Origin: Microthyrium microscopicum | Taxonomy: Eukaryota | NCBI GenBank assembly: GCA_010405405.1 | Contig: MU004231.1 | Coordinates: forward strand, 1,104,153-1,168,152 | Direction: 5' to 3' | Length of the DNA: 64,000 nucleotides | Shown here: positions 1 through 64,000 of the stretch, in pieces | Layout: each line of letters starts with the position of its first letter | How positions within the stretch are numbered: position 1 is the first letter of the stretch | Program-made: the position numbers and the translations under genes | The notes under the pieces: model-generated | Seen by the model: the letters and a program-made list of their open reading frames with translations, nothing else | Told to the model about the DNA's origin: nothing | The model's database searches: none

Positions 1-275
1 GTGGCGAAGCCAGGCTTGACAGTTCGCGGTCTTGGCATTCAAAAGGGGCCGAAACTGGGACCACCTCCACGATATAAAAAAATCCGTGTTCTTTCAATAA
101 TGCGGTCAAATCAAATCAAAGCCTTGAAATGCATAGAACAACACATAAGCTAGCCAGATTGCAATAATGCATAAGGAAACTACTAGAGGAAGTAAACCAA
201 CCGAATGAGTAAACATAGAGATGTGAACGAGATGTGAACGAGTCGACGGAGCTTCGCGAGTTGAAGCTGAGTCGG

Positions 276-550
276 GCTCTCCACGGAGCTCCTCTCTCCT
301 CGAAGAGTCTCTCCACAGAGATATTCTCTCCTTGAAGATCATCTCTCCTCGGCTGTTCTCTCCATGGAGAGAGTCTCTCCTTGGAGAATCTCTCCGCAGA
401 GCTCTTCTCTCCACGGAGAGGTCTCTCCACGGAGAGGATCTCTCCACGAAGACATTCCCTCCTCGGAGACGTCTGTCCACGGAGAGAGTCTCTCCACGAA
501 GAATCTCTCTCCATGAAGAATCTCTCCACGGACCTCATCCCTCCATGGCG
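276..550. repeat. Degenerate minisatellite, ~17 copies of TCTCTCC(A/T)(C/T)G(G/A)AG, period 15-18 bp
   Basis: Counted directly in the sequence. The unit is partly self-complementary (CTCTCC...GGAGAG). Confidence 0.85.
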
Positions 551-972
551 ATCTATCATGTCATCATTCTCACGAGTACGCTTGATATCCGCTTATAAAC
601 AATCTTTTGCCTTGCACATCTCCAGTCCAATCCGAGTCTCATTTATCTGCTGTTCAGCAAAATTATGACACCGCGCGATCGCGAGCTTGCTAAGTATGGT
701 GAACCACAGAATCCCTGAATTGGATCAGGTCAAGTCATGCAGCTATTCGGAGTTCTGTAACCTTGAGGCTGCGGAATTAGCTAGCACTATCTATTTAGCC
801 AGTTGGGGTTCTAATTGTGTCTCTTTTCCAATTGCTTCTTGGGTTTCTGCTTATAACATGCTAAAGCACCGGAGATGGGATTGCGCACTGAAATGCTAGT
901 ATTGATCTCATTGAAAATATTTCGATACACGTGTAACACCTGAAACTCCCACCCTAGCAATTTATCTATAGA

Positions 973-1566
973 TTATCCCATATTCCTGCAAGTGACGGCT
1001 CCCAAAATCCTCCACATGAAGTTCACAATTCCCCATTCGCTGACCTTTCTCGCGCACAGTCTCTCGGCTTCCTGTCTGACTGCCTTGTCGAATTCGTCTG
1101 GCGACTCAATCAGAGTTATGCCGAAGCGTTCGCAAACTATCTGGACGTTGCCCTTCCGAAGAAACCCATCCGGACAGCAAACGATCAATTTTCGGTCTTT
1201 CGCATGATGACCTAATTCCAGGAGAGTAATCGGGGATAGCTTTTCGGGGTGTGGGTCGAAGTACATAGCAATGATATCACATTGCTCAAGATGGTCCATT
1301 TCCCAGTCGACTTGTTCTTTGAATTTGGGGTTTGAGATATCTTGCTTCAGGTTGGGATCGAATTTGTTGCCTTCTTGGTCACAGCGTGGATTGTACACCA
1401 CTATAGGCAAGTCTGAGAGCATCTCTGCCATCTTTCTCTGCCAGGGAGGGGCCGTCCCCATATTTATGCTCCCAGCGAGGAAGATGGAACGAAGAGGCTT
1501 CTTGGCGAGCCTGGTTGGTGGTTGAACATGCTTGTTGAAAGGCTGTTGTTGGATCTTGGCCGGCAT
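973..1566 (-). CDS. Nucleoside 2-deoxyribosyltransferase-like protein (Nuc_deoxyri_tr2-type)
   Basis: Motifs SIFLAGSI, VYNPR, QVDWE, D-I-x-x-YF, SPITLLELG and RKGNVQIVC. First ATG is at 1566 (MPAKIQ). Confidence 0.8.
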   Translation of the reverse strand: MPAKIQQQPFNKHVQPPTRLAKKPLRSIFLAGSINMGTAPPWQRKMAEMLSDLPIVVYNPRCDQEGNKFDPNLKQDISNPKFKEQVDWEMDHLEQCDIIAMYFDPHPEKLSPITLLELGHHAKDRKLIVCCPDGFLRKGNVQIVCERFGITLIESPDEFDKAVRQEAERLCARKVSEWGIVNFMWRILGAVTCRNMG

Positions 1567-3359
1567 CCTTGGGGTGTGCAAGTGGATATTTGTAGATGTG
1601 ATTTTTGACGGTTTGAGCTTCGTAGAGATTTTGGTTCTGAGTAATTATGAAGCTCTTAGATTTCGTCCAGTCCTTGCTCTTCTTATACTGACTCTGGCCT
1701 TCTGAAATCCTCGTCGTCGTGTGGCTTGCCCACAGGGGTCCATTTCTGGGACCCCCTCTGGTGATGACTCTCTGGTTCCTAAAAGGAGGCTGAGCAACAC
1801 GGTAGCCAAATTAAACATCAGTAATCTTTCATTCATTGGCCTCATGTTCCATAGATGCAGCTACTGACTGAGCAGAGCCGATCCAGGACCAAAGCATAAC
1901 CGATGGAGGAGACGCAGTTGTTGCCAGTCCAGGCTGTTCAGCAATCCACGGTATACGGCATCAGATTGTAGAACAAGTTTACAGCCTCAGACTCTGTGGT
2001 GGCATAGCAGTCGCCGAGGAAGACAATTCGTTGATGATAGGAAACAACATCAAGCCGGTGACCACATTCGCCCTCCGCCACTCGAATACCTCCAAGCTCA
2101 TGATCAAGGGCACAGCAATTGACCTCTCGGTCTCGTATATGCTGAGGGTGCACATGCCGCGCCCGCTGCATTTCTGCGCGCTTCATCGTCAAGACTCAGA
2201 CGGAGGCTATTGATGTTGCCTGGCTGGTCCCGAATGCTAATAGCGACTTTACTTTGAACGACCGTTTTTCCAAAAGTGAGATTTTGTTGAGAAAGCGTTC
2301 CAAGGCAGATACGAGAGCTCCATATTGTTGGCAAGTGGCATCATTCTCTGTTGCTGTGCTAGCATCGTGGTTCAAATTGTGGTCGTTTGATTGCTTGCAG
2401 ACTTGGATTTGGGGATACAAAGGAGAGCTTTGCCAAGAATGCCAGGCCCAAGCGTCCTTCCGTCTTCTTTGCACTCCATCATCCTTCCAAAAACGTCAAC
2501 TGAAATTGAGTACGGAGTTTCAACGAACCACTTATCTAACAAAGGAAGCTCTTATGTGCAATCGTTTTGATTCACTCGTGGATGGTACTCCCTTCTGACA
2601 CAAAGTAAGTTTATGCCGCTGGCAGAGGTATCAACTCGGGTCTACGCAGTTCTATCGTAAATGTGCTCGCCTTTACTCCAGCCCTCACCTTGGACTTTGA
2701 GGAGAACGATGTGATTGAACTTGTGGCGTACGTCCTCTCCTCGAGGAGCCTGCCCTGCCACATATGACTACACTTACCTTATGGCACCACTATTTCCGAA
2801 GCTTAACGCATCTCCATTGGGTCAAAACTAAGGATAACGCTTCAGCATACGATTACCTTTCGACGAAATATCAGATCGAGAGACGGAGAGCGTTGATAGT
2901 GTCTTCTACGCATCTTCTTTCGTGGTGGGGCCATATCCGGCACCCTCCACGTCAGTCCTTGCTGTGAGGGACCATGCGGATTACGAATTGTTCAGCCTCT
3001 TTCATGCAAACTGTGCATTGCCTGCACATCTACGAGTTCTGGTCCACCGTGAGATGCTGCGCCCGTATCAGCCGCAGGCATCATCGTCATGCCATGATCA
3101 GTGGTTGAAACGAAGCAGGCCGTGATGCCCAGTCATCCTCTGTGACCGCTATCGTTGATTGCAGATCAGGAACGCGAGTTGGTGGCAGTGTCTTCTTCCT
3201 GGTCCGGCATGAATGAGAATACGCCTCCCCCTGAGACACGACGCCAGTCTGATCAGATATAAGATGCGGCGTGTCCTAGTCGCTCCTGGTATTGAGTTAC
3301 ACTTTTCGGTTCGTCCTCAACAGCCTACGGTGCATACTGATTCTCCTCTGGTCTTGAAA

Positions 3360-5026
3360 ATGCCAAAACAACGAAACTCCACAGTTAGACACTCTGGGCC
3401 TTCACTCAGCCCATACCGAAGACCCAGCATACAAGCTCGCACTACAGACGATGCTGAGTTTTCAGAACAGCTCACTGCATTGCAGCAACTGGCAAGTAAA
3501 TTGGCTGCCAAGCGAAGGATCGTCATCATCAGCGGAGCTGGCACATCCACGAATGCAGGCAGTAAGTCACAGGAAGTCGATGGTTCGTGCTCTAACCAGA
3601 TTCCGTGACAGTTCCTTGCTTTAAGAGTCTCTCGAGGACTAAGATGGCCAGCCGAAACGTATTCGATCTTTCAGCGTATTCTTCGCTGGAATCTGCCAAC
3701 TTATTACACGAGAGTGAGCTGCAGATACTCGAATCAGCGTCCAGGAATGAGCCTCAGCCTTTTGAGCTTTTCATGGAACAGTTGGCTCAATCAGGCCGCC
3801 TTCACCGACATTATACTCAGAACATTGATTGCCGCACGAGCAAGCTCCCCGCACTGAGTCAAAGAACGATTAATCTCCATGGTCGACTGGATAGATTAAG
3901 GTGTCACGTATATTCTCAGCACACAGTTTCAGTTCAGCAGCAGTCACTGCGGGAGTTGCTGGGTGCCCGATGCCCGGTATGCGACGAGAAGAATGAAGAA
4001 CGGTCCCGAGAAGGGAAGAGACTTCACAGCGTGGGATTTCTTCGACCCGACGTGTTACTATACAATGAGAGTGACGGAGCCGATCCTCAGATCATGAAGG
4101 CGTTTGAAGAGGATCTACGTGGAAATATCGATGCGGTCATCATTGTTGGAACGACGCTCCACATTCCTCTTTTGGAAGACTTCACAACCAAAGTCTGCCG
4201 AAGAATGAAACCTTCCACGGGAAAGACGCATTTACCTAGGACTGAAGGAATGGTTTTATGGATCAGCACCGAGAAACCAAAGGTAAGAGCAAAACTAAGA
4301 GATCTCATCGACTCAAAGTTCCTCCAAGACTGCGACGAATTCGCAGTTCAAATCTCTCCATGGCTTGACAACCTAAAAGGTAAGATGTCCCTCAGCAAAA
4401 AATAATCATTACTAAGTATGCACAGATATCTCATCTAGTGTCATGGCTTCGACAGAACCCGATGTTGGGATTGAAAGAGAACTTCAGTCCCCACGGAGCA
4501 GCACATTTGATCCTCCTAAACCTATCAGATCTATCGTCGATCTTACGGTTGACCAAGAACACTGCTGCCTATGTCCAAATGTCTTGGGCGAAGGAGGAGA
4601 CCTTGAAAGCAGAGCCTTTGTCTTCAATGACTGCGGATGTGTAAGCGAACGACGAAATCAACTTTGGCTGTGCTGATCAATAACTAGGTCCTTTGCGGCG
4701 AATGTGTTGGAAATGACAGCTCCATCGAGCTCACATGCCCAAAATGTGACCATTTTGGCAGCCTTTATTCCCACCCGCAAATCGTCCGTCAAGACTTTGG
4801 GCTCATGTGCCCTATTTGTTTCGAATCAGCAGGAACGGATACGGCGATTGAGCGCGTTTGCACGCCTTGCGGTAAGTGAGTATTCAAAAGCTTAGGAAGA
4901 ACCCGGCTTAATCAAAAAAAGGCCATGCATTCTGTCGTGCATGCATCACGGCGTATCTGGAAAACGGACAAAATGACACGTCTTCGAAATGTCCGACCTG
5001 CAAGGCTAAAATTCCCCGCGATGTAG
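3360..5026 (+). CDS. Sirtuin (Hst3/Hst4-like) fused to a SIM-like motif and two RING fingers; 5 exons
   Basis: Sir2 motifs GAGTSTNAGIPCF, YTQNID, LHG, LRPDVLLYNE, IVGTTL. GT-AG introns 3562-3611, 4380-4425, 4641-4688 and 4872-4921 join in frame to CCLC..CGCVLCGEC..CPKC and CPIC..CGHAFCRAC..CPTC. Stop TAG at 5024-5026. Confidence 0.75.
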
Positions 5027-5484
5027 GTCATTTTGGATGTCTGCAAACTGTCCAGCGAGGGCTTGACATTGTCGAGAATTGAATGTTGTGGGTAGATGCA
5101 CTGTAATGGCGTTCGAGGCGGCGGTTTGTACACCTTCATAACCCTGCCTCAGAGGGATATCCATAGCCTTCTTCTACAGTACAGTACTGTACCGGACTGT
5201 ATGAATCATACGCTTAGATTTCCTGCGAGAAAACACTAGCATTGCGCGAATGCTCGAAATCAGGCACCCCAGGCTGATTACGGGCCCATTCGTGCTACAA
5301 TGAAGTTGATCGTCGACATTCAGCATGGGGCCCGAGACTGGACCCCGGGTTCAAAACTGGGACACTTGGTGTCAGTATACACGGCACAGCAACGCTATAA
5401 ATCTGTAAATTCCGCTTCAAAAGACTGCACAAACTCACTACTGTATCAGAAGCAAAGCAGAAGTTCAAGTTATCTTATACCATA

Positions 5485-6152
5485 ATGGCAGGAACGAAAC
5501 GCTCCCGTGCTGATTCGGAAACGGAGGAGGAGAAGTCAAACGCCAAGCGCCATAATGGCGAAGCTCCTGAGCACGAGGCAGAAAAGGAGAAACCTAAGGA
5601 ACAACCATCTCAGGACCACAGCAAGCAAGCCAAAAAAGCGGAAGACGGCTCGGAGTCGAAGCAAAAGCGCGCGCGGGAGCCAGAGAGCACTGACGAACCG
5701 GAGGCCAAACGCAGAGCCCCTTCCAGCCAGGGCGAAACTGCATATGATCATGCTCACAGAGTCAAACTTCGCACCCAAGTGAGGGCTTGTAAAACTCTCG
5801 CTGACTGTGGAGGTATCCTCAACAAGATTCCTGCCAGTAATATTATTGCTCTTGCCTTTGCTTTAAACGACGCGAAAGAGAACCATCGCCGCGAGTTGTT
5901 CGGCATTCTTCCCAAAAGTCTTTCTTCTCAGATTGTTGACATTCTGGCGAATGCCATCATAGACAGAAAGCGGTACGATCCAGAGTCACTTTATCCTATT
6001 AACTTATCGCTTTGAACAGGATCTTGCAAGCAATACCATTTTCAGGATATGATTCTAGAAAGCTGCAGAAAGTACTCATTCACAAAGGATGCCTGGCGAA
6101 ACAGCTGGATGGCGATGAGTCGCCATTTTTCGCAATGTGCCCATGTTTCTGA
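5485..6152 (+). CDS. Hypothetical protein with charged, NLS-like N-terminus; 2 exons
   Basis: ORF 5485-6015 with a TATA at ~5396. Probable intron 5972-6019 extends the frame to TGA at 6150-6152. Confidence 0.55.
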
Positions 6153-6747
6153 ATGGCAAGCAAGCTAGTTGCGGCGTTCGTTTTGATATCGATTGATTCC
6201 TAAATAGCTCAGTTTAAGTTAGTCAATGAAAAATCTTCTGCCACAATCCCCTCATGAATATCAGGACGTCAATACCTTAAATGAAGTTCAGATATTCTGC
6301 ATATAACATCCCAAATTGCGAGAACTGGCTTCAGGCCTCTTGCATTACCCCGTAACGTCACCTTTTGTCTCCCCGTGATTGATCACTTGAGCATGCACAT
6401 TACCCTGCGTAAGGCGGTGGTGATGATTTACCCATTGACATCGAGATTTACCAAAGAATCATCAACTGAGAGTCGTGCCTGATTTTGGTCCCTTTCAGTT
6501 TCACTCTCTTCGTATGGATGAGCGCCTCCACAAGCCCAGTTCTGGTCCCCCTTCGAGGTCCGAAACTGGACCCCGTCGAACGGCGACAACTTGCTCTGAT
6601 AGCGACCACTTTCAGTCTCGATGTGTTTCTCATGATTTAGAGTTCAGTCTTGGGCCCCCCTCAAGCTCCTTATAAATCCACTCGCTAGGACAGCTTGAAT
6701 CTATCTCGCATCAAATCTCTCACATCTAAGCAATATTATTAGTGAAC

Positions 6748-7887
6748 ATGGATAGCAACATGGAAGGAACTGGGGGTCAACAGAACCCTCCTCCAGCTAA
6801 TGGTCAACAGGACCCTCCTCCAGCTAATGGCCAACAGAACCCTCCTCCTGCTAATGGTCAGGATCCTCCTCCATCGAAGGGCCAACAAGAACCCCCTGAG
6901 GCCGGCGGCCAGGGGAGTCCAGATGAGCCAGTTCCAAGCACGGAAGGTGGAGAACAAGGTGGAAACTTTTTTCCAGGCCTCAATGGTTCCACAAAGTCTG
7001 GCTCCGGTTCAGGCCCATCTAAATCCACGCCGAAAGACAACGACCCAGATAGCGAAGAATACGGACCACCGATAGTCTTTATACCTGTGCCGAAAACGAC
7101 CGAAGGCGATGGCACAGTTGGATGGACCAGTCTCTGGGGGAAACTGTATCTCAATCGGTACGGAAAGAAAAGCCATGCAACATACCGAGTTGAGAAAGAC
7201 TGCGTTGATGGCTACGACAAGCCAGACGAGGAGAATATTAACAGCCTCCTGAACCGGCGCGGACATCTGAAAGTAAATGAAAACAGCACAGAGCGTAAAT
7301 ACACGAGAAGACACATCAATCGCATTCTCGCTGTTGCATGGCAAGGAAAGATTGCTACCACCGCTGACGAGGAATTTGATCGCTCAGAAGACCTAGATCT
7401 GATCAATCCGGCTATCAAACCAGATAAGACCAAGTATCCTCGCACCTATGTTTACGTCCGTTGGCTAATTGACGGAGAATTCGTTAAGACATGGGAGCCA
7501 AGGACCGAGCTTCAGGTTCGATACGGAGCGAAACTCGCGAACGATATCATCTTTACCGCTGCCAAGGAACAAGAAGAGAGATACAGCGATGCAAAGACTG
7601 GTAAGCGCAGGGCATCAAGCAGATCTCCTTCTGTCGGATTGGCAGACGGCGCGGTTCGCGAAGAACGCGAGAAGTCATTGGAGGCAGAGCGCAAGCGCGG
7701 CACCAGGGAAACGACTCCTAGAACAGCAGCCAAGGTTAGCGATCTGGTTATGAAGCTTATGGACGAGTTCAAGGAAATGCATCTTGCCTTGAAGGGCGTA
7801 GAGATGTACGAAGAACTTGATACTGAAGAGAAGGCCGAATTCTTTGACGAATGGAAGGAGTACAAGGCTGCCAGGATCAAGGCGTAA
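6748..7887 (+). CDS. Hypothetical protein with N-terminal GQQ(N/D)PPPAN repeats and a chromo-like C-terminal domain; paralog of 35789
   Basis: Long ORF with a TATA at 6671. Contains INRILAVAW...YVYVRW...TWEP and shares LDLINP and other blocks with the 35789 ORF. Confidence 0.7.
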   Translation: MDSNMEGTGGQQNPPPANGQQDPPPANGQQNPPPANGQDPPPSKGQQEPPEAGGQGSPDEPVPSTEGGEQGGNFFPGLNGSTKSGSGSGPSKSTPKDNDPDSEEYGPPIVFIPVPKTTEGDGTVGWTSLWGKLYLNRYGKKSHATYRVEKDCVDGYDKPDEENINSLLNRRGHLKVNENSTERKYTRRHINRILAVAWQGKIATTADEEFDRSEDLDLINPAIKPDKTKYPRTYVYVRWLIDGEFVKTWEPRTELQVRYGAKLANDIIFTAAKEQEERYSDAKTGKRRASSRSPSVGLADGAVREEREKSLEAERKRGTRETTPRTAAKVSDLVMKLMDEFKEMHLALKGVEMYEELDTEEKAEFFDEWKEYKAARIKA

Positions 7888-7974
7888 TCCAGCACGGGAT
7901 CAGCAGTTTCTCTATGGTTGTAACGATAACAATTTTTCCACTTCTTCATCCTTTGCTTTCATCATTTATTCAGG

Positions 7975-8431
7975 TAACATGGGTGCCGGCGTGGCGAGCC
8001 GCTGTTAGAGAATAGGATAAAAGGGATAATTCTTCTATCTAGAGTTCTAAGACTACCTTATATAATGCTTATGTACATGGGTAGTGTTAGAGACTGTTGG
8101 AACCACTCAGGTTTCCGTATATATACGGGATTTGGTCATAAAGAGTTCGTAGCTAATGATAGACTGGTATTCTGGTTTTCTGGTTGATGATGCTTTATTC
8201 TTGTCTAAGTACAGATGGTAGATTCCTGAGGACTAGCCTGCCAAGGATATCACGTGATATAACTAGAGATCCAGACAGAGACTGATACTATCACCAACAT
8301 TGATTGTATCAGTCCGAGATATCACAGCCACGTGATTGTGTCAGTCTAAGACATCAGTCACGTGACTATACATGGACAGAGGTGTGGGTGTCCCCATTTA
8401 ACAGCGGCTCGCCACGCCGGCACCCATGTTA
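7975..8431. mobile_element. MITE-like element: perfect 33-bp terminal inverted repeats (including flanking TA) around an LTR-like interior
   Basis: 7975-8007 taacatgggtgccggcgtggcgagccgctgtta is the exact reverse complement of 8399-8431. Confidence 0.75.
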
Positions 8432-8838
8432 GACCGGCTATTGTTTGTGTATTGCGCAATCTCAGATTCGGCAAAGAGTGCTGCTTTTAGATACAATAAA
8501 TTAACTTGAAACGATATCTTGAGTTGAGATGTGATCCAAGAAAACAATAGTGGCTCGCTTCTGAGAAGGTGGTGGTGTTGGCAGTAGCTACGCCACGCGG
8601 GTGCTCGTATGTGACGTCAGGTTACCTGACCAGCATGTGCGGAATTTCTCCGATGTGTCCAATCTTTCGCAAATCGCCACGCTCGAATCGCTGACATCAA
8701 AGCTTGTGACGCTGGTCACGATCAAATGAGTATATATTCCAGTAGCGACTAGTAACTTATGACTAGACATCAGCTACTTTCTATCCGATGGACTAGCATA
8801 ATACACAGTCAGCTACGAGCGTTGGGAGTCTCGCCCAG

Positions 8839-9135
8839 ATGCTTTCCGACATTGATCTCGGAGAATACTACTATGTCCTCACAGCTAATGGCTTTGATAA
8901 ATGGGATCAAACAATTCACATCACCGAGGAACAGTTGGGACATCTTGGGTTTAAGTTGGGCCATCGACGCTGGCTTCAACGACAAATTGCATCACTCAAA
9001 GGCTACCCATCGTTGAAGCCACTTCCTGCTACAGCGGCAACCAATCTACCGCTTACCCTTCTACTCGAACTGGCGAATCAGAGCGAAGAGCCTAAGCCTA
9101 TGAACGCTGACGCTGTTCGTTATGAGACAAATTGA
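8839..9135 (+). CDS. Small SAM-domain protein, possibly truncated or a pseudogene
   Basis: DLGEYYYVLTANGFDKW..ITEEQLGHLGFKLGHRRWLQRQI is a SAM signature. The upstream ATG at 8788 runs into a TAG two codons later. Confidence 0.6.
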   Translation: MLSDIDLGEYYYVLTANGFDKWDQTIHITEEQLGHLGFKLGHRRWLQRQIASLKGYPSLKPLPATAATNLPLTLLLELANQSEEPKPMNADAVRYETN

Positions 9136-9332
9136 TGTTGGCATATGACTGGCCAGCTTGTTTAGCTGAACCATGGACTCTCAAAAGCCGGTTTGGGTAT
9201 TATCCACTCCATTAAATCCAATCTATTTCTTTACTTTCATGTAACTAATTCTCTCTTTTACGAAGGAAGTTTCGAAGGGTTGGTTTGGGCTGATTAATTG
9301 TTGGTAGAGACCTCTTTGGAGTAACATCTATC

Positions 9333-9498
9333 TGTTGGATGAGACGCCCGTACCTTACGTGATTGTAATGTCTGAGACTGACACAACTACTGTTGGTGAT
9401 AGTGTCACTCTCAGATATCCCTTGTACATCAGGTCTATATAAGAGACCTTCTAGATAGATAGACAGGAATCATTACTTCTTCCTTCCATTGTCTAACA
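9333..9498 (+). mobile_element. Solo LTR
   Basis: TGTTGG...CTAACA termini, 5-bp target-site duplication CTATC at 9328-9332 and 9499-9503, and an internal TATA (ctatataag). Confidence 0.75.
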
Positions 9499-10367
9499 CT
9501 ATCCCGGTGCGGCGGGCCGCCCGGTACAACGGACCACTTTATAGTTGAAAGTACTACCTGTCTCTAGTTCGCATATATATAAGGTTTCCCTTCATCAGAC
9601 CCTATTCTATAGCTGTTTCTCTAGAGTAAGAGATGGCGCAGCTTGAAAAGTTCTAGAACATCTCTATGGCCGACTCCGTCGTACATTTTTAAATTGTCCC
9701 CCCGAGTTTTCAGCCAAGGGATCACAAGTGCCTTTCACCTCGAACGCAGAATTATGTACTATTCAAATAGAATGGACTTATTGCACCTAAAAGGGTTAAG
9801 GTCTATCCACATATAACGAGCCAACTCATTCAACGGGCCGGATTCTAAATCCGGAGCAGCTTCTAACCTCCCTTCGAAAACATGTCGAGGGGTTATTGCT
9901 CGATAAATACTATACAAAATTTACTCTCTAACTTATAAGCCATTGATTTGAAACAAAGATCGATTGTATGGTGGCGTACCTGCTAATCGTTTTAATGGTG
10001 CCATTCATTTCATCTCATCGATACATAGTATATTAGAGTTACCGAGAGGAGCTGTTAATGTCGGTAGATATTGATTCTGATTCCAGCTTGCCTGCAGCAG
10101 GCTGAAGGTACCGGGTGGCGCGTACTAGTGACACGCCACTCCTTAGTAATTACCCTTATATCCTATGTACACATATACACTCTCTTGTACCTTTCCTTAG
10201 ACAGAACAGATAACACAATAGACACTAGAGGCTCCTTTTAAATAAGGCGAGCTTTGTGTCAACGTAGTTATCAAAAGTACACTTGGTAATTACTATTTAC
10301 TAATAGTTAAAGAGGATAGAAATCAGACTCAAAAAACTTGTAATACTAAGGGTATGTTAGTATAATA

Positions 10368-11160
10368 CTATCTTTTAATACCATTAATGTTGACTGTAGC
10401 CCTAATTCCTACCATGTCCTCCCTTATACCCTCCATGGCTACCTTGATTCCCGCCGTGTCCTCCCTCATACCCTCTATGGCTACCTTGATTCCCGCCGTG
10501 TCCTCCCTTATACCCTCCATAGCTACCTTGATTCCTATCGTGTCCTCCCTTATATCCTCCATGGCCACCTTAATTCCCGCCGTGTCCTCCCTCATACCCT
10601 CCATGGCTACCTTAATTCCCACCAAGTCCTCCCTTATACCCTCCATAGCTACCTTGATTCCTACCATGTCCTCCCTTATACCCTCTATGGCTACCTCGAT
10701 TCCCACCGTGTCCTTCCTCGTAACCGCCGTAGCCACCCTAATTCCCACCGTGTCCTCCCTTATACTCTCTATGGCCACCTTGATTCCCGCCGTGTCCTCC
10801 CTTGTAACTGCCGTAGCCACCCTGATTCTTACCGTATCCTTCCTTATACCCTCCATGGCTACCTTGATTCCCGCCGTGTCCTCCCTCGTAACCGCCGTAG
10901 CCACCTCGATTCCCACCGTGTCCTCCACCTTGCCCGCCTTCGTATCCGCCGTAACCACCTTGATTTAAGCCATACCCTCCTTGCGCCCCAGCATGCACGC
11001 TTTCATTATATTTCGGCTGGTTTGCAAAATCTTGAGGATGCTTCTGCCCGGTTGCAGCGTCGGTAATCTTGTGCAGGAGTCCAGATGATGATTGTTGCGA
11101 ACCTGTAGACTGCTTCTGCCCAGACATCTGGTCAGCGATTTTGCCAAGAAGGCTAGACAT
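10368..11160 (-). pseudogene. Gly/His/Tyr-rich repeat protein (GGYGGYEGGHGGNQ-type repeats), RIP-damaged
   Basis: ATG at 11160. Tandem 21/42-nt repeats continue past an in-frame TAG at 10738-10740 (expected CAG). Repeat variants are dominated by G>A/C>T changes. Confidence 0.7.
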
Positions 11161-11166
11161 CTTGAG

Positions 11167-11241
11167 GGAGTTATTAAGTGGGAGTTATTGAGTGGGAGTT
11201 ATTAAGTAGGAGTTATTGAGTGGCAGTTATCGAGTGGGAGT
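11167..11241. repeat. ~5 tandem copies of 14-bp GAGTTATT(A/G)AGTGG
   Basis: Directly visible immediately upstream of the 11160 ATG. Confidence 0.7.
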
Positions 11242-11444
11242 AATGGAATGACTGCGGACGACAATGTCAGTGATTGGAAATGGAGGTGTTTTATCCGTTA
11301 TTAGGAGCTGAGGCTGAGCAAGCTGCTGTGCTACAATCGAATCGTTAATATTTGCTTACGTTATATGAATACGTTGTCATTCTTCATCCCTTGTCTCAAC
11401 GCTTCTCGCAAATTAAACTTCTTAACTCTTGCTCATTATTAACT

Positions 11445-12991
11445 ATGTCCTTCCAATTCTCTCGGTCGCAACGCTTGATGGTTATTATAGGCATATTATT
11501 CTCCTTTTTCGTTGCCGAGATTTCAGGTGTGTTAAATTAACAAGAGGACAATTCTTTTACTTCCTAGCTAACCTAGTAATGCGCTGCCAGTTGGGTTTTA
11601 CACCCACTCTCTCGCTCTTGTTGCTGATGCTTTTCACTATGTATGTTCGGACCTATGACCCCACTTGTTCGAATTGGCGGCTAAACCTTCTCCCATTAGA
11701 TGAATGATTTAGTTGGATTTATCGTTGCGCTTGTTGCACTTAAGGTAGATCAAACAATTGGTACCGATCATGCTCACTAACATGCTTAATCCAGATATTG
11801 CAACGCGACAAGAACCCTAAAGGACTGTCATTTGGCTGGCAACGGGCGCAGCTTCTAGGTGCCTTCTTTAATGGTGTTTTTCTCCTGGCACTCGGCGTTA
11901 GCATCTTCCTACAATCAATAGAGCGATTTGTGTTACTACAAAGTATGTCTACGATCTTTGCAATAATTACGCTACTAATATATCTTTAGAGGTTGAAAAT
12001 CTAATGCTAATCTTGATAATGGGATGTATTGGTCTTACTTTGAACATCATCAGCGTTACATTCCTGCATGGTACGAAGCCACTACAATATCCTGCAGATA
12101 AAGCAAGGCTCACGTATAACTCCTAGAACATAACCACGATCATAAAAGCACAGAAGAACATCCAACTACTACTGGAATTGACAACAGCTTTGAACTATCT
12201 ACATTGCAAGATGCAAGTGCTACGCTCATTATACTGAATGTCTACAGATTATACTAACACGAACTAGACAACGCATTCCCATCAAGATCATCGCCATCAA
12301 ATAATTGAACTAAAAGGAAAGGGTCATGACCTTAGTATGATGGGTGTCCTTGTACACTTGGTTGGAGATGCTATCAACAATATAGGTGTTATTATTGCGG
12401 CTGCGGTAATTTGGAAAGCTAAATATGAGGGGAGATTTTACGCCGACCCTGGAGTTAGTATGGGTATCGCGATAATGATACTACTTTCAGCATTACCCCT
12501 TGGTAAGTCAAGTTCTTACTACTCTGCCAAATACTCACAAACTTGCCTCAGTTAGAAATAGCGGTAGCATCTTACTCGAGAGCGTGCCCCTCGGTGTTGA
12601 TATTGATGATATTCAATACGATCTCGAAAAGGTAGCTTAAACTAAGACGTCTGCAACCAAATCGATAACTACTAAAGCCGTACAGGTTGAAGGAGTGGTG
12701 TCTATACATGAGTTGCACGTGTGGCGTTTGAGCCAAGACAAGGCTCTGGCATCGGCCCATGTCCTCACTTCTGACGATTCGCTTACAAGTTTTATGAATC
12801 AAGCACGGCTCATCAACCAGTGCCTGCATGCTTATGGAATTCATTCTACTACGCTACAACCCGAGCTTGTAACGTCTATTGGAGTCGACAGCGGTGGAGA
12901 ATTGCATGGGTTGCGGCAGCGACCAGTCAAGACTGCCAGTTGTCAAATCAATTGTGGAAGTCTATGCGAAGACTTGACTTGTTGTGGCTAA
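11445..12991 (+). CDS. CDF-family zinc/cobalt efflux transporter (ZRC1/COT1-like) #1, multi-exon
   Basis: SLALVADAFHYMND, SFGWQRAQLLGAFFNGVFL, His-rich loop, HLVGDAINN, YADP, IHELHVW, GIHSTTLQPE, Cys-rich tail. About 8 short introns, one apparently GC-AG. Confidence 0.9.
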
Positions 12992-13291
12992 GGGAACTAT
13001 GAGGTCTCAACAAAGCCGTTCAAGGGCGTACCCGAGGGCTTTGATTCAGAATGGCCACATTACGTGCATGATAAGTGGAGAGAGAGTAATCATTGAGGTC
13101 GTTAGAATGTGTAAATAACAATGTATTCTGGGCTCCTGAAGAACATATCCCCTCTTGCCTTCTCTCTTCCTGTACTGTACTTGTATTGTCGTACAGCCCC
13201 CTCGAGAGCTCCAAGTCGTCGGGCTTGAGGAAAGCGGCCTCAACGGCAACAACCTTCATTATTCCAGTACTGTCTTCGCCATTCCCTTCCG

Positions 13292-14677
13292 CTAAATAGA
13301 TGTACCAGGATAGTAGAAGGCAGAGACAGCGATGATAACATATACAATAACGCAGAGTGCCCCCTCGAGATAATTGCTCTTCTGGTCACGAAGGAAGTTG
13401 CCTACAACAACGATTGCCAGGATCATAATAATGATCTCAAAAAGCTCGAAGTTGAGGTTCATTGTCTTGCCAAGGCCCCATCCTACGATAACTACTAGCG
13501 GGGTATTGAAGAGAGCTGTTTGGATGGTCGCGCCTAGGACATGAGACAGGGCAAAGTTCATCTGGTTGTCCCAGGCTTCATCGATGGCTGTAAGATGCTC
13601 GGCGGCCTTCTCAACAAGAGGGACAAGGATAAGACCCATGAAGGCCTCGGTGATGCCACGTTCCTCGACGATATAACCAATCTGCTCAACCAAGGATATA
13701 GCAACTAGTGTCACTAGAGTCATAGATACTAACAAGGCGATGACACATTCCGTCAAGGTGAGCTTTGACTTTGCAGCATCTCTGGCTTTGTCTGCATCCT
13801 TCTCTTCGTCCCGTTCCAAGATAGCATCAAAGATGCAGTGCTGTGTTCGCATTTGAAACCAGATATAGATGAGGTAGGCGATGATGAGAAGGATTGAGGT
13901 AACTCGACTGATATGAAGCACATTATCTTGAATGGTCTCTTCTGTGATGTTTGAAGCGCCGGCGATGGCATGGTAATAAGCAGATGGAACAATAAGGGCA
14001 AGCCCACTGCGATTCAAAATTAGCAATGGCACTGACGGCTGTTTGGATAGGTAGGCAAACGCTGTTAATAATATACCACAACCGACTTCGCTAACGGTAT
14101 CACTAAATTCTTACTCGCCGCGTCTCAGGCCGCCAGCGAAGAAGCAGAACCCGAGACAAAGAAGCATTATAACAAGTATAGAGCCTAAGACTGCGGACTT
14201 AACAACAGGATATTAGTCCCGTATTAACAGCACTATAAAGAAGATAAGCTCAACCATTAATCCCAGCATGTTCTCAATCAGGACGCCGGCCACTTTTAGG
14301 AGCTTACGTGCAAACTCTTATCCGGCAAAGCCAATCGTATTAGCACATAGTACCATAGCAAGATAGTTAAGGATGAAGACAATAAGATGCAAGTTACTCT
14401 TAATATAACGCAGAGCGAGTGCTACAGAAACCGTGGGCCATAATATATTGCAGAGCCTAGATGCATCGCTCATTGATGTCCAAAGAATTCTGAAGAAGTG
14501 TATTGGGTGTATACCCCTTCGCCCACTTTCACCACCAGGAGCGATCTTTCTGGTGATGCCATGACCATGGCCGGCCTCGACAGCATTCTCTAGATCGGCC
14601 GTAACCAAGGGATCCTTGCTTCGTTGAAACAATGCCATGTTACCGGCAGTGCTAATGTTGCTATGATGAATGGACAC
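13292..14677 (-). pseudogene. Ca2+/H+ exchanger (CAX, VCX1-like) with RIP-type premature stops
   Basis: LGSIL, FFAGGLR, VEKAAEHLTA, GATIQTAL and KSNYLEG motifs. In-frame TAA at 14318-14320 (GFAG*EFARK) and ~14213-14215 (RD*YPVVKS), both compatible with CAA>TAA. Confidence 0.8.
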
Positions 14678-15025
14678 TCGGTGTCCGTTGTTGCTGTCTT
14701 GCAGAGGGCGCGACTAGGACGAACCAGTATGGTCTTCAGGATAAGCAGATAAAATACTTTTCGTTCATTCCAAGGATGCGACTTGTTTTCTGCGGTGAGG
14801 ATGAGGATCAAGTATAATCGGGAGCCAGAAACTGGAATCCAAGTTCTGCTGGCTAGATTGGTGCGATGACGGCATTAACCCGTTATGGCATAGGTCATCT
14901 CTTGGCTGCTTTCGTCTCATGTGGGGTCATCACCCACTTGAAGTATTCCAGCAGCTCATCAGCTCGTATCTTATTATCCGCACGGACACTGCATCACATC
15001 CTCGATTATCCAGACTCACGACACG

Positions 15026-16690
15026 ATGGTGTGGTCAAAATCTAATCGAATTTCGGTCATGTTGGCTATCGATGTGGCCTTCTTCCTGTTGGAGCTAGGT
15101 GTTGGAATGGTCGTGGGCTCTCTGGCTCTTATGGCAGATGCCTTTCATATGGTGAGATGAGACGGCACTCTTGAGTTGAGAACGTGTACTATACTAACAG
15201 CGCGTTAGCTCAACGACATCATCTCCCTCATCGTTGGCTTGTGGGCTGTAAAAGCTGCTCAGAAACCACGGTCCGACAAATACTCATTCGGAGTATGTAC
15301 GAGGTCCGCTCCATGGACAATCTCAGCGCAATGCTAATTTGTTCCTGAAGTGGCTAAGAGCAGAGATTCTTGGCGCCTTCTTCAATGCCGTCTTCCTCAT
15401 TGCCCTCTGTCTCTCCATCATCCTCGAAGCAATGACTCGTCTCCTCGATCCTCCTGAGATCAGCAACTCTAAAATCATCCTTATCGTTGGCTCGTTGGGC
15501 CTTGCTTCAAACCTTGCGGGGTTCATTGTATTAGGAGGGCACTCTCACGGGGAAACAGAGCACGATGGCCCTGTTGACGACGTCCGCACTGTCGAGGAAG
15601 GATACGGCGGGCATACTGGCGCGATTGAAGCAGAGTATTCAGGTAAGCTATAAAAGGGCAGCCGTCTCGAAATATTGATCGCTAACGCTAACATGTTAAA
15701 GGTGGGATAAAAACAATTACGCCTTCACAGATCCGGGTCGTTTCCTCGAGTAACATAGGTGCGAATTCGAATATACACAGACGACGAAGCAGCAAACTTA
15801 GAGGCATCGTGGATGGGAGCATATACCCTGCAAGCTTCAGACAAGGAATTATTCGCGCCGGCAAGTCTACTGCAAAAGGATATGGAACTGCCACTGTTTT
15901 GGACGAGTCCGAAGACGATACCGCAGAAGAGCCTTCCGAAACTTCTCCACTTGTGAAGAGCAAAAGTGGCAGCCCTTCCCAGAAGCGCCGCAACACGTAC
16001 AGTCGATCCCGTAAAGGATTTCGGTCGGAGGCTGCGCATAGCAACTACAACCACAGCAAGCTCGCGAAGAAAGCTAATGGCGGTACTGATATGGGCACCA
16101 GTGCGATGATCTTACACGTCATTGGAGATGCTCTCGGCAATGTGGGCGTGATTGCATCGGCGCTCATTATCTGGCTTACTCCATGGTCTGGCCGGTTCTA
16201 CGCCGATCCTGCTGTCTCCTTATTCATCGCAGTCATCATCTTGAAGACGACTATACCTTTGACTACCGCCAGCGCCAAGATACTGTTACAAGGTACCCCG
16301 GATCATCTTGACATCAATAATATCAAAGATGATATTCAAGAGATCCTAGGAGTTGTCAACTGTCACCATATCCATTTATGGCAGTTAAGTGAGACCCAAC
16401 CAGTTGCGTCCCTTCACCTTCAACTCGATTTCCCTATTGAAGAAGGTGGGGTTGCTGCGAGATACATGATACTAGCAAAGGCGGTTCGAGAATGTCTGCA
16501 TGGATATGGAATACACAGCGCTACTATTCAGCCTGAGTTCTGCTTGAACGACAAACACGACCATGTAGGGCAGGCGCAGCCATCGACAAGCCTAGACGGC
16601 TTTCAATCACTGCGTCAGGTAGAGGGATTAGATCACGACGCATGCCTAATCGAGTGTGTAGATGACTGCGAGGAAAGTACCTGTTTTTAG
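15026..16690 (+). CDS. CDF-family zinc transporter (ZRC1/COT1-like) #2; 4 exons
   Basis: SLALMADAFHMLND, YSFGWLRAEILGAFFN, GGHSHG, LHVIGDALGN, YADP, HHIHLW, GIHSATIQPE, C-terminal Cys motif. Introns ~15152-15208, ~15293-15350 and 15643-15701 keep the frame. Confidence 0.9.
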
Positions 16691-17709
16691 CTTTTATTGA
16701 GGTGCAACACCAAATTTGGACCTATTCTCTCTTATTGGACCAGCGCAAGAACTCCGCAGACGAATTAAAGCCCAAGTGGTTGATGCGACGCCAGCATTTG
16801 GGCTGACGAGTGTTGTATATGTTCTTCCGTGAATAGATCTCACAATTACGCTAGCATTCTAATTCCACAAATTTACTTTTCCAGCTACGCTGGTTGGTAT
16901 TCTAACTCCCACAGGCTCACCTTAATCAATTAAAAAAGTATAAAAATGAAAACTCACCTATTACCGGCATTCCTACCCGCTCCTCGTCTCCTCTTGAACC
17001 CTCTTGATGTATTTCCCTTCCGCCTCTTCTTGAAGAATCGTCGTCAGATCGGCCGTACCACTGTACACTATAGCACGTCGACCAAAAGGCACCCGGTCCG
17101 CCTTTCCCGATTGGATGTAAATTGAGATGCTGAGAATCTAATCCAATTTAGAAGTTGTATGAAAACGGAAGTGAGGGGTAACTGACATAACCTTCATCTA
17201 AAGTGTCGTCAGCTAGGGCGTTGTTAAGTAAAGACTTCACTACAATCCTAATGTCTATTCACAGTTAGCCTGAATTTATGGCCATTACACCCGAAAACAG
17301 AAATCACAATTTACAATATCGCTGTTGTTGTTAACAGCGTCATATAGAACACAATACGCGGCCGCATAGGAATCTAGTGGGAGGCAATATCACAAGCAGG
17401 AAACAGCTTTATCGGACAAATAAGCCTCAGAGAGATGAAGTAGTACAGATAGACGAAGCTGAACAGTGGAGGGAGACTGTAGGGTATACGGACGACACAA
17501 CACAAGTGTGCAGAGCACGAGAGAGACACACAGTATCAGATTACAGACAAAATCATACCACAGACAACATACAAGAAGTAACTAGGATTAAAGAACATGT
17601 ACACAGATAGATAGATAACGCAGAGCTGAGGGGGCAGCTGGTCATACTTCTGGTATGGCGAAGTGGGGCTTAATCAAATTAAGCGTCGGCTGCTTGGTAA
17701 CGCTCTGTA

Positions 17710-19515
17710 ACGTAGTAGACAGGGTTTCCGACAGACCCCCTTTCCGACACCCTACATTAGATAATTGTAGATTTACTTAAACCACTATAATAATGCAATT
17801 AAATGTTATTTCGCTTTGAAATTTAAATAGTGAATTAAGAAGACCTTAAAAATTACGTTTCTGCCTTTTTAAATAGCAAATATACCTTAGAAGTTAAAGC
17901 AGTAAAGGCTTTTAGGGTTCCTAGATCTACCTTAAAGAGATAATTAAAAGGCACTAAAAGTCATAAATCTAGCTATTCCTCTTATTAGAAATTGTTAATT
18001 GTAGAAAAGTATAAAGTTGTCCTTTAGTGTAAGAGTAAGGAATTAGCTAGTTATCCTCCTACCTATATAAGAATTAAAGACTTTGCCTAAGAGATTTTAT
18101 AATAGTAAATTCTAGAGGCCTTTTTAGGCACAAATTAGCATAAATTATTCAAAAGATAAAATCTAGATATTATTTCTATTATAGCAAGACGTATTAATAA
18201 ATAGCGAGTTAATAGAACTAATTTCAAAGCTATTATAGACTTCTTTTAACAATTTGAAAGTGCTATTTCTTTCCTTAAGGTTAAACTAGCTAATATATAT
18301 AATATAAACAAGATAGGAATACGTTTAGGTATTACTAGCAAAGAAGTAGTTATTATATCTTAATAGATAGCAGAAACAACGAAATCTAGAAACTTATTTA
18401 TCTTAGAGAATGGTAGTAAAGAGAATACTTTAATTCTTAAAACTATATTAGCTACTAGTTAAACTATACCATTTTTAGCTATCTATAAAGGCTAAAACAT
18501 TTAAGATTCTTAGTTCCCTCCTAGATTACGTAAAGAGCTTAAATCTAAAGGCTTTTCCTTTGCTATAATAACTAATAGCTAGACGTTAAATTAGTTAGGC
18601 AAACAATAGCTTAAAACGACCTTTTTACCCTTTATAAAACTATTAGATTCTTTAGAATGGAGGATTTTAATCTATAATAACTATAGATTATATATTACTT
18701 TAGAATTTCGCTATCTTTACCTTAAAAATAAGGTCTAAATCGTCTATTTACCTCTATATTTATTATATCAAACTTAGCCTTTAGATATTAGCATTTTTAG
18801 ACTATTAAAATGACATTTTATAGCTACACTTAATAGATCTTCTCTTAAGTCTTTATTTACTCCTATTTAGAAGAGAATCTTTATATAAATATATATAATT
18901 ACTTATTAAAAAGCTTTCTATAAAGCAAATGGCGTTTCTGCTTTTAAAGTAACTAGAATTTAGCCTATAAATTGATATAAAGTACTTTAGTATATTCTAC
19001 TAACTCCTAAAAATTCTTAGTAGTTAATTTCTATGCAATCTATACCTATTTCTCCTTCTTTATCTTCTTTGCCCTTTATTAAAAGGCTTTAGTTTACGCT
19101 AAGAACGAAGAGATTAGTTATATATAGTATTTTAAGAGAAATAAGCTAAATCTCTTTTTACAATTTAGCTTTATAATAATATATAGTTATGCTTTAAAAT
19201 TAAGTAACTATGCTTATAGTACCTAAAGGATTAAGCATAAGGAAGAAGAGGAATTATAATAAAGAATTAAAGGATATAAATTTAATTACATTAAAATATG
19301 CTTTAAATAAGCTTATGCAAGCTTCTAAAGCTATTTTAGAGGCTTAGAAACTAATTAAAAAGAGGAAATGTAGCGTAAAGATTAAGCTTAATTTATCTAT
19401 TTAATTTATTTAAATATCTTATATTTTAGTTGAGATATTTTGTAGTGATGATCTAGTAATTATCTATTTTGGGGGTGTCGGAAAGGGGGTCTGTCGGAAA
19501 CCCTGTCCACTACGT
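17710..19515 (+). mobile_element. pogo/Fot1-type (Tc1/mariner superfamily) DNA transposon, RIP-degraded
   Basis: 43-bp TIRs starting ACGT (17710-17752 and 19473-19515, 1 mismatch), TA duplication on both sides, ~1.8 kb, very AT/TpA-rich stop-riddled interior. Confidence 0.9.
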
Positions 19516-19748
19516 TATCCGGGCATGGATGCGTGAAAAGCGGCCAACATCGAGTAGGAATTAATCAATCAATCAATCAACCTCGCCACTCATTTATTGT
19601 AATCCAAGTGAGATACTCTGTACTGTCTTGCGCTAAACTTTGCCCGCCAATTCTGAACTAATATGCGTCTATGGACGTGAGCCAGGAAGATCATCTCGAG
19701 CTAGTATTTGGCCCAGTCCAGACGCTCCTTGTTGTCACCTACTGCAAT

Positions 19749-21316
19749 CTATTCTTTCCTGCTGCTCTGAAGCATTGCCAGTTGCAATGCTGACCGAGCA
19801 TTCCAATCCGGGATATTGTAGAATTGCACTACCTCGACTCGATCCCCAAGCTTGACATCTTTAAGGGTTGGCTGGGGCGCATCTCTTGCAACCTGAAGGG
19901 CGATGTTCAGCCACTGGTCCCAAGCCTCTGACATTGGCGCTGCTTTGCTTCGACGTACCCAGTCGATCTCGCGAGTGGCGATAATGACCTTCCATAGTGC
20001 TTCGGTGAAAGTCTCATTGTATGACACGTAGTGTTCTCGGCAGCCTGGTTCAGGTGGGCGCTTCGATCGGTTCCTCGCAGACCGTTTGGTCCTGCTATGC
20101 CCTGAATCTTTGAGCAAGTTCTTTGCCACGGGTGTTGGTGCTTCGTTAAATGCTTCGGGGCTGACTTGAAAGGCGGATGTGTCCCAGTGGAAGTTCTGAG
20201 GTAAAGCAGCAATAGTCCAGTACGCTGCATTTAAGATTAGATATGAGACTGCAAAGGCAACCTGAGAATTTGTCCCAGCATTACTGAGGAACAGTACGCT
20301 AAACATCAGGATGATGCTACTTATGAGAGCAGTGATTCGATGTTTGTATGGCTGTTGCATGTGGTAGTCAATACCCTCAGGGGCGAAGTATAGCTCTCTA
20401 GCAACGTCCTCGGTGCATCGAACAATGATAAAACTGCCTTTCGGATATCTGATAACCACGTCCCCAGGCGGTGTCCAATGATTTCTCTCCCCTGCTCTTT
20501 TGGGCAGTTTTAATCTCCATTTATTGGTCACGCCGACAAGCGTTGATAACAAAGAAAGGGAGATATCTGCAAGAATGGCCATCCCATCCCGCTGCCATAC
20601 CCCGATGCCTAAGAGGATCAGAGACAGAACGCAACCAAGTACCGCCACCCACCATGTCGGTCCATAGGTTCGGGCTTTGATTTCCCTCTTGCTGTTTACC
20701 CGCTGTATTCGAATGCATTTTACAGCGTACTCTGGAAGGCTTTCAGCTGTACTGTCATTTCACCAAGTCAGTTTCCGTGATGAAGACCTAGAGCGGTATA
20801 GTCCATTGAAGCTGTAGGCAGGTACCGGAGGATAAGATCTCAGATATGTAACTTAGGACTCATGATAAATTTCACCCGCTGCTATACGCAAAAAAGTGGA
20901 AGCACTCTAGCATTCATCACATACAATTGAGTACAGAAAGGCCGAACCTACTCATAATCTCTGAAGCTGCGGCCATCCTATAGTTGCGATATCGACGGGA
21001 AGCTATCAACTTACAGTAAAATGTGCCCCAGGAAATTTACATATGGTCTGAAATTTCCTGAACTAACTCCTACCACTTGACCTGGTATTGGGGATAGGTT
21101 GTTCTGTCGCGAAGGGAGTAATAGAGCTTGTGGGGCCGGAAGAAGTCGAGGAAGGTAGATCATACGCGAGAGCGTGGCGACTTGAGACGTGGACGTAACA
21201 GCACCTTCGCCGAGGATGGCCAAAAGGCCGACGACATTTGATTGCAAGTTATTCCACCGGAGGCCATTGGCGAACTGGCCGTTGATGTTTAGGCGACCCC
21301 AACCAAGTTGGTACAT
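19749..21316 (-). CDS. Fungal hypothetical multi-pass membrane protein, divergent from the P-type ATPase; spliced, start uncertain
   Basis: ORFs 21011-21415 (VVGLLAILGE..LPRLLPAPQALL) and 19749-20648 (several hydrophobic helices). Donor GTAAGT at ~21014; the frame stays open upstream of 20648 to ~20755. Confidence 0.6.
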
Positions 21317-21643
21317 GACGGGGCGTTGTGATACCACGGCCGAATCTTTTATAGCATGGTACCTATAAGAAGACAATGATGTGTGATTCACAGATCGTGA
21401 GAATCGTGAGGACAAAGGCTTTATCGTGTGGGGCTTCGATGCTTGACCGGTCCCAGTTATCGTGGCTAGTGATGATTGGTTGATGCTGTGCCTCGAGTCA
21501 ACCTTGCATGCTTTCGTGCAGAAATCTTCGCTTTTAGGGTTAGGCGCCCTCTCACCTCATGCCCTTTCCCCACCTGCTCCATGCCTCGCTCATTCCCTTC
21601 CATCACCACACCATCACCATCACCATCACCACAGTAAGCTAAA

Positions 21644-24600
21644 ATGGACCCAACCAATCAATGTACTTCCGGCTGTCATGAGAATGTAGAGCAATTTATG
21701 GTCAGACCTGCTGGAGTTGTCCTCACCGGGAATGAAGCCGAGGGCTGCGCTTCTGGTTGTTGCGCTGGCTCTGCCATCCAAGTTCCTGCGATCCGCGGCA
21801 ACCACACCATTACGAGTGCGCAGTGCAGCTCTGAAGACTGTAATGACTCATTGTCTATGGCAGTTCCAGCGCCTGTTAAGGAAGAGCTCGTCACAGACGG
21901 TTGTACTGGTGTTTGGTGCACTGAGAAGCCAGTTTCGGTTGCGGTCGAGGAATCACAGGCAGACAACTGCGACAATGGCTGCTGTGGAACCACAAATGAA
22001 GCGCCCATTGAAGCCTGCAAAGATGACTACTCTGGCGGCGTGAAGCCTGAGGAAGCTCAGGAGTCTAAAGGTGAGATGTAGTAAGGAATACATGGGCTAA
22101 AAGACTGACTTAACATTTCAGAGTGCAAAGACGCATGTTATTCCCCTACTAAGGTACCAACTGTCTCGGCAAATAACTGCTGTGATAGCAAGCCGACCCC
22201 ATGCTGTAATGGTATGCCCCTTCCCATCATTTCATCGACACCCACCAACCAACTAACAGAAGATTGTGTCGAACGCCTGGTTGTTCGCGAATGCGATACT
22301 GAGTGTATCGAAAGAGGCGCAAAAGGTACGTGCTTGTTTGTCTTCACGGAGCGGGCGCGCTAACAAGTCAACGTAAGGCTACAAGCGCAAGACTCCTTCC
22401 TCTACATCCTCCGATAAAGACGCAAAATGCTGCCCCAATGGTATTACTGCACGTCGGTTCTACCGTGAGCTCCTCAGAAGTCTAGGCTGCCTTTGTGGCA
22501 CGGCCAAAGCTCGTGGTGGGAAAACATGCTGTAATATTGCTTCTCGAACTGCCCCAGTTGCCCAGGAATCGATTCGACCTGCTTGCACCAAAAATCAGAA
22601 CGACCGTCTGCACCGTTCAAGCAGAGACAAATTTCCCCATTCCTCTCGTAAGGCTGACACCTGTGGCGGCGATGGTGACGATGACTGCTGCACTACAAAA
22701 CCTCATGCTCCGAGTATGAAAGAGAAGCTTCCGGAACTGGCCGTTCAAGGCGTTTCAGGTTTCACTCCATCAAACCTGGAGGATGGCGTTGCCGAAAATG
22801 AGCATGTCGTTCTCAGCGTGTCTGGCATGACTTGTGTTGGATGCGAGACCAAGCTTCAGCGATCTCTCGCTACGATCAATGCTGTGCAAAACCTGAAGAC
22901 CAGTTTGCTCCTTTGTCGAGCAGAATTCGACCTGGATCGTCGCTACGAAACCGTTGACAGCATCATCCACCAACTGCAGCGGATCACTGAGTTTAAGTAC
23001 GAAGAGCTCAGGCAAGATGGCTCCGAGATTGAAGTCTGGCCCCCTAACGTTAAGGGTTTCGTACAGCAAGATTTACCCGTAGGTGTTATCTCGCTTCAAG
23101 CGGTCGATAAGACTACTGTCCGCATCCTTTACAACCCTAGTATCGTGGGGGCGAGAGACCTGGTCGAACAAGAGTTTGGAATCCCTTTGACTATTGCTCC
23201 AATCAAGCGTGATCCAAATCTCGCAGCTGGTAGTAAGCACGTTCGACACGTCGGGCTGATGACTTTGCTATCGGCCGTGCTCACAATCCCCGTCTTGGTA
23301 CTCGCGTGGGCTCCTATACGCGAACAACCCATTGTTTACGGCGGCGTATCTTTGGCCTTAGCAACCTTGGTTCAATTTGTTGTTGCAGGCCCATTCTATC
23401 CAACGGCACTAAAGAGCTTGGTCTTTGCGAGAATGATTGAGATGGATCTCCTCATTGTGATCAGCACTAGTGCAGCATATGTTTTTTCAGTGGTCGCATT
23501 TGGCTATATGGCCGCGGGAAAACCGTTAGCCACTGGAGAGTTTTTTGAGACTAGCACACTCCTTGTTACCCTGATCATGGTTGGGCGCTGGATTAGCGCT
23601 CTAGCCCGTCAAAAAGCCGTGGAATCCGTCTCTGTACGTTCCCTGCAGACACATACGGCAGTACTTGTCGGAGCGGAAGACGAGAGTACGAGAGAGATTG
23701 ATACAAGGCTCCTGCAGTATGGTGACATCTTTCGAGTAGCACCAGAATCTCGCATTCCTACCGATGGTACCGTTATTGCAGGAGTTTCGGAGATCGATGA
23801 ATCTATGATCACAGGCGAGTCCCTTCCTGTGGACAAACGACCCGGGAAGGTTGTCATCGCAGGCTCGGTCAATGGGTCTGGAGTTCTCACTGTCCAACTC
23901 AGCAGATTGCCAGGAAATAACACTATTAGCACCATCGCAAACATGGTAGATGAAGCAAAACTGTCTAAGCCAAAAATACAGGACGTGGCAGACAAAGTGG
24001 CCAGCTTGTTCGTCCCGACCGCAATCGCACTCGCGCTTCTCGTGTTCATCATCTGGATTCCAGTTGGATTGAAGGTACGGCAATATGCTAGCTCGCGTGC
24101 GGTCACCGAGGCCTTAACATATGCCATCACTGTCATTATCGTCTCCTGTCCCTGCGCGATCGGACTGGCGGTGCCCATGGTCATCGTGGTCGCTGGGGGT
24201 GTTGCTGCTAGGCACGGTTGCATCTTCAAGACAGCCACAACCATCGAGATTGCGCGCAAGACGTCCCACGTGGTTTTTGATAAGACTGGAACTTTGACGC
24301 AGGGGCAGCTGAGTGTCGCCGCGGAAAAATGCTTCGGAGATGAGCAGTCTGTTGCCGCCGCTGTCTATGCGTTGGTATCCCAAGTTAAGCACCCAGTATC
24401 GCTTGCTGTCAAGAACAATCTTGAAAGCAAAATCGCCTCCAAGCAGAAAGCATCCGACGTTACATCTCATACTGGCAAAGGTGTAGAGGGCACTATCAGT
24501 GGAAAAGTTGTGAAGGCAGGCAATTCACGCTGGCTCGGTTTTGATGACCATCCAGCCGTAAAGAATTTTCTTGCACAGGGTTATACGACGCTTTGCACCA

Positions 24601-25205
24601 CCATTGACGGCGAATTAGTAGCGATTTTCGGCTTGCAGGATTCCTTACGGTCGGATGCAAGAAAAACCGTTGCAGAGCTCCAACGACGCAGCATCAAGGT
24701 GTCTATCGTTAGTGGTGACGATGAAGGCCCAGTCTCCATTGTCGCGCGCCAACTTGGCATCACCAGCTTCCGCTCTAAGTGCTCCCCTGCAGACAAGCTA
24801 AAGTTCGTGAAAGATCTCACCGACACGGGCAAAATCACCATCTTCTGTGGCGATGGAACCAACGATGCAGTAGCACTTGCACAAGCGACCATTGGCGTGC
24901 ATATGAACGAGGGTACGGACGTCGCGCAGAGCGCTGCTGACGCGGTTCTCGTCCGCTCATCGCTAATCGATATCATAACGCTCATCGATTTGTCAAAGGC
25001 GTCCATGCTCCGAATCGCAATCAACTTTGGGTGGTCATTTATCTACAACATTCTTGCCATCCTCCTCGCTTCTGGAGCACTGGTCAATGTTCGCATCCCC
25101 CCGAAATTTGCAGGTCTTGGAGAGCTGGTGTCTGTCCTGCCTGTTATTGCCATTGCGATGCAGCTTAGGTGGGCTAAGTTCTCCAACACCCCAACAACCG
25201 GATAA
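21644..25205 (+). CDS. PCA1: P1B-type heavy-metal ATPase with Cys-rich N-terminus (Pca1-like, probable cadmium exporter)
   Basis: Many CC/CxxxC motifs in the N-terminal exons, HMA GMTCVGC, TGES, CPC, DKTGT, HP, GDGTND. Introns ~22071-22120, ~22212-22262 and ~22326-22378 link exon 1 in frame to ORF 22716. Confidence 0.88.
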
Positions 25206-25744
25206 ACACAAAGGTAATGCAGGTGTGGCGCTGGAGTCCTTGGACTTGCTTCGAGAGTGCTGAGGACGAAATTGTGGACCTTAACGCCCTAGGGAAGTGA
25301 TATGTGTGCGAGAGCGCTTCGGTCTTGCTCTTATCTTAACTAGGATCGTGCAATTGGTATACTTCATGGCGGTAATGGCACGTAATGCACGCTTGGTTGC
25401 ATGTCCAAGTGTTAGACTACCGTGGCAAATATCCAGCACCACTTCTTCTTCCCGCGATATCCTGCTTTTTAGCCGTATGGATTCGTCAAGGAGACGGCCA
25501 TTCCGAATCATGATTAATAACGATATCGTTGATTTCTCATGAACATGCAAGTCTCACTGTAAGAAGGTTACCCGAAGGAAGTAGTTCAGTCATATGGGGC
25601 CATGTGACCTCCAGCCACACAGAGTCACGTGATCTCTAGTCATGTGATCCACGCCTACATCACGCAGGCGGAACACCTGCTTACATCTAGGCAGAGATTA
25701 GCTTTACCATCAATCTAGCCTACACTTCTATTACCATCATACTC

Positions 25745-25937
25745 ACAGTTGGGACATCTTGGGTTTAAGTTGGGCCATCGACGCCGGCTTCGATAGCAAA
25801 TTGTACGATTCAAAGGCTACCCACAGTTAAAGCCACTTCCTGCTACAGCGGCCGCTGACCCTCCTACTCGAACTGGCTGTTCGCTATGAGACAATCCAAT
25901 ACTGGCATGTGACCGACCAGCTTGTTAACTGAACCAC
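25745..25937 (+). pseudogene. Truncated second copy of the SAM-domain gene (homologous to 8931-9172)
   Basis: First 40 bp are identical to 8931-8970, then similarity continues with two deletions and a stop. Preceded by an LTR-like stretch at ~25558-25747. Confidence 0.8.
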
Positions 25938-26382
25938 TTGATCGACCTATTGCTTCATTTCCATGTCATCGAATCAGGGGATGGTGCCCTAGACCTTTCA
26001 AATCGGATATTTCTCGCCTTCCGAAAGAAATTCAGTTTCCTTTTTACGGCACAAACGCAGCTGCTCTCCACGCTCGCGATGACCTCATTTCCGTCCTGCT
26101 CACGGTCTTGCCTACCAAAGAAAGACTTAAGGTGGCGTCTGAGTGGCAATTCTATGGGTTTCATTTCTTAAGAGGGTTGTTTTAAAACGTGAGTCTGATC
26201 AACAGGTGGGGACAACAGAGACAACGAAGGTGCGTCGAAGAAGCATTCGAGATTTCTGGCCATCATCCACCTTAATTATACGCCAGCTTTCTTCTTGAGG
26301 AAAGGGGGTGGGAGGGGGGAGGGGGGGGGGGGTTCATTTTCAGGCCTTCTCTTCTCTTCAGTGTAACGTGACTACAGTAAGT

Positions 26383-27171
26383 CTACTCTAAATCCCGTAT
26401 CGTGAGGTCTCTGGTCGGTAGCATTTCAAACAATGCCGCAATCTCGTCATTTAGATTACAGCCGTTCCATGGAGGGACGATTCCGGCCAATTGATTTTGA
26501 AGTATCGCCGTAATGCCGCCATCCAGCGCATACTCGCTATTCTCTTTGTCCTTGATCTCTGCTTCGACCTGCCCGAGCAAGTCTCTCAGTTGCGGTATCC
26601 ACATAGAGTCCCTCAGAGCCTCTGCAAATGTGACAGCGTCTCTTATGAGCTTGCGCACGCCTTCGAGGCTAGTTCGGAGGCGATGAACAGCAGTACGCCG
26701 AAGAAGATGCACTGGAGCAAGTATATCTTGCGACAATGGTCCTTCAACAGCAAATGCTTTGCATGGCAACCATTCCGAATGCTTAAGTATAACTCGTGTC
26801 CATTTTGTCAGCTCCACTGCTTCAGCACAGTTCCATCCAGCAGCTTCAAGCTCATACGGAAACCATTTTCGTGCAAATTCATAGCAGCACTTCTCAAGAA
26901 TGTTCTGAGTGGTTACGAGGAGTGTGTGCTGGACTGGGTATGGGATGTCGAACGCAATCAGCGAAGGCGTCAACGACCGTTCTAGATATGCGTCCACCAC
27001 TTCTGGATCTCGTGGCTGGAATAGCTTTGGAAAGTTGGTGTTTGCTTTTTCTTCAATTTCTTCCGTGCTCTTTCTCGCTCCATCCCCTCTTTGAAGGTAA
27101 AAACTCGCGTTTGATGGGTGGACCGAAGAAGAATAGTACGGACTCGGATGTCGGCATACGTCTACTCTCAC
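26383..27171 (-). CDS. Hypothetical helical protein with an Rx4H (HEPN-like) motif; 5' end uncertain
   Basis: QNILEKCCYEFARKW..GWNCAEAVELTKW..LRRTAVHR in a 262-codon ORF. Confidence 0.55.
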   Translation of the reverse strand: MRVDVCRHPSPYYSSSVHPSNASFYLQRGDGARKSTEEIEEKANTNFPKLFQPRDPEVVDAYLERSLTPSLIAFDIPYPVQHTLLVTTQNILEKCCYEFARKWFPYELEAAGWNCAEAVELTKWTRVILKHSEWLPCKAFAVEGPLSQDILAPVHLLRRTAVHRLRTSLEGVRKLIRDAVTFAEALRDSMWIPQLRDLLGQVEAEIKDKENSEYALDGGITAILQNQLAGIVPPWNGCNLNDEIAALFEMLPTRDLTIRDLE

Positions 27172-27630
27172 TCTTTTGATCCAACTCCATCATCAAACAG
27201 GTCTGCATGTAGGTAATTGGCGTGGTTTGGTATATTAATGGATCGGTTTGTTTGCACACAGGAGCTACAGGACAGCCAAAGGATGTCTTCCTAGCATAGC
27301 TACAATTTGCAAGAACATGCCTCCCAATGACTCTCATGGACCGAAATCAGGCACTGTATGTGTCCTGCCGGATGATTGTGCTTGAAATGCCAAAACGTTT
27401 GCCGGAAGGGGGGACCAAAACCGGGATCCTGTTGCTGGAGGGTACCAATATCGGGCGCCCAAAGGGTCCAAAACCAGGCCCACGCTTGAGCAAGCAATCA
27501 TTCGCCCATTCGCGCAAGTCTTTTGGTCACTGCCAACACAGATGCTTTGCAAATTCAAAGTTTTCACAATTGATAATTATCAATGCAGTAATTTAGATTT
27601 TGGTCTAAGTAATATGTGCTATCTATCGGT

Positions 27631-28500
27631 TCAGAGCGGATTCGATCTATACGCCGAACGATTCTGGTAATGTGGAACTGCAGATTTCTGCGGATCTTGC
27701 TGCGGCAAGGGATTTGGCGTAGTACTCTGAATTAAACCAGCCAGGATATCGATGTCAGAGCATGTGGTGTAATACTCATCCTTACCTTCAAGTGCGCCAA
27801 GTGTTCCTGGCGCTGTTGGCCATTGCCACACCCAATACACCGTGTATGTAGAGTTGATTGACACATCAGAGGGTATAGCAACATCCGTTTCACACCATTG
27901 CTCATGGACTGACCCAGGTTGGCCCTCAACAGGGTCAGGAAATTCTTGCTGCCGGGTAAGAGAGATGTTTCCGGCGTTGATCTGGTAACATCGGCCATCA
28001 TCAAAATTCTGCGCAGCTATGAGCTTTCCGCGTCTATCTCCTCCTGTACCATCAGTCGTCCATTCAAGAACGTCCACTAGCAGTTCATTCTCAATTGGTT
28101 GCGATGTGCCAAACACAAATATAGTTCCACCGCCGAGTGGTTTCCCGGGCGTGTTTTGTGGCAAAGTGACATGGCCATTCTCCAGGTATTTCATTGCCAC
28201 ATGTGCGCCTGGCCAGGCTGAGAGGCGTGGAAAGCTCTGAGTTTGGTTTGATGTTCTCTGTGTTGGCGCACAAAGGAAGTCAGAATCATTTACTCTCGTC
28301 CTGCTTGTATCTTTTGGGGGTGGTAGCTGGTATGTCATCATATCATCATAAAATCCTGGTATTGTCCGGGAAACATATCCACGAGGGTAGCCATTGCTGC
28401 CAACAAAATTTCCACTTTCGATCACAGAAAGCTGCTCGTTCCAAGTGTGAGCAAGAGCCGTGCTGAAGAGAACAGTGGTGAGTAAAGGTAGCAGATACAT
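27631..28500 (-). CDS. Secreted LPMO-like protein with His at the predicted mature N-terminus
   Basis: Signal peptide MYLLPLLTTVLFSTALA followed by HTWNEQ; second His in ENGHV; C-terminal YTVYWVWQW..EYYTTCSDI resembles the LPMO terminal strands. Confidence 0.7.
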   Translation of the reverse strand: MYLLPLLTTVLFSTALAHTWNEQLSVIESGNFVGSNGYPRGYVSRTIPGFYDDMMTYQLPPPKDTSRTRVNDSDFLCAPTQRTSNQTQSFPRLSAWPGAHVAMKYLENGHVTLPQNTPGKPLGGGTIFVFGTSQPIENELLVDVLEWTTDGTGGDRRGKLIAAQNFDDGRCYQINAGNISLTRQQEFPDPVEGQPGSVHEQWCETDVAIPSDVSINSTYTVYWVWQWPTAPGTLGALEGKDEYYTTCSDIDILAGLIQSTTPNPLPQQDPQKSAVPHYQNRSAYRSNPL

Positions 28501-28766
28501 GGTCAATATGATGTCAGTAAGTAAGAATGTGAATTAAACGCAAGCTTCATGATCTTACCGAGCACGATGGGTATATATTCGAATGCATGGGCCCAAAATC
28601 GGGACCTTTGAGGAACCTGCTATCAGTTCACCGCATAGGGTCCCGGTTTTGGACCCTCCTCCCAGAACAATAAATTCGAGAAGCTGGGAAGCTATCTCTC
28701 ACCTGGATTTCAGCAATAAACCTTTTCTAAAATTTGAAACAACCATAACATAACGCAATCTTCACA

Positions 28767-29825
28767 ATGCTGCTTCGTATCTTCGCGGCCATCTCTCTTT
28801 CTTTCGCAACTTTTGCCAGATGCGCCCCGTTTCCAGACATAGGGATCGCAGGCGGCGGACCTCCAAATAGTCCTGTACCAGTCGAAATTTCTGTCAGCGG
28901 GGCAAAAGATGTCCAACTGACTCAATTTCTTGAGAATCTTGAAGTCTCATTCTTTTCTGCTGCTTCCACAAACCTCTCAACCTGGGACACTGCAGGGTAT
29001 TCCAACAGTTCTATAGATACCGTGAATAGGATTACTGCTGTAAGTTGACATTCCTGCGGAACGCGGATCATGGCTAAGTCTTAGCAGCAAGAAGAAGTCC
29101 ACCTAGAAACACTGACAGCCATTCTTAATACCTACAACGTGCCCTTGATTCCACCTTGCAATTACTCGTTTCCGGTCTCTTCGGCGAAGGAGTTCTTCGA
29201 GGTAGCCGACCTTATTGGCTCGGTCGGTATCTCCGCGACCATTGGATTGTCTCAACGTCTTGCGCTTTCGGATCCTTCAGTTGCGAGATTGATTTCTTCG
29301 ATCCTTTCAGTTGAATCCCGCCATGATGCTTTTTTCCGCGATGTTCAAGAGAGAGAGCCAAATCCATCTCCTTTCGATACGGGCATTAGTGCTATCTGGG
29401 CATACAACATCGCTTTGTCCTTCATCATTCCGGGGTCATGTCCAGTTCAGATCCCACTCCCAGTTCTTCCAGAACTTACAGTGGCTCAGGGAACAATGGA
29501 CCCGTCGACAGTCGCTCCATTTGCAAATGGTACGAATAGCGCCAATAGTACAAGCGGAGACATATTGAAAGAATTTACTTGGGATCCGACCCAAGTACCT
29601 TTCGTTGTTCAAGGTGATAAACAGCTTCTGGCTGGCTGGGTGAACCAAGCCAATAAGCCTGTGTACACGCCATTGACAAATACATCGGAGGGAAAGGGTA
29701 CAGCTAGGATGCCACAAGGACTGAGCGGTATTACATTCGTGGCTATAACTACCGAGAAGTTCATGGACGTTGATGATCTTGCTCAAAGCACCATAGCCGG
29801 TCCAGCTGTAGTAGTAGTATCCTAA
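28767..29825 (+). CDS. Secreted ferritin-like (Ferritin_2/Rds1-like) protein; 2 exons
   Basis: Signal peptide, LENLE..F, QEEVH and VESRHDAFF carboxylate/His motifs; intron ~29040-29084/7. Confidence 0.75.
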
Positions 29826-30064
29826 GGAGGTAGTAATATCAATTGAGGAAGTTCGGGTTTTTAGAATTATCAATACTGAATCGAAATTGGGAAATCGAAC
29901 CTAACGTCGTGAATGTTGTCTGTGACGAGGACTTCTGGTAACTTAGGTTACGGCTCTCTGCCCCTCTCCAAATCTCTTGAAATGTCGGGTATGTCCGCGA
30001 GATAAGTGATCAAGTTAGAGCTTCGAGTCGCGCTCTGCGTATACTAACTCCACATCTATTGGAA

Positions 30065-33000
30065 GGGGGATTCTAAACGACCCCTTCTTCTAGCTAATCT
30101 CCCCCTAACTTCCAGCTATTCTCCCCCTAGTAGATCTGAAGCCAAAGGATGTCGGGTTAGGGCTTGGTAGTAGCGTTTACTTTAGCTATATTTAGTTTAG
30201 TTCCATAATAATTTCGTCATATTACATTACTAGCGTTAAGTTTCGCGTAATCTACCCCTTAAGTCCTTTAAATCTTCTAAGTCTTTAATATTCACTAAAA
30301 TAACTCTCTACTAACACATAAATTCTACCACATAAATTCTATAATACTACTACATTTACACCAAATAATGGCTCTACTACCAGACCTACTAGATAATACG
30401 TACGTAATAGCTAAAGAAGCAATTTTTATAATTAATAATTATGGCATTTTGCATAGTTACACCATCATTACTAAGCGCTCAAAGCCTAACCCTAAAGACG
30501 TAATTAAATATATCTACTACCTTACCTACGATCATAGCTACTTTAATATCTTAACATCTACTAGCGCGCAGAATTCCTTAACTAAACGCGTTAGTTATCT
30601 ATAGAAATTAAAGCTTAAAAAGGATAATACTACTAAGCGATAGCATATATATTTTAAAGATAAAGATTATAACTATTCTAGCTCTTAACATGTTACTATA
30701 CATCCTATTTATTACCATTAAGAGATAAAGGATAAGAATATTACTTAACAAGCTTAAGATATATTATTTAGTAGCATTACTATTTAACGTATTATAGGCA
30801 CCCTCGCCGTAAAGGATCTAGCCAATAATTTAGTCTCAAAAGATATTATTAACTCACTTCAAAAGGAATAATTACTACGTCTAAATAGTTATACTCTTCT
30901 TTAAGCTATATTAGACTCCTTTCTCGCCAATCCTAATACCTAGAATGTTAAGGTTCTTACGAATAATGATAATAATCTTAAAATACTATTCTTTACCACT
31001 ACGAAGTAGATTATAATATTTTAATTATATCTAGACATCTTACTTTTAGACTATACTTACTATACTAATCATTATAATATGCTATTACTTTATATTGCTA
31101 GCAAGATACCAATAAATTACTACTTCTCTATAACGTTTATATTTATAATTAATAAGAAGTAATAGCAGTATTCTAACGCTTTAAAAACCTTTAACGATTA
31201 TATTCAATTTAATAACTTAAAGATGCTAAATATTATCATTATAAATAAATATATAGCATTAAAGAACGTTATTAGCGAGCGTTTCCTAGATGTCCCTTAG
31301 ATTCTTTGCCTCTTTTACGTTAATAAGGCTATTAAATTCTATATTAAGGCAATATTTAGTATTATTAATATACCCTCTAGATCTAAAGCATTTAATAATG
31401 TAGACAAATAGTAAAAGCTTACTATGTTAATGTAGCAGAATGTCGTTAAAGCTACTACTATTAAAAACCACGAGATTATATAGACTATACTTACAAAATA
31501 GTTCAAAGAACATAAGGATTTTATATCCTATCTTCGTAATAATTAGCTTAACTATAAAGAAGAACTTTATAAGGCCTTCATTAAGCGTACTTACTACTTT
31601 ACTACTATCTTATAATTACCTTTAGAAGGTCTTTACAACTTTATTAAATAATGGCTTAGTTCTTTAAAGCTAGATCTTAATTAAGTAGTAGCATATTATA
31701 AGAACGCTACCTATACCTTTCTTAATTATATCCACAAAGCTATTAGTTTAGATTCAATTTAAGTATAATCAAATACTAGCACTTTATTAGTTCTAATCCT
31801 CCCTTTACGACTTTATAAAGCTATTGCTAATTATGCTATTCTAAAGATTATAAAGCAATTCTACAAAGTAAAAGATATAATACTAAATACTCTACGCTAT
31901 ACTAGCTTCTTTAAAGCTATTTATGGATTACCTTGTTCTTATACTATTTAAGCGCAATTAGCGTTCATACTATAGTAGATAGTAGGTAGAGAAGACATTA
32001 ATTTATATTAGTATTATGAACGACCTCTTAATAACGCTTATAATAGCGCGTAGCCAATTACTAGCTTCCTTCTAGTACTTACACTACTAGTTTAAGCTTA
32101 AATTCTTCCTTCTATGGTTATTTATAGTAGTAGACGTTCTTAAGCTAATATTAATATAACTTTAACTCGTTAAGATCCCTTATATTAGGAGATTTTTCCT
32201 ACTTTAGTAGCTTTAACTATACTAGCATCTTTAATAGGTCCTCTAAAACGTAAATAAGGACGTCCTTATAAGAATACGACTTTAGTAATATTAAATACTA
32301 CAAATTTAGCTATGGTATCTTTATTAGCGCTTATAATAATTAAGGAGGGAGATAACAAGGATTTTAAGGACATTAACGCAATTTTTAAAGCTCTACTAGA
32401 TCCTATTTAGACTATTAACTTAGCTAAAGATACTAATCAGGCTAAAGACACTAATTAAGCTAAAGCTCTATAGCGTAAGAAGCGTGTTATTAAACCTTTA
32501 GCGCGCGTCTATAAGAATATTACGGCTAATAAAGATCTCAAGATAGCAGAATTACGCCGCTAAATTATAGCTCTTTAGGCCGCTTTAGCTTAACTAATAC
32601 TATAACGTAGAGGGCGCAAAGGGCGTAGATCTTATAGAGGATGAGGAGGATGAGCTCGTGGCAAGTAATTGTAGTATTATTATACCAAAACAGGGGTTAG
32701 GATAGAATGCGGGATACTTAATTTATTACTATACTAAAAATAGGGTCAAGATATATTACGAAATAATTGTTTTATGCTTCAAAAATGATAAAGAGATGTT
32801 ATATAGTTGGGATTCTATAGATCTTATAGTTTCACGCCTAAAATTGTAGAATTCTTAGGATTATAGCTTCATAGCTGCTAGCGTAGTTTTAGTGCTTTAG
32901 TTAATAAAATATTAGATCTTTAGACACCAAAATTATGCTCTAGTACCACTATAATACTATGAATTTATTACGGACTTCCTATTTAGGAATAGCTCCTTCG

Positions 33001-33078
33001 GCTTTGGATCTACTAGGGGGAGAATAGCTGGAAGTTAGGGGGAGATTAGCTGGAAGAAGGGGTCGTTTAGAATCCCCC
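30065..33078 (+). mobile_element. Mutator-like (MULE) DNA transposon, RIP-degraded
   Basis: ~85-bp TIRs (gggggattctaaacgacccc...), 9-bp TSD CTATTGGAA at 30056-30064 and 33079-33087, 3.0 kb AT-rich interior with a ruined ORF. Confidence 0.9.
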
Positions 33079-34054
33079 CTATTGGAACCTTTTCATCACA
33101 CCATCGCCCAATGACTTCCTCCGCACGATCCATTTGGCGGGCAGGCCAGTTAACAAGGCCTAACACTTCGTGTTCGCAATTCCGCTGCATGTACTTGAGA
33201 GTCTTGACTCCTCTACTTCCCAATAACTGATTTAGTGTACAAAAGGTATCAGGGCCTATTCTGTACACTAGCCGTTTATTGTGCCTGTGGCGCTTGCCTA
33301 ACGATCTGCCATGTTTGGTTCGATTCGGTTGAATTCGCAAGTTCGGACGTTTCGGTTGAGAATGGTGAGGTTGTGCGGGCTTGGCGCTCGTCTTTGATGT
33401 CTTGTGTTTGGTCATAGAGGCTCGTTGAAGTGTGCGGCGAGAAAGATGTGCCCACACTAGCACAAGGATAGTCTAGCGTTCAACCAAGCCTGGCAAGGAT
33501 GTGGATCCTTAAACTGGATGTGCACCCAGAGAGAAGCAGAAACTGAATTCGCAAGCATACAGTATCTTGCTGTTACTCCCGTGTTTAGAAGTGAGACCAG
33601 TTCTTCACCAAACTAGTATCTGGAGCCCGGAGGTTTGCAATGAGCATGGACTTACTGCCATGTAGAGACTCAACTTGCTTCAATCCTTGCGGGTAAAGAG
33701 CAAGCAGTTGCACGCAACCTCGTGCCCCCGTCGCAAACGATACGGCAAACGATTCACGAAGAAGGGATGAACTTTGGGCAAGACGCAAATGGATGGGTGA
33801 TGTTTTTCATTCAAAGGATCGCTGCTGACCAACATTACTAAATATGGAACCTCCATCAATCCGTTCTCAACAAGCTTGAGACTTCAATGCGCTGCACTCT
33901 GGGCGTGCGGTGTTCAAAGTCTGAATAAGTTAACTGATGTTTCTTGCAGTGATCGAGTGGAGCTTACATAGCCGTGCCTATATAGGGAGCTGTCAGGGCC
34001 CCGTCAGGCCTATATATTTTGGTCATGGTCTTGTCAGAGGCCCGTGCACGGTCG

Positions 34055-34500
34055 AATATTCTGATTGGTTGAGAGTGCACGGACCACCTGCTTTATTATT
34101 TTCTTATTATTCTCTTATTTTTAGGGCTAGATATCTAGGGCGAGCAATAACAAGGATATATATAGAAAGTTGGCAATGTATTTTTAGAATTAATCCTTGC
34201 TTTAAGTCCGTATTTATGCACGTAATTCATACACATATGACGTAATGATCTAGCCCCTTTAAGCGTAATCAACTCAGTAAAGTAAAAGCCTCCTATTCAA
34301 TTCTCGCAATAAGCAAAAAAATAAGTTAATTAAAATAAGTCGAAATAAGCAAAAACTATAAGTAAAAAGCTAGCCAATAATGGCTAGCTTTTTTTTATCT
34401 CTTTTTTGCCTGCTGACTAAGCAGGTGTTGCTCCTAAGGGGCCAATAAGAATATTCCTAAGGAACAAGGGCTCCCGCGATTAACCAATAAGAATATTCTA
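34055..34500. mobile_element. AT-rich relic with imperfect inverted ends (possible degraded non-autonomous element)
   Basis: gaatattctgattgg...cacctgctt (34055-34094) is mirrored by aagcaggtg...ccaataagaatattc (34419-34457, repeated at ~34484). The interior is AT-rich. Confidence 0.35.
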
Positions 34501-34620
34501 TCGCCAACATCTTGTCATGGCTTCGTTAGGGTGACAGATTCTGTCATCCTGATATCATGGAACCTTAGATTGTCAGACAATTAAATCTGTCATCCTGATT
34601 TCACCATGATATGGACCTGA

Positions 34621-35217
34621 CTACTCCTCACCAAGGCCCGGCCATGTACTATCAATAAATTTATTATATTCTTCTGAGTGCGGCATGACCTCCAATTGGA
34701 AAATACGAAGTATCTCTCGTACCACAGGGGGCCATGGCTGCACTTCTCCAGCAGCTTCTATTCTGCTCGTCAAGAAGTCGAATACTTCATTAGACATGCC
34801 GTCCGACTTCCAATCCGTAATTGGCAACGCTGCGGCCCAGGAAATGACGCTATCTGGGCGTAAGCTTCGGATTCGGGCACAGCGCAGAGTTGTTTGCTTC
34901 ATCCTCGTTCGATTACGTGCATTGTCTAGAGCAGATGCGGTCGGGCCTTGAAAGATCAAAGACAGGTTTTTCTTCAACGTGCTCATCTTGCGTATCGTCT
35001 TTTCCGCGATTATCGTTGCCCTTGTTGACTCCACTCTCGACAGATGCCGTTTTCCATCGATTTGATGTCTGATCTTGGTTGCGGCTTTTTTGAACTTTTT
35101 GTGATCAACAGAGAGACCAATGAGCAAGGCATCATCTGCCTGGCCCATATGGACTGCAAGATGTTCCGTTTCGCTAGCAAGGTTGTGTAATCGCGATAAT
35201 GCCTCTGAAGATGCCAT
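34621..35217 (-). CDS. Hypothetical basic protein (3' end may be spliced)
   Basis: Long ORF. The likely ATG is 35217 (MASSEALSRL), because the upstream part of the track ORF overlaps the conserved promoter cassette. Confidence 0.45.
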   Translation of the reverse strand: MASSEALSRLHNLASETEHLAVHMGQADDALLIGLSVDHKKFKKAATKIRHQIDGKRHLSRVESTRATIIAEKTIRKMSTLKKNLSLIFQGPTASALDNARNRTRMKQTTLRCARIRSLRPDSVISWAAALPITDWKSDGMSNEVFDFLTSRIEAAGEVQPWPPVVREILRIFQLEVMPHSEEYNKFIDSTWPGLGEE

Positions 35218-35338
35218 TTTCGCTGTACGTCCGATATAAATGATTGGAGAATACGTGGATTGATGCTCTAGAAAAAAATCCAGGTCCCTTGGAGGTATCT
35301 CCATTTTATCCAACATAACTAGCAATGCTTGACCAGAA

Positions 35339-35485
35339 GGGGACTGAAAATGGGACCCAGCCTTGAGTGTTCTTATTGGCTCATACATAGCTGGTTCAAC
35401 TTACCCATGCAGCACCGCCACGACGGGCAAGGACCCCGACCAATCAACAAACCAATCGACCTCAGGGGCCCAGAAATGGTCCCCC
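35339..35485. promoter_or_regulatory. Conserved non-coding cassette, copy 1 (palindrome - ATTGG - CCATGCxGCACCGCCACG - CCAAT - palindrome)
   Basis: Colinear similarity to 42944-43124. Lies between the divergent genes starting at 35217 and 35789. Confidence 0.6.
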
Positions 35486-35788
35486 TCTCACCTCACCTTC
35501 TCACTTTCCCAAGTGGAGGAAACCCCGCGGAAACACGAAGATAATTCAGAGCAACATCGATCGCATACTGTCTCATAGCTGTTGCCGGTAGCTTTGGAGA
35601 GACTGTCGATCTTCAGGCATGGGAGCTAAGCCTGCTTGACCAAGTTTTGCATTGATCCAAAATTAGTACCCATGGAATCGAAAGTGAGAAGATTACAGCT
35701 CAGAGGAGCCTGATTTCTGTCTCTCTTGCTATAATCGAATTTAGTCCCCCCAAACCAACAATACAAAGATTCAAATTTTCGTCACAAA

Positions 35789-36241
35789 ATGAATTACCCT
35801 CAAACTGTTGGCTGGTTTCGGCAACCAAAAGAGCCTATCCTATACATCAATCAATACAGAAAATGGGATTATCGATTGGAATCATCTCCCAAACCAGATG
35901 GATATGAAGGCAAAAGACCAGAGAAAGAAAACCTCGTATCAAAGCGCCGACCACCGACTATCATATCGGCCCGATCCATTCATTCAATAATGGACGTCAT
36001 TTGGGTGGGCATGGATCGTATGGACTTGAAAAGTCTAGACCTCATCAATCCATCCATGCAAACACTGAAGAAAGACTGGCCTCTCGTGCTGGTATTGGTT
36101 AAATATAAAGATCAAAACGAAAAGAGACTGTCATGGGAAAGTATAGAAAAGCTTCAACTGATATTTTCCGCGAGACAAGAAGCGATGCTCGAATTGGCTT
36201 TCCGAGCGGCGGAAGAGCAAATGTGGCATTTGAATGAATGA
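35789..36241 (+). CDS. Hypothetical chromo-like protein, paralog of 6748-7887
   Basis: GW..LYINQY..YRLE, IHSIMDVIWVG, LDLINP, LVLVKY..SWE..LQ and FRAAEEQ align with the 6748 protein. Confidence 0.65.
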   Translation: MNYPQTVGWFRQPKEPILYINQYRKWDYRLESSPKPDGYEGKRPEKENLVSKRRPPTIISARSIHSIMDVIWVGMDRMDLKSLDLINPSMQTLKKDWPLVLVLVKYKDQNEKRLSWESIEKLQLIFSARQEAMLELAFRAAEEQMWHLNE

Positions 36242-36312
36242 GTCGAGATGAGTTGATCCGAACATACATAGAGCAATCAAAGTTTGATTTCGAGCTACAA
36301 AAGGGTCTCGAT

Positions 36313-37056
36313 CTACCTTCTCTGATCAGGGATTCCTATCGTAAATGCCAAAGTACAAACCTTTCTGTATATTTGCTCCGCTTCCTTCTTTTCCTCCAAT
36401 ATCTCTTGCCGACAGAGTTCCGCAAGGCCAAATTGAGACGAAAGGCGGTTTAAATTGTTTTCAGGGGCATGTTCTAGACCTTTGACAGCTTTTCTTTGTT
36501 GGTGGAGCAGCATCGTTCTCTCTTCCTCGAGTTCTTCGGGTGTTGGTAGTGGGGCGTCAAAGTCGATGTCTCCCGGATCGAAGCGAGTAAACCTTGTAGG
36601 AGGAAGATACCATTCATCTGTGATCCCTTTCTTGATTATCTCTGCAGAAATGTTGCGATAGAGCCAGTCGGCCTTCTCATGGAATCCTATCCTTTCATAA
36701 AGCTTCGCAAGATCGAACTGCGTCGCCAACCTTGTTCGATTGTTTGCGCGGACGTTGCAATTGGCAAAGTTGGAAAGCTTCCTCTCTAATTCTCGCTGCA
36801 CAAATTCTGATTCATTGGATGGAAAAAGGAAAAAGCAATCAAATTGTCGAGTGAGGCCTTCCATTGAAAGTTGAAAGTGATCGGTTATGGCAATACCAGT
36901 ATTCCTAGACCTCGAAGGATTGTGTCTGAGAGTGGTGCGATCAAGAAGCATTCGCTGAAAACTGGTTTGAAGACGAGAGCGAGGAGGTTGCTTAACAATC
37001 TTATATAGACTTTTTGATGCGTCCAATCCACCCAGGATCAAGGGTGCAGTAGCCAT
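36313..37056 (-). CDS. Hypothetical protein with two TPR-like repeats
   Basis: RLATQFDLAKLYERIGFHEKADWLYR and RLSSQFGLAELCRQ..EAEQIYR are internal repeats with TPR-like spacing. Confidence 0.5.
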   Translation of the reverse strand: MATAPLILGGLDASKSLYKIVKQPPRSRLQTSFQRMLLDRTTLRHNPSRSRNTGIAITDHFQLSMEGLTRQFDCFFLFPSNESEFVQRELERKLSNFANCNVRANNRTRLATQFDLAKLYERIGFHEKADWLYRNISAEIIKKGITDEWYLPPTRFTRFDPGDIDFDAPLPTPEELEEERTMLLHQQRKAVKGLEHAPENNLNRLSSQFGLAELCRQEILEEKKEAEQIYRKVCTLAFTIGIPDQRR

Positions 37057-37868
37057 GGATGCTACGCCTTATTATGGAGGGCGAAGAGGCTGGGTTGATC
37101 ATGCATTTCAAGTAGACCTTGTTTAGTATTGGTACGTTTTCGCCGTCTGCTTGACGCGATTCACAAGCCATACAGCCTCTTTTCATGCGTATGCTGTACA
37201 GCCTGCAAATGAAGAAGCTCTTGGACTACCGCCAGACGATGCGCCTTTCATCTTGGGCGTAATAGTGGTAGACAACCATCAGCTACACCATCACTGCTTA
37301 GGTGATGTAACGATAAACCGGCTTCGCCTTGTCTTCCCGTGGTGCTTGCCCGTTGTGTCGTCGTTTATCATCTATGGCTTAGCATGGCATTCGTCATCTC
37401 CTGCATTGCCTGTGGGTCAGGTCTGGTACGCATGAAGCACGAGTCGTCGCCCGACATGGCCATGCTACACCAGCTCAGCCTCTCGGCAGAGAAGAGGCGA
37501 TGCATCACTATTCTCAAGAAACATCGACTCCACTGGGGAGCTTCTGTGGTTGATCTTCACCCTGACTTATCCATGTGAGGTGAGACCGGAAAGGTCCGTC
37601 TCCAGCATCGCCCCTTTCACGGCTTTCAAAGCTGTATGCGCATTGATTGCAAGCCTGACTTGTGGAGGCGCTGCCGTGCCGTCTCGGGACAATTGTTTGC
37701 CGGTTTTTAGATTAGGTCATGCGAGCGCCGAGATGTAGGTCCATGGACCTGGAGTATAAAGAGCCGTGTCTATACGTCCTAGAATTCAATCAGCACAGGT
37801 CTATTTCACTTCATCATCTAATCACATTTGAATACAACCCGCATCCCAATACATCTCGCATCGAAGAT

Positions 37869-38647
37869 ATGGCAGCTTGCGTCCCTAAGCACACCGAGAA
37901 CCCGCTTCCCGCGTTCCAAGGAGACAGAATGGAACACTACGTAGCCTCCACTACCTACGAGAGCGCATCAGACTCGTACGTCCTGCTCACGACACTATAA
38001 GTTCGGCACTAACCTTCAGTAGCACTGATTTCGTCTTTCTGGACCCAAATCAATATTTTCAATCAGAGCTTTTCAGTCTCGGCATGATGCCAACGGCCGA
38101 CGCTCTCGAGGCGTACTGCGATTATGGCGACCTCGTAGAATACTCATTCGAACCCTATATCGCAACAGCATCTGCGCCCATAACAGAAGGTCACCTCAAT
38201 CATTCCATGAGTCCTCTTGAACGAACGCAGCCCAACGCCGGCTTATCACTTTCAACGAATAAAGAAATCCTTCCAAGAGAGAATCCAACCGTCACCGTCC
38301 AGCAAGTGGCCAGCGATAAGAGGGGTAACACGCCAACAAAGAAAGAACAGCGTAATCTAGCCCGACAAAGACGGCGGCTAAGGAACAGAGTGACCGCGTA
38401 AGTTCTTCAATCTGCGATTGTTCAAACTATAAGCACTGACATTAGCCACAGAGCGGAGTCTCGCGAGAGGAAGAAAGCTGAATTGGAAGAACTACAACAG
38501 AGAGTTGAAGCCCTGCTCAAACGAGAGTCTGAGCTTGAGAGACAAGTGCAGGTCTTTCAACAAGATATAAAGGTTCTTTCTCTTCAGAACGAGGTGATAA
38601 CGCAGGAGAACGCTAGGTTATGCTTGGAGATGGATAGAGCTGCTTAG
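37869..38647 (+). CDS. bZIP transcription factor; 3 exons
   Basis: Splicing 38398-38450 gives RRRLRNRVTAAESRERKKAELEELQQRVEALLKRESELERQVQVFQQ, a basic region plus leucine zipper. TATA at 37755. Confidence 0.8.
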
Positions 38648-39021
38648 AAGTCGTGTGTGTAGGGTTCGGTCATTTGAGACCAGTAGCGTTGATACGTCGT
38701 TATGAAAATCAATCTGCAGTTCCTGTCCCTTCAAGTGACCAGCTGTGACTGAAGAAGAAATGGATGGACGATGGATTTGAGTATGGTCCAAGCTCAGCCT
38801 TTCCCGCCGTCGGCCCGGCGCACGCTTTAGGCCAATAGGGTTTTAGCGAGCGGCAGGCCTGGTCTCGGAAGATCTATTTCGTTCTACCTGCAAAGTCTGT
38901 ACGGGAAGCGCGCTTAAGCATGAGTTTGCCCCAAGTATTTCAGGATTGATCTTCAAAAAAGAGCAAGTTCTATGAATCGAAACAAGAAATACGCTGATAT
39001 ACGCCTCAACAACCACGATTC

Positions 39022-41412
39022 TTAAAGCGGAAGAAAGCCACTGGAGCGACCTGTGATCTCATCTGTCGTCGTGCCATTTCCCAACGCCAGGCCTCCGCTT
39101 TGGGGTAGCTCGTCTAGGCTCCTAGCCACAGCATCCCAATCTCCGTAGAACTCATGTACTCTCACGTCACTTTCTTCTCCGTCTTTGGAAATCAGCCCAT
39201 GGCCCATAGTGGCGCCCCACAAGCCTTCGACATTGATCGCGTGGTCATTGGCAATATCTTCGGCTTGGCGCTCCAGCTGCACCGTATAAACTGGCCCATG
39301 AATCCAGTCTTCACCATTTCTGGATGCTTCTCCTCCGGGTAGGCTTCCGCTGGGAAGAACCAGGTGCTGCCGCCGTCCTGCGACACAGGGTGCCACGGTG
39401 TGACCCATAAGGCGGTGGCGTCGTTGACGGTGATTACTGTCATAGTCCTGCCTTTAGCCTGGTCGGTATGACATTCCAACACCGTTCGCACTGCCTTGCT
39501 TTTTCCCTGAAGTGTCTTCACGGTGTCGCCGGGGCGCAGTTTCTCGATCGGCATGGTCTTTGTGGTACCGTTGGCAGGATCTACCACCAAAACCTTTGTG
39601 TTTCCAGCGAAACAATTACTTCCCGGCTTCCTATACCGACTCATCTTGATCGGAGTAGGAATTGGAGTAACATGGCGGCCCGCTACGGTGTCGTCGTAGG
39701 AAGGAGGCGCAGGTAGCCTTGGAGCTGGAGCCACAGGTAGCCTCGAAGCTGGAGGCGCGGGAAGTGAGTCGAAAAGGCCATCGAGCACATCAAGCTCGTT
39801 GCAAAACAGCTGGCTCCCCTTGCCATAATGCTGCGTACCCGGGTCCTTGAACGAGAAGCACTTTTGGTATTGGTGCGCCATCAGCAGGCTGGACAAGTAG
39901 TGGCGGCCCCATTTCTGCCAGCTCCCGTTTTGGAGTGCCAGCTCGATCTCGCCTTTCTTGTTCTCAGCGCCCACCAGATCCATGATGAGACCAAGGTTGA
40001 GCGGGTCGTGAATGAAGTTGCTAGCGGGCAGTCGAGAGACTAAATGCTGTATGTCGTTGCTTGTCGGGATCCGATGATCCAACAGCGCCTTGTGTTCGTC
40101 CCGTTCAGTAAGTGGGAACAGCTGAGAAAGAAATTCGACCAGCATCGCGCGTGAAGTATGGAAGGCTATCTCGGCGGAAGAGAGCCTTGGGTTATTGATA
40201 GAGAGTCCACTCTCGGCCGATACCCACTTGATTTCACGTCCTTGTCGATACTTTAACGTGGCCCGTATGCAGGACGACCGGAGTGAATGTCTTTGGGTTT
40301 TGGACAGCTCGCCAGAGCGGTCTCGGAGTTGGAAGAAAAGATCGCGGGACTGTCCAAACCGGATTGTTCTTAGGTTGATAGAGTATTCCACGTGAGCACC
40401 TTCTCGTTCGCTTGTGACTTTCTTAGGAGCTGCCTTGCCGATGTAAAGTCCAAGCTCCGTGAGATCCAGGAAATTTGGGTAGCTCAATGTCATGGTAGCA
40501 TCGTGAGCGTATGTAACCTTCAGGTTGGCGACAGCGTGATTGAAGACAGTACCGAGCATACTGGTATCAGGGACGAAGCAGTAATCGCCCCCGCCAAATT
40601 CGGCTATCGACTGCAGGAGGCCGTCTTGCAATTTATAGCCAAACCCAAAAGTGTGGATCGGAACAGGCATGTTCTGTAATCCCCTTTCTTTACACCACCT
40701 GCCCATCGCGGCGATGATACTATTGGAAAGACGCTCGTTGGGTTGACCATCGGTAAAGATCTTAATCGCTCCTGTCATGCATGGATTGCCACTGAGCTGG
40801 TCGAGTGCGAGTCTCATTCCGGACCACAGATACGTATATTCTTCTGGTTGCATGCTTAAGATTTTCTCCTTTGCGAAGCTCTTATTCTTGCTATCCATGT
40901 GAAGAGCTTGGAAGAGGACCTGTGAAAAAAGCGTTAGCAGGCTTACCACAGTGGGTGAAAGGATTTGTTACCTTGCAATCCGTTGAAAATGTTACCACGC
41001 AAAGTGTATCATGCTTGTTGAGGCTCTCAACGAGGGTACACGCGGCATGTTTTGTTAAGTCAAGTACCGTGAACCCCTTCTGTTCCGATTCCTCGCCTTC
41101 ACTACTTGGAGGTACGGGCGCTAGATCATTCATACTTCCTGATACGTCAATCAACAGTACAAGCTCCATAGGTCCACGGGTCTCATTTGCGACTGGCTCT
41201 GCGGGTGGAACTACCTTAACGATGAGACCGTCGCGATCAACTCGGTGAACTGAGACTTTGCAGGCAAACTGCGGCTGTGGTACGGAGTCTTCTTTGATGC
41301 GGAGTGCAAGATGGGTGGGACTGTGGTCGGGCATAATGATATCGTAGTCGTCATCCTTCTCCTTCTTCTCGTCGTTGACCGCCTCGTTGATCGTTCCGTT
41401 GAGCCAAGTCAT
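39022..41412 (-). CDS. vWA - Vwaint - Hint - Vint protein (one intron; frameshift near 39300 in this sequence)
   Basis: LLIDVSGSM (MIDAS), FTDG, IHTFGFGY; KWGRHYL..AH..C..FKDPG; Hint NCFAGNTKV and VTPWHPV; VYTVQL..HAINVEG..ATMGHG..HEFYGD in the shifted frame. Intron ~40919-40971. Confidence 0.8.
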
Positions 41413-42159
41413 AGGTGCTCGCTCGATCCCAGTGAATGATAAAGCTGATGAGAGAGATGGTGGAACCTGTGAGGGCGAATGACGTTTCAATTGTTGGGTT
41501 GTTAGGATATGATAAAAAGTTGAATGTGCGAGAGACTTTCGTTGGAGTCAATGCCACGGTGGGAATTGAAAGATGCTGTGCCAGAGATGGCGGTATGCTA
41601 GACACCAGAAGCTCTCCTTATATGTACACACAGAGGGCATGTGCCAGCGGGCGGTGATGTGGCTATGGTATGAATTGCATGGAAGCAACTGCATGATTGC
41701 CTTGAAATCATATGAGAGATGATGCAAGATTGGGCCATCTGGTACAGCCCAAGCCGCAGGACTCAGTAGGGATGATCCAAGCCTACGAACGATGCTGTGC
41801 ATTCACGAGCAGTCCGGTAAGGTCGAACCCTGGCCGTGGCTCGTTGCCCGAACGCATAGAGATGGCAACTGCTTGCTGTGCCTCCTGCGCCTTGTCTTGT
41901 CCGGTGATATGCCTCCAACATGTTTCTTCTCGAGATGTGCCGCCTGTTCATTCGCTTCGTAGGAAGGCTTCAGAGAACCGCCACCGCCATAACGTGACGA
42001 GATGAAAGGCGAAGTAGAACCAGCGGACGTGGCTCTCAGAGGTGAAAATGTAGAGCGCGCAGCGTATAAGTGCTAAAGAAGTTCAGAAACTTCCTGCTCA
42101 AACGCATCTGCAACGATTCGAATCTTTCAAGACCAGTCAATTCCACCGCAACACTTCAA

Positions 42160-42860
42160 ATGGACGATTTCGTGCTGCTCCCTACCTGCGAAGGTATAGA
42201 AATGGCTGTAGGCTTCTGCCGCGATCTCGACTCATCCAGGTGCTAATAAACTTTTCCAGGAATCTATTGGCGCTGCCGACACTGTCAAATATGATGTCTC
42301 TTACAGATCAGCTCTCGAGTCACTTGGCGAGAAGTCAAAGGATAAAAATCATGTGGTCGGGACTGCACCAGCCAATAATTCTCAAAACGTTGCAATAAAT
42401 GGTCAAGAACTGAATGGTGAGTAAATAGTTCATCACTCCGAGATCGAGCCTGAACTGTGGTTTAGCAATTCTAGCACTCTGTAACCGCACACAAAGCAAT
42501 ACTGCAACTCTGGCAATTGCTTTTCTCCAGTTGCAACAGCGCGAGTCACTTCAACAGACGCAGAACTGGAGGCTGGAACAAAGAATTTCGACTCTAGAGA
42601 TGCATATCTGGAGGCTAGAAAACCAACTCTTACAACAAGACTGTGTGTTTGTGCGCAGGGACGAACAAGAAGACCGGCTCAGTGGAATTGACGAGCAGAT
42701 GGAAACAATCAGGAACGATATCGATATGTTCGGTGACAGAATCTTGGAGCTTGAAAGCGGCAGCGGAGATTCGAAAGGACATTCAGATGCTGACCTGGCT
42801 GGGGCAAAGGCTCTTCTCGGACTAACGATGGGTAATAGTGGTTCGGAAAGCTCTGTTTAG
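42160..42860 (+). CDS. Hypothetical coiled-coil protein, multi-exon
   Basis: ATG 42160 after a TATA at 42065, GT-AG introns, last exon has heptad repeats (LEQRISTLE..LENQL). Confidence 0.45.
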
Positions 42861-42943
42861 AAAGTCAAGGATGTGTGATAGTATGATTGACTTACACTGT
42901 TTCAAGCTGTTCACCTTTCTTGACTTGCGTCTCTACTTGTGAA

Positions 42944-43124
42944 GGGGACCAAAAATGGGACCCGGCGGTATAACATCTTCGCCATATCCTGGTGTCCTCT
43001 CATTGGTCGTAATTAGCTGGGATTCAGCCTGATCCATGCTGCACCGCCACGGATAGGGTAAGCCTGGTCATTGAGCAACCAATCAAGTGATTGGATGTCT
43101 GGGGGGACCATTTTTGGTCCCCCC
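42944..43124. promoter_or_regulatory. Conserved non-coding cassette, copy 2
   Basis: Same block order as 35339-35485; ends 90 bp upstream of ATG 43214. Confidence 0.6.
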
Positions 43125-43213
43125 AGGAAAATCAATTGAAATACGCTCGATGATGGAATTCAAGATTGCTTAAACAATTACAATACTTCGCTGCAACACA
43201 GAGAGAGAGAGAT

Positions 43214-43979
43214 ATGGAGAGAAAAATGCGTCAGAGTAATGTCGACCGTGACCAGTGGAGAGTATTGTGCCGTGAGCGGCTCTCAAAACACATTCGTAAG
43301 TCAACAGAAAACTTCATGGAAATATAGCTTACACCATTGGAGAAAGCACTCTTGGAATCAACGTAAAGCCGTCTGAAGTTCGCCTCAGTCCTACCCCAAA
43401 CGACCCATATGCTTGGAAGATCTTGCCTGAAAAACGCAAAACTTTTTCAGAGATATTCACCAAGAATCTAAGCCAGCATTCCATCAACGCATACAAAGCT
43501 TTATGTGAAGGAGTGGGAATCTCATTTGAGGCTGTATATGCATCTACCTATGATACCAGCAAATTGGACCAGCTCACTCCTGTAAGCTCAAGTTCAAGAC
43601 GTCACACCTGCGAGATCTTTCTAATGCATATATATAGCTTCGAACAGACGACGTTAGCTTCAGTACCAAGATCGATCATCTACAAGGTGCAAATGCCAAG
43701 CTTCAAGAGGAGATTGAAGTATGGAAGGAGAAGGCAACCAAGGAATCTCAGCGAGTGAAGCTTACAGAAGAACAGTACTGCGGAGTCCGCGAGAGTTTAG
43801 AAGAACAGCTTCGCAAGATGTACGAGAGTAATCAGCAGCTTCATGAGCAGGTGGAGAGATATGCAGCCAGCACAGAGTACTTGAAAGACATGCTTGCGAG
43901 ATGCTTCGAAGGTTTAGGAACGGCATTGCCAGTGTTGGAGGAGATGAAGAAGGGTGTTTCGTCAGTAGTAGTCTCTTAA
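43214..43979 (+). CDS. Hypothetical protein with C-terminal coiled coil, multi-exon
   Basis: ATG 43214, donor GTAAGT at 43296, LGINVKPSEVRLSPTPNDPYAW block, and ORFs 43423 and 43755 separated by a probable intron. Confidence 0.5.
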
Positions 43980-44544
43980 GTCGATAGAGCTACTTGCAGG
44001 AATAGAAAGGCCAGCTTAGGTCTTTGATTTTAGTTTTAGACGCGGGGCCACGTACAAAGAATGGAAGATTCATTCAGTACACCGAATGTCAATGGCTTGG
44101 AGAAGAACCCGCCTTGAAGCAGTTGATCAGCAGCTGCTCCGTAAGATGCATTTGACTGGCACGCTAGAGCCGATTACAAAATGGCAATCATTTGCCACTA
44201 CCTCCTCCTAGCAAATGCGCCCACATCCACTTTCACACACGTTGCTACTCGATCCAACAATCCCCATTTCAGGAACGGTGGATTAAGGCTCCGAAACTTT
44301 TCTTCGTGGAGGCGAATGGGCTTTAGGTTCACTCTAGTCTCGATCCACGATGTCTGTCCGCCAATGCTGCACAGTGAGGTAGGTCTGTACGCCAAGAGCG
44401 TTGCACCAGGGCGCGACTAAAAGGCGAAAACTGTTGGAGTAGATGTTGGCTTTGACGATGGTAAGAACAACGATTGTGACGGATCTGCCAGACTGAACCG
44501 TTTGGTCCGTTAGCCACCGCATAGATATTGGGAAACCACAGCTC

Positions 44545-45612
44545 CTACCAGCTTTGAGAAGCGTGCGGAACGAGTGAGCTTGCATGACGAAGGATAACAA
44601 CGATACCATCAGAGCTGCGAGACATAAATGCTTCCACATCTGTGGGCATGGCAGTCGACGCGAGGGACGCCTCTGACTGCGATGGTGACTCTCGTTCTCC
44701 CTGCCAGGCATGCTCGACTGCTTTAACTGCTGCTAGAGGTCTTTCTACTCCTGAAGTCCTCGACTCGCCGTATGCAGTTTTCGCTTCCGTGCCGTAATAA
44801 GAGTCTTCGCCCGACTCATCGTCCGTGTTGGGACCATAACGTTGGAATCGAAGATGCGCAATCAACTCTTCGCCGCTGACTTTGACAGTCTCCAAGCATT
44901 CGACCGCGTTTGAGAGGCAGGGTCGAGAGATGCAGGAGTAGAAACTGCGGCCAACCATATCCTCGCTAGGAACCCCAATTATATGCTCGATGCCACTAGT
45001 GGCGTACATTATTGTCAAGGACCGGGTGTGGCGATTTAAAAAGAGCGCTGCACAAGGCTCTTGGTATCCGTAGCAGGCAGGTTGGAGCGATTTTGACGAC
45101 AAGTTATGTCGCAGGTAGCATTGGGGATCTGTGAGCGAGAACGCGAGTAAACGACGGATAATTGGGGCGTATGATCTGCGAACTACCTATCATTAGCACT
45201 GCAGGTTGGAGGACTGGAGCTACATACGACTGTTCGAGCGATGCGCAGTGGTGCAAGTGAACACCACATTGTAGACGACACTGAAGCATGTCTCGCAAAC
45301 GAGCAGGCTTCCATCGCGCTTGCGGAGCTCAGAAAGTATGAGGGCTGAAGCCTTATCCATGGAAACAGCTCGATGGTGATTCCGGGCGACGAGGTCGTGG
45401 TCTACGGGATGAAAGAAGTTCCACGCTGACCTGCCAATGACCTCATGAGGCATGTAGCCAAGGGTATCAAAAATAGAATCCGAAGAGTACAATATGAGCG
45501 CATTTTGTGTGCGATCTATTCAGCTTGCGCGCGGTCAATGCACTGTGGTTTTGAAATCGACGGGAAGGAGGCCGGAAAGCTTACCGTGGATGGTTATGAA
45601 GGCACTTTCCAT
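44545..45612 (-). CDS. Fungal double-PAS-domain protein; 3 exons
   Basis: MESAFITIH / YSSDSIFDTLGYMPHEVIGRSAWNFFHPVD / EPCAALFLNRHTRSLTIMYATSGIEHIIG / SSDGIVVILRHA. Confidence 0.75.
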
Positions 45613-46381
45613 ACTGTTTGTCTCTACCGCGTATGCGCGTATTTGTTGTTGGCCGACTGGGGAGCATGTGAAGAGGACAAGAAGTGAATCTGAGATCAAA
45701 AGCTGAAATGAAACTGAAGAGGACGAAAGCTAGAGGTGTTGATCGTACAATCTGATGGAGAAGACGCCAGCGACCCGCCCGTCTTGCATCTGCCACCTCG
45801 CTTCATTTGCCGCGACGCGCATAGGATATCAATGGCTTCGCGAATCTTCAATGCTGGAAGCACATTGGCCCTGCGCCAGAATGATGGGTTCCACAAGATT
45901 GTGTCTTGCGTTGGAAGTGGGGAAATCGGGGTTCGGGCCGGCCAGAGCACTAATGCAGGTAACAATCTCCTCAGATTCTGACATACTCCTATGACCTGAA
46001 CATTGACGGTGAAAAGCAATGGAGGGAAAGACGATGTATGGGAGGTTAATATGGGAGGTTAATTGGCTCAAACGAGACGTTGAAGTGGGGGGGAGGGAAC
46101 ATGAGGAGGCCCGGTCGCATCAGCGTGTTGATTAGTCATCCTGCCAGGCCATCAGCCGTAAGTGCCCAGAGCTGCGGAGCAAGGAGGAACTATTCAGGCA
46201 AAGTGCAGGCCGGAATTTCACAGCAAAGTCCTCCAGCTGGAAAATAATAGCATAAAGATTGGAGCGATTCTTCAATATACTCGTAAATCATGAGACTTCA
46301 AACATTCAAAGACGAGTTACCATTCTTTCATCGTGATATTGACCATTAAACATAAACGCCTATGGACTGGCATCAGCTTCT

Positions 46382-49300
46382 CTATGCGAACCTTCTCGGC
46401 CTTCTAACTCTTCGACGGCCCTCGCATGGCTGGTGAAATTCCTCTATCAGATCCTTACACCCTTCAAGGTTTTGAATAGGCTCCCATGTGTTCGCTGAAC
46501 TTGGCCATCCGTGCCACTTGACTCTGTAGAGCGCACTGCCCCCAACCATGTCATGACCAACGATAGCTTCCACCTTGTACTTATCTCTCGTGTTTGACGC
46601 TCTGTCAATACCCCATGATGCCATGTGAGTATTGTCAGTCTCAGCAGGTGGGCTATCTCCAGGGCCGGTTGCAGAATCACCTTGAAGTTATTAGTAGTGA
46701 AGGAGCTAGAATATCATGCGACTTACGTTCAGAAGGAACTATGGCGGCGTCATTGACCTGCTGCCTCGCCGGGTTGTTTGAGGCGTGAAGCACTGAGACA
46801 CTTCGCTCACGAAGCGTCACTCGGTGACATGCATCCACAACATCCGGCACGGAACTAGGAACAAGCTCTTGATAGTCACTGTGGACATGAGTCCAGTGGT
46901 CCACATCGTCATCTCCTGTGAGGTCTATGAATGTGAAGTTCTCGATCGCTAATGGTGGGTCCATTGGGGAGCAACACTGGCGACCAAGCTGATAGTGCAT
47001 ATGCGCTGTACTGGCCAAGGCGTACATGCTCTCTTCCATGTCCATAGTGTCTTTAAAATTGTTAGGATTAGAAGTAAGGTGGAGTTTGAGAGACAAACCT
47101 TGCTGTTGCCATGACGAGGCATCGTCAGACTGGTGCACTGAGCCACCCTCTAGAGACTCAATGGGGACAAAGTCGTCATCGTTCACATACAGCTCCTTGT
47201 AAGAGGCGCTGTCAAGACCGCTTCGGATGTCGTCGCATATAGATGATAGCGGCGTTTGACTACCACTGCTGCGTCTTCCACAGCTACTGCTAGCCGTGCT
47301 AATGGCAAGGGATGGTGTGCGGGAGGATGACTTGCTTGCAAACTTGAAAGCGGTGGCGATTTCCACAGATTCGATGCTGGCGTTGACGAATGTGTATTCC
47401 AATAGCGCTGTCTGCTCTTTTCCTGTCTCAGACTTGATATCCGCCTTGCTCTGGCGGGTGAGTTGTGTTTTCTTCAGATGACTGAAGGATCGTCTATCGG
47501 TTTGATTATTCTTTCTCTTCCGAGTTCTCAGTTTCTTGAGTGAGTGGATACCGTGGGCGTCTTGGAGATGAAACTGGAGTTCCAGGGTGGAATTAAAGGG
47601 AACAGAACATTGTTGTGTTCGAAATTCGCATTTTACCGGCTGCTCTCCCAGAGCATCGATGTGTCTCTGAATGTGGGTCTGCCACTTCGGTTTACTCTTG
47701 AATTGGTACATCCGTTTGCTGGCCGGCAGTCTTGGGTCTACAAGACAGTCATAGCAGAAACCTGGCATCGCAAGAACTCCGTTAAAGACCAGTGGATCGA
47801 GGAAGACGGGGAAACTCTCCAAATCATTGACATGATCTTGGCAGTGGAGTTCCCACGACTCTGTATCGAAGATCCAATCGCTGCAAAGGAAACAAAGTTC
47901 CGCGAAGCCACGATCTTGTTGTTGTGTCTCTTGGAAGCATTTGTATATGTGACTCCAATCGTAAGTTTCGGGACACATTTCTTGAAGGTTCGGCTTTTGC
48001 TCCTGGAAGTCGTCAGTTGCTGTGTTGTCATTGGACCTGCGACAGCATCTGTTAGGTTCCAAGCCTGGACGAAAGTCTACCTCTCTCTCTTTCTCGCACA
48101 GTTCCGTCATGTCTTGGATAACACGAAGGCCGGCGGGACTTCGTAAGTCAGCAACTTCGAACATGTCCTCGGCAAGGCGTTGTCTCGCCGGCATCATGAA
48201 ACTGCAGCGATTGAATATTTCGCGATGATAACCTTGAGGGTCTCCAGGTTGGTATGGCTGTTTCTTCTGCCACTTTCGCAGTTCTCTCTTCATCAGTCTG
48301 GCCTTCTGCTTACGCAGCTTGGTTTCTTCCTCCCGTTGCTGTTCGGTATCCATATCAGGTTCAAGCTTCACAGCAGCCATCTTTTCCTCGAGGTCAAGCC
48401 AGTCTTGGCGATTCTCAATCTCATATTGTTTGGCTGCTGGAAGGCTGTGCCATAGATTCGGGTTTCGAGGCAGAGTTAGCTCTCTGAAGGCGTCGTTCAC
48501 TACATCTCGTCGCTCGTCACCGAGGAACGTGGCCTGGCCATCCACGCCGGCATTTCTGGGCTGGTAGCTTGAATGGAATGTCTCTCTGTCATCTTGCCCG
48601 GCTTGTCCCATCCGCGCATCAGGCGAATAATGCTTGTCTTCGCCACTGTTAGCATGTTTACAACAACTCTCAAGCTTGCGTGCTTACCAGTCAAAAAGAG
48701 GCCTTCTGCCCTCCAGTCGTGAATCGTCGGGGGAACTAGGAAACCAGCTCGGATGCCGCATTCCCGATGTCTGCTGCCAAACGCACTGGCGGTTTCAATC
48801 CTTTTTGCGCCCTTTGTGGATTGATTCAGGAACACGGGTGCATCAAGTAGATCCTCCTCCCAGTGGATCTGGAATGCACGGTGTTCTTGAGTTGGGGTAA
48901 CTGCAAAGAGCTCTTGTAACGTCTTGTAGTCCCTAAAGGCACGACGTCTGAGGAATATAGCCAAGTATGGCAGAAGAGGGTTCTGATAAAGAGGGCGAGG
49001 ATACCGCCCTTCTGCGAATGCATGCTGCGGCCTGTGAGAGGTTTAGTCAATATCCATATTCGAATGTTCACATGACATTACCTTCTGTGAGGAGTGTTGG
49101 TCATGTTCTTCGCGTCCTTCGTAAGCTGCATAGCAAGTTCGGGTCTGTCATCCTCATTCAAAAACACTATTACCATGATATCCTGTGATTCTTTCAGTCA
49201 GCGGAGCCTCGCGCACGATGGTCTTTTTCATCGACGAACCTTGTAGCGCAGGCCTCTTCCGGAACCCCTTCTGGCTGATGATTCAATGTACTCTCCGATT

Positions 49301-49968
49301 CGAGCGGAAGAATACACAATCGCCAGGGTCAGGGCCCAGTCTAGTACTCTGGTTCCTGGCGAAGAGTATTCATACCAGTCCACCTTCCACAGCTGTCTGG
49401 CAAAATGGTACAGATGATTCCTGTTTGCGTACCGTCGTGCTCGTTTTCTCTCAGGCATCTTCAGCTCATCCTTCAAAGGGCCGTATATGAACTAAGTCTG
49501 GCGGTTAGCTACGGTGAATTAAGAGCTAGCAGTAGTCAAACATACCTGCGTAACCGACCTCTGTATGTGCTCCGATATTGGGTTGTCCTCATAGGCTCGT
49601 AGCCAGGCTCCGGTGAAGTTGTTCCAGTAGTTTCGAACACTTTCGACGCATGGAGGTATCCAGCCGTCCTCGTCCTCGTCTGTGTCGCTGTCGGGGTCAT
49701 CATATCCCCTCTGTCCGTCCATGCCGAGTGCCACATGCCTTATGAAGTCTTTCATCCATTTCAAGCTGTGGACTGAAACTGTCAGATTTAACTTCAAGTT
49801 GTCTTCCACAAACTGGTCCCAGAGAGCCAATTGTCTCCGATGATTTCGCTTTGTCCCATCTTCAAGGCCCTTCAGCACTGGCTTGTCGTTAACGATCCCT
49901 GTATCCTTTTGAGCGCCCCTCGCCCTCGCTCGAATGAAATGTGCTTCGGGATTCTTCCCTCTCGCCAT
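46382..49968 (-). CDS. Starship captain: DUF3435-type tyrosine recombinase with C2H2-like zinc fingers and a C-terminal chromodomain; 6 exons
   Basis: YSSARIGEYIES (catalytic R), KDAKNM, TIHDWRAEGL (HxxR) and RMGQAGQ..FHSSY (Tyr nucleophile); C-x2-C..H fingers. Introns ~49490-49545, 49183-49239, 49032-49081, 48638-48687 and 46681-46726 are all in frame. Chromodomain YKVEAIVGH..YRVKWHGW..NTWEP..NL. Confidence 0.88.
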
Positions 49969-50412
49969 TCTCTGGCCGGAGAAGAGATGTAATGATATTG
50001 AATAAGCTGCAAGCAAAGATGAATGGTGTAAGAATGTTCGATTGAACTTATGAAAGAGAATGAAGAGACACAGAGAATGAGAAGACCGGTTTGATATTCA
50101 AAACCCGCATCAACTGAACATGCTAGAGGGAAGGGGAGACTGGATTTCCTTGCTCAACATGAAATGAGTGACACGGAGAGGACGCCCTTATACATATGAT
50201 CCAACCACCATCATCCCATCCAGACAGCTATGCCCAAGGGGCCTCATCCTATTGCATCAGCAAGCCGCCGGCGGTGAATCACCTCCAGCCGCTCTATGAA
50301 GGGGATCCCGAAACTGGGACCCCCGACAGGGTCGCGTCGACTTGACATTTTTCTCATCGCATACTGCGTGGCTGCTTAGATGACGAGGGGCCCAGAACCG
50401 GGACCGCGAGTG

Positions 50413-50566
50413 TGAGACTGAGCGACAGCATGAGCAGCCTGAGGCAGCCAGATTCGAGCGTGAGCGACCATGATTGAGTTTGAGGTGGCCGTGAGCAAGC
50501 GTGAGTTAAGGCGGTGCAATCGTGAGCATAGTGAGCCGAGGTTGAGCCGAATAAGATTTTGCTGAG
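50413..50566. repeat. Array of 13 TGAG tetramers, mostly spaced in ~10-bp multiples
   Basis: TGAG starts at 50413, 50419, 50431, 50440, 50461, 50475, 50481, 50492, 50502, 50523, 50532, 50543 and 50563. Confidence 0.7.
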
Positions 50567-51026
50567 TCAACGTGGCTGTATCGACGACCCGAATTGGGAC
50601 GTGGGTGCGGGCACTTTGTCCCCGGTAATAGCAGCATATGTTTTCACTCACATTTTTCTGCTCATGGACACCGGAAAGAGCTACGGATTTTGAAAAGACT
50701 GATGAACAAGGGATCAAAACTGACAGCAACATCCGCACAATATCATTCCTCATCAAGGCTTTCAGACGAAGTAGGTGCTCTCTGATGATCATCAACTAAC
50801 AGACCAATGTAGTACAAGATTGGATAGTTTCTATACAGGGCTGTTGCATTGGAAGTTTGACTACTGAATGTAGTAAAGAACATAGCAGCTGTTCGAAAGA
50901 GCTGGTGGTCCCTGTCTCTGAACCATCCGCTCAGAGTATATAATCATCAGCTATCGTCGGTAGCAGAGATTTCAGTCAGCGGCAAAGATCTCAGTCGATG
51001 GCAGATCAAATTCATTCTCTTGAACC

Positions 51027-53246
51027 TTAAGAATGCGCATGACGAATGGCTACTCGCATGTGCCCTCTACCTTTTCGGTTTGCTCTGAAATAGAATGGTA
51101 TGAAGATGAGTTCCTGAGGTACTTTGTCATGAGTCGTGAGAAGCGTAGAGCGAAGAATAGCTGGGGAGGTCTGAATGGCTCTCAAATTAATACGACTGGC
51201 CGCGTTGGAGACTCGATAACCAATGAAAGATTCTCCGGTCTCTGAATCACTTATCTGGATCTCCTCCGGCTTCCAGTCCTTGTCATTCAAGACCAAGCTC
51301 TGATCAGTCAGTCAATACTAGCTGTCACATAACGATGTCACGGGGCAGATTACTTGCCTTGAAGTGATCATCAGTCCATGGATTATCCACATCCTCAATA
51401 CAATATACCAGTGGTCCACGAGCAAGAGTCACAGTGTCTTGATTTGTGTACGGATGTGGTCGAATCAAGCGATGGACCATTGGCAAATGCACAGTGAATT
51501 TTGCCACATCGCCCCCTGACTGAACAGGAATAGTAAAATAGCCAGACTTGGGTCTTTGCTCAGTCTTGAGATCGTCAGCCTGCTGAGCTGAAGTTAGCGC
51601 GCCTCAGATCTCATTCACCGATATGAAATTTTACCTCGTATTTCCATTCGGAAACGAAATCTGGAATTCTCAGGACAACTTTTGTTTCGATGTCTGCCTG
51701 TCCAATCAACTCAAATTTGAGCTCCCCTCTCCAAGGATATGTAGACTCCAACTTGAGTTTGATGTCTCTCCCGTCTGAGAGCCGGCATGTTAAGGTGCCA
51801 GATGCGTACATGTGAACCTTGATAAGAACGGATTTGGATAACACATCTTCTTCATAGTCCCACAAGTAGCCCCCGATCGAGCCAAGCAAGCGCGTAACAT
51901 TAGGAGGGCAACAAGCTACTTGAAACCAGTCAGCTCTTTCAGACAGATCTGTATCCGAGGATGCAAGCTGGTTTGTATACGAAAACTTGGTGCCATCGGC
52001 TGACATGCCGCCTAGTACGGTATTGTAGAAACAAAGCTCCATGATGTCGCCATATTTTCCGTTAAGATCAAGCTATTCAAAATTAGCATAGTTTCCGGTT
52101 TTGAATCGATGACTTTACTTGAAGTAGTCTATGAGCCAGCATCATCACGCCTATCGACGCGCAAGTTTCCCCGTAACATCCACCTTCATCTGTGCCATGC
52201 GGTAAGAGATAGTCTGGTCCAAAGCCTTCCCATTGCTTCACTGATCCTATGCCTCCAGTCATGTACATCTTCTTGTCCACCATGTTATCCCAAAGGCGTA
52301 GTAGTGAGACTTTGTAGTCTGCCATGTCTTTACTTTGCCGAACCAAGTCAGACGCAGCAGTGAGCAAGTACATGGCTCGGACACTATGTCCTTCAATTGT
52401 AGGTTGCTCAAGAATTGGCAGATGTGCTTGTTGATATCGGTACCTTGATTCTGTTGGGTAATATGTTGGCCATTCATATTGTCGTTCCCCTCTTTCCTCT
52501 CGTTCAACGTCGTAATAGTGTCTTCCACTTTGACCTGTGGGATTTCCTCGCTCTTGAATAAAGTACTTTGCGAGTTGTCGGTGCTTCTCGTCTCTGGTGA
52601 CTGCGTATAGTCGCAGCAGAGCAAACTCGATCTCTGGATGGCCAGGAAACCCATGCCTTTGATGATCTCCTGGTCCAAAAGTCTCGTGCAAAAGATCAAC
52701 ATACTTTAAAATTGGTTCTAAAAGGTCGTTATCGTTGTAGAGCTCATGGTATGCTACTGCAGCCTCAATCAAATGGCCAGCATTGTATCTTTATCAAGAA
52801 GTTAGCCCTCTGTCAAAAAGCCTGTCGACTACGACTGACAGCTCATGCATATCCCTCAAATTCGTGAAACGACCCTCCGGATCCACCACCGTGAAGTGAA
52901 TATTGAGGTAACCATCCGGCTGGCTAGCAGATCTAATCATCTGGACCAACTCTTTTATGGCGCCCTCAATCTCAGGATCTTTACTCTCGTGTAGGAAGTA
53001 GCAAGCACCCTCGATCCACTTAGCTATGTCGCTGTCCCAAAATAGATGCTTTGGTACTGGCCACGTGTCTGGTGGTTCGTTATAGATCGGGTGCCATTTG
53101 AGTTTGAAGGCATCGTAGCGACCAGTACTTTTTAGAGCTTCGAGCTGGTACTTGAGTGTTGACTTGCGTACGACTTCTCGTTTCCTACCAATGAAGCATG
53201 TTGGATCGAGGGCAGTATGAATGAATGTGGACTGAGGATACGCCAT
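51027..53246 (-). CDS. Glycoside hydrolase family 127 (non-reducing end beta-L-arabinofuranosidase-like), multi-exon
   Basis: FWDSDIAKWIEGA, HEL, PGHPEIE, EGHSVRAMY, YGETCASIG, ACCPPN and RGPLVYCIE motifs. Confidence 0.9.
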
Positions 53247-53713
53247 TTTGAAAGTTCGCTCACTGCTTGATCATGCGTTTGATTCGCCCCTGGTTTTGTG
53301 GCTGTCAAAAGTGGTCGCTCTTTGGACTCCTAAGATAACCTGATCAGCTTTCTATGACGTGCTATTTCTCTAAGCTCTTTCGGATATCGAGTAAGAGTCG
53401 TCAATACTATGCATCGAGAAGGAGAGTAAAGGCTTGGAAAAGCTAGAAGTTATGCAACCCCACAGAAGCCCGTGGCTCTACTGGGATCGTTCAAACATTT
53501 GGTGCTATGATCAATTAATAGTCAATACTTCTTTGTACTGTTCCCAGCAGCGAGAGGCTGCAATCGTATTTAGGGCAGCAAAGCGAGGCCCAAACCTCTT
53601 ATATTGCACTACAAGGTTCCTAATTCGGGCGAACCGAAATATCGGATATTAATTCTACACAACAACGTATAAGTCTACAGCAAACTCTAGTCCATTCAAG
53701 TCTTCGAATAAGT

Positions 53714-55673
53714 ATGTCAAATTTGTGAACGTCAAATCTGCAAGATGTGGTTCATTTCAACGTTCATTCCGCCAGATGATCGTAGAGCAGCACTGCTGCT
53801 ATATGGCTTGGTGTTAGCGACTTGCTTTAGTGGATATGATTCGGGGATTATGACAGTAGTAAGTGGTGCTATCTCTTTTCCAGCAATGTGCAGTACGCTG
53901 GCAGATTGATACCGCTCTGAAGCTTTTCTGATCAGGCAGTTGTAAAGTAGTGCTAGAACCACCACAGCATCCTTTGCAGCGACTTGACACTAACGGACTA
54001 GATTCTGGCAGATAAACAGTTCAAAGATTACTACCATGTTGACGCTCAAAAACTGGGCACAATTTCGATAATACCATGGGCTACGCAAGGGCTGGCACAG
54101 TTGTACATTGGGGGAACACTGTCCAGCCTGGTTGGACGATTATGGGCGATGCGATTATCAATGTAAGTTGAGGCAATAATCACAATTGGAATCCTGAGTC
54201 TAATTGGAAGTAGCTCTTTCATGATGATAGGCGTAGTCGTACAGTCAGTGCCAAATAATTACGCTGTCCTATTGGTAGGGCGCCTGCTGACGTTTGTATA
54301 CTCCGGCATATTGTGAGATCTCTGCTGAAAATAGCTAGTGGCCTCGGGGCCGGATGCTCGTTCATCGCGGCGAACCTTTGGCTGGCCGAAGCCTCACCTA
54401 CGAAGCTACGGGGCAGCTTCGTGGGGACCGTCACTCAGTTTGGCTATCAGCTGGGAACGTTGATCGCGTTTTGGGTCGGATATGGCATGAAAGACTATAC
54501 GAGTCCGTTTAACATCGCCTGGCGGGTAAGTAATCTAATTCAGATCCCAATTGGCCTGATTTTCATCGCCGTTTCTTTCTGGTATCCAGAAAGCCCGCGA
54601 TGGATTCTTGAAAGGCACCCCGATCAGCCGGAACACGCACTAAATCAGCTTGCGTATCTACGCGATGGTAGTCCAGAAGAAGAGAGGATCCAGATCGAGT
54701 TCCACGAGCTCGTTGCGAGCTACGAGTACCGGAAGAAATTCGACCCAGGATACATCGGGCTGTTCAAGAGCGCCGCTATGCGGAAAAGGCTGGCCTTTGG
54801 CGTGTACGCGACAGCTTTGCAGCAATTTGGTGGCATCGCAGCGGTGACCATGTACGCAGCTGTTATATACGAATCACTTGGTTGGAGCAATGGGAAGCAA
54901 GCGCTTGCTATCAATGGGATTCAATCGGTTTTGCAACTATTTGTCGTTCTCGTCAACACTTTCACCGTTGATAGATATGGGCGACGCCCACTTTTGCTTA
55001 CTGGCTTCAGCATTCAAACACTGGCCTTGCTTGTGATGGCAAGTCTAACGACGAGCCTTCCAAACAATGATAATCGTAGCGCAGCTGTGGCAGAAGTTGC
55101 CATGTTGTTCATTGTCGGTTTGACCTATTGTTGGTCGAACGGGCCTATAGCACCTACGATAGCTAGCGAAATCTTCCCCCAGCATGTTCGTGACAAGGCA
55201 TTCGGGCTGAGCCTCATGGGCCAAACAGTTTGTTTGATCGCATTGGTAAGTCTACATTCGAAAACAGGTCTTCGTACTGTGGCAGAGCTGCTTTATCTTG
55301 ACACGACACTAACAAAGTGTAGACCCAACCATGGCCGAAGCTGAATGAGGAGATCCATGGCAAAAGCTACTGGCTGCTCTTTACGCTGAATGCTGTCGCG
55401 CTGGTAAGTGATACTGCGGTATTTATGCCATCTCTCTGACTAAATGGGCAGATATCTGTATTTTTTATTATGCCCGAAACAAAGGGGATTTCGCTGGAGC
55501 GCATGGATGAACTGTTTGGGGGTGTCGATACTGTACAAGCGGGAGAACAACAGCAGGCAGCCGAAGGCACTGACCTCGACACGTACAAGCCAGAAATACG
55601 CCGGGTGGATAGCAAGGAGAAAGATCTCGATGTGAAGGCGAGCCCAGCTACGGTTCATGAAAAGGAGCATTAA
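53714..55673 (+). CDS. MFS sugar porter, multi-exon
   Basis: GYDSG, AEASPTKLRG, PESPRW, LQQFGG, DRYGRRPLL, SEIFP and PETKGISLE. Divergent from the GH127 gene. Confidence 0.9.
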
Positions 55674-56773
55674 AGAAGTGGACTGTTCGAATTGCCCAGC
55701 ATTGGTCGCAAATCTGTTGTAGATAGAAGGCCTTCGAATCGTAATACCAGATGTCGTGTTTGGCGCTGACTTGATGAGTGACATGCTCCCATCGCCTCTC
55801 ATGGGGACCACCAGCTCTACAAAATAAGAGATGCCAAGGTTTTGCATGTCTTCCGTGACATTGGATGACCTGTCATGCTATCGAAGCCCCAAGGCGAGTT
55901 AAACACTCGACAACAAAGCGTAATCGATGTTAGAGAACGCAGTCGACGGGAGCACGGCGGTTGTTTTCCCCTTGTGTTGGTATGCTACCATGAGATTTGT
56001 CTGCCGTCGCTCGCCGCACTTCGTTTCGGGTGCTTTCTAGAGCAACGGGATAATCCTTAGTATGTCAGGGTAGATGTGTGCTCTTTTTATGATGTGCGAT
56101 GGAAGTCATGGTCGCTGATGGGAGCGTATCGTTGGAGGTCTGATGATTGCTGTCTCTAGTCCGCAGAAATGACTTGCAAGGCGCGCTCCCATCAGCTTCG
56201 TTGGCTCCCATCAGCATGTTCTGCTATGAACTGCTTCGCTTCACACCGAGCGCGAAGCAAACGTTGTGTAATATGGACTACGATGGTGGTTGAAATATCT
56301 GAAAGGTGCGGTGGTAGACATCGCACTCGCTGGGAGCTCACCATTCCGACCTATTCCCTGCCAACAGCGCTGGACATATGCTGAACCCGAGCGATCTCAA
56401 CCTCATTGTCGATAATATTACCTCCAACATTGACTATGCGTTTGGTGAGAGTCTCATCCTCGTCACCATCGCCAATACCAAACACTGCGAAATTCTTGCA
56501 GTTTTGCAGGTGTCGGTTTAGAATCACGCTAAGTGCGCCCGCAACGGATTATCGTCCTCTATAGGAGATCTTGCGTATGAATTTGCTCAACCTCGGCTGA
56601 TTTACTCTATTCCGTATATGAAGAGTGTTGATGAACTTGTGTAGAAGGTTGACTAACAATCGTTATTCTTTGAAGCAGGTCAAAAGGTTCATTTCGGACG
56701 ACCAACGGTACCTAAGGTATTATTGCGCACAGTAGCCTAATGACAGTATGTACCTATGTAACGTTGGAATTCA

Positions 56774-58753
56774 TTATAACAAGCCTTGCTTCCTCAAATC
56801 ATTGTAGACCTTCTCCGGCATCTAGGCATCTTGTTAGCATACAGTTCTCCTGGCCATTGCAGTATTGGAAACACTGCTTCATTTCTCGAGAACCTATTCT
56901 GTCGCATTTCGGCAGAATAGGAACCCAAGGAATGTATAAAGGAAGTACATACGACATTTCCAGACTCATCCTCCATCTCCACGATTGCGCTGCTCTTTTG
57001 CTTCAACTTGCGCTCATCTGCTTGGATTTTTTTCCATAGCTTTTGAGCATCCTCGATGGAAGTAACCTCGCGGAACAGCGTCGTATTGCTAATACCGAGG
57101 GCTCGTAAGCCATGCAAATGTTTGGGCTCATTGAAATGTTTGTCGAAAGCTCTGCGACCAAAATAAACATGGCGTTTGGGTTGTTAGTTTAAGAAAATCA
57201 TAATGGGTGTTGCGTTAGCCAGCATAGCATTGAAACAGTTGATCATCTGCTGAAATGCCTTCAGATGCCCTTTCGCTACTATAGCATACCAGAAGAATAT
57301 TAAACTGCTCCAATGAGAATGATGGCTTTGCACGGGGAAATTCTTACTTTCCGCAGATCTCACAAGGAAATTCGACGCCCAATCCATGCAATTTGTAAAG
57401 CCTGACATTAGTTAGTATGCAATCGTTAAAGAATGACAAATTGTATCAGGAGATAATCCTCCTTGGCATTGCGAGTCTGCTTGGTGGCCATAGAACAGGA
57501 AAACTCACCAAAAGGGAATGGGTTTGCCTGACATCTGGTTAGCATATGTTCAATGAGCAAGGGGGGCTTGATCTCACCGTCCCAAGCAATCGGCAAGCGT
57601 AAAGGATTGTATATCTTTTCACCGCTGTCGGAATCGGACTCGTTCTCTTGGGCGGCACCGAGGGCCTCTTGGTCGCCTGCTAGGAGAGATTCGAGCTCTT
57701 GAGCTCTCTCTCGCTCCTGTATCAGTCAGTATCTGTTCTCATCATAGAGGTTGGAGGGCTGCCTACTGTCATTCCTTGTTTTCGTTCAACGTTCACACGT
57801 GTATCTGACCGCTCGTTACTCATCGTGGCAACCAGTTTTCGGATCCTGAACTCGCGTGATGCAGTCACTTTCTGTTTGAATTTTGATATCGATGAGCTGG
57901 AGCCCTTGGGCGCGCCGTTGCTCTTCTTGACCTCCGCTGCTCGAATATGTTTTTTCGAAGATAAGTGGTGCTCATATACGTTGGGGTTCTGAAATGATTT
58001 CTCACAAGCAGAGCAGAAGGTGCCGCTTTCCTCACTAGCTGCTGCACCATTTGCTCCTTTGTCTTTACCCCATCCCGGCACCTCGTCTTTCGCCCATGCG
58101 TCCTCGAAATCTGCATCAAACGCGGCAAAGAGCTTGTCTCGGTCCTCCAGAGGCCTAATTTTACCCAGGTAATCCTCGAGATATGTTAGGAGCGAGTGGA
58201 GATAGTTGAAGTAGTAGTCGTTGAGCTTATCTGCCTTCTTCACGGCTCCGAAGACATCAAATGCATCGAGGTACTGCAAGTATGTGATGCGCCGCGCATT
58301 TACGCCGGGAAGGTTGAGGTATTGTTCGTGTAGTTGAGTCAAGTCAAAGAAACGACCGTAACCCTCCTCACCCGAGAACATGGTATCAACTTCCATAGCC
58401 ACAGGCTCTCCATCTCCTACTGCTCTCCGTTTGTATGCTCGTTCTAGGTTCTCGACAGGTTCGCCTGGATAGCGCTTGTGAAAGTCCTTGATCTCGCTAT
58501 ATTGTTTGTAGAATTCTTCGAGGGGGTCGCCAGTAAACAGTTTTTGGACTTCTTCTTCGCGCGCAGAGTTGTCCTTGTAGAGTGTGAGAAGTCGCTTGGA
58601 TTGGTCTTGTATGCGCGAGGCAAATTTTGCGATCTGGTGGTCTCGACTTAGGCGTTCGCGAATTTGCTTCGGCTCTTCCTTGAGCCTATCTGCGATTGCC
58701 TGTTCCAATCGCTCTATGTCCTCGTGGAGAAAGCGCTGTTCTTCGACGACCAT
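56774..58753 (-). CDS. PRP9: Pre-mRNA splicing factor PRP9 / SF3A3
   Basis: EEQRFLHEDIERLEQ, FSGEEGYGRFFDL, matrin-type zinc finger, YNPLRLPIAWDG, HGLRALGI and C-terminal DLRKQGLL*. Confidence 0.92.
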
Positions 58754-59055
58754 GGTGAAGTATTTTGTTGATTTCTTGCTGAATAGATTGGTTGACAGGT
58801 AGGATGCGATAAAGGAAGTGGAAGCATTTAAATACTTTAAACTTTTGGAAGGGAAGGCGCCCTCGTAGTGCACGTGGTAGCCAATCACAGCGCACCTGCC
58901 TGAAACTACGCCCTTTCTCAATTCTCCACACCCAAGCTTCATCTCCGTCAACCAAACTTTTTCTAAGACACGACCTCATTGCATAGCTCCAACAAATCCA
59001 ACCTTCGATTACGCACAGACGATCCACTTAGCTAAATCCATCAACAACGCTCATC

Positions 59056-60349
59056 ATGGCGGAAGGAATCGATCGCAAGGCTGAAGAGAAGATGGAGTTC
59101 TCCACTTCGAAGGAAGTCACCGTTGCGCCCACTTTCGAGGCCATGCACTTGAAAGAAAATCTCTTGCGCGGTATCTATGCATATGGTTACGAATCTCCTT
59201 CAGCCGTACAGTCTCGCGCTATTGTTCAGATTTGCAAGGGTCGCGACACCATTGCTCAGGCCCAATCGGGAACTGGTAAAACTGCGACCTTTTCCATCTC
59301 GATTCTTCAAGTCATCGATACAGCTGTTCGTGAAACACAAGGTTTGTCATCTACCTTATCAACATCTCAAAGCTAACACTCCCATAGCTCTTGTCCTATC
59401 ACCTACCCGCGAACTTGCCACACAAATCCAGTCCGTTATCATGGCGCTAGGAGACTACATGAACGTTCAGTGCCATGCCTGTATTGGAGGTACAAATGTC
59501 GGAGAAGATATTCGCAAACTAGACTATGGCCAACATGTTGTCTCTGGTACACCCGGTCGTGTTGCAGACATGATCCGTCGCCGAAACCTTCGAACTCGAC
59601 ACATCAAAATGCTCGTCCTAGATGAAGCTGACGAGCTTCTTAACCGAGGTTTCAGAGAGCAAATCTACGACGTGTATCGCTATCTTCCACCTGCAACACA
59701 AGTTGTTGTGGTCTCGGCCACTCTTCCATATGATGTCTTGGATATGACCACCAAATTCATGACAGATCCTGTTCGCATTCTAGTCAAGCGTGATGAATTG
59801 ACCTTGGAAGGCCTCAAGCAATACTTTATCGCCGTCGAGAAGGAGGACTGGAAGTTCGACACTCTTTGCGATCTCTACGATACCTTGACAATCACCCAGG
59901 CCGTCATCTTCTGCAACACTCGTAGAAAGGTCGACTGGTTGACGGAGAAGATGAGAGACGCCAACTTCACGGTTTCTGCAATGCACGGAGAAATGCCACA
60001 AAAAGAGCGAGACAGCATCATGCAGGACTTCCGCCAGGGCAACTCGCGTGTCCTCATTTCTACGGACGTCTGGGCTCGTGGTATCGACGTTCAGCAAGTC
60101 TCTCTTGTCATCAACTATGACCTGCCCAGCAATCGTGAGAACTACATCCACCGAATAGGTCGGAGTGGTCGGTTCGGACGCAAGGGTGTTGCAATCAACT
60201 TCGTTACTAGCGAGGATGTTCGCATTCTGCGTGATATTGAATGTGAGTCATAATCAATCATCGCTTTGTATGCACTACTAACCTTTTTAGTGTATTATTC
60301 GACTCAGATTGATGAAATGCCAATGAATGTTGCAGATCTCATCGCCTAA
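59056..60349 (+). CDS. FAL1: ATP-dependent RNA helicase FAL1 / eIF4A-III; 3 exons
   Basis: [43 protein letters not shown] and the end [13 protein letters not shown]. Introns 59342-59387 and 60244-60290. Confidence 0.95.
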
Positions 60350-60616
60350 GCAGTTTGCTTGAATATTTACTAACAAGCTTTGTGTAAAGCTATATCAAGA
60401 ATCATGCCAAGTCAACAGGAGTTGACAAACTCAATGGCATGAAGGAAGCGGAGGAAGGGGTTTAAGTTGTTAAATTGGTATGTTCTCCAACAGTTCCATT
60501 ATTTTGACTTTATGCTAACTGGTAATGCTGGATAGAAATGCTATCAACCTATTCTCGAAAAATGTCCTCCTCATTTTCTTCATCAGAGATCGCTCTGGTG
60601 CAAAATATCATATTAT

Positions 60617-62332
60617 TTACTCTGGCAGATTTCTTCTTGCTCTGCGCGCAACACTGGCAAATCGGTTCGGCACCACCCTTGCTTCGCCAGCAAGTTTTTT
60701 ACCTGATATATGACCCTCTGCTGTTACTGGTCGATGCATGTTTGTCGACGATGACAGATACACCTCTGGATAGTTGTTACGATCTACAGCTCTCGCGTCG
60801 TTCGCGTTTCCATTGTTTACCCATTGGCCGCTTCCTTCAACGGGGATGGGCCATCGCTCGTTATCCGGGAGAGCTGTACCAGACAGAGAACTATAAGAGA
60901 GACCGCGTGTCCGCGGTGGTGGCGAGGCGACTGCATAGCCTAAACTCGTACTTGGTCGCTGCACGGCATTTAATTCCACTGCACCGTATCTGTTGGGCTG
61001 ATGGTAATCGACACCCGGACTCTGCAAGCTTAGCGATGAAACCATACCGGTTTGCATAGTTCCCAAGGTTGCTAGGCTGCTGGTGCTTCTTGCTGCTGAT
61101 TGGAAGCTCCAGGGTTCGTTGTTGAGTGATGTATTTGTGGCTAGAGGCGGCGAGTATGAACTGGATTGAACCTCTGGTAGCCTAGGTGGTGATCGTTGGA
61201 CTTCTTGCTGGGTATATGATGAAAGCCCGGGATATGTCGGGGGAGGCGTGCCAAAGTTGATGTCTGATGTAGGTTGAGTGGAAGTTGGCTGTATTGACGA
61301 GTATCTTGTCACATTGCATTCGATCTGGGTCTGATCGGGACTATTCTGTGCCCCACTTGATGTTCGTGATAACCTTGGTGGCGAAGCTGGCGCAAGCGGC
61401 GCAGGATAGCGGTTCGCGCCGTAATATAGGCTGCTTCTTGTTGATTGTGGCGATAGTGCTGGTTCTGCATCCAACTGCGTGAACTGGTTGGACCACGACG
61501 AAGTACTTGTCGATCTGCGCATTATTTGCTCCTTCAGTGGTCTATTCAGCTGGCCATCGATGGCACCCCACATGGTCTCTTCCGTTATCACTGGCTTGGG
61601 ATCCATTGCTTCCCCATCCATCTCTTGTATTGTTTCTTCATGAACGGGACTCGTTCTTCCCTGCTCAATGCCACCCAATCCACGATCCACGACTCCACAA
61701 TCTCTCATGCCCGTCTGCATCGTCTCCTCACGGATAGGGCTCGTCGTCCGCTGTGTCGCAAAGTTTCCATGAGCATAATCCATCTCTAATGGCAGCTTCT
61801 CTGGTAAGGGCGGCGCCTGGTTCCCTCTCTCCTCTTTTTGCTCCTTATCCCTCTCTCTTGCGCGTTTTCTGGCATACGGACTCCGCAACAGCTCATCCAA
61901 CCCCTCTGCCGCCCCATTTCCTATATTCACTGACCTCACTCCTGTTGCTCTATCATTAATCCAGCCTTGCATTTGCGCCATTGCATGGAGCAGAGTGTGG
62001 TGACAACTCAGTAATTCCGTATGCTCCGTCGGCCGCCCTATTGGCGAGTCTGATGCCAAATATAGGCTGGCACGAGCCGGTATCTGAGCGACTATGGCAG
62101 TGAGTGCAGCCTGAGTGCTGGCGAGTGTCCCGGCAATGTATGTGGCCTTGCCAGTGTCGATTTTAAGAGTGGTGCAAACGTGCGGGTGGTTGAAAAGTCG
62201 CTGGGCTTCCGCATAATCCAGGGAGACTCGGTGGAGAAGCCGGAAGCTGGAGTGGGTTGTGTCGCCGAGCGGAATTGGTGGTATAGGTCTATTGGATTGC
62301 ATGCTGGGTGCTGTGTGTGGCGATACGGCCAT
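60617..62332 (-). CDS. Hypothetical Ser/Pro-rich protein
   Basis: Long ORF (602 codons in the track); first ATG at 62332; no recognisable domain. Confidence 0.55.
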   Translation of the reverse strand: MAVSPHTAPSMQSNRPIPPIPLGDTTHSSFRLLHRVSLDYAEAQRLFNHPHVCTTLKIDTGKATYIAGTLASTQAALTAIVAQIPARASLYLASDSPIGRPTEHTELLSCHHTLLHAMAQMQGWINDRATGVRSVNIGNGAAEGLDELLRSPYARKRARERDKEQKEERGNQAPPLPEKLPLEMDYAHGNFATQRTTSPIREETMQTGMRDCGVVDRGLGGIEQGRTSPVHEETIQEMDGEAMDPKPVITEETMWGAIDGQLNRPLKEQIMRRSTSTSSWSNQFTQLDAEPALSPQSTRSSLYYGANRYPAPLAPASPPRLSRTSSGAQNSPDQTQIECNVTRYSSIQPTSTQPTSDINFGTPPPTYPGLSSYTQQEVQRSPPRLPEVQSSSYSPPLATNTSLNNEPWSFQSAARSTSSLATLGTMQTGMVSSLSLQSPGVDYHQPNRYGAVELNAVQRPSTSLGYAVASPPPRTRGLSYSSLSGTALPDNERWPIPVEGSGQWVNNGNANDARAVDRNNYPEVYLSSSTNMHRPVTAEGHISGKKLAGEARVVPNRFASVARRARRNLPE

Positions 62333-64000
62333 TATTAGGAGATGTTTGGGGATCACGGTCCTGAGAATGCCATCAGAATGTGAAGAAGCAAGAGGTCTGC
62401 AGGTTGAGGGGTCGAAAGAGGCCAAAAGCGGACGTGATTGGAGATGTCAGAAGTCGGTAGGCTGAAAGACTGCCCAAATACTTCTAGATAAAGCAGGGAA
62501 GCTTTGAGTTTTTGAGGCTGTGGCGTGAATTGAAGATGAGATTTAAAGTTTCCTTCACTATGGAATAGATTGTATTTAGGTCGATAGGATCTGATGTTGT
62601 GATTCTGCATGTCTCAATATAAGCCCTCTATTCTGCTATGTGATCGGATGGCTTAAACTTGAGGCTCAGCCCGCAGTCACGCCAAGTTCTTTACCTGCAA
62701 GTCGATCCAAAATGGACATTAATCTTATGAGAAGATCGCCACAATCTTCAAATGGTCTTGGAAGTATCACATATCTCAAATCGAAAGCTGCCGAAGACAA
62801 ATTAGTGTAAAAGCCACAGTCAACCGGGCCATCTTCCCCTTCTGAAGTATTTCACAACAAATACGAAGCTCCCAAAGCCTTTGTGTGGGAACAAAACGGA
62901 CCTTCACCAATTAAAACTGCTGAGGTTTCTGTGTGATTATGCAGTAATATTGGCTTTTGGCTTGCGATTTGCTTTTTTGCAGCCATCAGGCTGAAGTCAT
63001 GCAGAACATTTCCAGTCAATAGTGCAACTTATACGTTGCCTTCTGAGCCGCGAATGTCTTGAATTAGATATCTTTACGGAATACAGAGCTAGAGCTGAGT
63101 TGTAGACTGCCATACATGATCTCAAAACATGAGTATGCGCAGGCCACAGCCCAAATACGGATACATGTTGCATGGCTTGTCGTTCCGCATCCGGCTTCAG
63201 AGAGGCCAGATTCAGAGGCTTTACAAGGATGATCCCGATCATCTAAATTTAGTGCAAGCTTACAAGCCAATCAGCTCTAGATCCTGCAATACCAGAAACG
63301 TGCGATTATATCTACTAGTAAACAGAACTCTCCAAATTGGCCTTTGAGTAAGGACTGAACAGAAAGCAAAATTTGGACCATAACTCAACTATAATCTTTC
63401 CAAGACTTTGTCAGTAGTAGTATCCGTATCTTACGGTAAACCCTACCTTATACAGCTATCCCTGCATCATGGCTTGCTAGGCAACGGTCATTGTATTAAG
63501 ACCAGGACGGGCATTTGGTCCAAGTTTGAGCGGCACAGTAGAATACAGATTAATTGCGCTCTCATGGGCGAGATCCTTCCATCTTCATAATTGACCATTG
63601 TTCGCGGCCATATTTTTTGTTTCTTCCTGCTTTCTATGCTTAATGCTTACTAGGTCTTTTTCTTGGGTTATCCGATGCTCTAACTTCAGGTTCACTCTAT
63701 TGATCATGACATCCAGCAACCATATCTGGCTGATCATCTTGACCTATGCTACCTATCCTCCGGTCGTAAATGGAGTCCGACTTTCTATCTCTCGGGAGAT
63801 CATTAATTCGGTGAGCCCCTAGAAGCTCCTGGAAATTTGTCACAAAGCCAAACTTTGACAAGTCTTTGATCTTTACTCAGGCTTTCGATTCAAGAACCAC
63901 GAGCCAGAAGCAGCTTGGACTTTCCGATAAATACATAGGCGATGATATTCACAAGATCCCAGTCGAGGTACAACCATTCATTCCCTGAGGCATTCACATT

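Follow-up and report, generated by a model that had tools for sequence, protein, structure and literature searches.

A recurrent GGNCC dyad, a putative protein-binding site, upstream of the captain and backbone genes of a fungal Starship

Giant viruses carry early-promoter words: a single short sequence precedes a large proportion of the transcription units of the element, and the host genes alongside lack it. Tyrosine recombinases work at core sites (loxP, FRT, dif, attC) built of inverted arms around a spacer of 6-8 bp, and recombining partners require matching spacers. A further dyad is the CArG box, the site of SRF-type MADS dimers such as Mcm1 of yeast and McmA of Aspergillus, the latter with the consensus CC(A/T)6GG (PMC5468973). 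Among giant transposons the closest described elements are the Enterprise/Kirc Starships of Podospora, whose captain joins a tyrosine recombinase to central zinc fingers and a C-terminal chromodomain; the parts of that paper on which we draw treat the target RGGTAG and the terminal repeats, and mention no internal promoter motif (PMC8092012). Our literature searches returned no description of a motif such as the one reported here in Starships, and a comparison with documented factor sites gave no match.

The window, by which we mean the whole 64,000-nucleotide stretch of Microthyrium microscopicum DNA that was analysed, holds a captain gene of the Kirc (Enterprise) type at 46385..50097 on the minus strand, encoding a DUF3435 tyrosine recombinase with the same central zinc-finger region and C-terminal chromodomain. 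A sequence-only reading of this DNA had listed 19 copies of a near-palindrome, all of which were recovered with both coordinates and letters matching. The pattern GGGNCC-N7-GGNCCC, with up to two mismatches, has 41 matches in the window, against a mean of 12.2 and a largest count of 21 in 100 shuffles. The strict form GGNCC-Nk-GGNCC occurs four times at k=6, nine times at k=7 and three times at k=8, where about 0.4 is expected at each, and falls to background (0-1 each) at the remaining values of k within 0-15. These 16 registers represent 12 loci; dinucleotide shuffles lead one to expect about 1.2, and 300 block shuffles in blocks of 200 or 500 bp, which preserve local composition, give a mean of 2.1 and a largest count of 7-8. 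The motif is therefore non-random against each of these shuffled controls, as had been proposed. Among 5376 exact 4-mer dyads tested, GGGG-N12-14-CCCC ranks near the top.

Comparison of the copies also supports the proposed dyad symmetry with an oriented, A-rich spacer, and gives the consensus G-GGNCC-[R]RAAHY[G]-GGNCC-C. CC-N6-GG forms its conserved core, which is A-rich at the centre and flanked by GGG/CCC; this core is present in 14 of the 19 listed copies (three have CC-N7-GG and two have neither), and the flanks accompany 12 of the 15 CCRRAAHYGG cores of the window. Eleven listed copies have the strict dyad, while those at 5347, 6475, 6533, 27338 and 27440 are degenerate or one-armed. A scan with a position weight matrix, built from the very window to which it was then applied, added two copies to the list (2925-2947 and 6638-6660) and a weak one at 14819-14841.

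The sites are located in intergenic DNA, except for the copy at 2925-2947 (plus strand, 18 bits), which is inside an open frame. The copy at 45..62 (plus, 26 bits) has a TATAAA box 10 bp downstream, at 73, and that at 1735..1756 (minus) lies between a divergent Nuc_deoxyribosyltransferase-like gene (minus) and a SIR2/RING gene (plus). Two abutting plus-strand copies at 5327..5364, their centres 20 bp apart, are followed by a TATAAA at 5396 and by the ATG at 5485 of a 176-aa lysine/glutamate-rich protein. Four copies at 6475..6658 (6475-6492, 6533-6551 and 6640-6658 on the minus strand, 6555-6574 on the plus strand) are followed by a TATAAA at 6671 and by the ATG of a chromo-like protein at 6748. 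Another four, on the plus strand at 27338..27484 (beginning at 27338, which is weak, 27408, 27440 and 27464), are upstream of the minus-strand gene 26386-27337 and downstream of a DUF7492 gene. The divergent promoter of this DUF7492 gene (minus) and a Ferritin_2 gene (plus) holds two copies of mixed orientation at 28589..28656, the first of them 11 bp from a TATATA at 28572. Two plus-strand copies at 35339..35485 lie between gene 34624-35217 (minus) and a chromo-like gene at 35790-36238 (plus). The pair at 42943-43124, of mixed orientation, belongs to a promoter module homologous to 35336-35470; in its copy at 43101-43124 the arms are perfect over 9 bp and the core is CCW6GG, and the whole cluster is missing from the copy of the element in organism C, another species, whose copy is 93-96% identical. 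Finally, two plus-strand copies at 50301..50406 precede the first open frame of the captain (49522-50097, minus) by 200-310 bp.

For seven of these ten clusters, an ATG-initiated open reading frame of at least 100 aa begins no more than 400 bp downstream (2.9 for random placement, P=0.008), and four clusters lie within 60 bp of a TATAWA (1.1 for random placement, P=0.02). At the TATA boxes at 73, 6671 and 28572 the nearest site ends 9-12 bp away. Clustering in putative promoters, including that of the captain, is thus borne out. The wider statement, that each copy lies 5' of a gene or a TATA box, is correct only in part; the exceptions are 42943-43124, 27338-27484 and the copy at 2925. The first of these is found past the 3' terminus of the PAS gene transcript (43204), at a distance of about 80 nt, with no proven gene on its downstream side, and the second falls within a region that is transcribed in one of the RNA data sets (run X5). 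For the backbone genes, transcription in a second organism is evident from RNA contigs that are spliced and 100% identical. One RNA contig ends at 35294, 44 nt short of the site at 35338, and the next listed contig starts at 35662, 176 nt beyond 35486; the copies at 35339..35485 are untranscribed among the RNA pieces listed.

Transcription of the cluster at 27338-27484, together with the 6-9 bp stems that some copies could form (for example 43101-43124), would suit a palindrome acting as an RNA hairpin or a DNA cruciform. We find this scarcely credible. Complementarity at the centre of the two arms is seen in only 4 of 16 registers, the chance level, and we therefore read the arms as GG.CC and not as a stem. 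Furthermore, the copies occur in both orientations relative to genes, other copies are outside the RNA transcripts listed, and Rfam matched no family anywhere in the window. This absence of arm covariation within the window and of an Rfam match counts against a structured hairpin, whether RNA or attC-like DNA. Both orientations also occur within single promoters, and in three clusters the centre-to-centre distance between neighbouring sites is 20-30 bp; such orientations and distances, and the lack of arm pairing, are the behaviour expected of a protein site.

The copies could instead be relics of common descent, left by the duplication of promoter modules or by the decay of a small repeat, without present function. 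The promoters at 35336-35470 and 42941-43100 share about 150 bp of homologous sequence, and two site-bearing genes, 6730-7884 and about 35735-36238, are paralogous, both of which fit such an origin. The two promoter clusters are not independent, because they are paralogous. Within this pair the first motif copy is identical at 24 of 26 nt, an 18-nt box and CCAAT boxes being, like it, among the best-kept blocks, and the second copy is at the matching place in both. Apart from this pair, however, similarity between copies ends at the motif edges, extending over at most 27 nt, and in neutral relics the letters of the arms and the spacing of 6-8 bp would not persist when the flank and spacer letters all differ. 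Descent without function is consequently a very unlikely account of the copies. A dispersed repeat or MITE was rejected, as the families end at about 26-27 nt with the one promoter pair excepted.

The mobility enzyme of this element is a tyrosine recombinase with zinc fingers, and the sites might be core-like recombination sites, or landing pads for the captain zinc fingers, that function in synapsis, rearrangement within the element or the exchange of cargo, and not in transcription. The most frequent spacings are 6-8 bp, as in the core sites of these enzymes; the captain carries a conserved three-finger domain, one that is also described for Kirc in the part of the literature consulted (PMC8092012); and the last two copies fall in the few hundred bases that separate the captain gene from host DNA. 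The inverted arms and the spacer length agree with such sites, a likeness of layout that the sequence-only reading had pointed out, but the recombination reading is weakened on other points. The conserved arms are only 5-7 bp, much shorter than those of core sites, and the copies are many, internal, unlike in their spacers and placed beside TATA boxes, at a fixed distance of 9-12 bp that recombination does not explain. None of the four pairs of breakpoints at which the element of organism C differs (27523/27615, 30055/33079, 33964/34647 and 42654/45178) is on a site, and neither are the metal-module junctions at 9074 and 25745. The Enterprise target, RGGTAG within CTACCT||AGGTAG in the portion of that report used here (PMC8092012), is unlike the motif, and the subterminal 130 bp are filled by a different repeat, GTGAGC/TGAGC. 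A role in recombination is, in our judgement, distinctly improbable.

Consideration of which genes carry the site gives further insight. The metal module (9075..25744) encodes two cation-efflux proteins, a Na/Ca exchanger and a PCA1-type P-type ATPase, and is bracketed by direct repeats at 8931-9074 and 25745-25877; this metal-resistance block appears to have been acquired later. A site of at least 21 bits lies within 500 bp upstream of 11 of the 16 backbone gene starts, leaving five without one, and of none of the seven metal-module starts or the five host gene starts, where gene starts are approximate, being taken from ORFs plus a few RNA contigs, and the host control consists of those five starts in 13 kb of neighbouring DNA. 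The best upstream score is bimodal: eleven backbone starts score at least 21 bits, and 11 of the 12 other starts score at most 6.3 bits, the last one scoring 16.2. The difference between backbone and other starts has a Fisher P of 2e-4, or 2e-3 when the weak site is counted. Since all 12 strict loci lie within 1-9.2 kb or 25.7-51 kb, outside both the metal module and the host DNA, the earlier claim that the motif is absent from these two regions holds for strong copies. It does not extend to weak ones, as the metal module contains a single weak look-alike (14819..14841, plus strand, 16.3 bits), which precedes the second cation-efflux gene by about 410 bp.

These sites might nevertheless be real transcription-factor sites of an ordinary host regulon to which the element genes belong or from which they were recruited, with nothing specific to Starships; many host genes, in other parts of the genome or in the donor lineage, would then be preceded by the motif as well. 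In geometry the CC-N6-GG core matches the CArG box, with which it has in common the 10-bp length, the dyad symmetry, a slightly asymmetric A-rich centre and a promoter-proximal, often multiple occurrence; two copies contain a perfect CCW6GG, the window yielded no gene for a MADS or other classical factor, and a control of five host gene starts would miss a regulon that takes in a few per cent of genes. A MADS-box gene is cargo of a different Starship, in A. fumigatus, according to the part of that preprint consulted (bioRxiv 10.1101/2024.06.28.601215). However, the six central A/T letters are found in only 2 of 19 copies, and the best-kept part of our motif, the outer GG(G)/CC(C), is not in the CArG consensus. 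The velvet-factor sites CCXXGG and CCXTGG, as given in the section of the source that we cite (PMC7885118), are also unlike the motif. Moreover, strong sites at 11 of 16 backbone starts and 0 of 12 others represent a share far above that of a typical regulon among random genes, and the carriers include the captain. An ordinary host regulon is thus an unlikely explanation.

We propose that the motif, which exceeds chance, is placed upstream of genes and is restricted to the backbone within this window, is probably a promoter-proximal site for a sequence-specific dimeric protein that couples the Kirc-type captain to the backbone genes. One protein subunit would occupy each GGNCC arm, and one to four such putative sites would act upstream of the captain gene and about ten other backbone genes. 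The placement of the motif suggests that the site-bearing backbone genes are controlled by one DNA-binding protein; they would answer together to this factor, by activation or by repression, and the metal-resistance block and the host neighbours would not be wired into the shared control. The arrangement is like that of the giant-virus promoter words in that a large part of an element's own transcription units is preceded by one short word, which the adjacent host genes lack. It differs in that those words belong to viruses of protists and the carrier here is a fungal giant transposon, and in that our motif is a dyad used in either orientation, which resembles an upstream factor site and not a core promoter.

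If the motif is a protein site, a conserved host factor is a serious candidate for the binder, at close to even chances. A protein encoded by the element is a more tentative candidate, and a binder of some other kind would be unlikely. No DNA-binding families were found in the window besides the three C2H2-like zinc fingers of the captain (47547..47894, minus strand); two coiled-coil ORFs gave bZIP-like matches that were sub-threshold. We name the zinc-finger domain of the captain as the candidate element-encoded binder because it is the sole DNA-binding-type module found in the window. Its Cys and His residues are invariant or nearly so across 12 homologues; the first reading had mentioned this zinc-finger region, and such a region is published for the Enterprise captain Kirc in the pages drawn on (PMC8092012). 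Recognition of the dyad by a protein of the element, for which the conserved three-finger domain of this captain would be the most plausible choice, is taken as a whole rather unlikely.

The motif is common to the gene for mobility and to some ten further genes resident in the element, and is not shared by the captured metal-resistance block or the host neighbours. Were the captain to read the dyad, one recombinase would both mobilise the Starship and govern transcription, that of its own gene as well as that of the long-resident backbone genes. The element would then have a self-contained regulon that is portable between hosts, in a eukaryotic giant transposon, with new cargo such as the metal module remaining outside it. 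Such a captain-read regulon would parallel the regulatory circuits found in phages and in integrative conjugative elements.

The sequence-only reading had listed 19 copies of a dyad of the form GGGNCC-N7-GGNCCC, and all 19 were found at the positions it gave. Allowing up to two mismatches, that pattern has 41 matches in the window, against 12.2 expected and a largest value of 21 in 100 shuffles. As a test independent of the copy list, we profiled the spacing of GGNCC-Nk-GGNCC pairs. GGNCC alone occurs at expectation (163 vs 163); pairs number 4, 9 and 3 at k = 6, 7 and 8, where about 0.4 are expected at each, and 0-1 at each remaining k from 0 to 15. Shuffling in blocks of 200 or 500 bp, which keeps the local composition, left an average of 2.1 pairs and at most 7-8 across 300 shuffles, compared with the 16 pairs observed. 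By both measures the motif is non-random relative to shuffled controls, as had been proposed. A blind survey of 5376 exact 4-mer dyads placed GGGG-N12-CCCC, GGGG-N13-CCCC and GGGG-N14-CCCC at ranks 2, 3 and 8, the other entries of the top eight being AT-only dyads. The motif is a real, well-defined dyad.

With the A-rich strand setting the orientation, the motif has the consensus G-GGNCC-[R]RAAHY[G]-GGACC-C. The constant core CC-N6-GG is present in 14 of the 19 copies, with N7 in a further three and one letter missing in two. Twelve of the 15 CCRRAAHYGG words in the window have GGG/CCC flanks, and the three without them fall within the metal module or a coding frame; core and flanks are one unit. 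Repeat finding links the copies over at most about 27 nt, one promoter pair excepted, so they are not fragments of a longer repeat. The exception is an intergenic pair, 35336-35470 and 42941-43100, homologous over about 150 bp. The first motif copy is common to both members (24 of 26 nt identical), and the second lies at the same place in each with its spacer inverted; an 18-nt box, CCATGCWGCACCGCCACG, at 35405-35422 and 43034-43051, followed by CCAAT boxes, occurs nowhere else in the window (0.02 expected). Descent alone, that is, copies inherited with duplicated DNA, explains this one pair, but leaves the remaining copies unaccounted for.

The layout of the element was read from Pfam scans of the open frames of the window. 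The captain, a tyrosine recombinase gene, occupies about 46.4-50.1 kb of the minus strand; DUF3435 is found in pieces at 48503-49042 and at 46680-48683, and an exon at 46385-46687 encodes a chromodomain. From about 51 kb the genes are ordinary host genes (a GH127 arabinofuranosidase, a sugar transporter, SF3a60/Prp9 and a DEAD-box helicase), and the element therefore extends leftward from about 50.5-51 kb and exits the window at base 1. A metal block at 9.2-25.7 kb holds two cation-efflux genes, a Na/Ca exchanger and a PCA1-type P-type ATPase. This 16.7-kb block is flanked by direct repeats at 8931-9074 and 25745-25877 (108 nt at 89% and 26 nt at 92% identity), which are a duplicated part of a SAM-domain gene, and it appears to have entered the Starship backbone later, as an insertion or through recombination. 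Within it lie an inverted-repeat element at 17708-19517, with 45-nt arms (98%) around an AT-rich 1.7 kb, and, inside an open frame at 10316-11029, a tandem repeat of 12 copies of a 42-nt unit adjoined by five copies of a 14-nt unit at 11166-11249. Elsewhere, a MITE-like unit of 457 bp with perfect 33-nt arms occupies 7975-8431, and tandem repeats of the TCTCTCC type, with 15-17-nt units, occupy 276-551, just downstream of the TATA box at 73.

For the analysis of placement we took 21 sites in 10 clusters, made up of 20 backbone hits of the motif position weight matrix (PWM) at 16 bits or more and the weak copy at 27338 from the sequence-only reading. All 10 clusters are in the backbone, the resident Starship DNA on either side of the metal block. 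Seven lie within 400 bp upstream of an ATG-initiated ORF of at least 100 aa (2.9 for random positions, P=0.008), and four lie within 60 bp of a TATAWA (1.1 for random positions, P=0.02). At three promoters, with TATA boxes at 73, 6671 and 28572, the nearest copy ends 9-12 bp away; at a fourth, with its TATA box at 5396, about 30 bp separate the two.

We scored each of 28 approximate gene starts by its best PWM match in the upstream 500 bp, and the scores are bimodal. Eleven of the 16 backbone starts have a site of 21-29 bits, and the other five score 4 bits or less. The captain is among the 11, which bears out the assignment of the motif to the captain promoter; the others are the DUF7492, Ferritin_2, deoxyribosyltransferase-like and SIR2/RING genes, a pair of chromo-like paralogues, the gene of a charged 176-aa protein, two unknown genes and the transcript that follows the TATA box at 73. 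Six of seven metal-module starts score at most 4.4 bits and one scores 16.2, and all five host starts score at most 6.3. The contrast between backbone and other starts gives P=2e-4 in Fisher's test, or P=2e-3 counting the weak metal-module copy, with a PWM trained on this window, approximate gene starts and a regional contrast defined after the data had been seen. The earlier observation that the metal module and host DNA lack the motif stands for strong sites, with none at these 12 starts. The motif may instead belong to a plain host regulon, as the site of an ordinary host regulatory circuit, although this fits the distribution poorly. Within the window, the captain and most backbone genes carry the motif in their promoters, and it skips the metal block and the host neighbours.

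Public sequencing data holding matching nucleic acid gave a view of transcription. Run X5, labelled as organism B, is in practice RNA: its contigs match the window at 100% identity and jump over six stretches of 45-130 nt, each CT..AC-ended as expected of minus-strand introns, and one contig terminates in sequencing adapter. Backbone genes are thus transcribed in another organism. One contig, 34621-35294, halts 44 nt before the copy at 35338, and among the longest X5 contigs the next starts at 35662, 176 nt past the copy at 35486; in this set, where a stretch without cover may still be transcribed, the positions fit a placement of both copies in the untranscribed gap of a divergent promoter. 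Another contig crosses the cluster at 27338-27484, where transcription could represent the 3' UTR of the DUF7492 gene or the leader of the next gene. The PAS-domain gene is transcribed from the minus strand with its transcript end at 43204, which places the cluster at 42943-43123 just downstream of that transcript. The claim that every copy is 5' of a gene or TATA box is therefore only partly borne out, this cluster being an exception. The PAS-domain gene itself (43204-46100, minus strand, at least four introns) gives by far the deepest-covered X5 contig, with a word depth of 422, and has about 1.1 kb of spliced transcript beyond its apparent stop codon, so its gene model is provisional.

Two further organisms carry DNA copies of the region. 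The copy in organism C is 93-99.6% identical to the window and differs from it structurally at 27523/27615, 30055/33079, 33964/34647 and 42654/45178; at the second of these it lacks a transposon with 85-nt inverted repeats, and at the last it lacks the cluster at 42943-43123 and most of the PAS-domain gene. In organism D (run X7, covering 26500-46499) the differences are 518 C>T, 477 G>A and one other change, which, judged from the substitutions, is the signature of repeat-induced point mutation. With identical transcripts in organism B, these copies indicate that the element region is present in several differently labelled organisms. The AT-rich element at 30065-33078 (about 29% GC, 85-nt terminal inverted repeats at 95%) is precisely absent from organisms C and D, where 30055 is joined to 33079, and is thus a transposon that entered this Starship copy.

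None of the four structural borders in organism C is at a motif copy, which bears on the suggestion that the motif resembles the core site of a tyrosine recombinase. A recombination site would have the arm-spacer-arm geometry in common with the motif, but the arms are too short, the spacers are unlike between copies, no junctions are found at the sites, and the spacing from motif to TATA box also speaks against this reading, which is unlikely. Furthermore, the 130 bp of subterminal DNA between the captain promoter and host DNA hold a different, one-strand repeat (50419-50547; seven occurrences of TGAGC and four of GTGAGC, every one on the plus strand), possibly the binding repeats of the element end.

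The motif is most likely a factor-binding site, as predicted from its form and position. A protein dimer would read one GG.CC arm per subunit on DNA near the core promoter; such binding might raise or lower expression, and might co-regulate the site-bearing genes. Consistent with a dimer are the fixed spacing of 6-8 bp, the occurrence of both orientations within one promoter, the distance of 20-30 bp between neighbouring copies and the stereotyped distance to the TATA box. The arms also show no compensatory pairing, the central N being complementary in 4 of 16 registers, as expected by chance. A hairpin, in which the arms would pair with each other in a single strand, is contradicted by this lack of covariation, and the motif has no Rfam match.

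Several known sites were weighed as the identity of the motif. STRE (AGGGG), the CreA site (SYGGRG), the Ste12 PRE and HSE were set aside. The velvet elements VoRE/VbRE, CCXXGG/CCXTGG (in the accessible part of PMC7885118), and the VeA/LaeA elements (likewise PMC10101098) were also set aside. In geometry the core CC-N6-GG is like the CArG box CC(A/T)6GG, which the available passages of PMC5468973 give for McmA, an SRF-type MADS protein. However, the centre is entirely A/T in only 2 of the 19 copies, and conservation is strongest in the outer G and C runs, so we do not class the motif as a CArG box.

To look for a factor encoded by the element, we scanned 85 ORFs from the whole window, each 90 aa or longer, and 214 of the 332 ORFs of 50-89 aa starting before 51 kb; the remaining small ORFs were those of the metal module and of the AT-rich transposon at 30-33 kb, and most of those inside the long captain exon. 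Among the ORFs scanned, Pfam recognised no classical DNA-binding family, MADS, Zn2Cys6 and homeobox included; two coiled-coil ORFs gave sub-threshold bZIP-like matches, the only ones in this search. The element continues beyond the window, so a classical factor gene may lie elsewhere in it. The 176-aa protein (5485-6012) had no usable match in the ESM Atlas, and the protein at 6748-7884 had weak chromodomain leads there (0.78). The latter and the protein at 35790-36238 are paralogues, 31% identical over 150 aa, and each has a chromodomain-like stretch, in addition to the captain chromodomain at 46385-46687; their Pfam Chromo match is sub-threshold, and motif clusters lie upstream of both genes.

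The window yielded a single module of DNA-binding type, the finger domain of the captain, with three C2H2-like fingers in the long captain exon (residues 264-284, 310-341 and 352-379). These fingers show little or no change in their Cys and His residues across 12 homologues of 44-93% identity, two of which are Fusarium proteins annotated DUF3435 + Chromo. The published architecture of Kirc, the captain of Enterprise, is recombinase, zinc finger and chromodomain in the passages available of PMC8092012, and the captain in the window shares it; a 2024 NAR survey, in its accessible part, links CHROMO captains to the Enterprise family (PMC11162782). An AlphaFold model of the finger region from 13 sequences has beta-beta-alpha units at a mean pLDDT of 55, too poor for a fold search. 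The region had no match in a profile search of PDB sequences or in a 'longer' homologue search, the finger alignment had none in prokaryote genome contigs, and neither the captain nor DUF7492 matched viral contigs. In a single metagenome scan with the captain exon, one 3.4-kb contig (L001, 1-3387) matched the captain coding sequence, at 84% identity over 1393 nt. Its similarity stops abruptly within the second zinc finger (residue 325 of the exon) and the sequence beyond is unrelated, which suggests a different C-terminal captain part, or a breakpoint. This contig contains neither a promoter nor a motif copy.

In the literature searched (passages without supplements, and few subscription journals), we found no paper on a shared promoter motif in Starships. 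In Aspergillus fumigatus, the passages available of one preprint describe co-expression modules whose members are mostly Starship cargo, mention that one Starship carries a MADS-box gene, and name captain regulation as an open target (bioRxiv 10.1101/2024.06.28.601215). These modules and the MADS-box cargo are compatible with element-level regulation but do not show it.

The motif bears on the control that Starships exert over their transposition and over cargo expression. A defined site of 18-20 bp, common to the captain promoter and about ten backbone promoters, provides a concrete handle: it can serve as bait for the regulator, and it can be mutated to uncouple captain expression. Scanning other genomes for the motif could tell long-resident element genes from recently captured cargo. 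Finally, if the binder is element-encoded, this would explain how Starship genes still work after jumps between species.

Follow-up and report, generated by a model that had tools for sequence, protein, structure and literature searches.

The window examined here, the whole 64-kb stretch of Microthyrium microscopicum DNA that was analysed, contains a sirtuin-RING coding region on the forward strand (3213..5082) and, on the reverse strand (46677..49042), two neighbouring ORFs that make up a captain-like DUF3435 (tyrosine-recombinase) gene. The former encodes GenBank KAF2672906.1 (558 aa), which is deposited for M. microscopicum without a described function. Its product is one polypeptide with a Sir2-family domain, a disordered linker carrying IVDLT, an 8-Cys zinc module, and a canonical C3HC4 RING.

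Gene structure and splicing

The coding region consists of five exons on the forward strand, 3360 (or 3213)-3561, 3612-4379, 4426-4640, 4688-4871, and 4922-5082. The ATG at 3213 is in frame, directly follows a TGA, and is the start of the GenBank model of 558 aa; the ATG at 3360 is an alternative start with a better context (A at -3), giving a form of 509 aa. All four introns, likewise on the forward strand, begin with GTAAG, end with AG, and have a CTAAC/CTAAG/CTGAT-like branch site. Intron 1 (3562..3611, 50 nt, GTAAGT..CAG) splits the GIPCFK motif between GIP and CFK. Intron 2 (4380..4425, 46 nt, GTAAGA..CAG, with a branch-like TACTAAG) is the splice that creates the fusion; when it is retained, translation stops at 4403-4405. 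Intron 3 (4641..4687, 47 nt, phase 0) interrupts the 8-Cys module and intron 4 (4872..4921, 50 nt, phase 1) interrupts the C3HC4 RING. The spliced reading frame ends with the TGA at 5080..5082 (forward strand). In the preliminary description the gene ended at 5026, but the TAG there (5024-5026) does not lie in the reading frame, and the true stop adds 18 residues. The spliced translation is identical to KAF2672906.1 (P0028) letter for letter. Therefore, the fusion, which was thought to be hidden, is already annotated as the same fused model in GenBank.

Sequencing run X1, for which RNA is a guessed label, contains one contig of 3958 nt (depth 67, no mismatches) that lacks all four introns. Its blocks cover 3200-3561, 3612-4377(+2), 4424(+2)-4640, 4688-4870(+1), and 4921(+1)-5200, and the shorter side of its joints measures 183-255 nt (217 nt at intron 2). 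The four GT-AG introns proposed to join the Sir2 domain in frame to the IVDLT linker and the RING module are thus skipped in this contig, and therefore the assembled form is not one in which transcripts stop at 4405 and the RING exons form a separate mRNA. The contig and the GenBank model are not independent of each other, since the model may derive from the same data. Because contigs lose rare variants, a minor isoform that retains an intron may also exist. Run X2 has a single contig of 165 nt, which spans no junction, and raw RNA reads of run X10 gave no match in the 9.29 million records read over four runs; with about 12% of X10 covered, this result does not bear on the splicing. Overall, it is nearly certain that the locus is a single transcribed five-exon gene with a sirtuin-to-RING architecture.

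Domains of the protein

The Sir2-family catalytic domain is encoded at 3534..4379 on the forward strand and carries GAGTS, GIPCFK, QNID, LHG, a C/H/C/C zinc site, and GTT. Residues 108-301 of P0028 match the Pfam SIR2 profile PF02146 over positions 1-178 of 180 with 61.1 bits (cut-off 24), and exon 2 alone scores 47.6 bits. The motif set of sirtuins comprises GAGxS, GIPDFR, QNID, and the LHG histidine. In the 509-aa form, GAGTS is located at aa 59, GIPCFK at aa 67, QNID at aa 137, and LHG at aa 156. Alignments with 26 or 16 relatives show no or almost no variation at N187, D189, and H206 (of QNID and LHG) or at C214, H220, C237, and C240, the last four forming a predicted zinc site of three Cys and one His. 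Motif scan and alignments agree with the earlier observation that QNID and the catalytic His are kept and that GIPDFR is altered to GIPCFK. Both replacements (D to C and R to K) occur throughout the close clade, whereas D and R are kept in relatives with 42-50% identity (e.g. GIPDYRS of P0020). Since the motif is altered across the whole close clade, the NAD chemistry may differ.

The AF2 model has a pLDDT of 75-96 over residues 80-380, and the domain is modelled with a sirtuin fold, i.e. a Rossmann domain and a small zinc domain. Foldseek searches with the Sir2 model retrieved Af Sir2, SIRT2, SIRT3, and yeast Sir2 (probability 1.00, TMt 0.57-0.79), and exon 2 led to Sir2 clusters in the ESM Atlas. 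By sequence, the closest solved relatives are yeast Sir2 (E 1e-11), Sir2Tm, and SIRT5. The domain thus shares with other sirtuins (Sir2/Hst, SIRT1-7) the Pfam match, the fold, GAG, QNID, the catalytic His, and the small zinc domain; it differs from them by GIPCFK in place of GIPDFR, by the C/H/C/C zinc site, and by the C-terminal RING module. Compared with the solved sirtuins it belongs to a small fungal clade of distant kinship (best E 1e-11). The assignment as Hst3/4-like is not borne out, as the solved relatives, by sequence and by fold, show no class preference and include no Hst3/4 reference.

The linker (4426..4562, forward strand) has about 46 residues and is predicted to be disordered (pLDDT <50). 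It contains IVDLT (4533..4547, forward strand; aa 360-364 of the 509-aa form), a core resembling SUMO-interaction motifs (SIMs). The RNF4 SIM2 peptide TVGDEIVDLTCES has a core identical to IVDLT (PMC4083429), and at the level of the motif IVDLT matches the SUMO-interacting type, as was first suggested. The block IRSIVDLTVDQEHCCLCPNVLGEGGDLES with IVDLT is identical in 28 of 29 positions in P0039 (a relative with 83% identity). The part of the linker before this block is identical with P0039 in 15 of 24 positions and varies between relatives. In relative X3, the Thr codon of IVDLT shows only a synonymous change. A motif scan of the protein found one SIM-like motif in the linker and no tandem array; the other hydrophobic-core matches fall in strands of the Sir2 fold, apart from one LDIV at the extreme C-terminus. 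RNF4 and Slx5 have several tandem SIMs, for poly-SUMO. Of the proposed likeness to SUMO-targeted ubiquitin ligases (STUbLs), the SIM-like motif upstream of a RING stands and the tandem array does not, so that a SUMO-targeted reading would rest on one motif.

The first 8-Cys zinc module (4563..4747, forward strand) reads CCLC-x18-CGC-x2-CGEC-x10-CPKC, with a RING-like spacing of C-x2-C-x18-C-x-C-x2-C-x2-C-x10-C-x2-C. The canonical C3HC4 RING finger (4808..5001, forward strand) reads CPIC..CGH..C..C..CPTC. Matches to RING spacing lie at aa 370-415 and aa 436-483 of the 509-aa form. The canonical RING exceeds the Pfam cut-offs for zf-C3HC4 (profile 1-40 of 40, 32.7 bits, cut-off 21), zf-RING_UBOX (33.4 bits, cut-off 25.2), and zf-RING_2 (33.0 bits, cut-off 27.3). 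Its PDB sequence matches include TRIM30, RNF4, RING1B, and TRIM5, and in the alignment with RNF4 it shows CPIC, CPTC, and a Lys after the last Cys. For the first module there was no Pfam match at E<=0.1 and no PDB sequence match, and the exon-3 frame gave only RING-flavoured leads in the ESM Atlas at 0.85-0.89, under the level that counts. Therefore, of the two RING fingers first described, the second is confirmed by its profile, while the first fits in spacing and lacks a profile match. AF2 did not model the tail reliably, either within the full-length protein (residues 381-484, pLDDT <50) or on its own (mean pLDDT 36).

An RBR-type ligase was rejected, as an unfamiliar module is followed by a canonical RING and no IBR match was obtained (best IBR_1 E 0.26, exon 5). 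In an internal alignment, the second half of the first module matches the RING's first half at a score of 63, which none of 2000 shuffles reached. Introns 3 and 4 occupy similar but not identical places and differ in phase (0 and 1). Since the intron places and phases differ and the best internal alignment pairs opposite halves, a simple tandem duplication of a whole RING is unsupported.

Relatives and the probable mobile element

Proteins with 79-91% identity are found in Microthyriales, Pleosporales, Venturiales, and Xylariales. Only one of five named-species models has a complete in-frame tail, and in three of the five (Venturia, Verruconis, and Xylaria) the tail is truncated or out of frame: the RING exons are read out of frame in the Venturia inaequalis model, the Verruconis model ends just after IVD, and exon 3 is read out of frame in the Xylaria model. 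Such tails may reflect either decay of the copies or poor gene models. In the Venturia and Verruconis models, too, the Sir2 domain continues into exon 3. The stretch of intron 2 is read through with different lengths and frames in P0002, P0004, P0005, and P0039, as expected of non-coding sequence.

Relatives with 42-50% identity end at the Sir2 domain. A metagenome scan with the Sir2 alignment found relatives in 24 of 598 stretches, all only 22-45% identical; none of the 24 loci has a RING module downstream, and tblastn with the tail gave a best E of 0.038 (distant relatives only). Comparison with longer proteins yielded none of 57 candidates for exon 3 and one of 2071 for the Sir2 exon, a Sir2+DUF3716 protein. 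Exon 4 had no homologue among 1.84 billion representatives, the two matches being unrelated repeat proteins. Absence in searches of cluster representatives is weak evidence, because the 558-aa protein itself was missed, its cluster representative having 264 aa. No paper describing a sirtuin-RING fusion was found in the literature searched. From the sequences compared, the RING-bearing tail looks limited to close relatives, with several copies apparently broken; the architecture is rare and its distribution patchy.

Run X3 seems to contain DNA from a relative (90-95% identity) in which introns 2 and 3 are present. Intron 3 differs in at least 8 of 47 bases and the flanking exons in at most 15 of 234. 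Nine changed codons are listed for the RING exons, five of which are synonymous, and none affects a Cys or IVDLT.

The evidence for a DUF3435 captain is weak but collinear: two consecutive ORFs on the same strand match PF11917 over profile positions 109-201 (E 4.3e-5 and 23.1 bits, short of the 25.8-bit cut-off) and 214-337 (E 0.59). The captain-like gene lies about 44 kb from the sirtuin-RING gene, and metal-resistance cargo is located between them. Since the captain-like gene and this cargo are in the window, the claim that the gene is element-encoded is plausible. A search for repeats that would mark Starship ends gave no terminal pair in the 64-kb window, nor any pair that connects the first 3.3 kb with the captain side; at its far end the element probably extends beyond the window. 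Nine sequencing runs from six studies share part of the stretch, five of them holding at least half its words, and runs of differently labelled organisms share 27-61% of its words (at word level). It is probable that the sirtuin-RING gene is Starship cargo; it would most likely belong to a Hephaestus-like, metal-resistance Starship and have moved between distant ascomycetes.

The Zymoseptoria tritici Starship 'Swordfish', as far as its main text describes it, has a DUF3435 captain and a Sir2-family cargo gene, for which its authors suggested a local epigenetic role (PMC11231334). A Sir2-family gene on a Starship with a DUF3435 captain is thus common to Swordfish and the candidate element; the Swordfish sirtuin adjoins its captain in that description, whereas here about 44 kb intervene (PMC11231334). 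The word 'ring' does not occur in the main text of the Swordfish paper (PMC11231334), and no Zymoseptoria protein is among the 24 related proteins found.

Proposed function and its alternatives

The architecture is real, expressed, and rare, and the function that we infer from it is that of an enzyme in which a RING-type E3 ubiquitin ligase and an NAD-dependent lysine deacylase are physically linked. A charged E2 would be recruited by the RING, while the Sir2 domain would deacylate a lysine of the substrate held by the enzyme; deacylation would free the lysine, or alter the state of the substrate, for ubiquitination. Through its single SIM-like motif, the enzyme may prefer proteins that carry SUMO, probably those of the nucleus or of chromatin. 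This coupled mechanism of a deacylase and a SUMO-guided E3 is possible but doubtful, being predicted from domain content.

The protein has in common with RNF4 and Slx5-Slx8 a SIM-type motif upstream of a C-terminal C3HC4 RING, and differs from them by having one SIM-like motif, a sirtuin domain at the N-terminus, and the 8-Cys module in addition. The RNF4 RING is among the best solved matches (28.4 bits as a single RING; 3.9e-10 in chain 4ap4, a RING-RING fusion); a specific kinship with RNF4 is not indicated, because TRIM30 scores 35.3 bits against 28.4 for the single RNF4 RING. Lysine deacetylation is coupled to ubiquitin signalling in MDM2-HDAC1 and in HDAC6 with its ubiquitin-binding zinc finger. 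MDM2-HDAC1 are separate proteins and HDAC6 is a zinc-dependent HDAC with a ubiquitin reader, whereas here a sirtuin of the NAD-dependent type and a RING are present in one chain.

The same domains may be read as a RING E3 whose Sir2 domain senses or consumes NAD, acts as an ADP-ribosyltransferase, or serves for targeting by binding acyl-lysine, and in which IVDLT is no working SIM. The presence of GIPCFK across the close clade, with D and R kept in the 42-50% relatives, agrees with this reading, as do the zinc site of C/H/C/C rather than four Cys, the distance of the solved sirtuins (best E 1e-11), and the single SIM-like motif. However, the protein retains QNID, the catalytic His, and the GAG loop, its model shows the whole sirtuin fold with the small zinc domain, and conservation is higher in the IVDLT block than in the surrounding linker, so that a non-deacetylase Sir2 domain with a non-working SIM appears rather unlikely.

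It is also unlikely, and more so, that the gene is a decaying passenger of a mobile element, transcribed here as a fusion without selected function. The truncated or out-of-frame tails in three of five named-species models (Venturia, Verruconis, and Xylaria), the rare and patchy distribution, and the lack of an exon 4 homologue in 1.84 billion representatives point to decay; against this, the frame of 558 codons is intact across four introns and expressed at a depth of 67, the 90-95% relative shows an intron diverging faster than exons and changes biased to synonymous ones, and the block with the SIM and the first Cys is conserved in 28 of 29 positions. Very unlikely is the case of two products, in which a Sir2-only protein (intron 2 retained, stop at 4403-4405) and a RING-only protein (ATG at 4443) predominate and the fusion is a minor isoform. 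Retention of intron 2 would give an immediate stop, exon 3 contains an ATG 18 nt from its start, and contigs show neither minor isoforms nor transcript ends. Yet the spliced record is the only X1 record over the site, intron 2 has a consensus donor, branch, and acceptor with an exon-exon junction in frame, and the Venturia and Verruconis models also join Sir2 to exon 3.

Taken as a whole, the explanation that combines the architecture, the coupled mechanism, and the Starship cargo is modestly favoured. One extension of it, which seems decidedly improbable, suggests a 'lysine switch' that a Starship carries and spreads horizontally: the SIM would dock on SUMO-modified chromatin proteins, the sirtuin would deacylate and the RING ubiquitinate them, and the 8-Cys module would serve as a built-in RING partner, as Slx5 does to Slx8. 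The element might thereby reshape host chromatin around itself, e.g. by resisting silencing or by clearing proteins during excision and integration. The first-proposed roles in countering silencing and in helping excision and repair are likewise conjectural.

Solid are the gene model with its correct splicing, the GenBank protein, and the rare architecture, and the wider significance would be that predicted from the domain content. Acetylation, SUMOylation, and ubiquitination compete for the same lysines and are normally the task of distinct enzymes or of loosely associated complexes. A natural protein that combines sirtuin, SIM, and RING in a single chain would offer a compact system for studying the cross-talk between lysine modifications. 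Provided that it is carried by a Starship, it would also be a candidate means by which giant fungal transposons handle the chromatin of their hosts.

Gene structure and splicing

The window DNA is fungal, and between 3213 and 5082 its plus-strand open frames are interrupted four times. Exon 1 (3360 or 3213-3561), exon 2 (3612-4379), exon 3 (4426-4640), exon 4 (4688-4871), and exon 5 (4922-5082), all on the plus strand, keep frame when joined and form a single open frame. The introns measure 50, 46, 47, and 50 nt, and all four carry 5' GTAAG, 3' AG, and a branch-like box (CTAAC/CTAAG/CTGAT). The gene had been proposed to end at 5026; however, the TAG at 5024-5026 falls in another frame, and reading continues to the true stop, the TGA at 5080-5082. 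Of the two candidate starts, ATG 3213 has a TGA immediately before it and T at -3, and ATG 3360 has A at -3. The Venturia model begins at the equivalent of 3360, and the Verruconis model and one fragment at that of 3213.

The spliced translation from ATG 3213 is, letter for letter, the GenBank protein KAF2672906.1 (P0028, 558 aa), named 'DHS-like NAD/FAD-binding domain-containing protein' from Microthyrium microscopicum. Therefore, the fusion was not hidden, as the preliminary description had it, but annotated and merely undescribed. Word-based searches at first returned short relatives only, and P0028 surfaced on opening the 90% clusters, in one of which it is a member behind a 264-aa fragment as representative.

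Four sequencing runs (X1, X2, X3, and X10) were compared with the locus. Run X1 consists of contigs, its RNA label being a guess only; a single 3958-nt record (depth 67, 0 mismatches) covers 3200-5200 and omits exactly all four introns, each with GT..AG ends. Among these is the intron at 4380-4425, where the shorter side of the joint measures 217 nt, so that the splice proposed to join the Sir2 exon to the RING exons, and with it the fusion, is borne out with corrected ends. The record is read as cDNA since DNA of the same organism would retain the introns, as the window does. The GenBank model and X1 possibly share the same data and were not counted as independent. The record overhangs 3200-5200 by about 700 nt on the upstream side and about 1450 nt on the downstream side; therefore, it may merge neighbouring transcripts and is uninformative on transcript ends. 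It appears to continue into the region of the two plus-strand ORFs downstream, neither with a Pfam family: 5487-6015, acidic and lysine-rich, and 6730-7887, where 27-nt repeats encode a proline-rich stretch. X10 (raw RNA reads) has 0 reads on the locus and carries no weight on splicing, and X2 gives one 165-nt piece that spans no junction. The three X3 pieces, 90-95% alike to the window, retain introns 2 and 3 and are therefore taken as DNA of a relative.

Domains of the encoded protein

A single chain combines a sirtuin fold, catalytic motifs included, with a genuine RING. The Pfam SIR2 profile matches residues 108-301 of P0028 (61.1 bits, cut-off 24), and an AF2 model from 16 sequences has pLDDT of 75-96 over residues 80-380. 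With this model, Foldseek returned sirtuins of several classes at probability 1.00, in the order Af Sir2 (TMt up to 0.79), SIRT2, SIRT3, and yeast Sir2; by sequence, yeast Sir2 is nearest among solved relatives, with an E-value of only 1e-11. No feature specific to Hst3/4, to which the domain had been likened, was found among the sequence and fold matches, a comparison set that holds no Hst3/4 reference.

The C-terminal RING is complete (residues 484-533), matching Pfam zf-C3HC4 over 1-40/40 (32.7 bits, cut-off 21), zf-RING_UBOX (33.4 against 25.2), and zf-RING_2 (33.0 against 27.3). It is split by intron 4, and exon 5 alone matched profile positions 19-40 only. Its best solved matches are TRIM30 (35.3 bits), RING1B-BMI1, TRIM5, and RNF4 (a single RING of which scores about 28 bits); 4ap4, an engineered RNF4 RING-RING chain, heads the PDB list only because it is matched twice. 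Of the two RING fingers proposed, the first (residues 419-464) fits the spacing pattern only: it has no Pfam match at E<=0.1 and no PDB match, 139 of the 139 listed PDB matches at E<=1 falling on the second finger, and its pLDDT is below 50 in both AF2 models. Therefore, despite the spacing, its sequence is classed as an unclassified 8-Cys zinc module. Its second half aligns with the first half of the RING with a score of 63, equalled by 0 of 2000 shuffles.

The proposed SUMO-interacting motif, IVDLT, is present at 4533-4547 within the low-confidence linker and reads the same as the core of RNF4's SIM2 peptide TVGDEIVDLTCES, as given in a methods passage of PMC4083429. In P0039, a fragment with 83% identity, 28/29 positions of the block IRSIVDLTVDQEHCCLCPNVLGEGGDLES are identical, against only 15/24, with one gap, for the linker preceding it. 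IVDLT is the sole SIM-like motif of the linker, and the remaining hydrophobic matches correspond to Sir2-fold strands and to LDIV at the extreme C-terminus. The tandem SIMs that are the RNF4-family feature are therefore missing, and the protein is not filed as a member of that family.

Relatives and alternative readings

Among 437 candidates, 24 relatives were found. Models from named species number five, of which that of Microthyrium is complete and that of Pyrenochaeta is partial and uninformative. The Venturia inaequalis model (P0040, 458 aa) stays in frame from the Sir2 domain into exon 3 and shifts frame thereafter; the tail of 123 residues is window exons 3-5 (4426-5026) out of frame, with 118/123 identical, and it shares the intron 3 and intron 4 junctions. 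With an identity of only 79% in its Sir2 part, P0040 is a mosaic copy, which suggests recombination between element variants. The Verruconis gallopava model runs from the Sir2 domain into the linker and ends right after IVD, and that of Xylaria bambusicola has exon-3 DNA out of frame. Relatives 42-50% identical end at the Sir2 domain or have an N-terminal DUF3716 instead; the latter is seen in P0001 and P0020 (Ilyonectria and Dactylonectria, 42-46% identical), which have PF12511 and no C-terminal RING. By its sequences, this Sir2 clade is fused to differing cysteine-rich partners (RING; DUF3716). The fused form is absent from ten further clusters opened, and none of 24 metagenome loci has a RING module downstream. 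Therefore, the RING tail is confined to a small clade.

Three other readings bear on this material. Two separate products from the locus are very improbable, given the intron-free X1 record; in the close clade (64-94% identical), fragments predicted without splicing run through intron 2 with differing lengths and frames, which is consistent with 4380-4425 being an intron. The gene as a decaying passenger is improbable, though several copies may be decaying, to judge by the broken models. The X3 piece over 4513-4793 shows 23 differences from the window, of which intron 3 (47 nt) accounts for at least 8 and the 234 exon bases for at most 15. Among the listed changed codons, 5 of 9 in the RING exons, none altering a Cys or IVDLT, and 11 of 21 in the Sir2 piece are synonymous, 17 further differences lying outside this listing. 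A Sir2 domain with a role other than deacetylation is somewhat unlikely. The domain keeps GAGTS, QNID, and LHG and has GIPCFK in place of GIPDFR; across relatives, N187, D189, H206, C214, H220, C237, and C240 vary little or not at all.

Genomic setting and predicted function

The region looks like a Hephaestus-type Starship, whose metal cargo and captain are described in PMC10104507. A captain-like gene lies at 46677-49042 (minus strand) as two adjacent ORFs with consecutive DUF3435 parts, both weak matches (23.1 bits, below the cut-off of 25.8; E 0.59 for the other ORF). Between it and the sirtuin-RING gene lie metal-handling genes; this interval holds a Na/Ca exchanger (13292-14110, minus), a cation efflux/zinc transporter (15692-16690, plus), a PCA1-like heavy-metal P-type ATPase (22377-25205, plus), DUF7492 (27631-28533, minus; E 1.9e-99), and a ferritin-like gene (29085-29825, plus). 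Housekeeping genes (SF3A3, DEAD-box helicase) begin past 57 kb, and a repeat search of the window found no element ends.

Small transposons nested in the element may lie between three pairs of arms that resemble terminal inverted repeats, at 30065-33078 (85 nt, 95%, around 2.8 kb), 17708-19517 (45 nt, 98%, around 1.7 kb), and 7975-8431 (33 nt, perfect, around 391 nt). A 42-nt unit occurs at least 12 times in tandem at 10316-11029 (copies 63-87% identical to the reference copy), within the open frame 10350-11066, whose product has a repeat of 14 residues and matches no Pfam family. Repeats of TCTCTCC type, 15-17 nt long, are densely arrayed at 272-565 within the minus-strand ORF 116-592. Adjoining minus-strand ORFs at 39192-41547 with VWA, Vwaint, and Vint (Hint-type) make up a VWA-Hint protein gene. 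A nucleoside 2-deoxyribosyltransferase-like ORF (973-1644, minus; PF15891, E 1.1e-31) lies on the upstream side of the sirtuin-RING gene, about 1.7 kb away; both encode NAD-/nucleoside-related enzymes.

A Zymoseptoria Starship carries a sirtuin adjoining its captain, according to the main text of PMC11231334, in which the word 'ring' is absent. None of the words 'sirtuin', 'Sir2', 'deacetylase', and 'ubiquitin' occurs in the main text of PMC10104507, of PMC11162782, or of the preprint 10.1101/2025.02.28.640899. Full-text literature searches (Starship + sirtuin/RING; Sir2 + RING; sirtuin-E3 fusion), limited to the articles themselves, returned no description of the sirtuin-RING architecture.

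The earlier interpretation of a SUMO-targeted ligase joined to a deacetylase is supported in part. The protein would couple a RING E3 with a lysine deacylase, comparable to an RNF4-type ligase with a sirtuin built in, albeit with a single linker motif. IVDLT would direct it to SUMO-modified proteins, where deacylation would free the target lysine or mark the substrate for ubiquitination. Overall, the architecture appears to be new and assembled from known parts, in a protein already held in GenBank whose function is a prediction.

What the first reader, a model, noticed from the sequence alone, without database searches (positions are those of the whole stretch)
46382..48611. Captain carries zinc fingers, a SIM-like motif and a spliced-on chromodomain
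Seen: intron 46681-46726 (GTAAGT...CTAAT...AAG) joins the recombinase in frame (VPSERDSATGP...HMASWG) to a chromodomain with aromatic cage residues (Y, W, W). Upstream are three C2H2-like fingers and FIDLTGDDD, a SIM-like motif with an acidic flank. The position before the catalytic Tyr reads AGQ, where His is common. Inference: chromatin-guided targeting analogous to chromovirus integrases, with a SUMO link shared with the sirtuin-RING cargo protein.
Basis: partly seen in the sequence, partly recalled or inferred. Interest (0 to 1): 0.7.

Follow-up and report, generated by a model that had tools for sequence, protein, structure and literature searches.

The report
Starship recombinase with spliced chromodomain tail
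This is the mobilising enzyme of a giant fungal transposon; its histone-reading and zinc-finger parts are real but already described for this family, and the only fresh detail is a short conserved motif that may bind the host's SUMO tag.

Summary
The gene is a Starship captain (DUF3435 tyrosine recombinase), minus strand, 49968-46382. One identical transcript contig joins all seven exons, including the 46726-46681 chromodomain junction, which is also spliced in three other studies. The chromodomain keeps its aromatic cage, and the three C2H2 fingers are conserved. None of this is new: recombinase + zinc finger + chromodomain, and the chromovirus analogy, were published for the Enterprise captain Kirc (PMC8092012). 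A captain with these coordinates is already catalogued as Enterprise family (PMC11162782, supplement), although its listed span stops before the chromodomain. AGQ is a common variant (25 of 85 relatives). I found no paper on the SIM. The motif recurs in divergent tails of one subclade (9 of 58 clusters; shuffles mean 0.3, max 3). A SUMO-peptide prediction gave only weak support (0.42, best control 0.02). Chromatin-guided targeting is untested: 5 of 7 flanks of related ends in this genome are ordinary-GC DNA. The element probably spans about 147 kb between GCTAT repeats. Verdict: known kind, with one modest new lead.

The parts
50623..50632 (-). 5' boundary: direct repeat GCTAT (50632-50628), then TACC
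   Evidence: Homology to three other termini in G000 ends here. GCTAT recurs after the matching 3' ends.
50609..50623 (-). 5' terminal inverted repeat GGGGACAAAGTGCCC; 14 of 15 bases match the inverted copy at G000:C2 about 1007920, i.e. 96.2 kb before the window start
   Evidence: It is the only matching 3' end in the 164 kb examined. Inferred element G000:C2:1007909-1154779, 146,871 bp.
49969..50491 (-). Transcribed leader of at least 523 nt with 14 upstream ATGs, none open into the captain
   Evidence: Contig X1-1 reaches 50491; ATG count. A contig cannot show the true start.
49546..49968 (-). Captain exon 1 (ATG 49968); intron 49545-49492 follows
49240..49491 (-). Exon 2, with catalytic R205 (SSARIGEY); intron 49239-49183 follows
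49082..49182 (-). Exon 3, with TKDAKN (catalytic Lys is K247 or K250, not resolved); intron 49081-49032 follows
48688..49031 (-). Exon 4, DUF3435, with H363-x-x-R366; intron 48687-48638 follows
   Evidence: Pfam PF11917 E 4e-5, below the curated cut-off on this fragment
47099..48637 (-). Exon 5: A-G-Q388, catalytic Y398, helical domain, zinc module, basic patch RTRKRK (47528-47511), start of the disordered tail
   Evidence: AlphaFold2 gives blocks of pLDDT 70-97 over most of residues 435-745 and under 50 beyond residue 750.
47553..47894 (-). Three C2H2 fingers: C622/C625/H638/H642, C668/C671/H695/H699, C710/C717/H730/H735
   Evidence: Conservation. Foldseek's top rows are C2H2 arrays, but none reaches E 0.001.
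47051..47098 (-).
   Evidence: Skipped in X1, X3 and X5
46727..47050 (-). Exon 6, disordered, carrying the SIM-like motif
46905..46931 (-). SIMb-type motif FIDLTGDDD (residues 927-935)
   Evidence: Family enrichment; weak predicted binding to host SUMO
46681..46726 (-). 46-nt intron that splices on the chromodomain exon
   Evidence: 4 of 4 runs laid
46382..46680 (-). Exon 7: single chromodomain (about 46579-46424), cage Y1029/W1050/W1053, basic C-terminus, stop at 46382

Best explanation
This is an intact, transcribed Enterprise-family Starship captain that mobilises an element of about 147 kb carrying metal-handling cargo. Shown here: exon structure, domain content, family, and terminal repeats. 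From family knowledge: the recombinase cuts and rejoins at a short core (here GCTAT) next to inverted terminal repeats, through a phosphotyrosine at Y398. Inferred: the zinc module adds DNA contacts at the ends or the target. Inferred: a long disordered tail tethers the enzyme to host chromatin through two low-affinity handles, a classical chromodomain that reads methyl-lysine on H3 (K9 or K27) and a SIMb motif that binds SUMO on chromatin or repair proteins. The core sequence sets where integration can occur. The tail most likely tunes efficiency and locality, for example reaching the element's own silenced ends or biasing among many GCTAT sites, rather than strictly targeting heterochromatin.
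For: Six spliced GT-AG introns in one 3,923-nt contig with no mismatch, and no stop in 1093 codons. Catalytic R, HxxR and Y are intact. The recombinase region is 91% identical to a catalogued fam06 captain, and a captain with these coordinates is listed as fam06 = Enterprise. The cage is intact and the best PDB hits are LHP1, MPP8 and HP1. A chromodomain is found in 16 of 192 relatives, many of them fragments. The strict psi-psi-DLT motif occurs in 9 of 58 tail clusters, against a shuffle mean of 0.3 and a maximum of 3 in 1000, and 14 times in 16,844 tail residues against once in 27,611 head residues. SUMO-peptide score 0.42, best control 0.02. The mark was reached by 51 of 78 solved complexes and 2 of 108 mismatched pairs. 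At 0.60 or under it was reached by only 5 of the 78 and by all 4 passing mismatches. On eukaryotes it was reached by 39 of 65 solved pairs and 2 of 126 unrelated pairs; peptides are untested. Runs agree in at least 86% of contacts, partner pLDDT at least 49. SIMb-SUMO binding is well characterised, and I recall solved SIM-SUMO complexes, so the pass may come from memory. In Pyricularia, Enterprise elements lie in H3K9me3/H3K27me3 chromatin.
Against: No binding or transposition data. 5 of 7 flanks of related ends in G000 are ordinary-GC, non-RIP DNA. Most published Enterprise insertions are in 5S rDNA, which points to sequence-driven choice. The SIM is absent from 62 of 81 tails on the tree, including all 11 rows of the Fusarium-type group; many tails are cut at an intron, so absence is often uninformative. 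The motif was chosen after seeing the query, and related rows are not independent. The putative 3' end is RIP-like while the captain is not, so the two ends may belong to different copies. No empty site was available.
Confidence: 0.6

Rival explanations
1. Strict chromovirus-like targeting: the chromodomain directs new insertions into H3K9me/H3K27me heterochromatin.
For: Classical cage. The MAGGY precedent is cited in PMC3350952 and PMC11162782. Enterprise elements are heterochromatic in Pyricularia. The 3' flank here is AT-rich and RIP-like.
Against: 5 of 7 flanks are ordinary GC, and the 5' end sits about 0.4 kb from a GH127 gene in a gene-dense block. The Pyricularia authors read the marks as silencing after arrival. 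GC content does not report H3K27me3, so this test is indirect.
Confidence: 0.2
2. The SIM serves turnover or repair, not targeting. It brings SUMO-pathway factors to the covalent recombinase-DNA intermediate, or limits captain levels. The cargo sirtuin-SIM-RING protein could act as an element-borne SUMO-targeted ligase in the same loop.
For: Motif conservation in a subclade. SIM directly before a RING is the layout of SUMO-targeted ubiquitin ligases such as RNF4, and the cargo model is in frame. That covalent protein-DNA adducts are handled through SUMO is recalled, not from a call.
Against: No evidence links the two proteins. The RING part has no Pfam hit at E 1 (exons scanned separately). 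The cargo splice was not tested with RNA.
Confidence: 0.12
3. The motif is not a functional SIM (for example a remnant or a site for another partner), and the captain is just an ordinary Enterprise captain.
For: The chance of one such motif in a 353-residue tail is about 3% at the local background rate (4 in 47,535 residues). The complex score is weak. Many captains lack the motif.
Against: Recurrence with acidic flanks in otherwise unalignable tails, including a relative 38-47% identical with FVDLTGDGD at the same place.
Confidence: 0.3
4. The captain is catalytically weakened or domesticated because Gln replaces the His/Trp before the catalytic Tyr.
For: His is the majority residue (58 of 85). 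Only one intact captain was found in G000.
Against: Q occurs in 25 of 85 relatives, including named captains from several fungi. The other catalytic residues, the terminal repeats and several derivative copies are present.
Confidence: 0.05

Closest known systems
Kirc, captain of the Enterprise element of Podospora anserina (PMC8092012; passages read)
   Same: N-terminal tyrosine recombinase, central zinc-finger domain, C-terminal chromodomain, first gene of the element. The paper already suggests chromodomain-guided targeting and cites chromoviruses.
   Different: Direct repeat here is GCTAT, not CTACCT. No SIM is mentioned in the passages seen. I did not align Kirc itself (sequence not fetched).
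Starship family 6 (Enterprise), clade 2, starfish catalogue (PMC11162782; sections 20 and 27, passages, and supplement sheets S2-S4, S7, S8 searched, file cut when stored)
   Same: HxxR motif. A captain with contig number 2 and span 1150832-1154120, minus strand, is listed as fam06 (S3 row 8026, S4 row 6234). The Dendryphion captain, 91% identical, is fam06. Another fam06 element has direct repeat gctatt.
   Different: The listed span ends at window 46680, i.e. at the end of the intron-retained frame, so the chromodomain exon is outside it (inferred from coordinates; model sequence not seen). No element boundaries were called for that genome (elementCount 0). Not inserted in 5S rDNA, unlike most Enterprise insertions.
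Chromovirus integrases with group I chromodomains, e.g. MAGGY (PMC3350952; passages)
   Same: A mobile-element enzyme ending in a chromodomain with all three cage aromatics.
   Different: Unrelated catalytic chemistry (DDE integrase vs tyrosine recombinase; recalled). An analogy, not membership.
SIMb motifs of PIAS1 (VIDLT) and RNF4 (VDLT) (PMC3901395; passages)
   Same: Hydrophobic-hydrophobic-D-L-T core with acidic flank in a disordered region.
   Different: Single copy, on a transposon recombinase; binding not measured.

Membership tests
Starship captain | DUF3435 tyrosine recombinase domain | tested here: met
   PF11917 E 4e-5 on one exon, below cut-off. The 91% identical P0005 scores E 5e-14, over cut-off.
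Starship captain | R-K-H-R-Y catalytic pentad | tested here: met
   R205, K247/K250, H363, R366, Y398. H, R and Y are the majority residues in relatives.
Starship captain | First gene at the 5' edge of the element | tested here: met
   ATG lies 659 bp inside the boundary defined by three other termini.
Starship | Short direct repeats with terminal inverted repeats | tested here: met
   GCTAT and a 15-bp inverted repeat (14 of 15) at both ends; same layout in a 4-kb derivative on C12. Pairing of the two distant ends is inferred.
Starship | Presence/absence against an empty site in another strain | not testable with these tools
   G000 has no relatives in the genome search.
Starship | Captain-dependent excision and reinsertion | not testable with these tools
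   Needs a bench assay. The loose end in X1 mapped to another copy on C12, not to an excision junction.
Enterprise family (fam06) | Placement of the recombinase domain in family 6 | tested here: met
   By catalogue entries, not by my own tree: coordinate match listed as fam06; 91% identical neighbour is fam06.
Enterprise family (fam06) | Clade 2 HxxR motif | tested here: met
   HDWR
Classical (group I / HP1-like) chromodomain | Three aromatic cage residues (HP1 Y24, W45, Y48) | tested here: met
   Y1029, W1050, W1053
Classical (group I / HP1-like) chromodomain | Binds H3K9me or H3K27me | not testable with these tools
   Needs peptide binding.
SIMb SUMO-interacting motif | Hydrophobic-hydrophobic-DLT core, acidic flank, disordered context | tested here: met
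   FIDLTGDDD. The modelled tail up to residue 886 has pLDDT under 50; the motif itself lies beyond the modelled part.
SIMb SUMO-interacting motif | Binds SUMO | tested here: inconclusive
   Weak support only: 0.42 vs best control 0.02; no interface given.

The most novel reading that the evidence does not exclude
A subclade of Enterprise captains has kept a working SIMb motif in its disordered tail and uses SUMO together with histone methyl-lysine to dock on silenced or damaged chromatin. This element may also carry its own sirtuin-SIM-RING protein acting on the same SUMO-marked chromatin. It would be the first SUMO-reading module described in a Starship recombinase as far as my searches reach.
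Probability: 0.35. Interest if true: 0.55.

Novelty: new member of a known kind. Interest (0 to 1): 0.3.

Why it matters
How Starships choose sites and how hosts control them is open, and the published suggestion that extra captain domains matter has not been tested in the papers I saw. This gene gives an RNA-verified, full-length, expressed captain with definable ends and a captainless mini-copy in the same genome, so domain-deletion tests are straightforward. It also shows that catalogue gene models can miss the spliced-on chromodomain, so its frequency among captains may be undercounted. A working SIM would add a host pathway to Starship biology.

Tried and rejected
Alternative acceptors for the last intron: only AAG at 46681 is a plausible in-frame site, and it is the one used in RNA. 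The loose end of X1 at 50429 as an excision junction: it maps to the mini-copy on C12. 5S rDNA target: no Rfam match at gathering score in the window, L018, L021 or L022. AGQ as a peculiarity: common. Fold search of the zinc module: no match at E 0.001. Origin of the chromodomain: the search of longer proteins returned 1 of 14 candidates and is uninformative. Search of G000 with the DUF3435 profile found nothing, not even this gene, so it says nothing about copy number. The metagenome scan gave only 2 loci of 158 candidates, and L002 is a broken copy. One of two further 3'-end pattern hits (C7, L028) has no homology beyond the motif and was left out of the flank count. The careful tree did not finish; the quick tree was used. 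RNA depth was not used to rank expression, because all runs are contigs. An intron-retained isoform cannot be excluded, because contigs drop rare forms. PMC9156397 had no whole-word hit for chromodomain or zinc finger.

Full report
What is there. The stretch is the 3' two thirds of a minus-strand gene in a 37-Mb fungal genome (G000:C2). The host's SUMO exon is identical to a protein labelled Microthyrium microscopicum. I modelled the gene from splice signals and then laid four public runs on it, chosen from the 24 listed. In run X1 a single 3,923-nt contig with no mismatch covers 46264-50491 and skips six introns, all GT-AG on the minus strand: 49545-49492, 49239-49183, 49081-49032, 48687-48638, 47098-47051 and 46726-46681. 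The runs are only guessed to be RNA, but six clean intron skips and a single genomic copy leave little else. The chromodomain junction is also skipped in X2, X3 and X5, three other studies whose sequences are mostly 90-99% alike. The 47098-47051 intron is in frame and was missed. The mature protein has 1093 residues and no internal stop.

Anatomy. Residues of about 85-430 form the recombinase, with R205, K247/K250, H363, R366, Q388 and Y398. A helical region follows, then three C2H2 fingers. Each ligand is kept in 79-98% of the relatives that cover it (118-143 rows, from 149 proteins aligned), and the AlphaFold2 model is confident there. Foldseek's best rows are C2H2 arrays, all above E 0.001. 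A fourth possible zinc site (C-x-C...H603-x3-C607) is kept in 33-36 of 38 aligned rows; this copy has CC instead of CxC. After a basic patch comes a tail of about 280 residues, of which the modelled part is disordered. It holds FIDLTGDDD and ends in one chromodomain (PF00385, E 4e-18) whose best solved relatives are LHP1, MPP8 and HP1. The three cage positions named in PMC3350952 (passages) are aromatic here.

Family and prior art. 7 of 47 relatives from the first search carry a precomputed PF00385. 16 of 192 proteins gathered have a chromodomain, 12 of them two in tandem; many of the 192 are fragments. PMC8092012 (passages) describes Kirc as recombinase, zinc finger and chromodomain, and proposes targeting with a chromovirus citation. 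PMC11162782 repeats this for Enterprise captains with MAGGY as the model. Its supplement lists the Dendryphion captain, 91% identical over the recombinase region, as fam06. It also lists a captain on scaffold 2 at 1150832-1154120, exactly this gene's start and the end of its intron-retained frame, as fam06 = Enterprise. So the gene is catalogued, apparently without its last exon, and no element was delimited for it. The supplement was cut when stored, so later sheets were not seen. PMC12506042 and PMC11857905 (passages) describe other Starships with a separate chromodomain gene at the far end. PMC10104507 (passages) shows captain-dependent mobility for Hephaestus.

AGQ. Of 92 proteins hitting this region, 85 cover position 388: 58 H, 25 Q, 2 gaps (rows not de-duplicated). 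That this position corresponds to the second His/Trp of tyrosine recombinases is recalled and fits the 10-residue distance to Y398. It is a common variant.

The SIM. The core matches the SIMb type of PIAS1 and RNF4 (PMC3901395, passages). Of 192 proteins, 122 had a locatable third finger. With the captain, 83 had at least 100 residues after it, in 58 clusters at 65% identity. The strict motif occurs in 9 of 58 clusters (14 of 83 sequences); 1000 shuffles give a mean of 0.3 and a maximum of 3. A shorter form occurs in 13 of 58 (shuffles 1.3, maximum 6). A loose form occurs in 18 of 58 (shuffles 6.1, maximum 15), a much weaker excess. On a quick tree of 81 of these rows (two with too short a head left out), 19 carry the short form. 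16 of them fall in one 41-row clade (SH-aLRT 97). None occurs in a 21-row outer clade, nor in the 11-row Fusarium-type group that mostly has tandem chromodomains. The broken relative L002 has FVDLTGDGD at the same place. Caveats: the pattern was chosen after seeing the query, kin share motifs, and many tails stop at an intron. A prediction with host SUMO gave 0.42 against a best control of 0.02. The mark was reached by 51 of 78 solved and 2 of 108 mismatched pairs. At 0.60 or under it was reached by only 5 of 78 solved and by all 4 passing mismatches. Peptides are untested, runs agree in at least 86% of contacts, partner pLDDT is at least 49, and a pass from memory of solved SIM-SUMO complexes is possible. 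This is weak support. Searches for 'starship' with 'SUMO' (5 listed of 6, none on captains by title or abstract start), 'starship' with 'SUMO-interacting' (0), 'SUMO-interacting motif' with 'transposase' (15 listed of 18, none relevant by listing) and our own findings (0) found no prior report. The library lacks most subscription papers.

The element. The 200-450 bases upstream of the gene match three other places in G000, and the match stops at GCTAT followed by TAC(C/T)GGGGACAAAG in two of them. A 4-kb captainless copy on C12 shows the full layout, with TGCGCTAT at both ends and an inverted repeat. The only matching 3' end in the 164 kb examined lies 96.2 kb before the window start, which gives 146,871 bp. 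That end is RIP-like and the captain is not, so the pairing is probable, not proven. Cargo in the window includes a PCA1-like heavy-metal ATPase, a cation-efflux protein, a Na/Ca exchanger, a ferritin-like protein, DUF7492, a VWA-Hint protein and a sirtuin.

Targeting. Of seven flanks of related ends, five are ordinary (GC 0.42-0.48, no RIP signal) and two are AT-rich. No 5S rDNA is nearby. This does not look like strict insertion into RIP-type heterochromatin, but composition cannot see H3K27me3. In Pyricularia, Enterprise elements are heavily marked (median 82% H3K27me3 against 12% for Arwing; bioRxiv 10.64898/2026.01.28.702382, passages, supplements closed), which fits either targeting or later silencing.

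The cargo link. The sirtuin gene can be modelled in frame with three canonical introns into a protein with IVDLT directly before a RING-like cysteine pattern. This was not tested with RNA. The same motif occurs 4 times in 47,535 residues of open frames across the 164 kb, twice in the VWA-Hint gene. Nothing shows that the two proteins act together.

Verdict. The architecture and the targeting idea are published, and the gene is a catalogued Enterprise captain. What this adds is the RNA-verified full model, probable element ends, and a subclade-conserved SIM-like motif with weak binding support. Interest 0.3.

Noticed in passing
window 3360-4880 (+): Modelled sirtuin-SIM-RING gene (introns 3562-3611, 4380-4425, 4641-4687), 458 aa. 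IVDLT sits directly before a RING-like pattern, the layout of SUMO-targeted ubiquitin ligases. Splicing not checked with RNA.
   Followed up: partly
G000:C12:283215-287250 (L021/L022): A 4-kb captainless copy with both termini and direct repeat TGCGCTAT, no RIP signal, holding a 698-codon open frame of unknown kind. A contig of run X1 comes from it.
   Followed up: partly
G000:C12:1325447 onward (L006, L024): A RIP-destroyed copy of the same 5' end, including the captain leader (GC about 0.2).
   Followed up: partly
G000:C9:1079837-1080049 and G000:C1:3542312: A lone 213-bp 5'-end fragment at a border between AT-rich and gene-rich DNA, and a further 3' end followed by GCTAT.
   Followed up: partly
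window 250-560: An array of GGAGAGA-rich repeats, also present about 200 bp inside the 3' end of the C12 mini-copy.
   Followed up: no
window 49969-50491: The captain leader holds 14 upstream ATGs, a possible brake on translation.
   Followed up: no
window 12600-41600: Metal-handling cargo (PCA1-like ATPase 22377-25205, cation efflux near 15700-16700, Na/Ca exchanger, ferritin-like) reminiscent of Hephaestus cargo but under an Enterprise captain; also a VWA-Vwaint-Hint gene.
   Followed up: no
P0017, P0018, P0023, P0026, P0027 and others: 12 of 16 chromodomain-bearing relatives have two chromodomains; the second lacks the third cage aromatic.
   Followed up: partly
P0050, P0109: Relatives whose tails end in other domains (2EXR, RTC4), suggesting an exchangeable C-terminus or fused gene models.
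   Followed up: no

What the first reader, a model, noticed from the sequence alone, without database searches (positions are those of the whole stretch)
50413..50566. Helically phased TGAG array between the captain promoter and the element end
Seen: 13 TGAG in 154 bp, all on one strand (about 0.6 expected at uniform base composition). Ten fall at 50431, 50440, 50461, 50481, 50492, 50502, 50523, 50532, 50543 and 50563, with gaps of 9-11 or 20-21 bp, so they lie on one face of the helix. The intervening bases are not repeated, so this is not a simple tandem repeat. It begins right after the last palindromic motif. Inference: a subterminal binding platform for captain (zinc-finger) multimers in synapsis, or a nucleosome-length positioning signal.
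Basis: partly seen in the sequence, partly recalled or inferred. Interest (0 to 1): 0.78.

Follow-up and report, generated by a model that had tools for sequence, protein, structure and literature searches.

The report
Conserved phased repeats at Starship end
Thirteen copies of a short DNA word, spaced one turn of the double helix apart, sit just inside the recombinase-side end of a giant fungal transposon and recur at the same place in distant relatives, so they are probably a docking strip for a protein that moves or controls the element.

Summary
Window 50413-50566 has 13 TGAG on the + strand and no CTCA (window mean 0.64 per 154 bp; 0 of 5000 dinucleotide shuffles reach 13). Eleven of the 13 share one phase at a 10.2-bp period.

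On the recombinase ("captain") strand the unit reads gCTCAnnCT. It lies 445-598 bp upstream of a DUF3435 + Cys/His + chromodomain captain gene.

In 58 metagenome loci encoding relatives of this captain (32-82% identity), the same array recurs at the same place: 4-10 units, gaps of about 10.5/21/31 bp. One lineage uses GCTCC instead.

In a multicopy relative family, 20 termini with 12 different flanks fix the 5' end 65 bp outside the first unit. For two distant relatives the array is the best DNA-level match, better than any coding segment.

Best reading: a cis-acting, one-faced protein-docking array in the 5' arm of the element's recombination site. The closest analogues are excisionase (RDF) and arm-type site arrays of bacterial tyrosine-recombinase elements. 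It may also control the captain promoter.

The binding protein, the window's exact boundary and the 3' end are untested. The nucleosome-length idea is not supported. Earlier scan notes hold nothing on this array.

The parts
50413..50566 (-). Array of 13 units. They read TGAG on the + strand and gCTCAnnCT on the captain (minus) strand, all in one orientation, with a period of about 10.2-10.5 bp.
   Evidence: counts, phase, shuffles. Homologous arrays in relatives.
50563..50569 (.). Outermost unit, which forms a full TGAGTCA word (AP-1/Gcn4-type heptamer; that name is recalled). It is the only one of the 13 units to do so.
   Evidence: Read. Relatives carry TTAGTCA or TTACTAA just outside their arrays. 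These words are listed as Yap1 sites in PMC6545440 (passage).
50581..50598 (-). Stretch outside the array that aligns with the 'CCCA..GGTTAGTCA' box of relatives. In the window it reads CCCAATTCGGGTCGTCGA on the captain strand, so the box has diverged.
   Evidence: Alignment A2. Sequences.
50625..50628 (-). TTAC on the captain strand. This is the predicted position of the 5' terminus or crossover, 59 bp outside the array. It is an inference only.
   Evidence: ATTAC lies at the same distance (25-26 nt) from the CCCAAT box in the window and in L002. In the multicopy family the terminus is 65 bp outside the first unit. TTAC is the direct-repeat core of Hephaestus-family Starships (PMC11162782 and PMC10104507, passages).
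50388..50409 (.). Palindromic GGGnCC..GGnCCC word directly inside the array. A second copy lies at 50304-50326.
Evidence: The same word follows the arrays of L002, L006, L012, L019 and L020.
50333..50347 (-). Conserved box TGTCAAGTCGACGCG (captain strand) between the two palindromic words.
   Evidence: Relatives carry TGTCAACTTTAGACG-like words at the same place.
46382..49968 (-). Captain gene. Exon-like ORFs lie at 49519-49968, 49228-49491, 49078-49197, 48500-49042 and 46677-48683, followed by a chromodomain ORF at 46382-46624.
   Evidence: ORFs. (Chromo, 2.3e-18). (DUF3435, 4.3e-5, 23.1 bits, below the 25.8 cut-off on a fragment); full-length homologues P0018 and P0010 pass the DUF3435 and Chromo cut-offs and align along exon 1.
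51027..53270 (-). Flanking GH127 beta-L-arabinofuranosidase gene, followed by a sugar transporter, Prp9/SF3a60 and a DEAD-box helicase. These are host-type genes that bound the element on this side.

Best explanation
The array is a conserved, cis-acting strip of short protein-binding sites. The units are direct repeats in one orientation, one helical turn apart, so they all lie on one face of the DNA. The strip sits in the 5' (captain-side) arm of the element's recombination site.

Proposed mechanism (inferred):
- A small DNA-binding module binds head-to-tail along the strip and bends or stiffens the arm. The module could be an accessory domain of the captain, such as its conserved Cys/His beta-beta-alpha region, or a small element- or host-encoded factor.
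- This places the terminal crossover site correctly for synapsis, for excision to the circular form, and for integration.
- That is how excisionase (RDF) filaments and integrase arm-type sites work in bacterial tyrosine-recombinase elements.
- Because the strip lies in the few hundred bp that also serve as the captain's promoter, occupancy probably feeds back on captain expression.

Shown here: the array, its phase, its strand bias, its subterminal position in relatives, and its conservation.

Inferred: that a protein binds it, which protein, and what binding does.
For: 1. Non-random and phased.

2. Same array at the same place in relatives.
- In 17 of 37 loci with more than 2200 bp upstream, the locus-wide maximum of CTCA per 100 bp falls in the 500-bp homologous zone.
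- In 12 of 15 non-redundant upstream groups there are 3 or more CTCA at -520 to -370 from the start codon.
- L011 and L002 have 10 and 9 units.

3. Phase is kept.
- Motif-blind 4-mer autocorrelation over 14 relatives peaks at lags 10-11 (88, 120), 21-22 (60, 67), 31-33 (87, 50, 44) and 42 (60), against about 20 elsewhere.
- Coding and far-upstream controls show no comparable 10.5-bp ladder; their largest single lags are 43 and 36.
- 31 of 37 gaps in 7 lineages lie within 1.5 bp of a multiple of 10.5, against 10.6 expected.

4. One lineage (the L019 group) has GCTCC units with the same 11/22-bp spacing.

5. Subterminal position. In the multicopy family, homology between copies always starts at AGGTAGGGTGGCC. 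There are 20 termini with 12 distinct 60-bp flanks, and the first unit lies 65 bp inside. Cargo differs beyond the captain.

6. Constraint. Between the window and L011 (33% protein identity) the best DNA-level match is the array: window 50429-50565, 75% over 140 bp, E 4e-17. This is better than any coding segment. The same holds for L002.

7. The palindromic word occurs at many cargo promoters (note e1-7501791), but no other TGAG or CTCA cluster comparable to this array occurs anywhere in the 64-kb window. The array is therefore specific to the end, not a general promoter word.

8. Literature.
- Hephaestus moves through a circle joined at TT//AC, and the DNA between the terminus and the captain is its promoter in the linear form (bioRxiv 10.64898/2026.09.21.753150; abstract and first part of Results read).
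Against: - No binding, expression or transposition data exist for this array.
- The arrays in relatives are homologous, not independent, so the phase could in part be inherited. Unit-wise slippage would also keep the phase without selection.
- The repetitive structure inflates blastn scores.
- The array zones for one search were chosen by eye.
- Core versus spacer conservation across three lineages is only modestly different: 23 of 52 against 44 of 149 columns, p = 0.04. Within the multicopy family the whole region is conserved, not only the cores.
- Two of 15 groups (L015, L028) show no array. L028's own 5' end is cut off.
- The window's own terminus and its 3' end were not found, so 'both arms' cannot be judged.
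- A protein of about 1100 aa cannot sit at every 10.5 bp. If the captain is the binder, only small domains can contact the units.
Confidence: 0.42

Rival explanations
1. The array is only an upstream activating or operator region of the captain promoter. A host transcription factor binds it, for example a bZIP protein using CTCA half-sites beside the conserved TTAGTCA/TGAGTCA word. It has no role in recombination.
For: - It lies 445-598 bp upstream of the start codon, directly outside promoter-type palindromic words.
- Its distance to the start codon is also conserved.
- A Yap1-type word (TTAGTCA or TTACTAA) sits next to the arrays of most relatives (PMC6545440 passage). The outermost window unit is TGAGTCA.
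- The same core is kept across captains that have diverged to about 33-46% identity, which fits a conserved host factor.
Against: - Only 1 of 13 units is a full bZIP heptamer. bZIP dimers are not known to me to use one-turn-spaced half-site ladders (recalled).
- In Hephaestus the linear-form upstream DNA is a weak promoter that needs 3'-end DNA for full output (bioRxiv 10.64898/2026.09.21.753150, Results). Whether Hephaestus has such an array is unknown.
Confidence: 0.3
2. The array is a decaying 10-11-bp minisatellite with no function. Its phase is kept because slippage adds and removes whole units.
For: - Unit number varies between lineages (4 to 13).
- Three lattice positions in the window lack the core (gaps of 20-21 bp).
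- Part of the window array is seen by Tandem Repeats Finder.
Against: - It has stayed at one position while captain proteins diverged to about 33% identity, and it is the best-conserved DNA between the window and L011 or L002.
- The 4-base core is perfect in 13 units, while no other position of the unit exceeds 10 of 13.
- All units point one way.
- A lineage with a changed core keeps the spacing.
Confidence: 0.1
3. The array is a DNA-shape or nucleosome-positioning signal of about one nucleosome length that sets chromatin at the element end.
For: The 154-bp span in the window is close to 147 bp. The 10.2-bp period matches rotational positioning.
Against: - Relatives have arrays of only about 49-140 bp.
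- The periodic word is G/C-rich and strand-specific. It is not the AA/TT-GC alternation of known positioning sequences (recalled).
- No curvature or nucleosome-occupancy model was run.
Confidence: 0.06

Closest known systems
Binding arrays of recombination directionality factors (lambda Xis, phage 186 Apl) next to att cores of tyrosine-recombinase elements
   Same: Short direct repeats in one orientation, spaced one helical turn apart, within about 100-200 bp of the crossover site. One such factor (Apl) also regulates promoters (PMC7498355, abstract in listing).
   Different: This is a eukaryotic giant transposon. There are 4-13 units, whereas I recall two to a handful in phages (no call shows this). 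No RDF-like protein has been identified. Binding is untested.
Arm-type sites of heterobivalent integrases (lambda Int P'1-P'3, Tn916 Int); recalled, not checked in a call
   Same: Repeated sites distinct from the core, lying in the arm between the core and the integrase gene. A second DNA-binding domain of the recombinase would read them.
   Different: No arm-binding domain has been shown in captains. The Cys/His region is C-terminal to the catalytic domain, not N-terminal. Sites on the other arm are unknown.
Subterminal repeat regions of eukaryotic cut-and-paste transposons (Ac/Ds hexamers, En/Spm 12-bp TnpA motifs); recalled
   Same: Many short transposase-binding motifs within the first about 200 bp of the element, inside the terminal repeat.
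   Different: As I recall them, those elements use DDE transposases, carry motifs in both orientations at both ends, and lack strict one-turn phasing.
Published Starship end features: direct repeats and occasional terminal inverted repeats (PMC11162782, PMC10104507, PMC12506042)
   Same: Same element class. The captain is the first gene, within 2 kb of the 5' boundary. A TTAC-type junction is plausible here.
   Different: The passages I read mention only direct repeats and terminal inverted repeats. They say Starships lack conserved structural features and that the role of the repeats is not demonstrated. No subterminal phased array is mentioned in the passages read or in the searches.

Membership tests
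Starship 5' subterminal region | A DUF3435 tyrosine-recombinase captain is the first gene and reads inward from this end. | tested here: met
   The window fragment scores DUF3435 at 4.3e-5, just under the cut-off. Homologues P0018 and P0010 pass the DUF3435 and Chromo cut-offs and align with exon 1 and the large exon. Host-type genes follow on the other side.
Starship 5' subterminal region | The feature lies inside the element boundary. | tested here: inconclusive
   Met in the multicopy relative family: 20 termini, 12 distinct flanks, first unit 65 bp inside. In the window the boundary is only bracketed to 50567-51027. About 50625 is predicted by homology.
Starship 5' subterminal region | Direct repeats at both ends and an empty site elsewhere. 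| not testable with these tools
   No genome is held for this window. The 3' end is not in the window.
RDF (Xis/Apl-type) binding array | Direct repeats in one orientation, spaced one helical turn apart. | tested here: met
RDF (Xis/Apl-type) binding array | A small cognate DNA-binding protein that binds the repeats cooperatively. | not testable with these tools
   No candidate was identified. The Pfam scan of 47 window ORFs shows none.
Arm-type sites of a heterobivalent tyrosine recombinase | The recombinase carries a separate DNA-binding domain for the arm sites. | tested here: inconclusive
   The model has three beta-beta-alpha units on invariant Cys/His columns at pLDDT 57-94. Foldseek finds nothing at E <= 0.001; the top weak rows are C2H2 arrays at E about 1. 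Pfam finds no zinc-finger family.
Arm-type sites of a heterobivalent tyrosine recombinase | Sites are present on both arms of the recombination site. | not testable with these tools
   The 3' end is unknown. There are no phased TGAG arrays within 10 kb downstream in the loci.
Simple tandem repeat / minisatellite | Units are alike over their whole length. | tested here: not met
   Tandem Repeats Finder sees only 2.5 copies of a 9-bp unit. Outside the 4-base core, no position exceeds 10 of 13.
Nucleosome-positioning sequence | A conserved length of about 147 bp. | tested here: not met
   Arrays in relatives span about 49-140 bp.
AP-1/Yap bZIP site cluster | Units are full 7-bp sites (TGA(C/G)TCA, TTAGTCA, TTACTAA). 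| tested here: not met
   1 of 13 window units is a full heptamer. Relatives have one such word outside the array.

The most novel reading that the evidence does not exclude
Starships of this clade assemble a higher-order, lambda-like 'intasome'. A terminal crossover site, a conserved bZIP-type or bending box, and a ladder of one-turn-spaced accessory sites form the 5' arm of an attP-like site on the circular intermediate. Either the captain's own Cys/His fingers read the ladder (a heterobivalent eukaryotic tyrosine recombinase), or a so far unknown excisionase-like factor does. Occupancy of the ladder couples recombination direction to captain expression. These would be the first accessory cis-sites defined for any eukaryotic tyrosine-recombinase transposon.
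Probability: 0.33. Interest if true: 0.8.

Novelty: new variant of a known kind. Interest (0 to 1): 0.62.

Why it matters
What a Starship needs in cis to move is not known. The papers I could read describe only short direct repeats and occasional inverted repeats. They use 3.8 kb and 1.9 kb of end DNA in the mini-element (PMC10104507) and state that Starships lack conserved structural features (PMC11162782).

A conserved array of about 50-150 bp next to the terminus gives a concrete, small target for deletion, half-turn insertion and footprinting in the existing mini-Starship and 'starmid' assays. It also gives a sequence signature that could help find the 5' boundaries of this clade in genomes where no empty site is available.

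If the array works like bacterial arm or excisionase sites, the parallel between Starships and integrative elements would extend from the enzyme to the architecture of the recombination site.

Tried and rejected
1. The window's own genome is not held (error), so no second copy, empty site or 3' end could be sought.

2. Four look-ups of earlier scan notes for this place or sequence returned nothing. The genome-wide look-up gave only the palindromic-word note.

3. Insertion into 5S rDNA was considered, because the shared terminal 50 bp of relatives looked 5S-like from memory. Rfam found no 5S match in 5 loci at E <= 1 or in window 49900-51600 at E <= 10, nor at gathering score in the whole window. 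The idea was dropped.

4. No tRNA genes are present.

5. A matching array or inverted repeat was sought elsewhere.
- None turned up in the window repeat scan or in a blastn-short search of 50381-50700 against the window.
- No reverse complement of the family terminus occurs in any locus.
- The TGAG-rich spots downstream in 5 loci are unphased chance clusters.

6. The fold of the 668-aa captain exon had mean pLDDT 46.9.
- The VIA-align wide search matched only the helical hairpin at residues 80-147, at Z about 7, which is uninformative.
- Foldseek against the PDB had no hit at E <= 0.001.
- The zinc-finger reading therefore stays a hint.

7. The deletion derivative L040/L041/L044 keeps 3 units, but all three loci share one flank. 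It says nothing about whether a shortened array can still transpose.

8. A DNA curvature or nucleosome model was not run, because I had no trusted parameter set.

9. The Starship family could not be assigned. A chromodomain points to Enterprise; TTAC and metal cargo point to Hephaestus. No reference captain sequences were within reach.

Full report
**The observation**

- The window as a whole has 265 TGAG and 266 CTCA, or 0.64 per 154 bp. The five richest 154-bp windows all start at 50405-50413. CTCA never exceeds 5 per 154 bp anywhere.
- Dinucleotide-preserving shuffles of the 154 bp give a mean of 3.95 TGAG and a maximum of 10; 0 of 5000 reach 13. No 4-mer of any kind reaches 13 in the shuffles.
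- A periodogram of the 13 positions peaks at 10.2 bp, with power 6.98 of a possible 13. Eleven of 13 sites lie at phase 0.59-0.78. One of 20,000 random placements does as well in the 9.5-11.5 bp band, and 0.8% do over 5-25 bp.
- Tandem Repeats Finder sees only 2.5 copies of a 9-bp unit.
- On the other strand the unit reads gCTCAnnCT: G before the core in 7 of 13 units, C at +6 in 9, T at +7 in 10.

**Surroundings**

The minus strand carries a gene starting at 49968.
- Its pieces are 49519-49968, 49228-49491, 49078-49197, 48500-49042 and 46677-48683, followed by a chromodomain ORF at 46382-46624.
- One fragment hits DUF3435 at 4.3e-5, just under the cut-off.
- The large exon finds 47 homologues. 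Several are full-length fungal proteins with DUF3435 plus Chromo. Two of them pass both Pfam cut-offs when rescanned.
- Exon 1 aligns with their N-termini.

This is therefore a captain-type tyrosine recombinase with a conserved Cys/His region and a C-terminal chromodomain.

To the left of the captain lie metal-handling genes: a PCA1-type P-type ATPase, cation-efflux proteins and a Na/Ca exchanger. To the right lie a GH127 glycosidase whose last domain ends near 51027, a sugar transporter, the splicing factor Prp9/SF3a60 and a DEAD-box helicase. The captain thus sits at the right-hand end of a cargo block. The element's 5' boundary must lie between 50567 and about 51027.

**Relatives**

No genome is held for the window. 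An alignment of the large exon with 23 homologues was used to scan metagenome contigs. It returned 58 loci with the captain on the + strand, at 32-82% identity.

*The same array sits at the same place.*
- Without any prior on place, the richest CTCA window of many loci falls about 1850-2030 bp before the match. The window's own array lies 1730-1883 bp before the same point.
- Thirty-seven loci have more than 2200 bp upstream. In 17 of them the locus-wide maximum of CTCA per 100 bp lies in that 500-bp zone.
- Captain start codons were located with the window's exon 1, and upstream regions were grouped into 15 non-redundant groups. Twelve groups have three or more CTCA at -520 to -370 from the start, with gaps of 10, 11, 20, 21 or 33 bp.
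- Of the other three groups, L015 has none. L028's own 5' end is cut off by AT-rich DNA. The L019 group has eight GCTC-cored units, mostly GCTCC, mostly spaced 11, 12, 19 or 22 bp (gaps of 29 and 14 also occur).
- L011 and L002, whose captains are 33% and 38% identical to the window's, have 10 and 9 units. In L011 all ten are in phase, with power 9.37 of 10 at 10.4 bp.

*The spacing is kept.*
- A motif-blind 4-mer autocorrelation summed over 14 relatives peaks at lags 10-11, 21-22, 31-33 and 42. Coding and far-upstream controls from the same loci show no such ladder.
- Across seven lineages, 31 of 37 gaps lie within 1.5 bp of a multiple of 10.5, against 10.6 expected.
- Two cautions apply to that count: I set the zones by eye, and the arrays are homologous, so this measures retention, not independent origin.

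**Position relative to the end**

A multicopy family (L029-like) gives the boundary directly.
- Copies that are 76-99% identical begin to align at the same base. They share AGGTAGGGTGGCC and run about 3.4-3.9 kb through the captain. After that their cargo differs.
- Twenty termini have 12 different 60-bp flanks. Two of these flanks are related, so there are 11 sites.
- The first unit lies 65 bp inside this terminus.
- The order of features is shared with the window: terminus, a GGTTAGTCA(GC) box, the array, a palindromic GGGnCC..GGnCCC word, a TGTCAAnTTTAnACG box, a second palindromic word, then the start codon.

In the window the box has diverged to GGGTCGTCGA. An ATTAC lies 26 nt outside the CCCAAT box, as in L002. 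This predicts a terminus near 50625, 59 bp outside the array. That is an inference, not a mapped boundary.

**Constraint**

- In a blastn of the window's 4.6-kb captain region against L011, the best hit is the array: window 50429-50565, 75% over 140 bp, E 4e-17. It outranks the chromodomain and Cys/His coding segments.
- For L002 the array is also the best hit. For L020 it is one of two hits. L012, L029 and L019 give no DNA-level hit at all.
- Repeats inflate such scores, so this is supportive, not decisive.
- In a three-way alignment, core columns are identical in 23 of 52 cases against 44 of 149 for other columns, p = 0.04.
- Within the multicopy family the whole region is conserved, so that family cannot separate core from spacer.

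**What it most likely is**

Three properties matter together. The units are short direct repeats in one orientation. They sit one helical turn apart. They lie 60-200 bp from the crossover end of an element moved by a tyrosine recombinase.

This is the layout of excisionase (RDF) site arrays. The abstract of PMC7498355 states that RDF sites are direct repeats one helix turn apart, and that Apl is both an excisionase and a transcription regulator (listing). From memory, integrase arm-type sites have a similar layout.

Hephaestus, the model Starship, moves through a circle joined at TT//AC. It uses the 451 bp between its terminus and its captain as the linear-form promoter (bioRxiv 10.64898/2026.09.21.753150; abstract and first part of Results). 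The arm that holds our array would therefore be both recombination arm and promoter.

I propose a docking strip that shapes the 5' arm for synapsis and feeds back on captain expression (confidence 0.42).

The binder is open.
- The captain's Cys/His region folds as three beta-beta-alpha units at pLDDT 57-94, in a model of mean pLDDT 46.9.
- The weak Foldseek rows are C2H2 arrays at E about 1.
- That is a hint only.

**Rivals**

- A pure promoter element read by a host factor: 0.30.
- A functionless minisatellite: 0.10.
- A nucleosome or DNA-shape signal: 0.06. This one is weakened because arrays in relatives are only about 49-140 bp long.

**Known or new**

I searched for Starship together with subterminal, arm-type, tandem repeats, terminal inverted repeats, target site and chromodomain. 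I also read passages of PMC11162782, PMC10104507 and PMC12506042 and of the 2026 preprint.
- They mention only direct repeats and occasional inverted repeats at the ends.
- They say Starships lack conserved structural features and that the repeats' role is not demonstrated.
- The words 'binding site' and 'repeats' do not occur in the two experimental papers where I searched for them.
- Figures and supplements were not seen and could show end alignments.

I rate the array a new variant of a known kind of cis-element. The Starship family of this element is unresolved. Chromodomain captains are reported for the Enterprise family (PMC11162782 passage). The TTAC-like junction and metal cargo recall the Hephaestus family.

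Noticed in passing
window 270-550: A second periodic array: 14 TCTCC within 278-527, spaced 15-17 bp. Most are part of short palindromes (CTCTCC NN GGAGAG). It lies just right of the leftmost palindromic promoter word (45-62) and a TATAAAAAA. The period is not a multiple of 3. Whether it relates to the element's other end is unknown.
   Followed up: partly
window 46382-46624 (minus): A chromodomain ORF (Pfam Chromo, 2.3e-18) lies directly after the stop of the captain's large exon. Full-length homologues carry DUF3435 and Chromo in one protein, so an intron probably joins them here.
   Followed up: partly
L029-type loci, about 40-50 bp inside the terminus; L002 6050-6075; window 50563-50569: A Yap1/AP-1-type word (TTAGTCA; TTACTAA in L002; TGAGTCA in the window) is conserved just outside the array in most lineages. 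It could tie captain expression to stress signalling.
   Followed up: partly
L028 about 4980-5000: Two RIP-mutated 5' termini of this family abut head to head. They form a perfect palindromic junction (CTACCCTACCT|AGGTAGGGTA), as if one element had inserted exactly at the end of another.
   Followed up: no
L040/L041/L044 7851-8190: About 330 bp of a 12-bp minisatellite (GGTAGGGAGTTT-like) lies 150 bp outside a terminus that itself starts AGGTAGGGTGG. The element there has a shortened array of 3 units.
   Followed up: no
L008 about 1700-1890; L047/L048 upstream region: Hairpin-type (MITE-like) insertions bounded by CTCAGACGTG...CACGTCTGAG interrupt the terminal 65 bp between the terminus and the array in some copies.
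   Followed up: no
flanks of 11 insertion sites of the L029-type family: In most sites the flank ends in TAC or TAT, followed by two variable bases before AGGTAGGG. This recalls the TTAC core of Hephaestus-family direct repeats.
   Followed up: partly
window 17708-19517 and 30065-33078: Two AT-rich blocks (GC 25-32%) are bounded by inverted repeats of 45 nt (98% complementary) and 85 nt (95% complementary). They are probably RIP-mutated small transposons nested in the cargo.
   Followed up: no
window 10316-11029 and 11166-11249: A 42-bp tandem repeat of 12 or more copies with strong C-over-G skew, followed by a 14-bp repeat of 5-6 copies.
   Followed up: no
window 976-1644 and 3596-4402: Nucleoside 2-deoxyribosyltransferase-like and SIR2-family ORFs lie near the left edge of the window, a pairing known from immune-type gene sets.
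   Followed up: no
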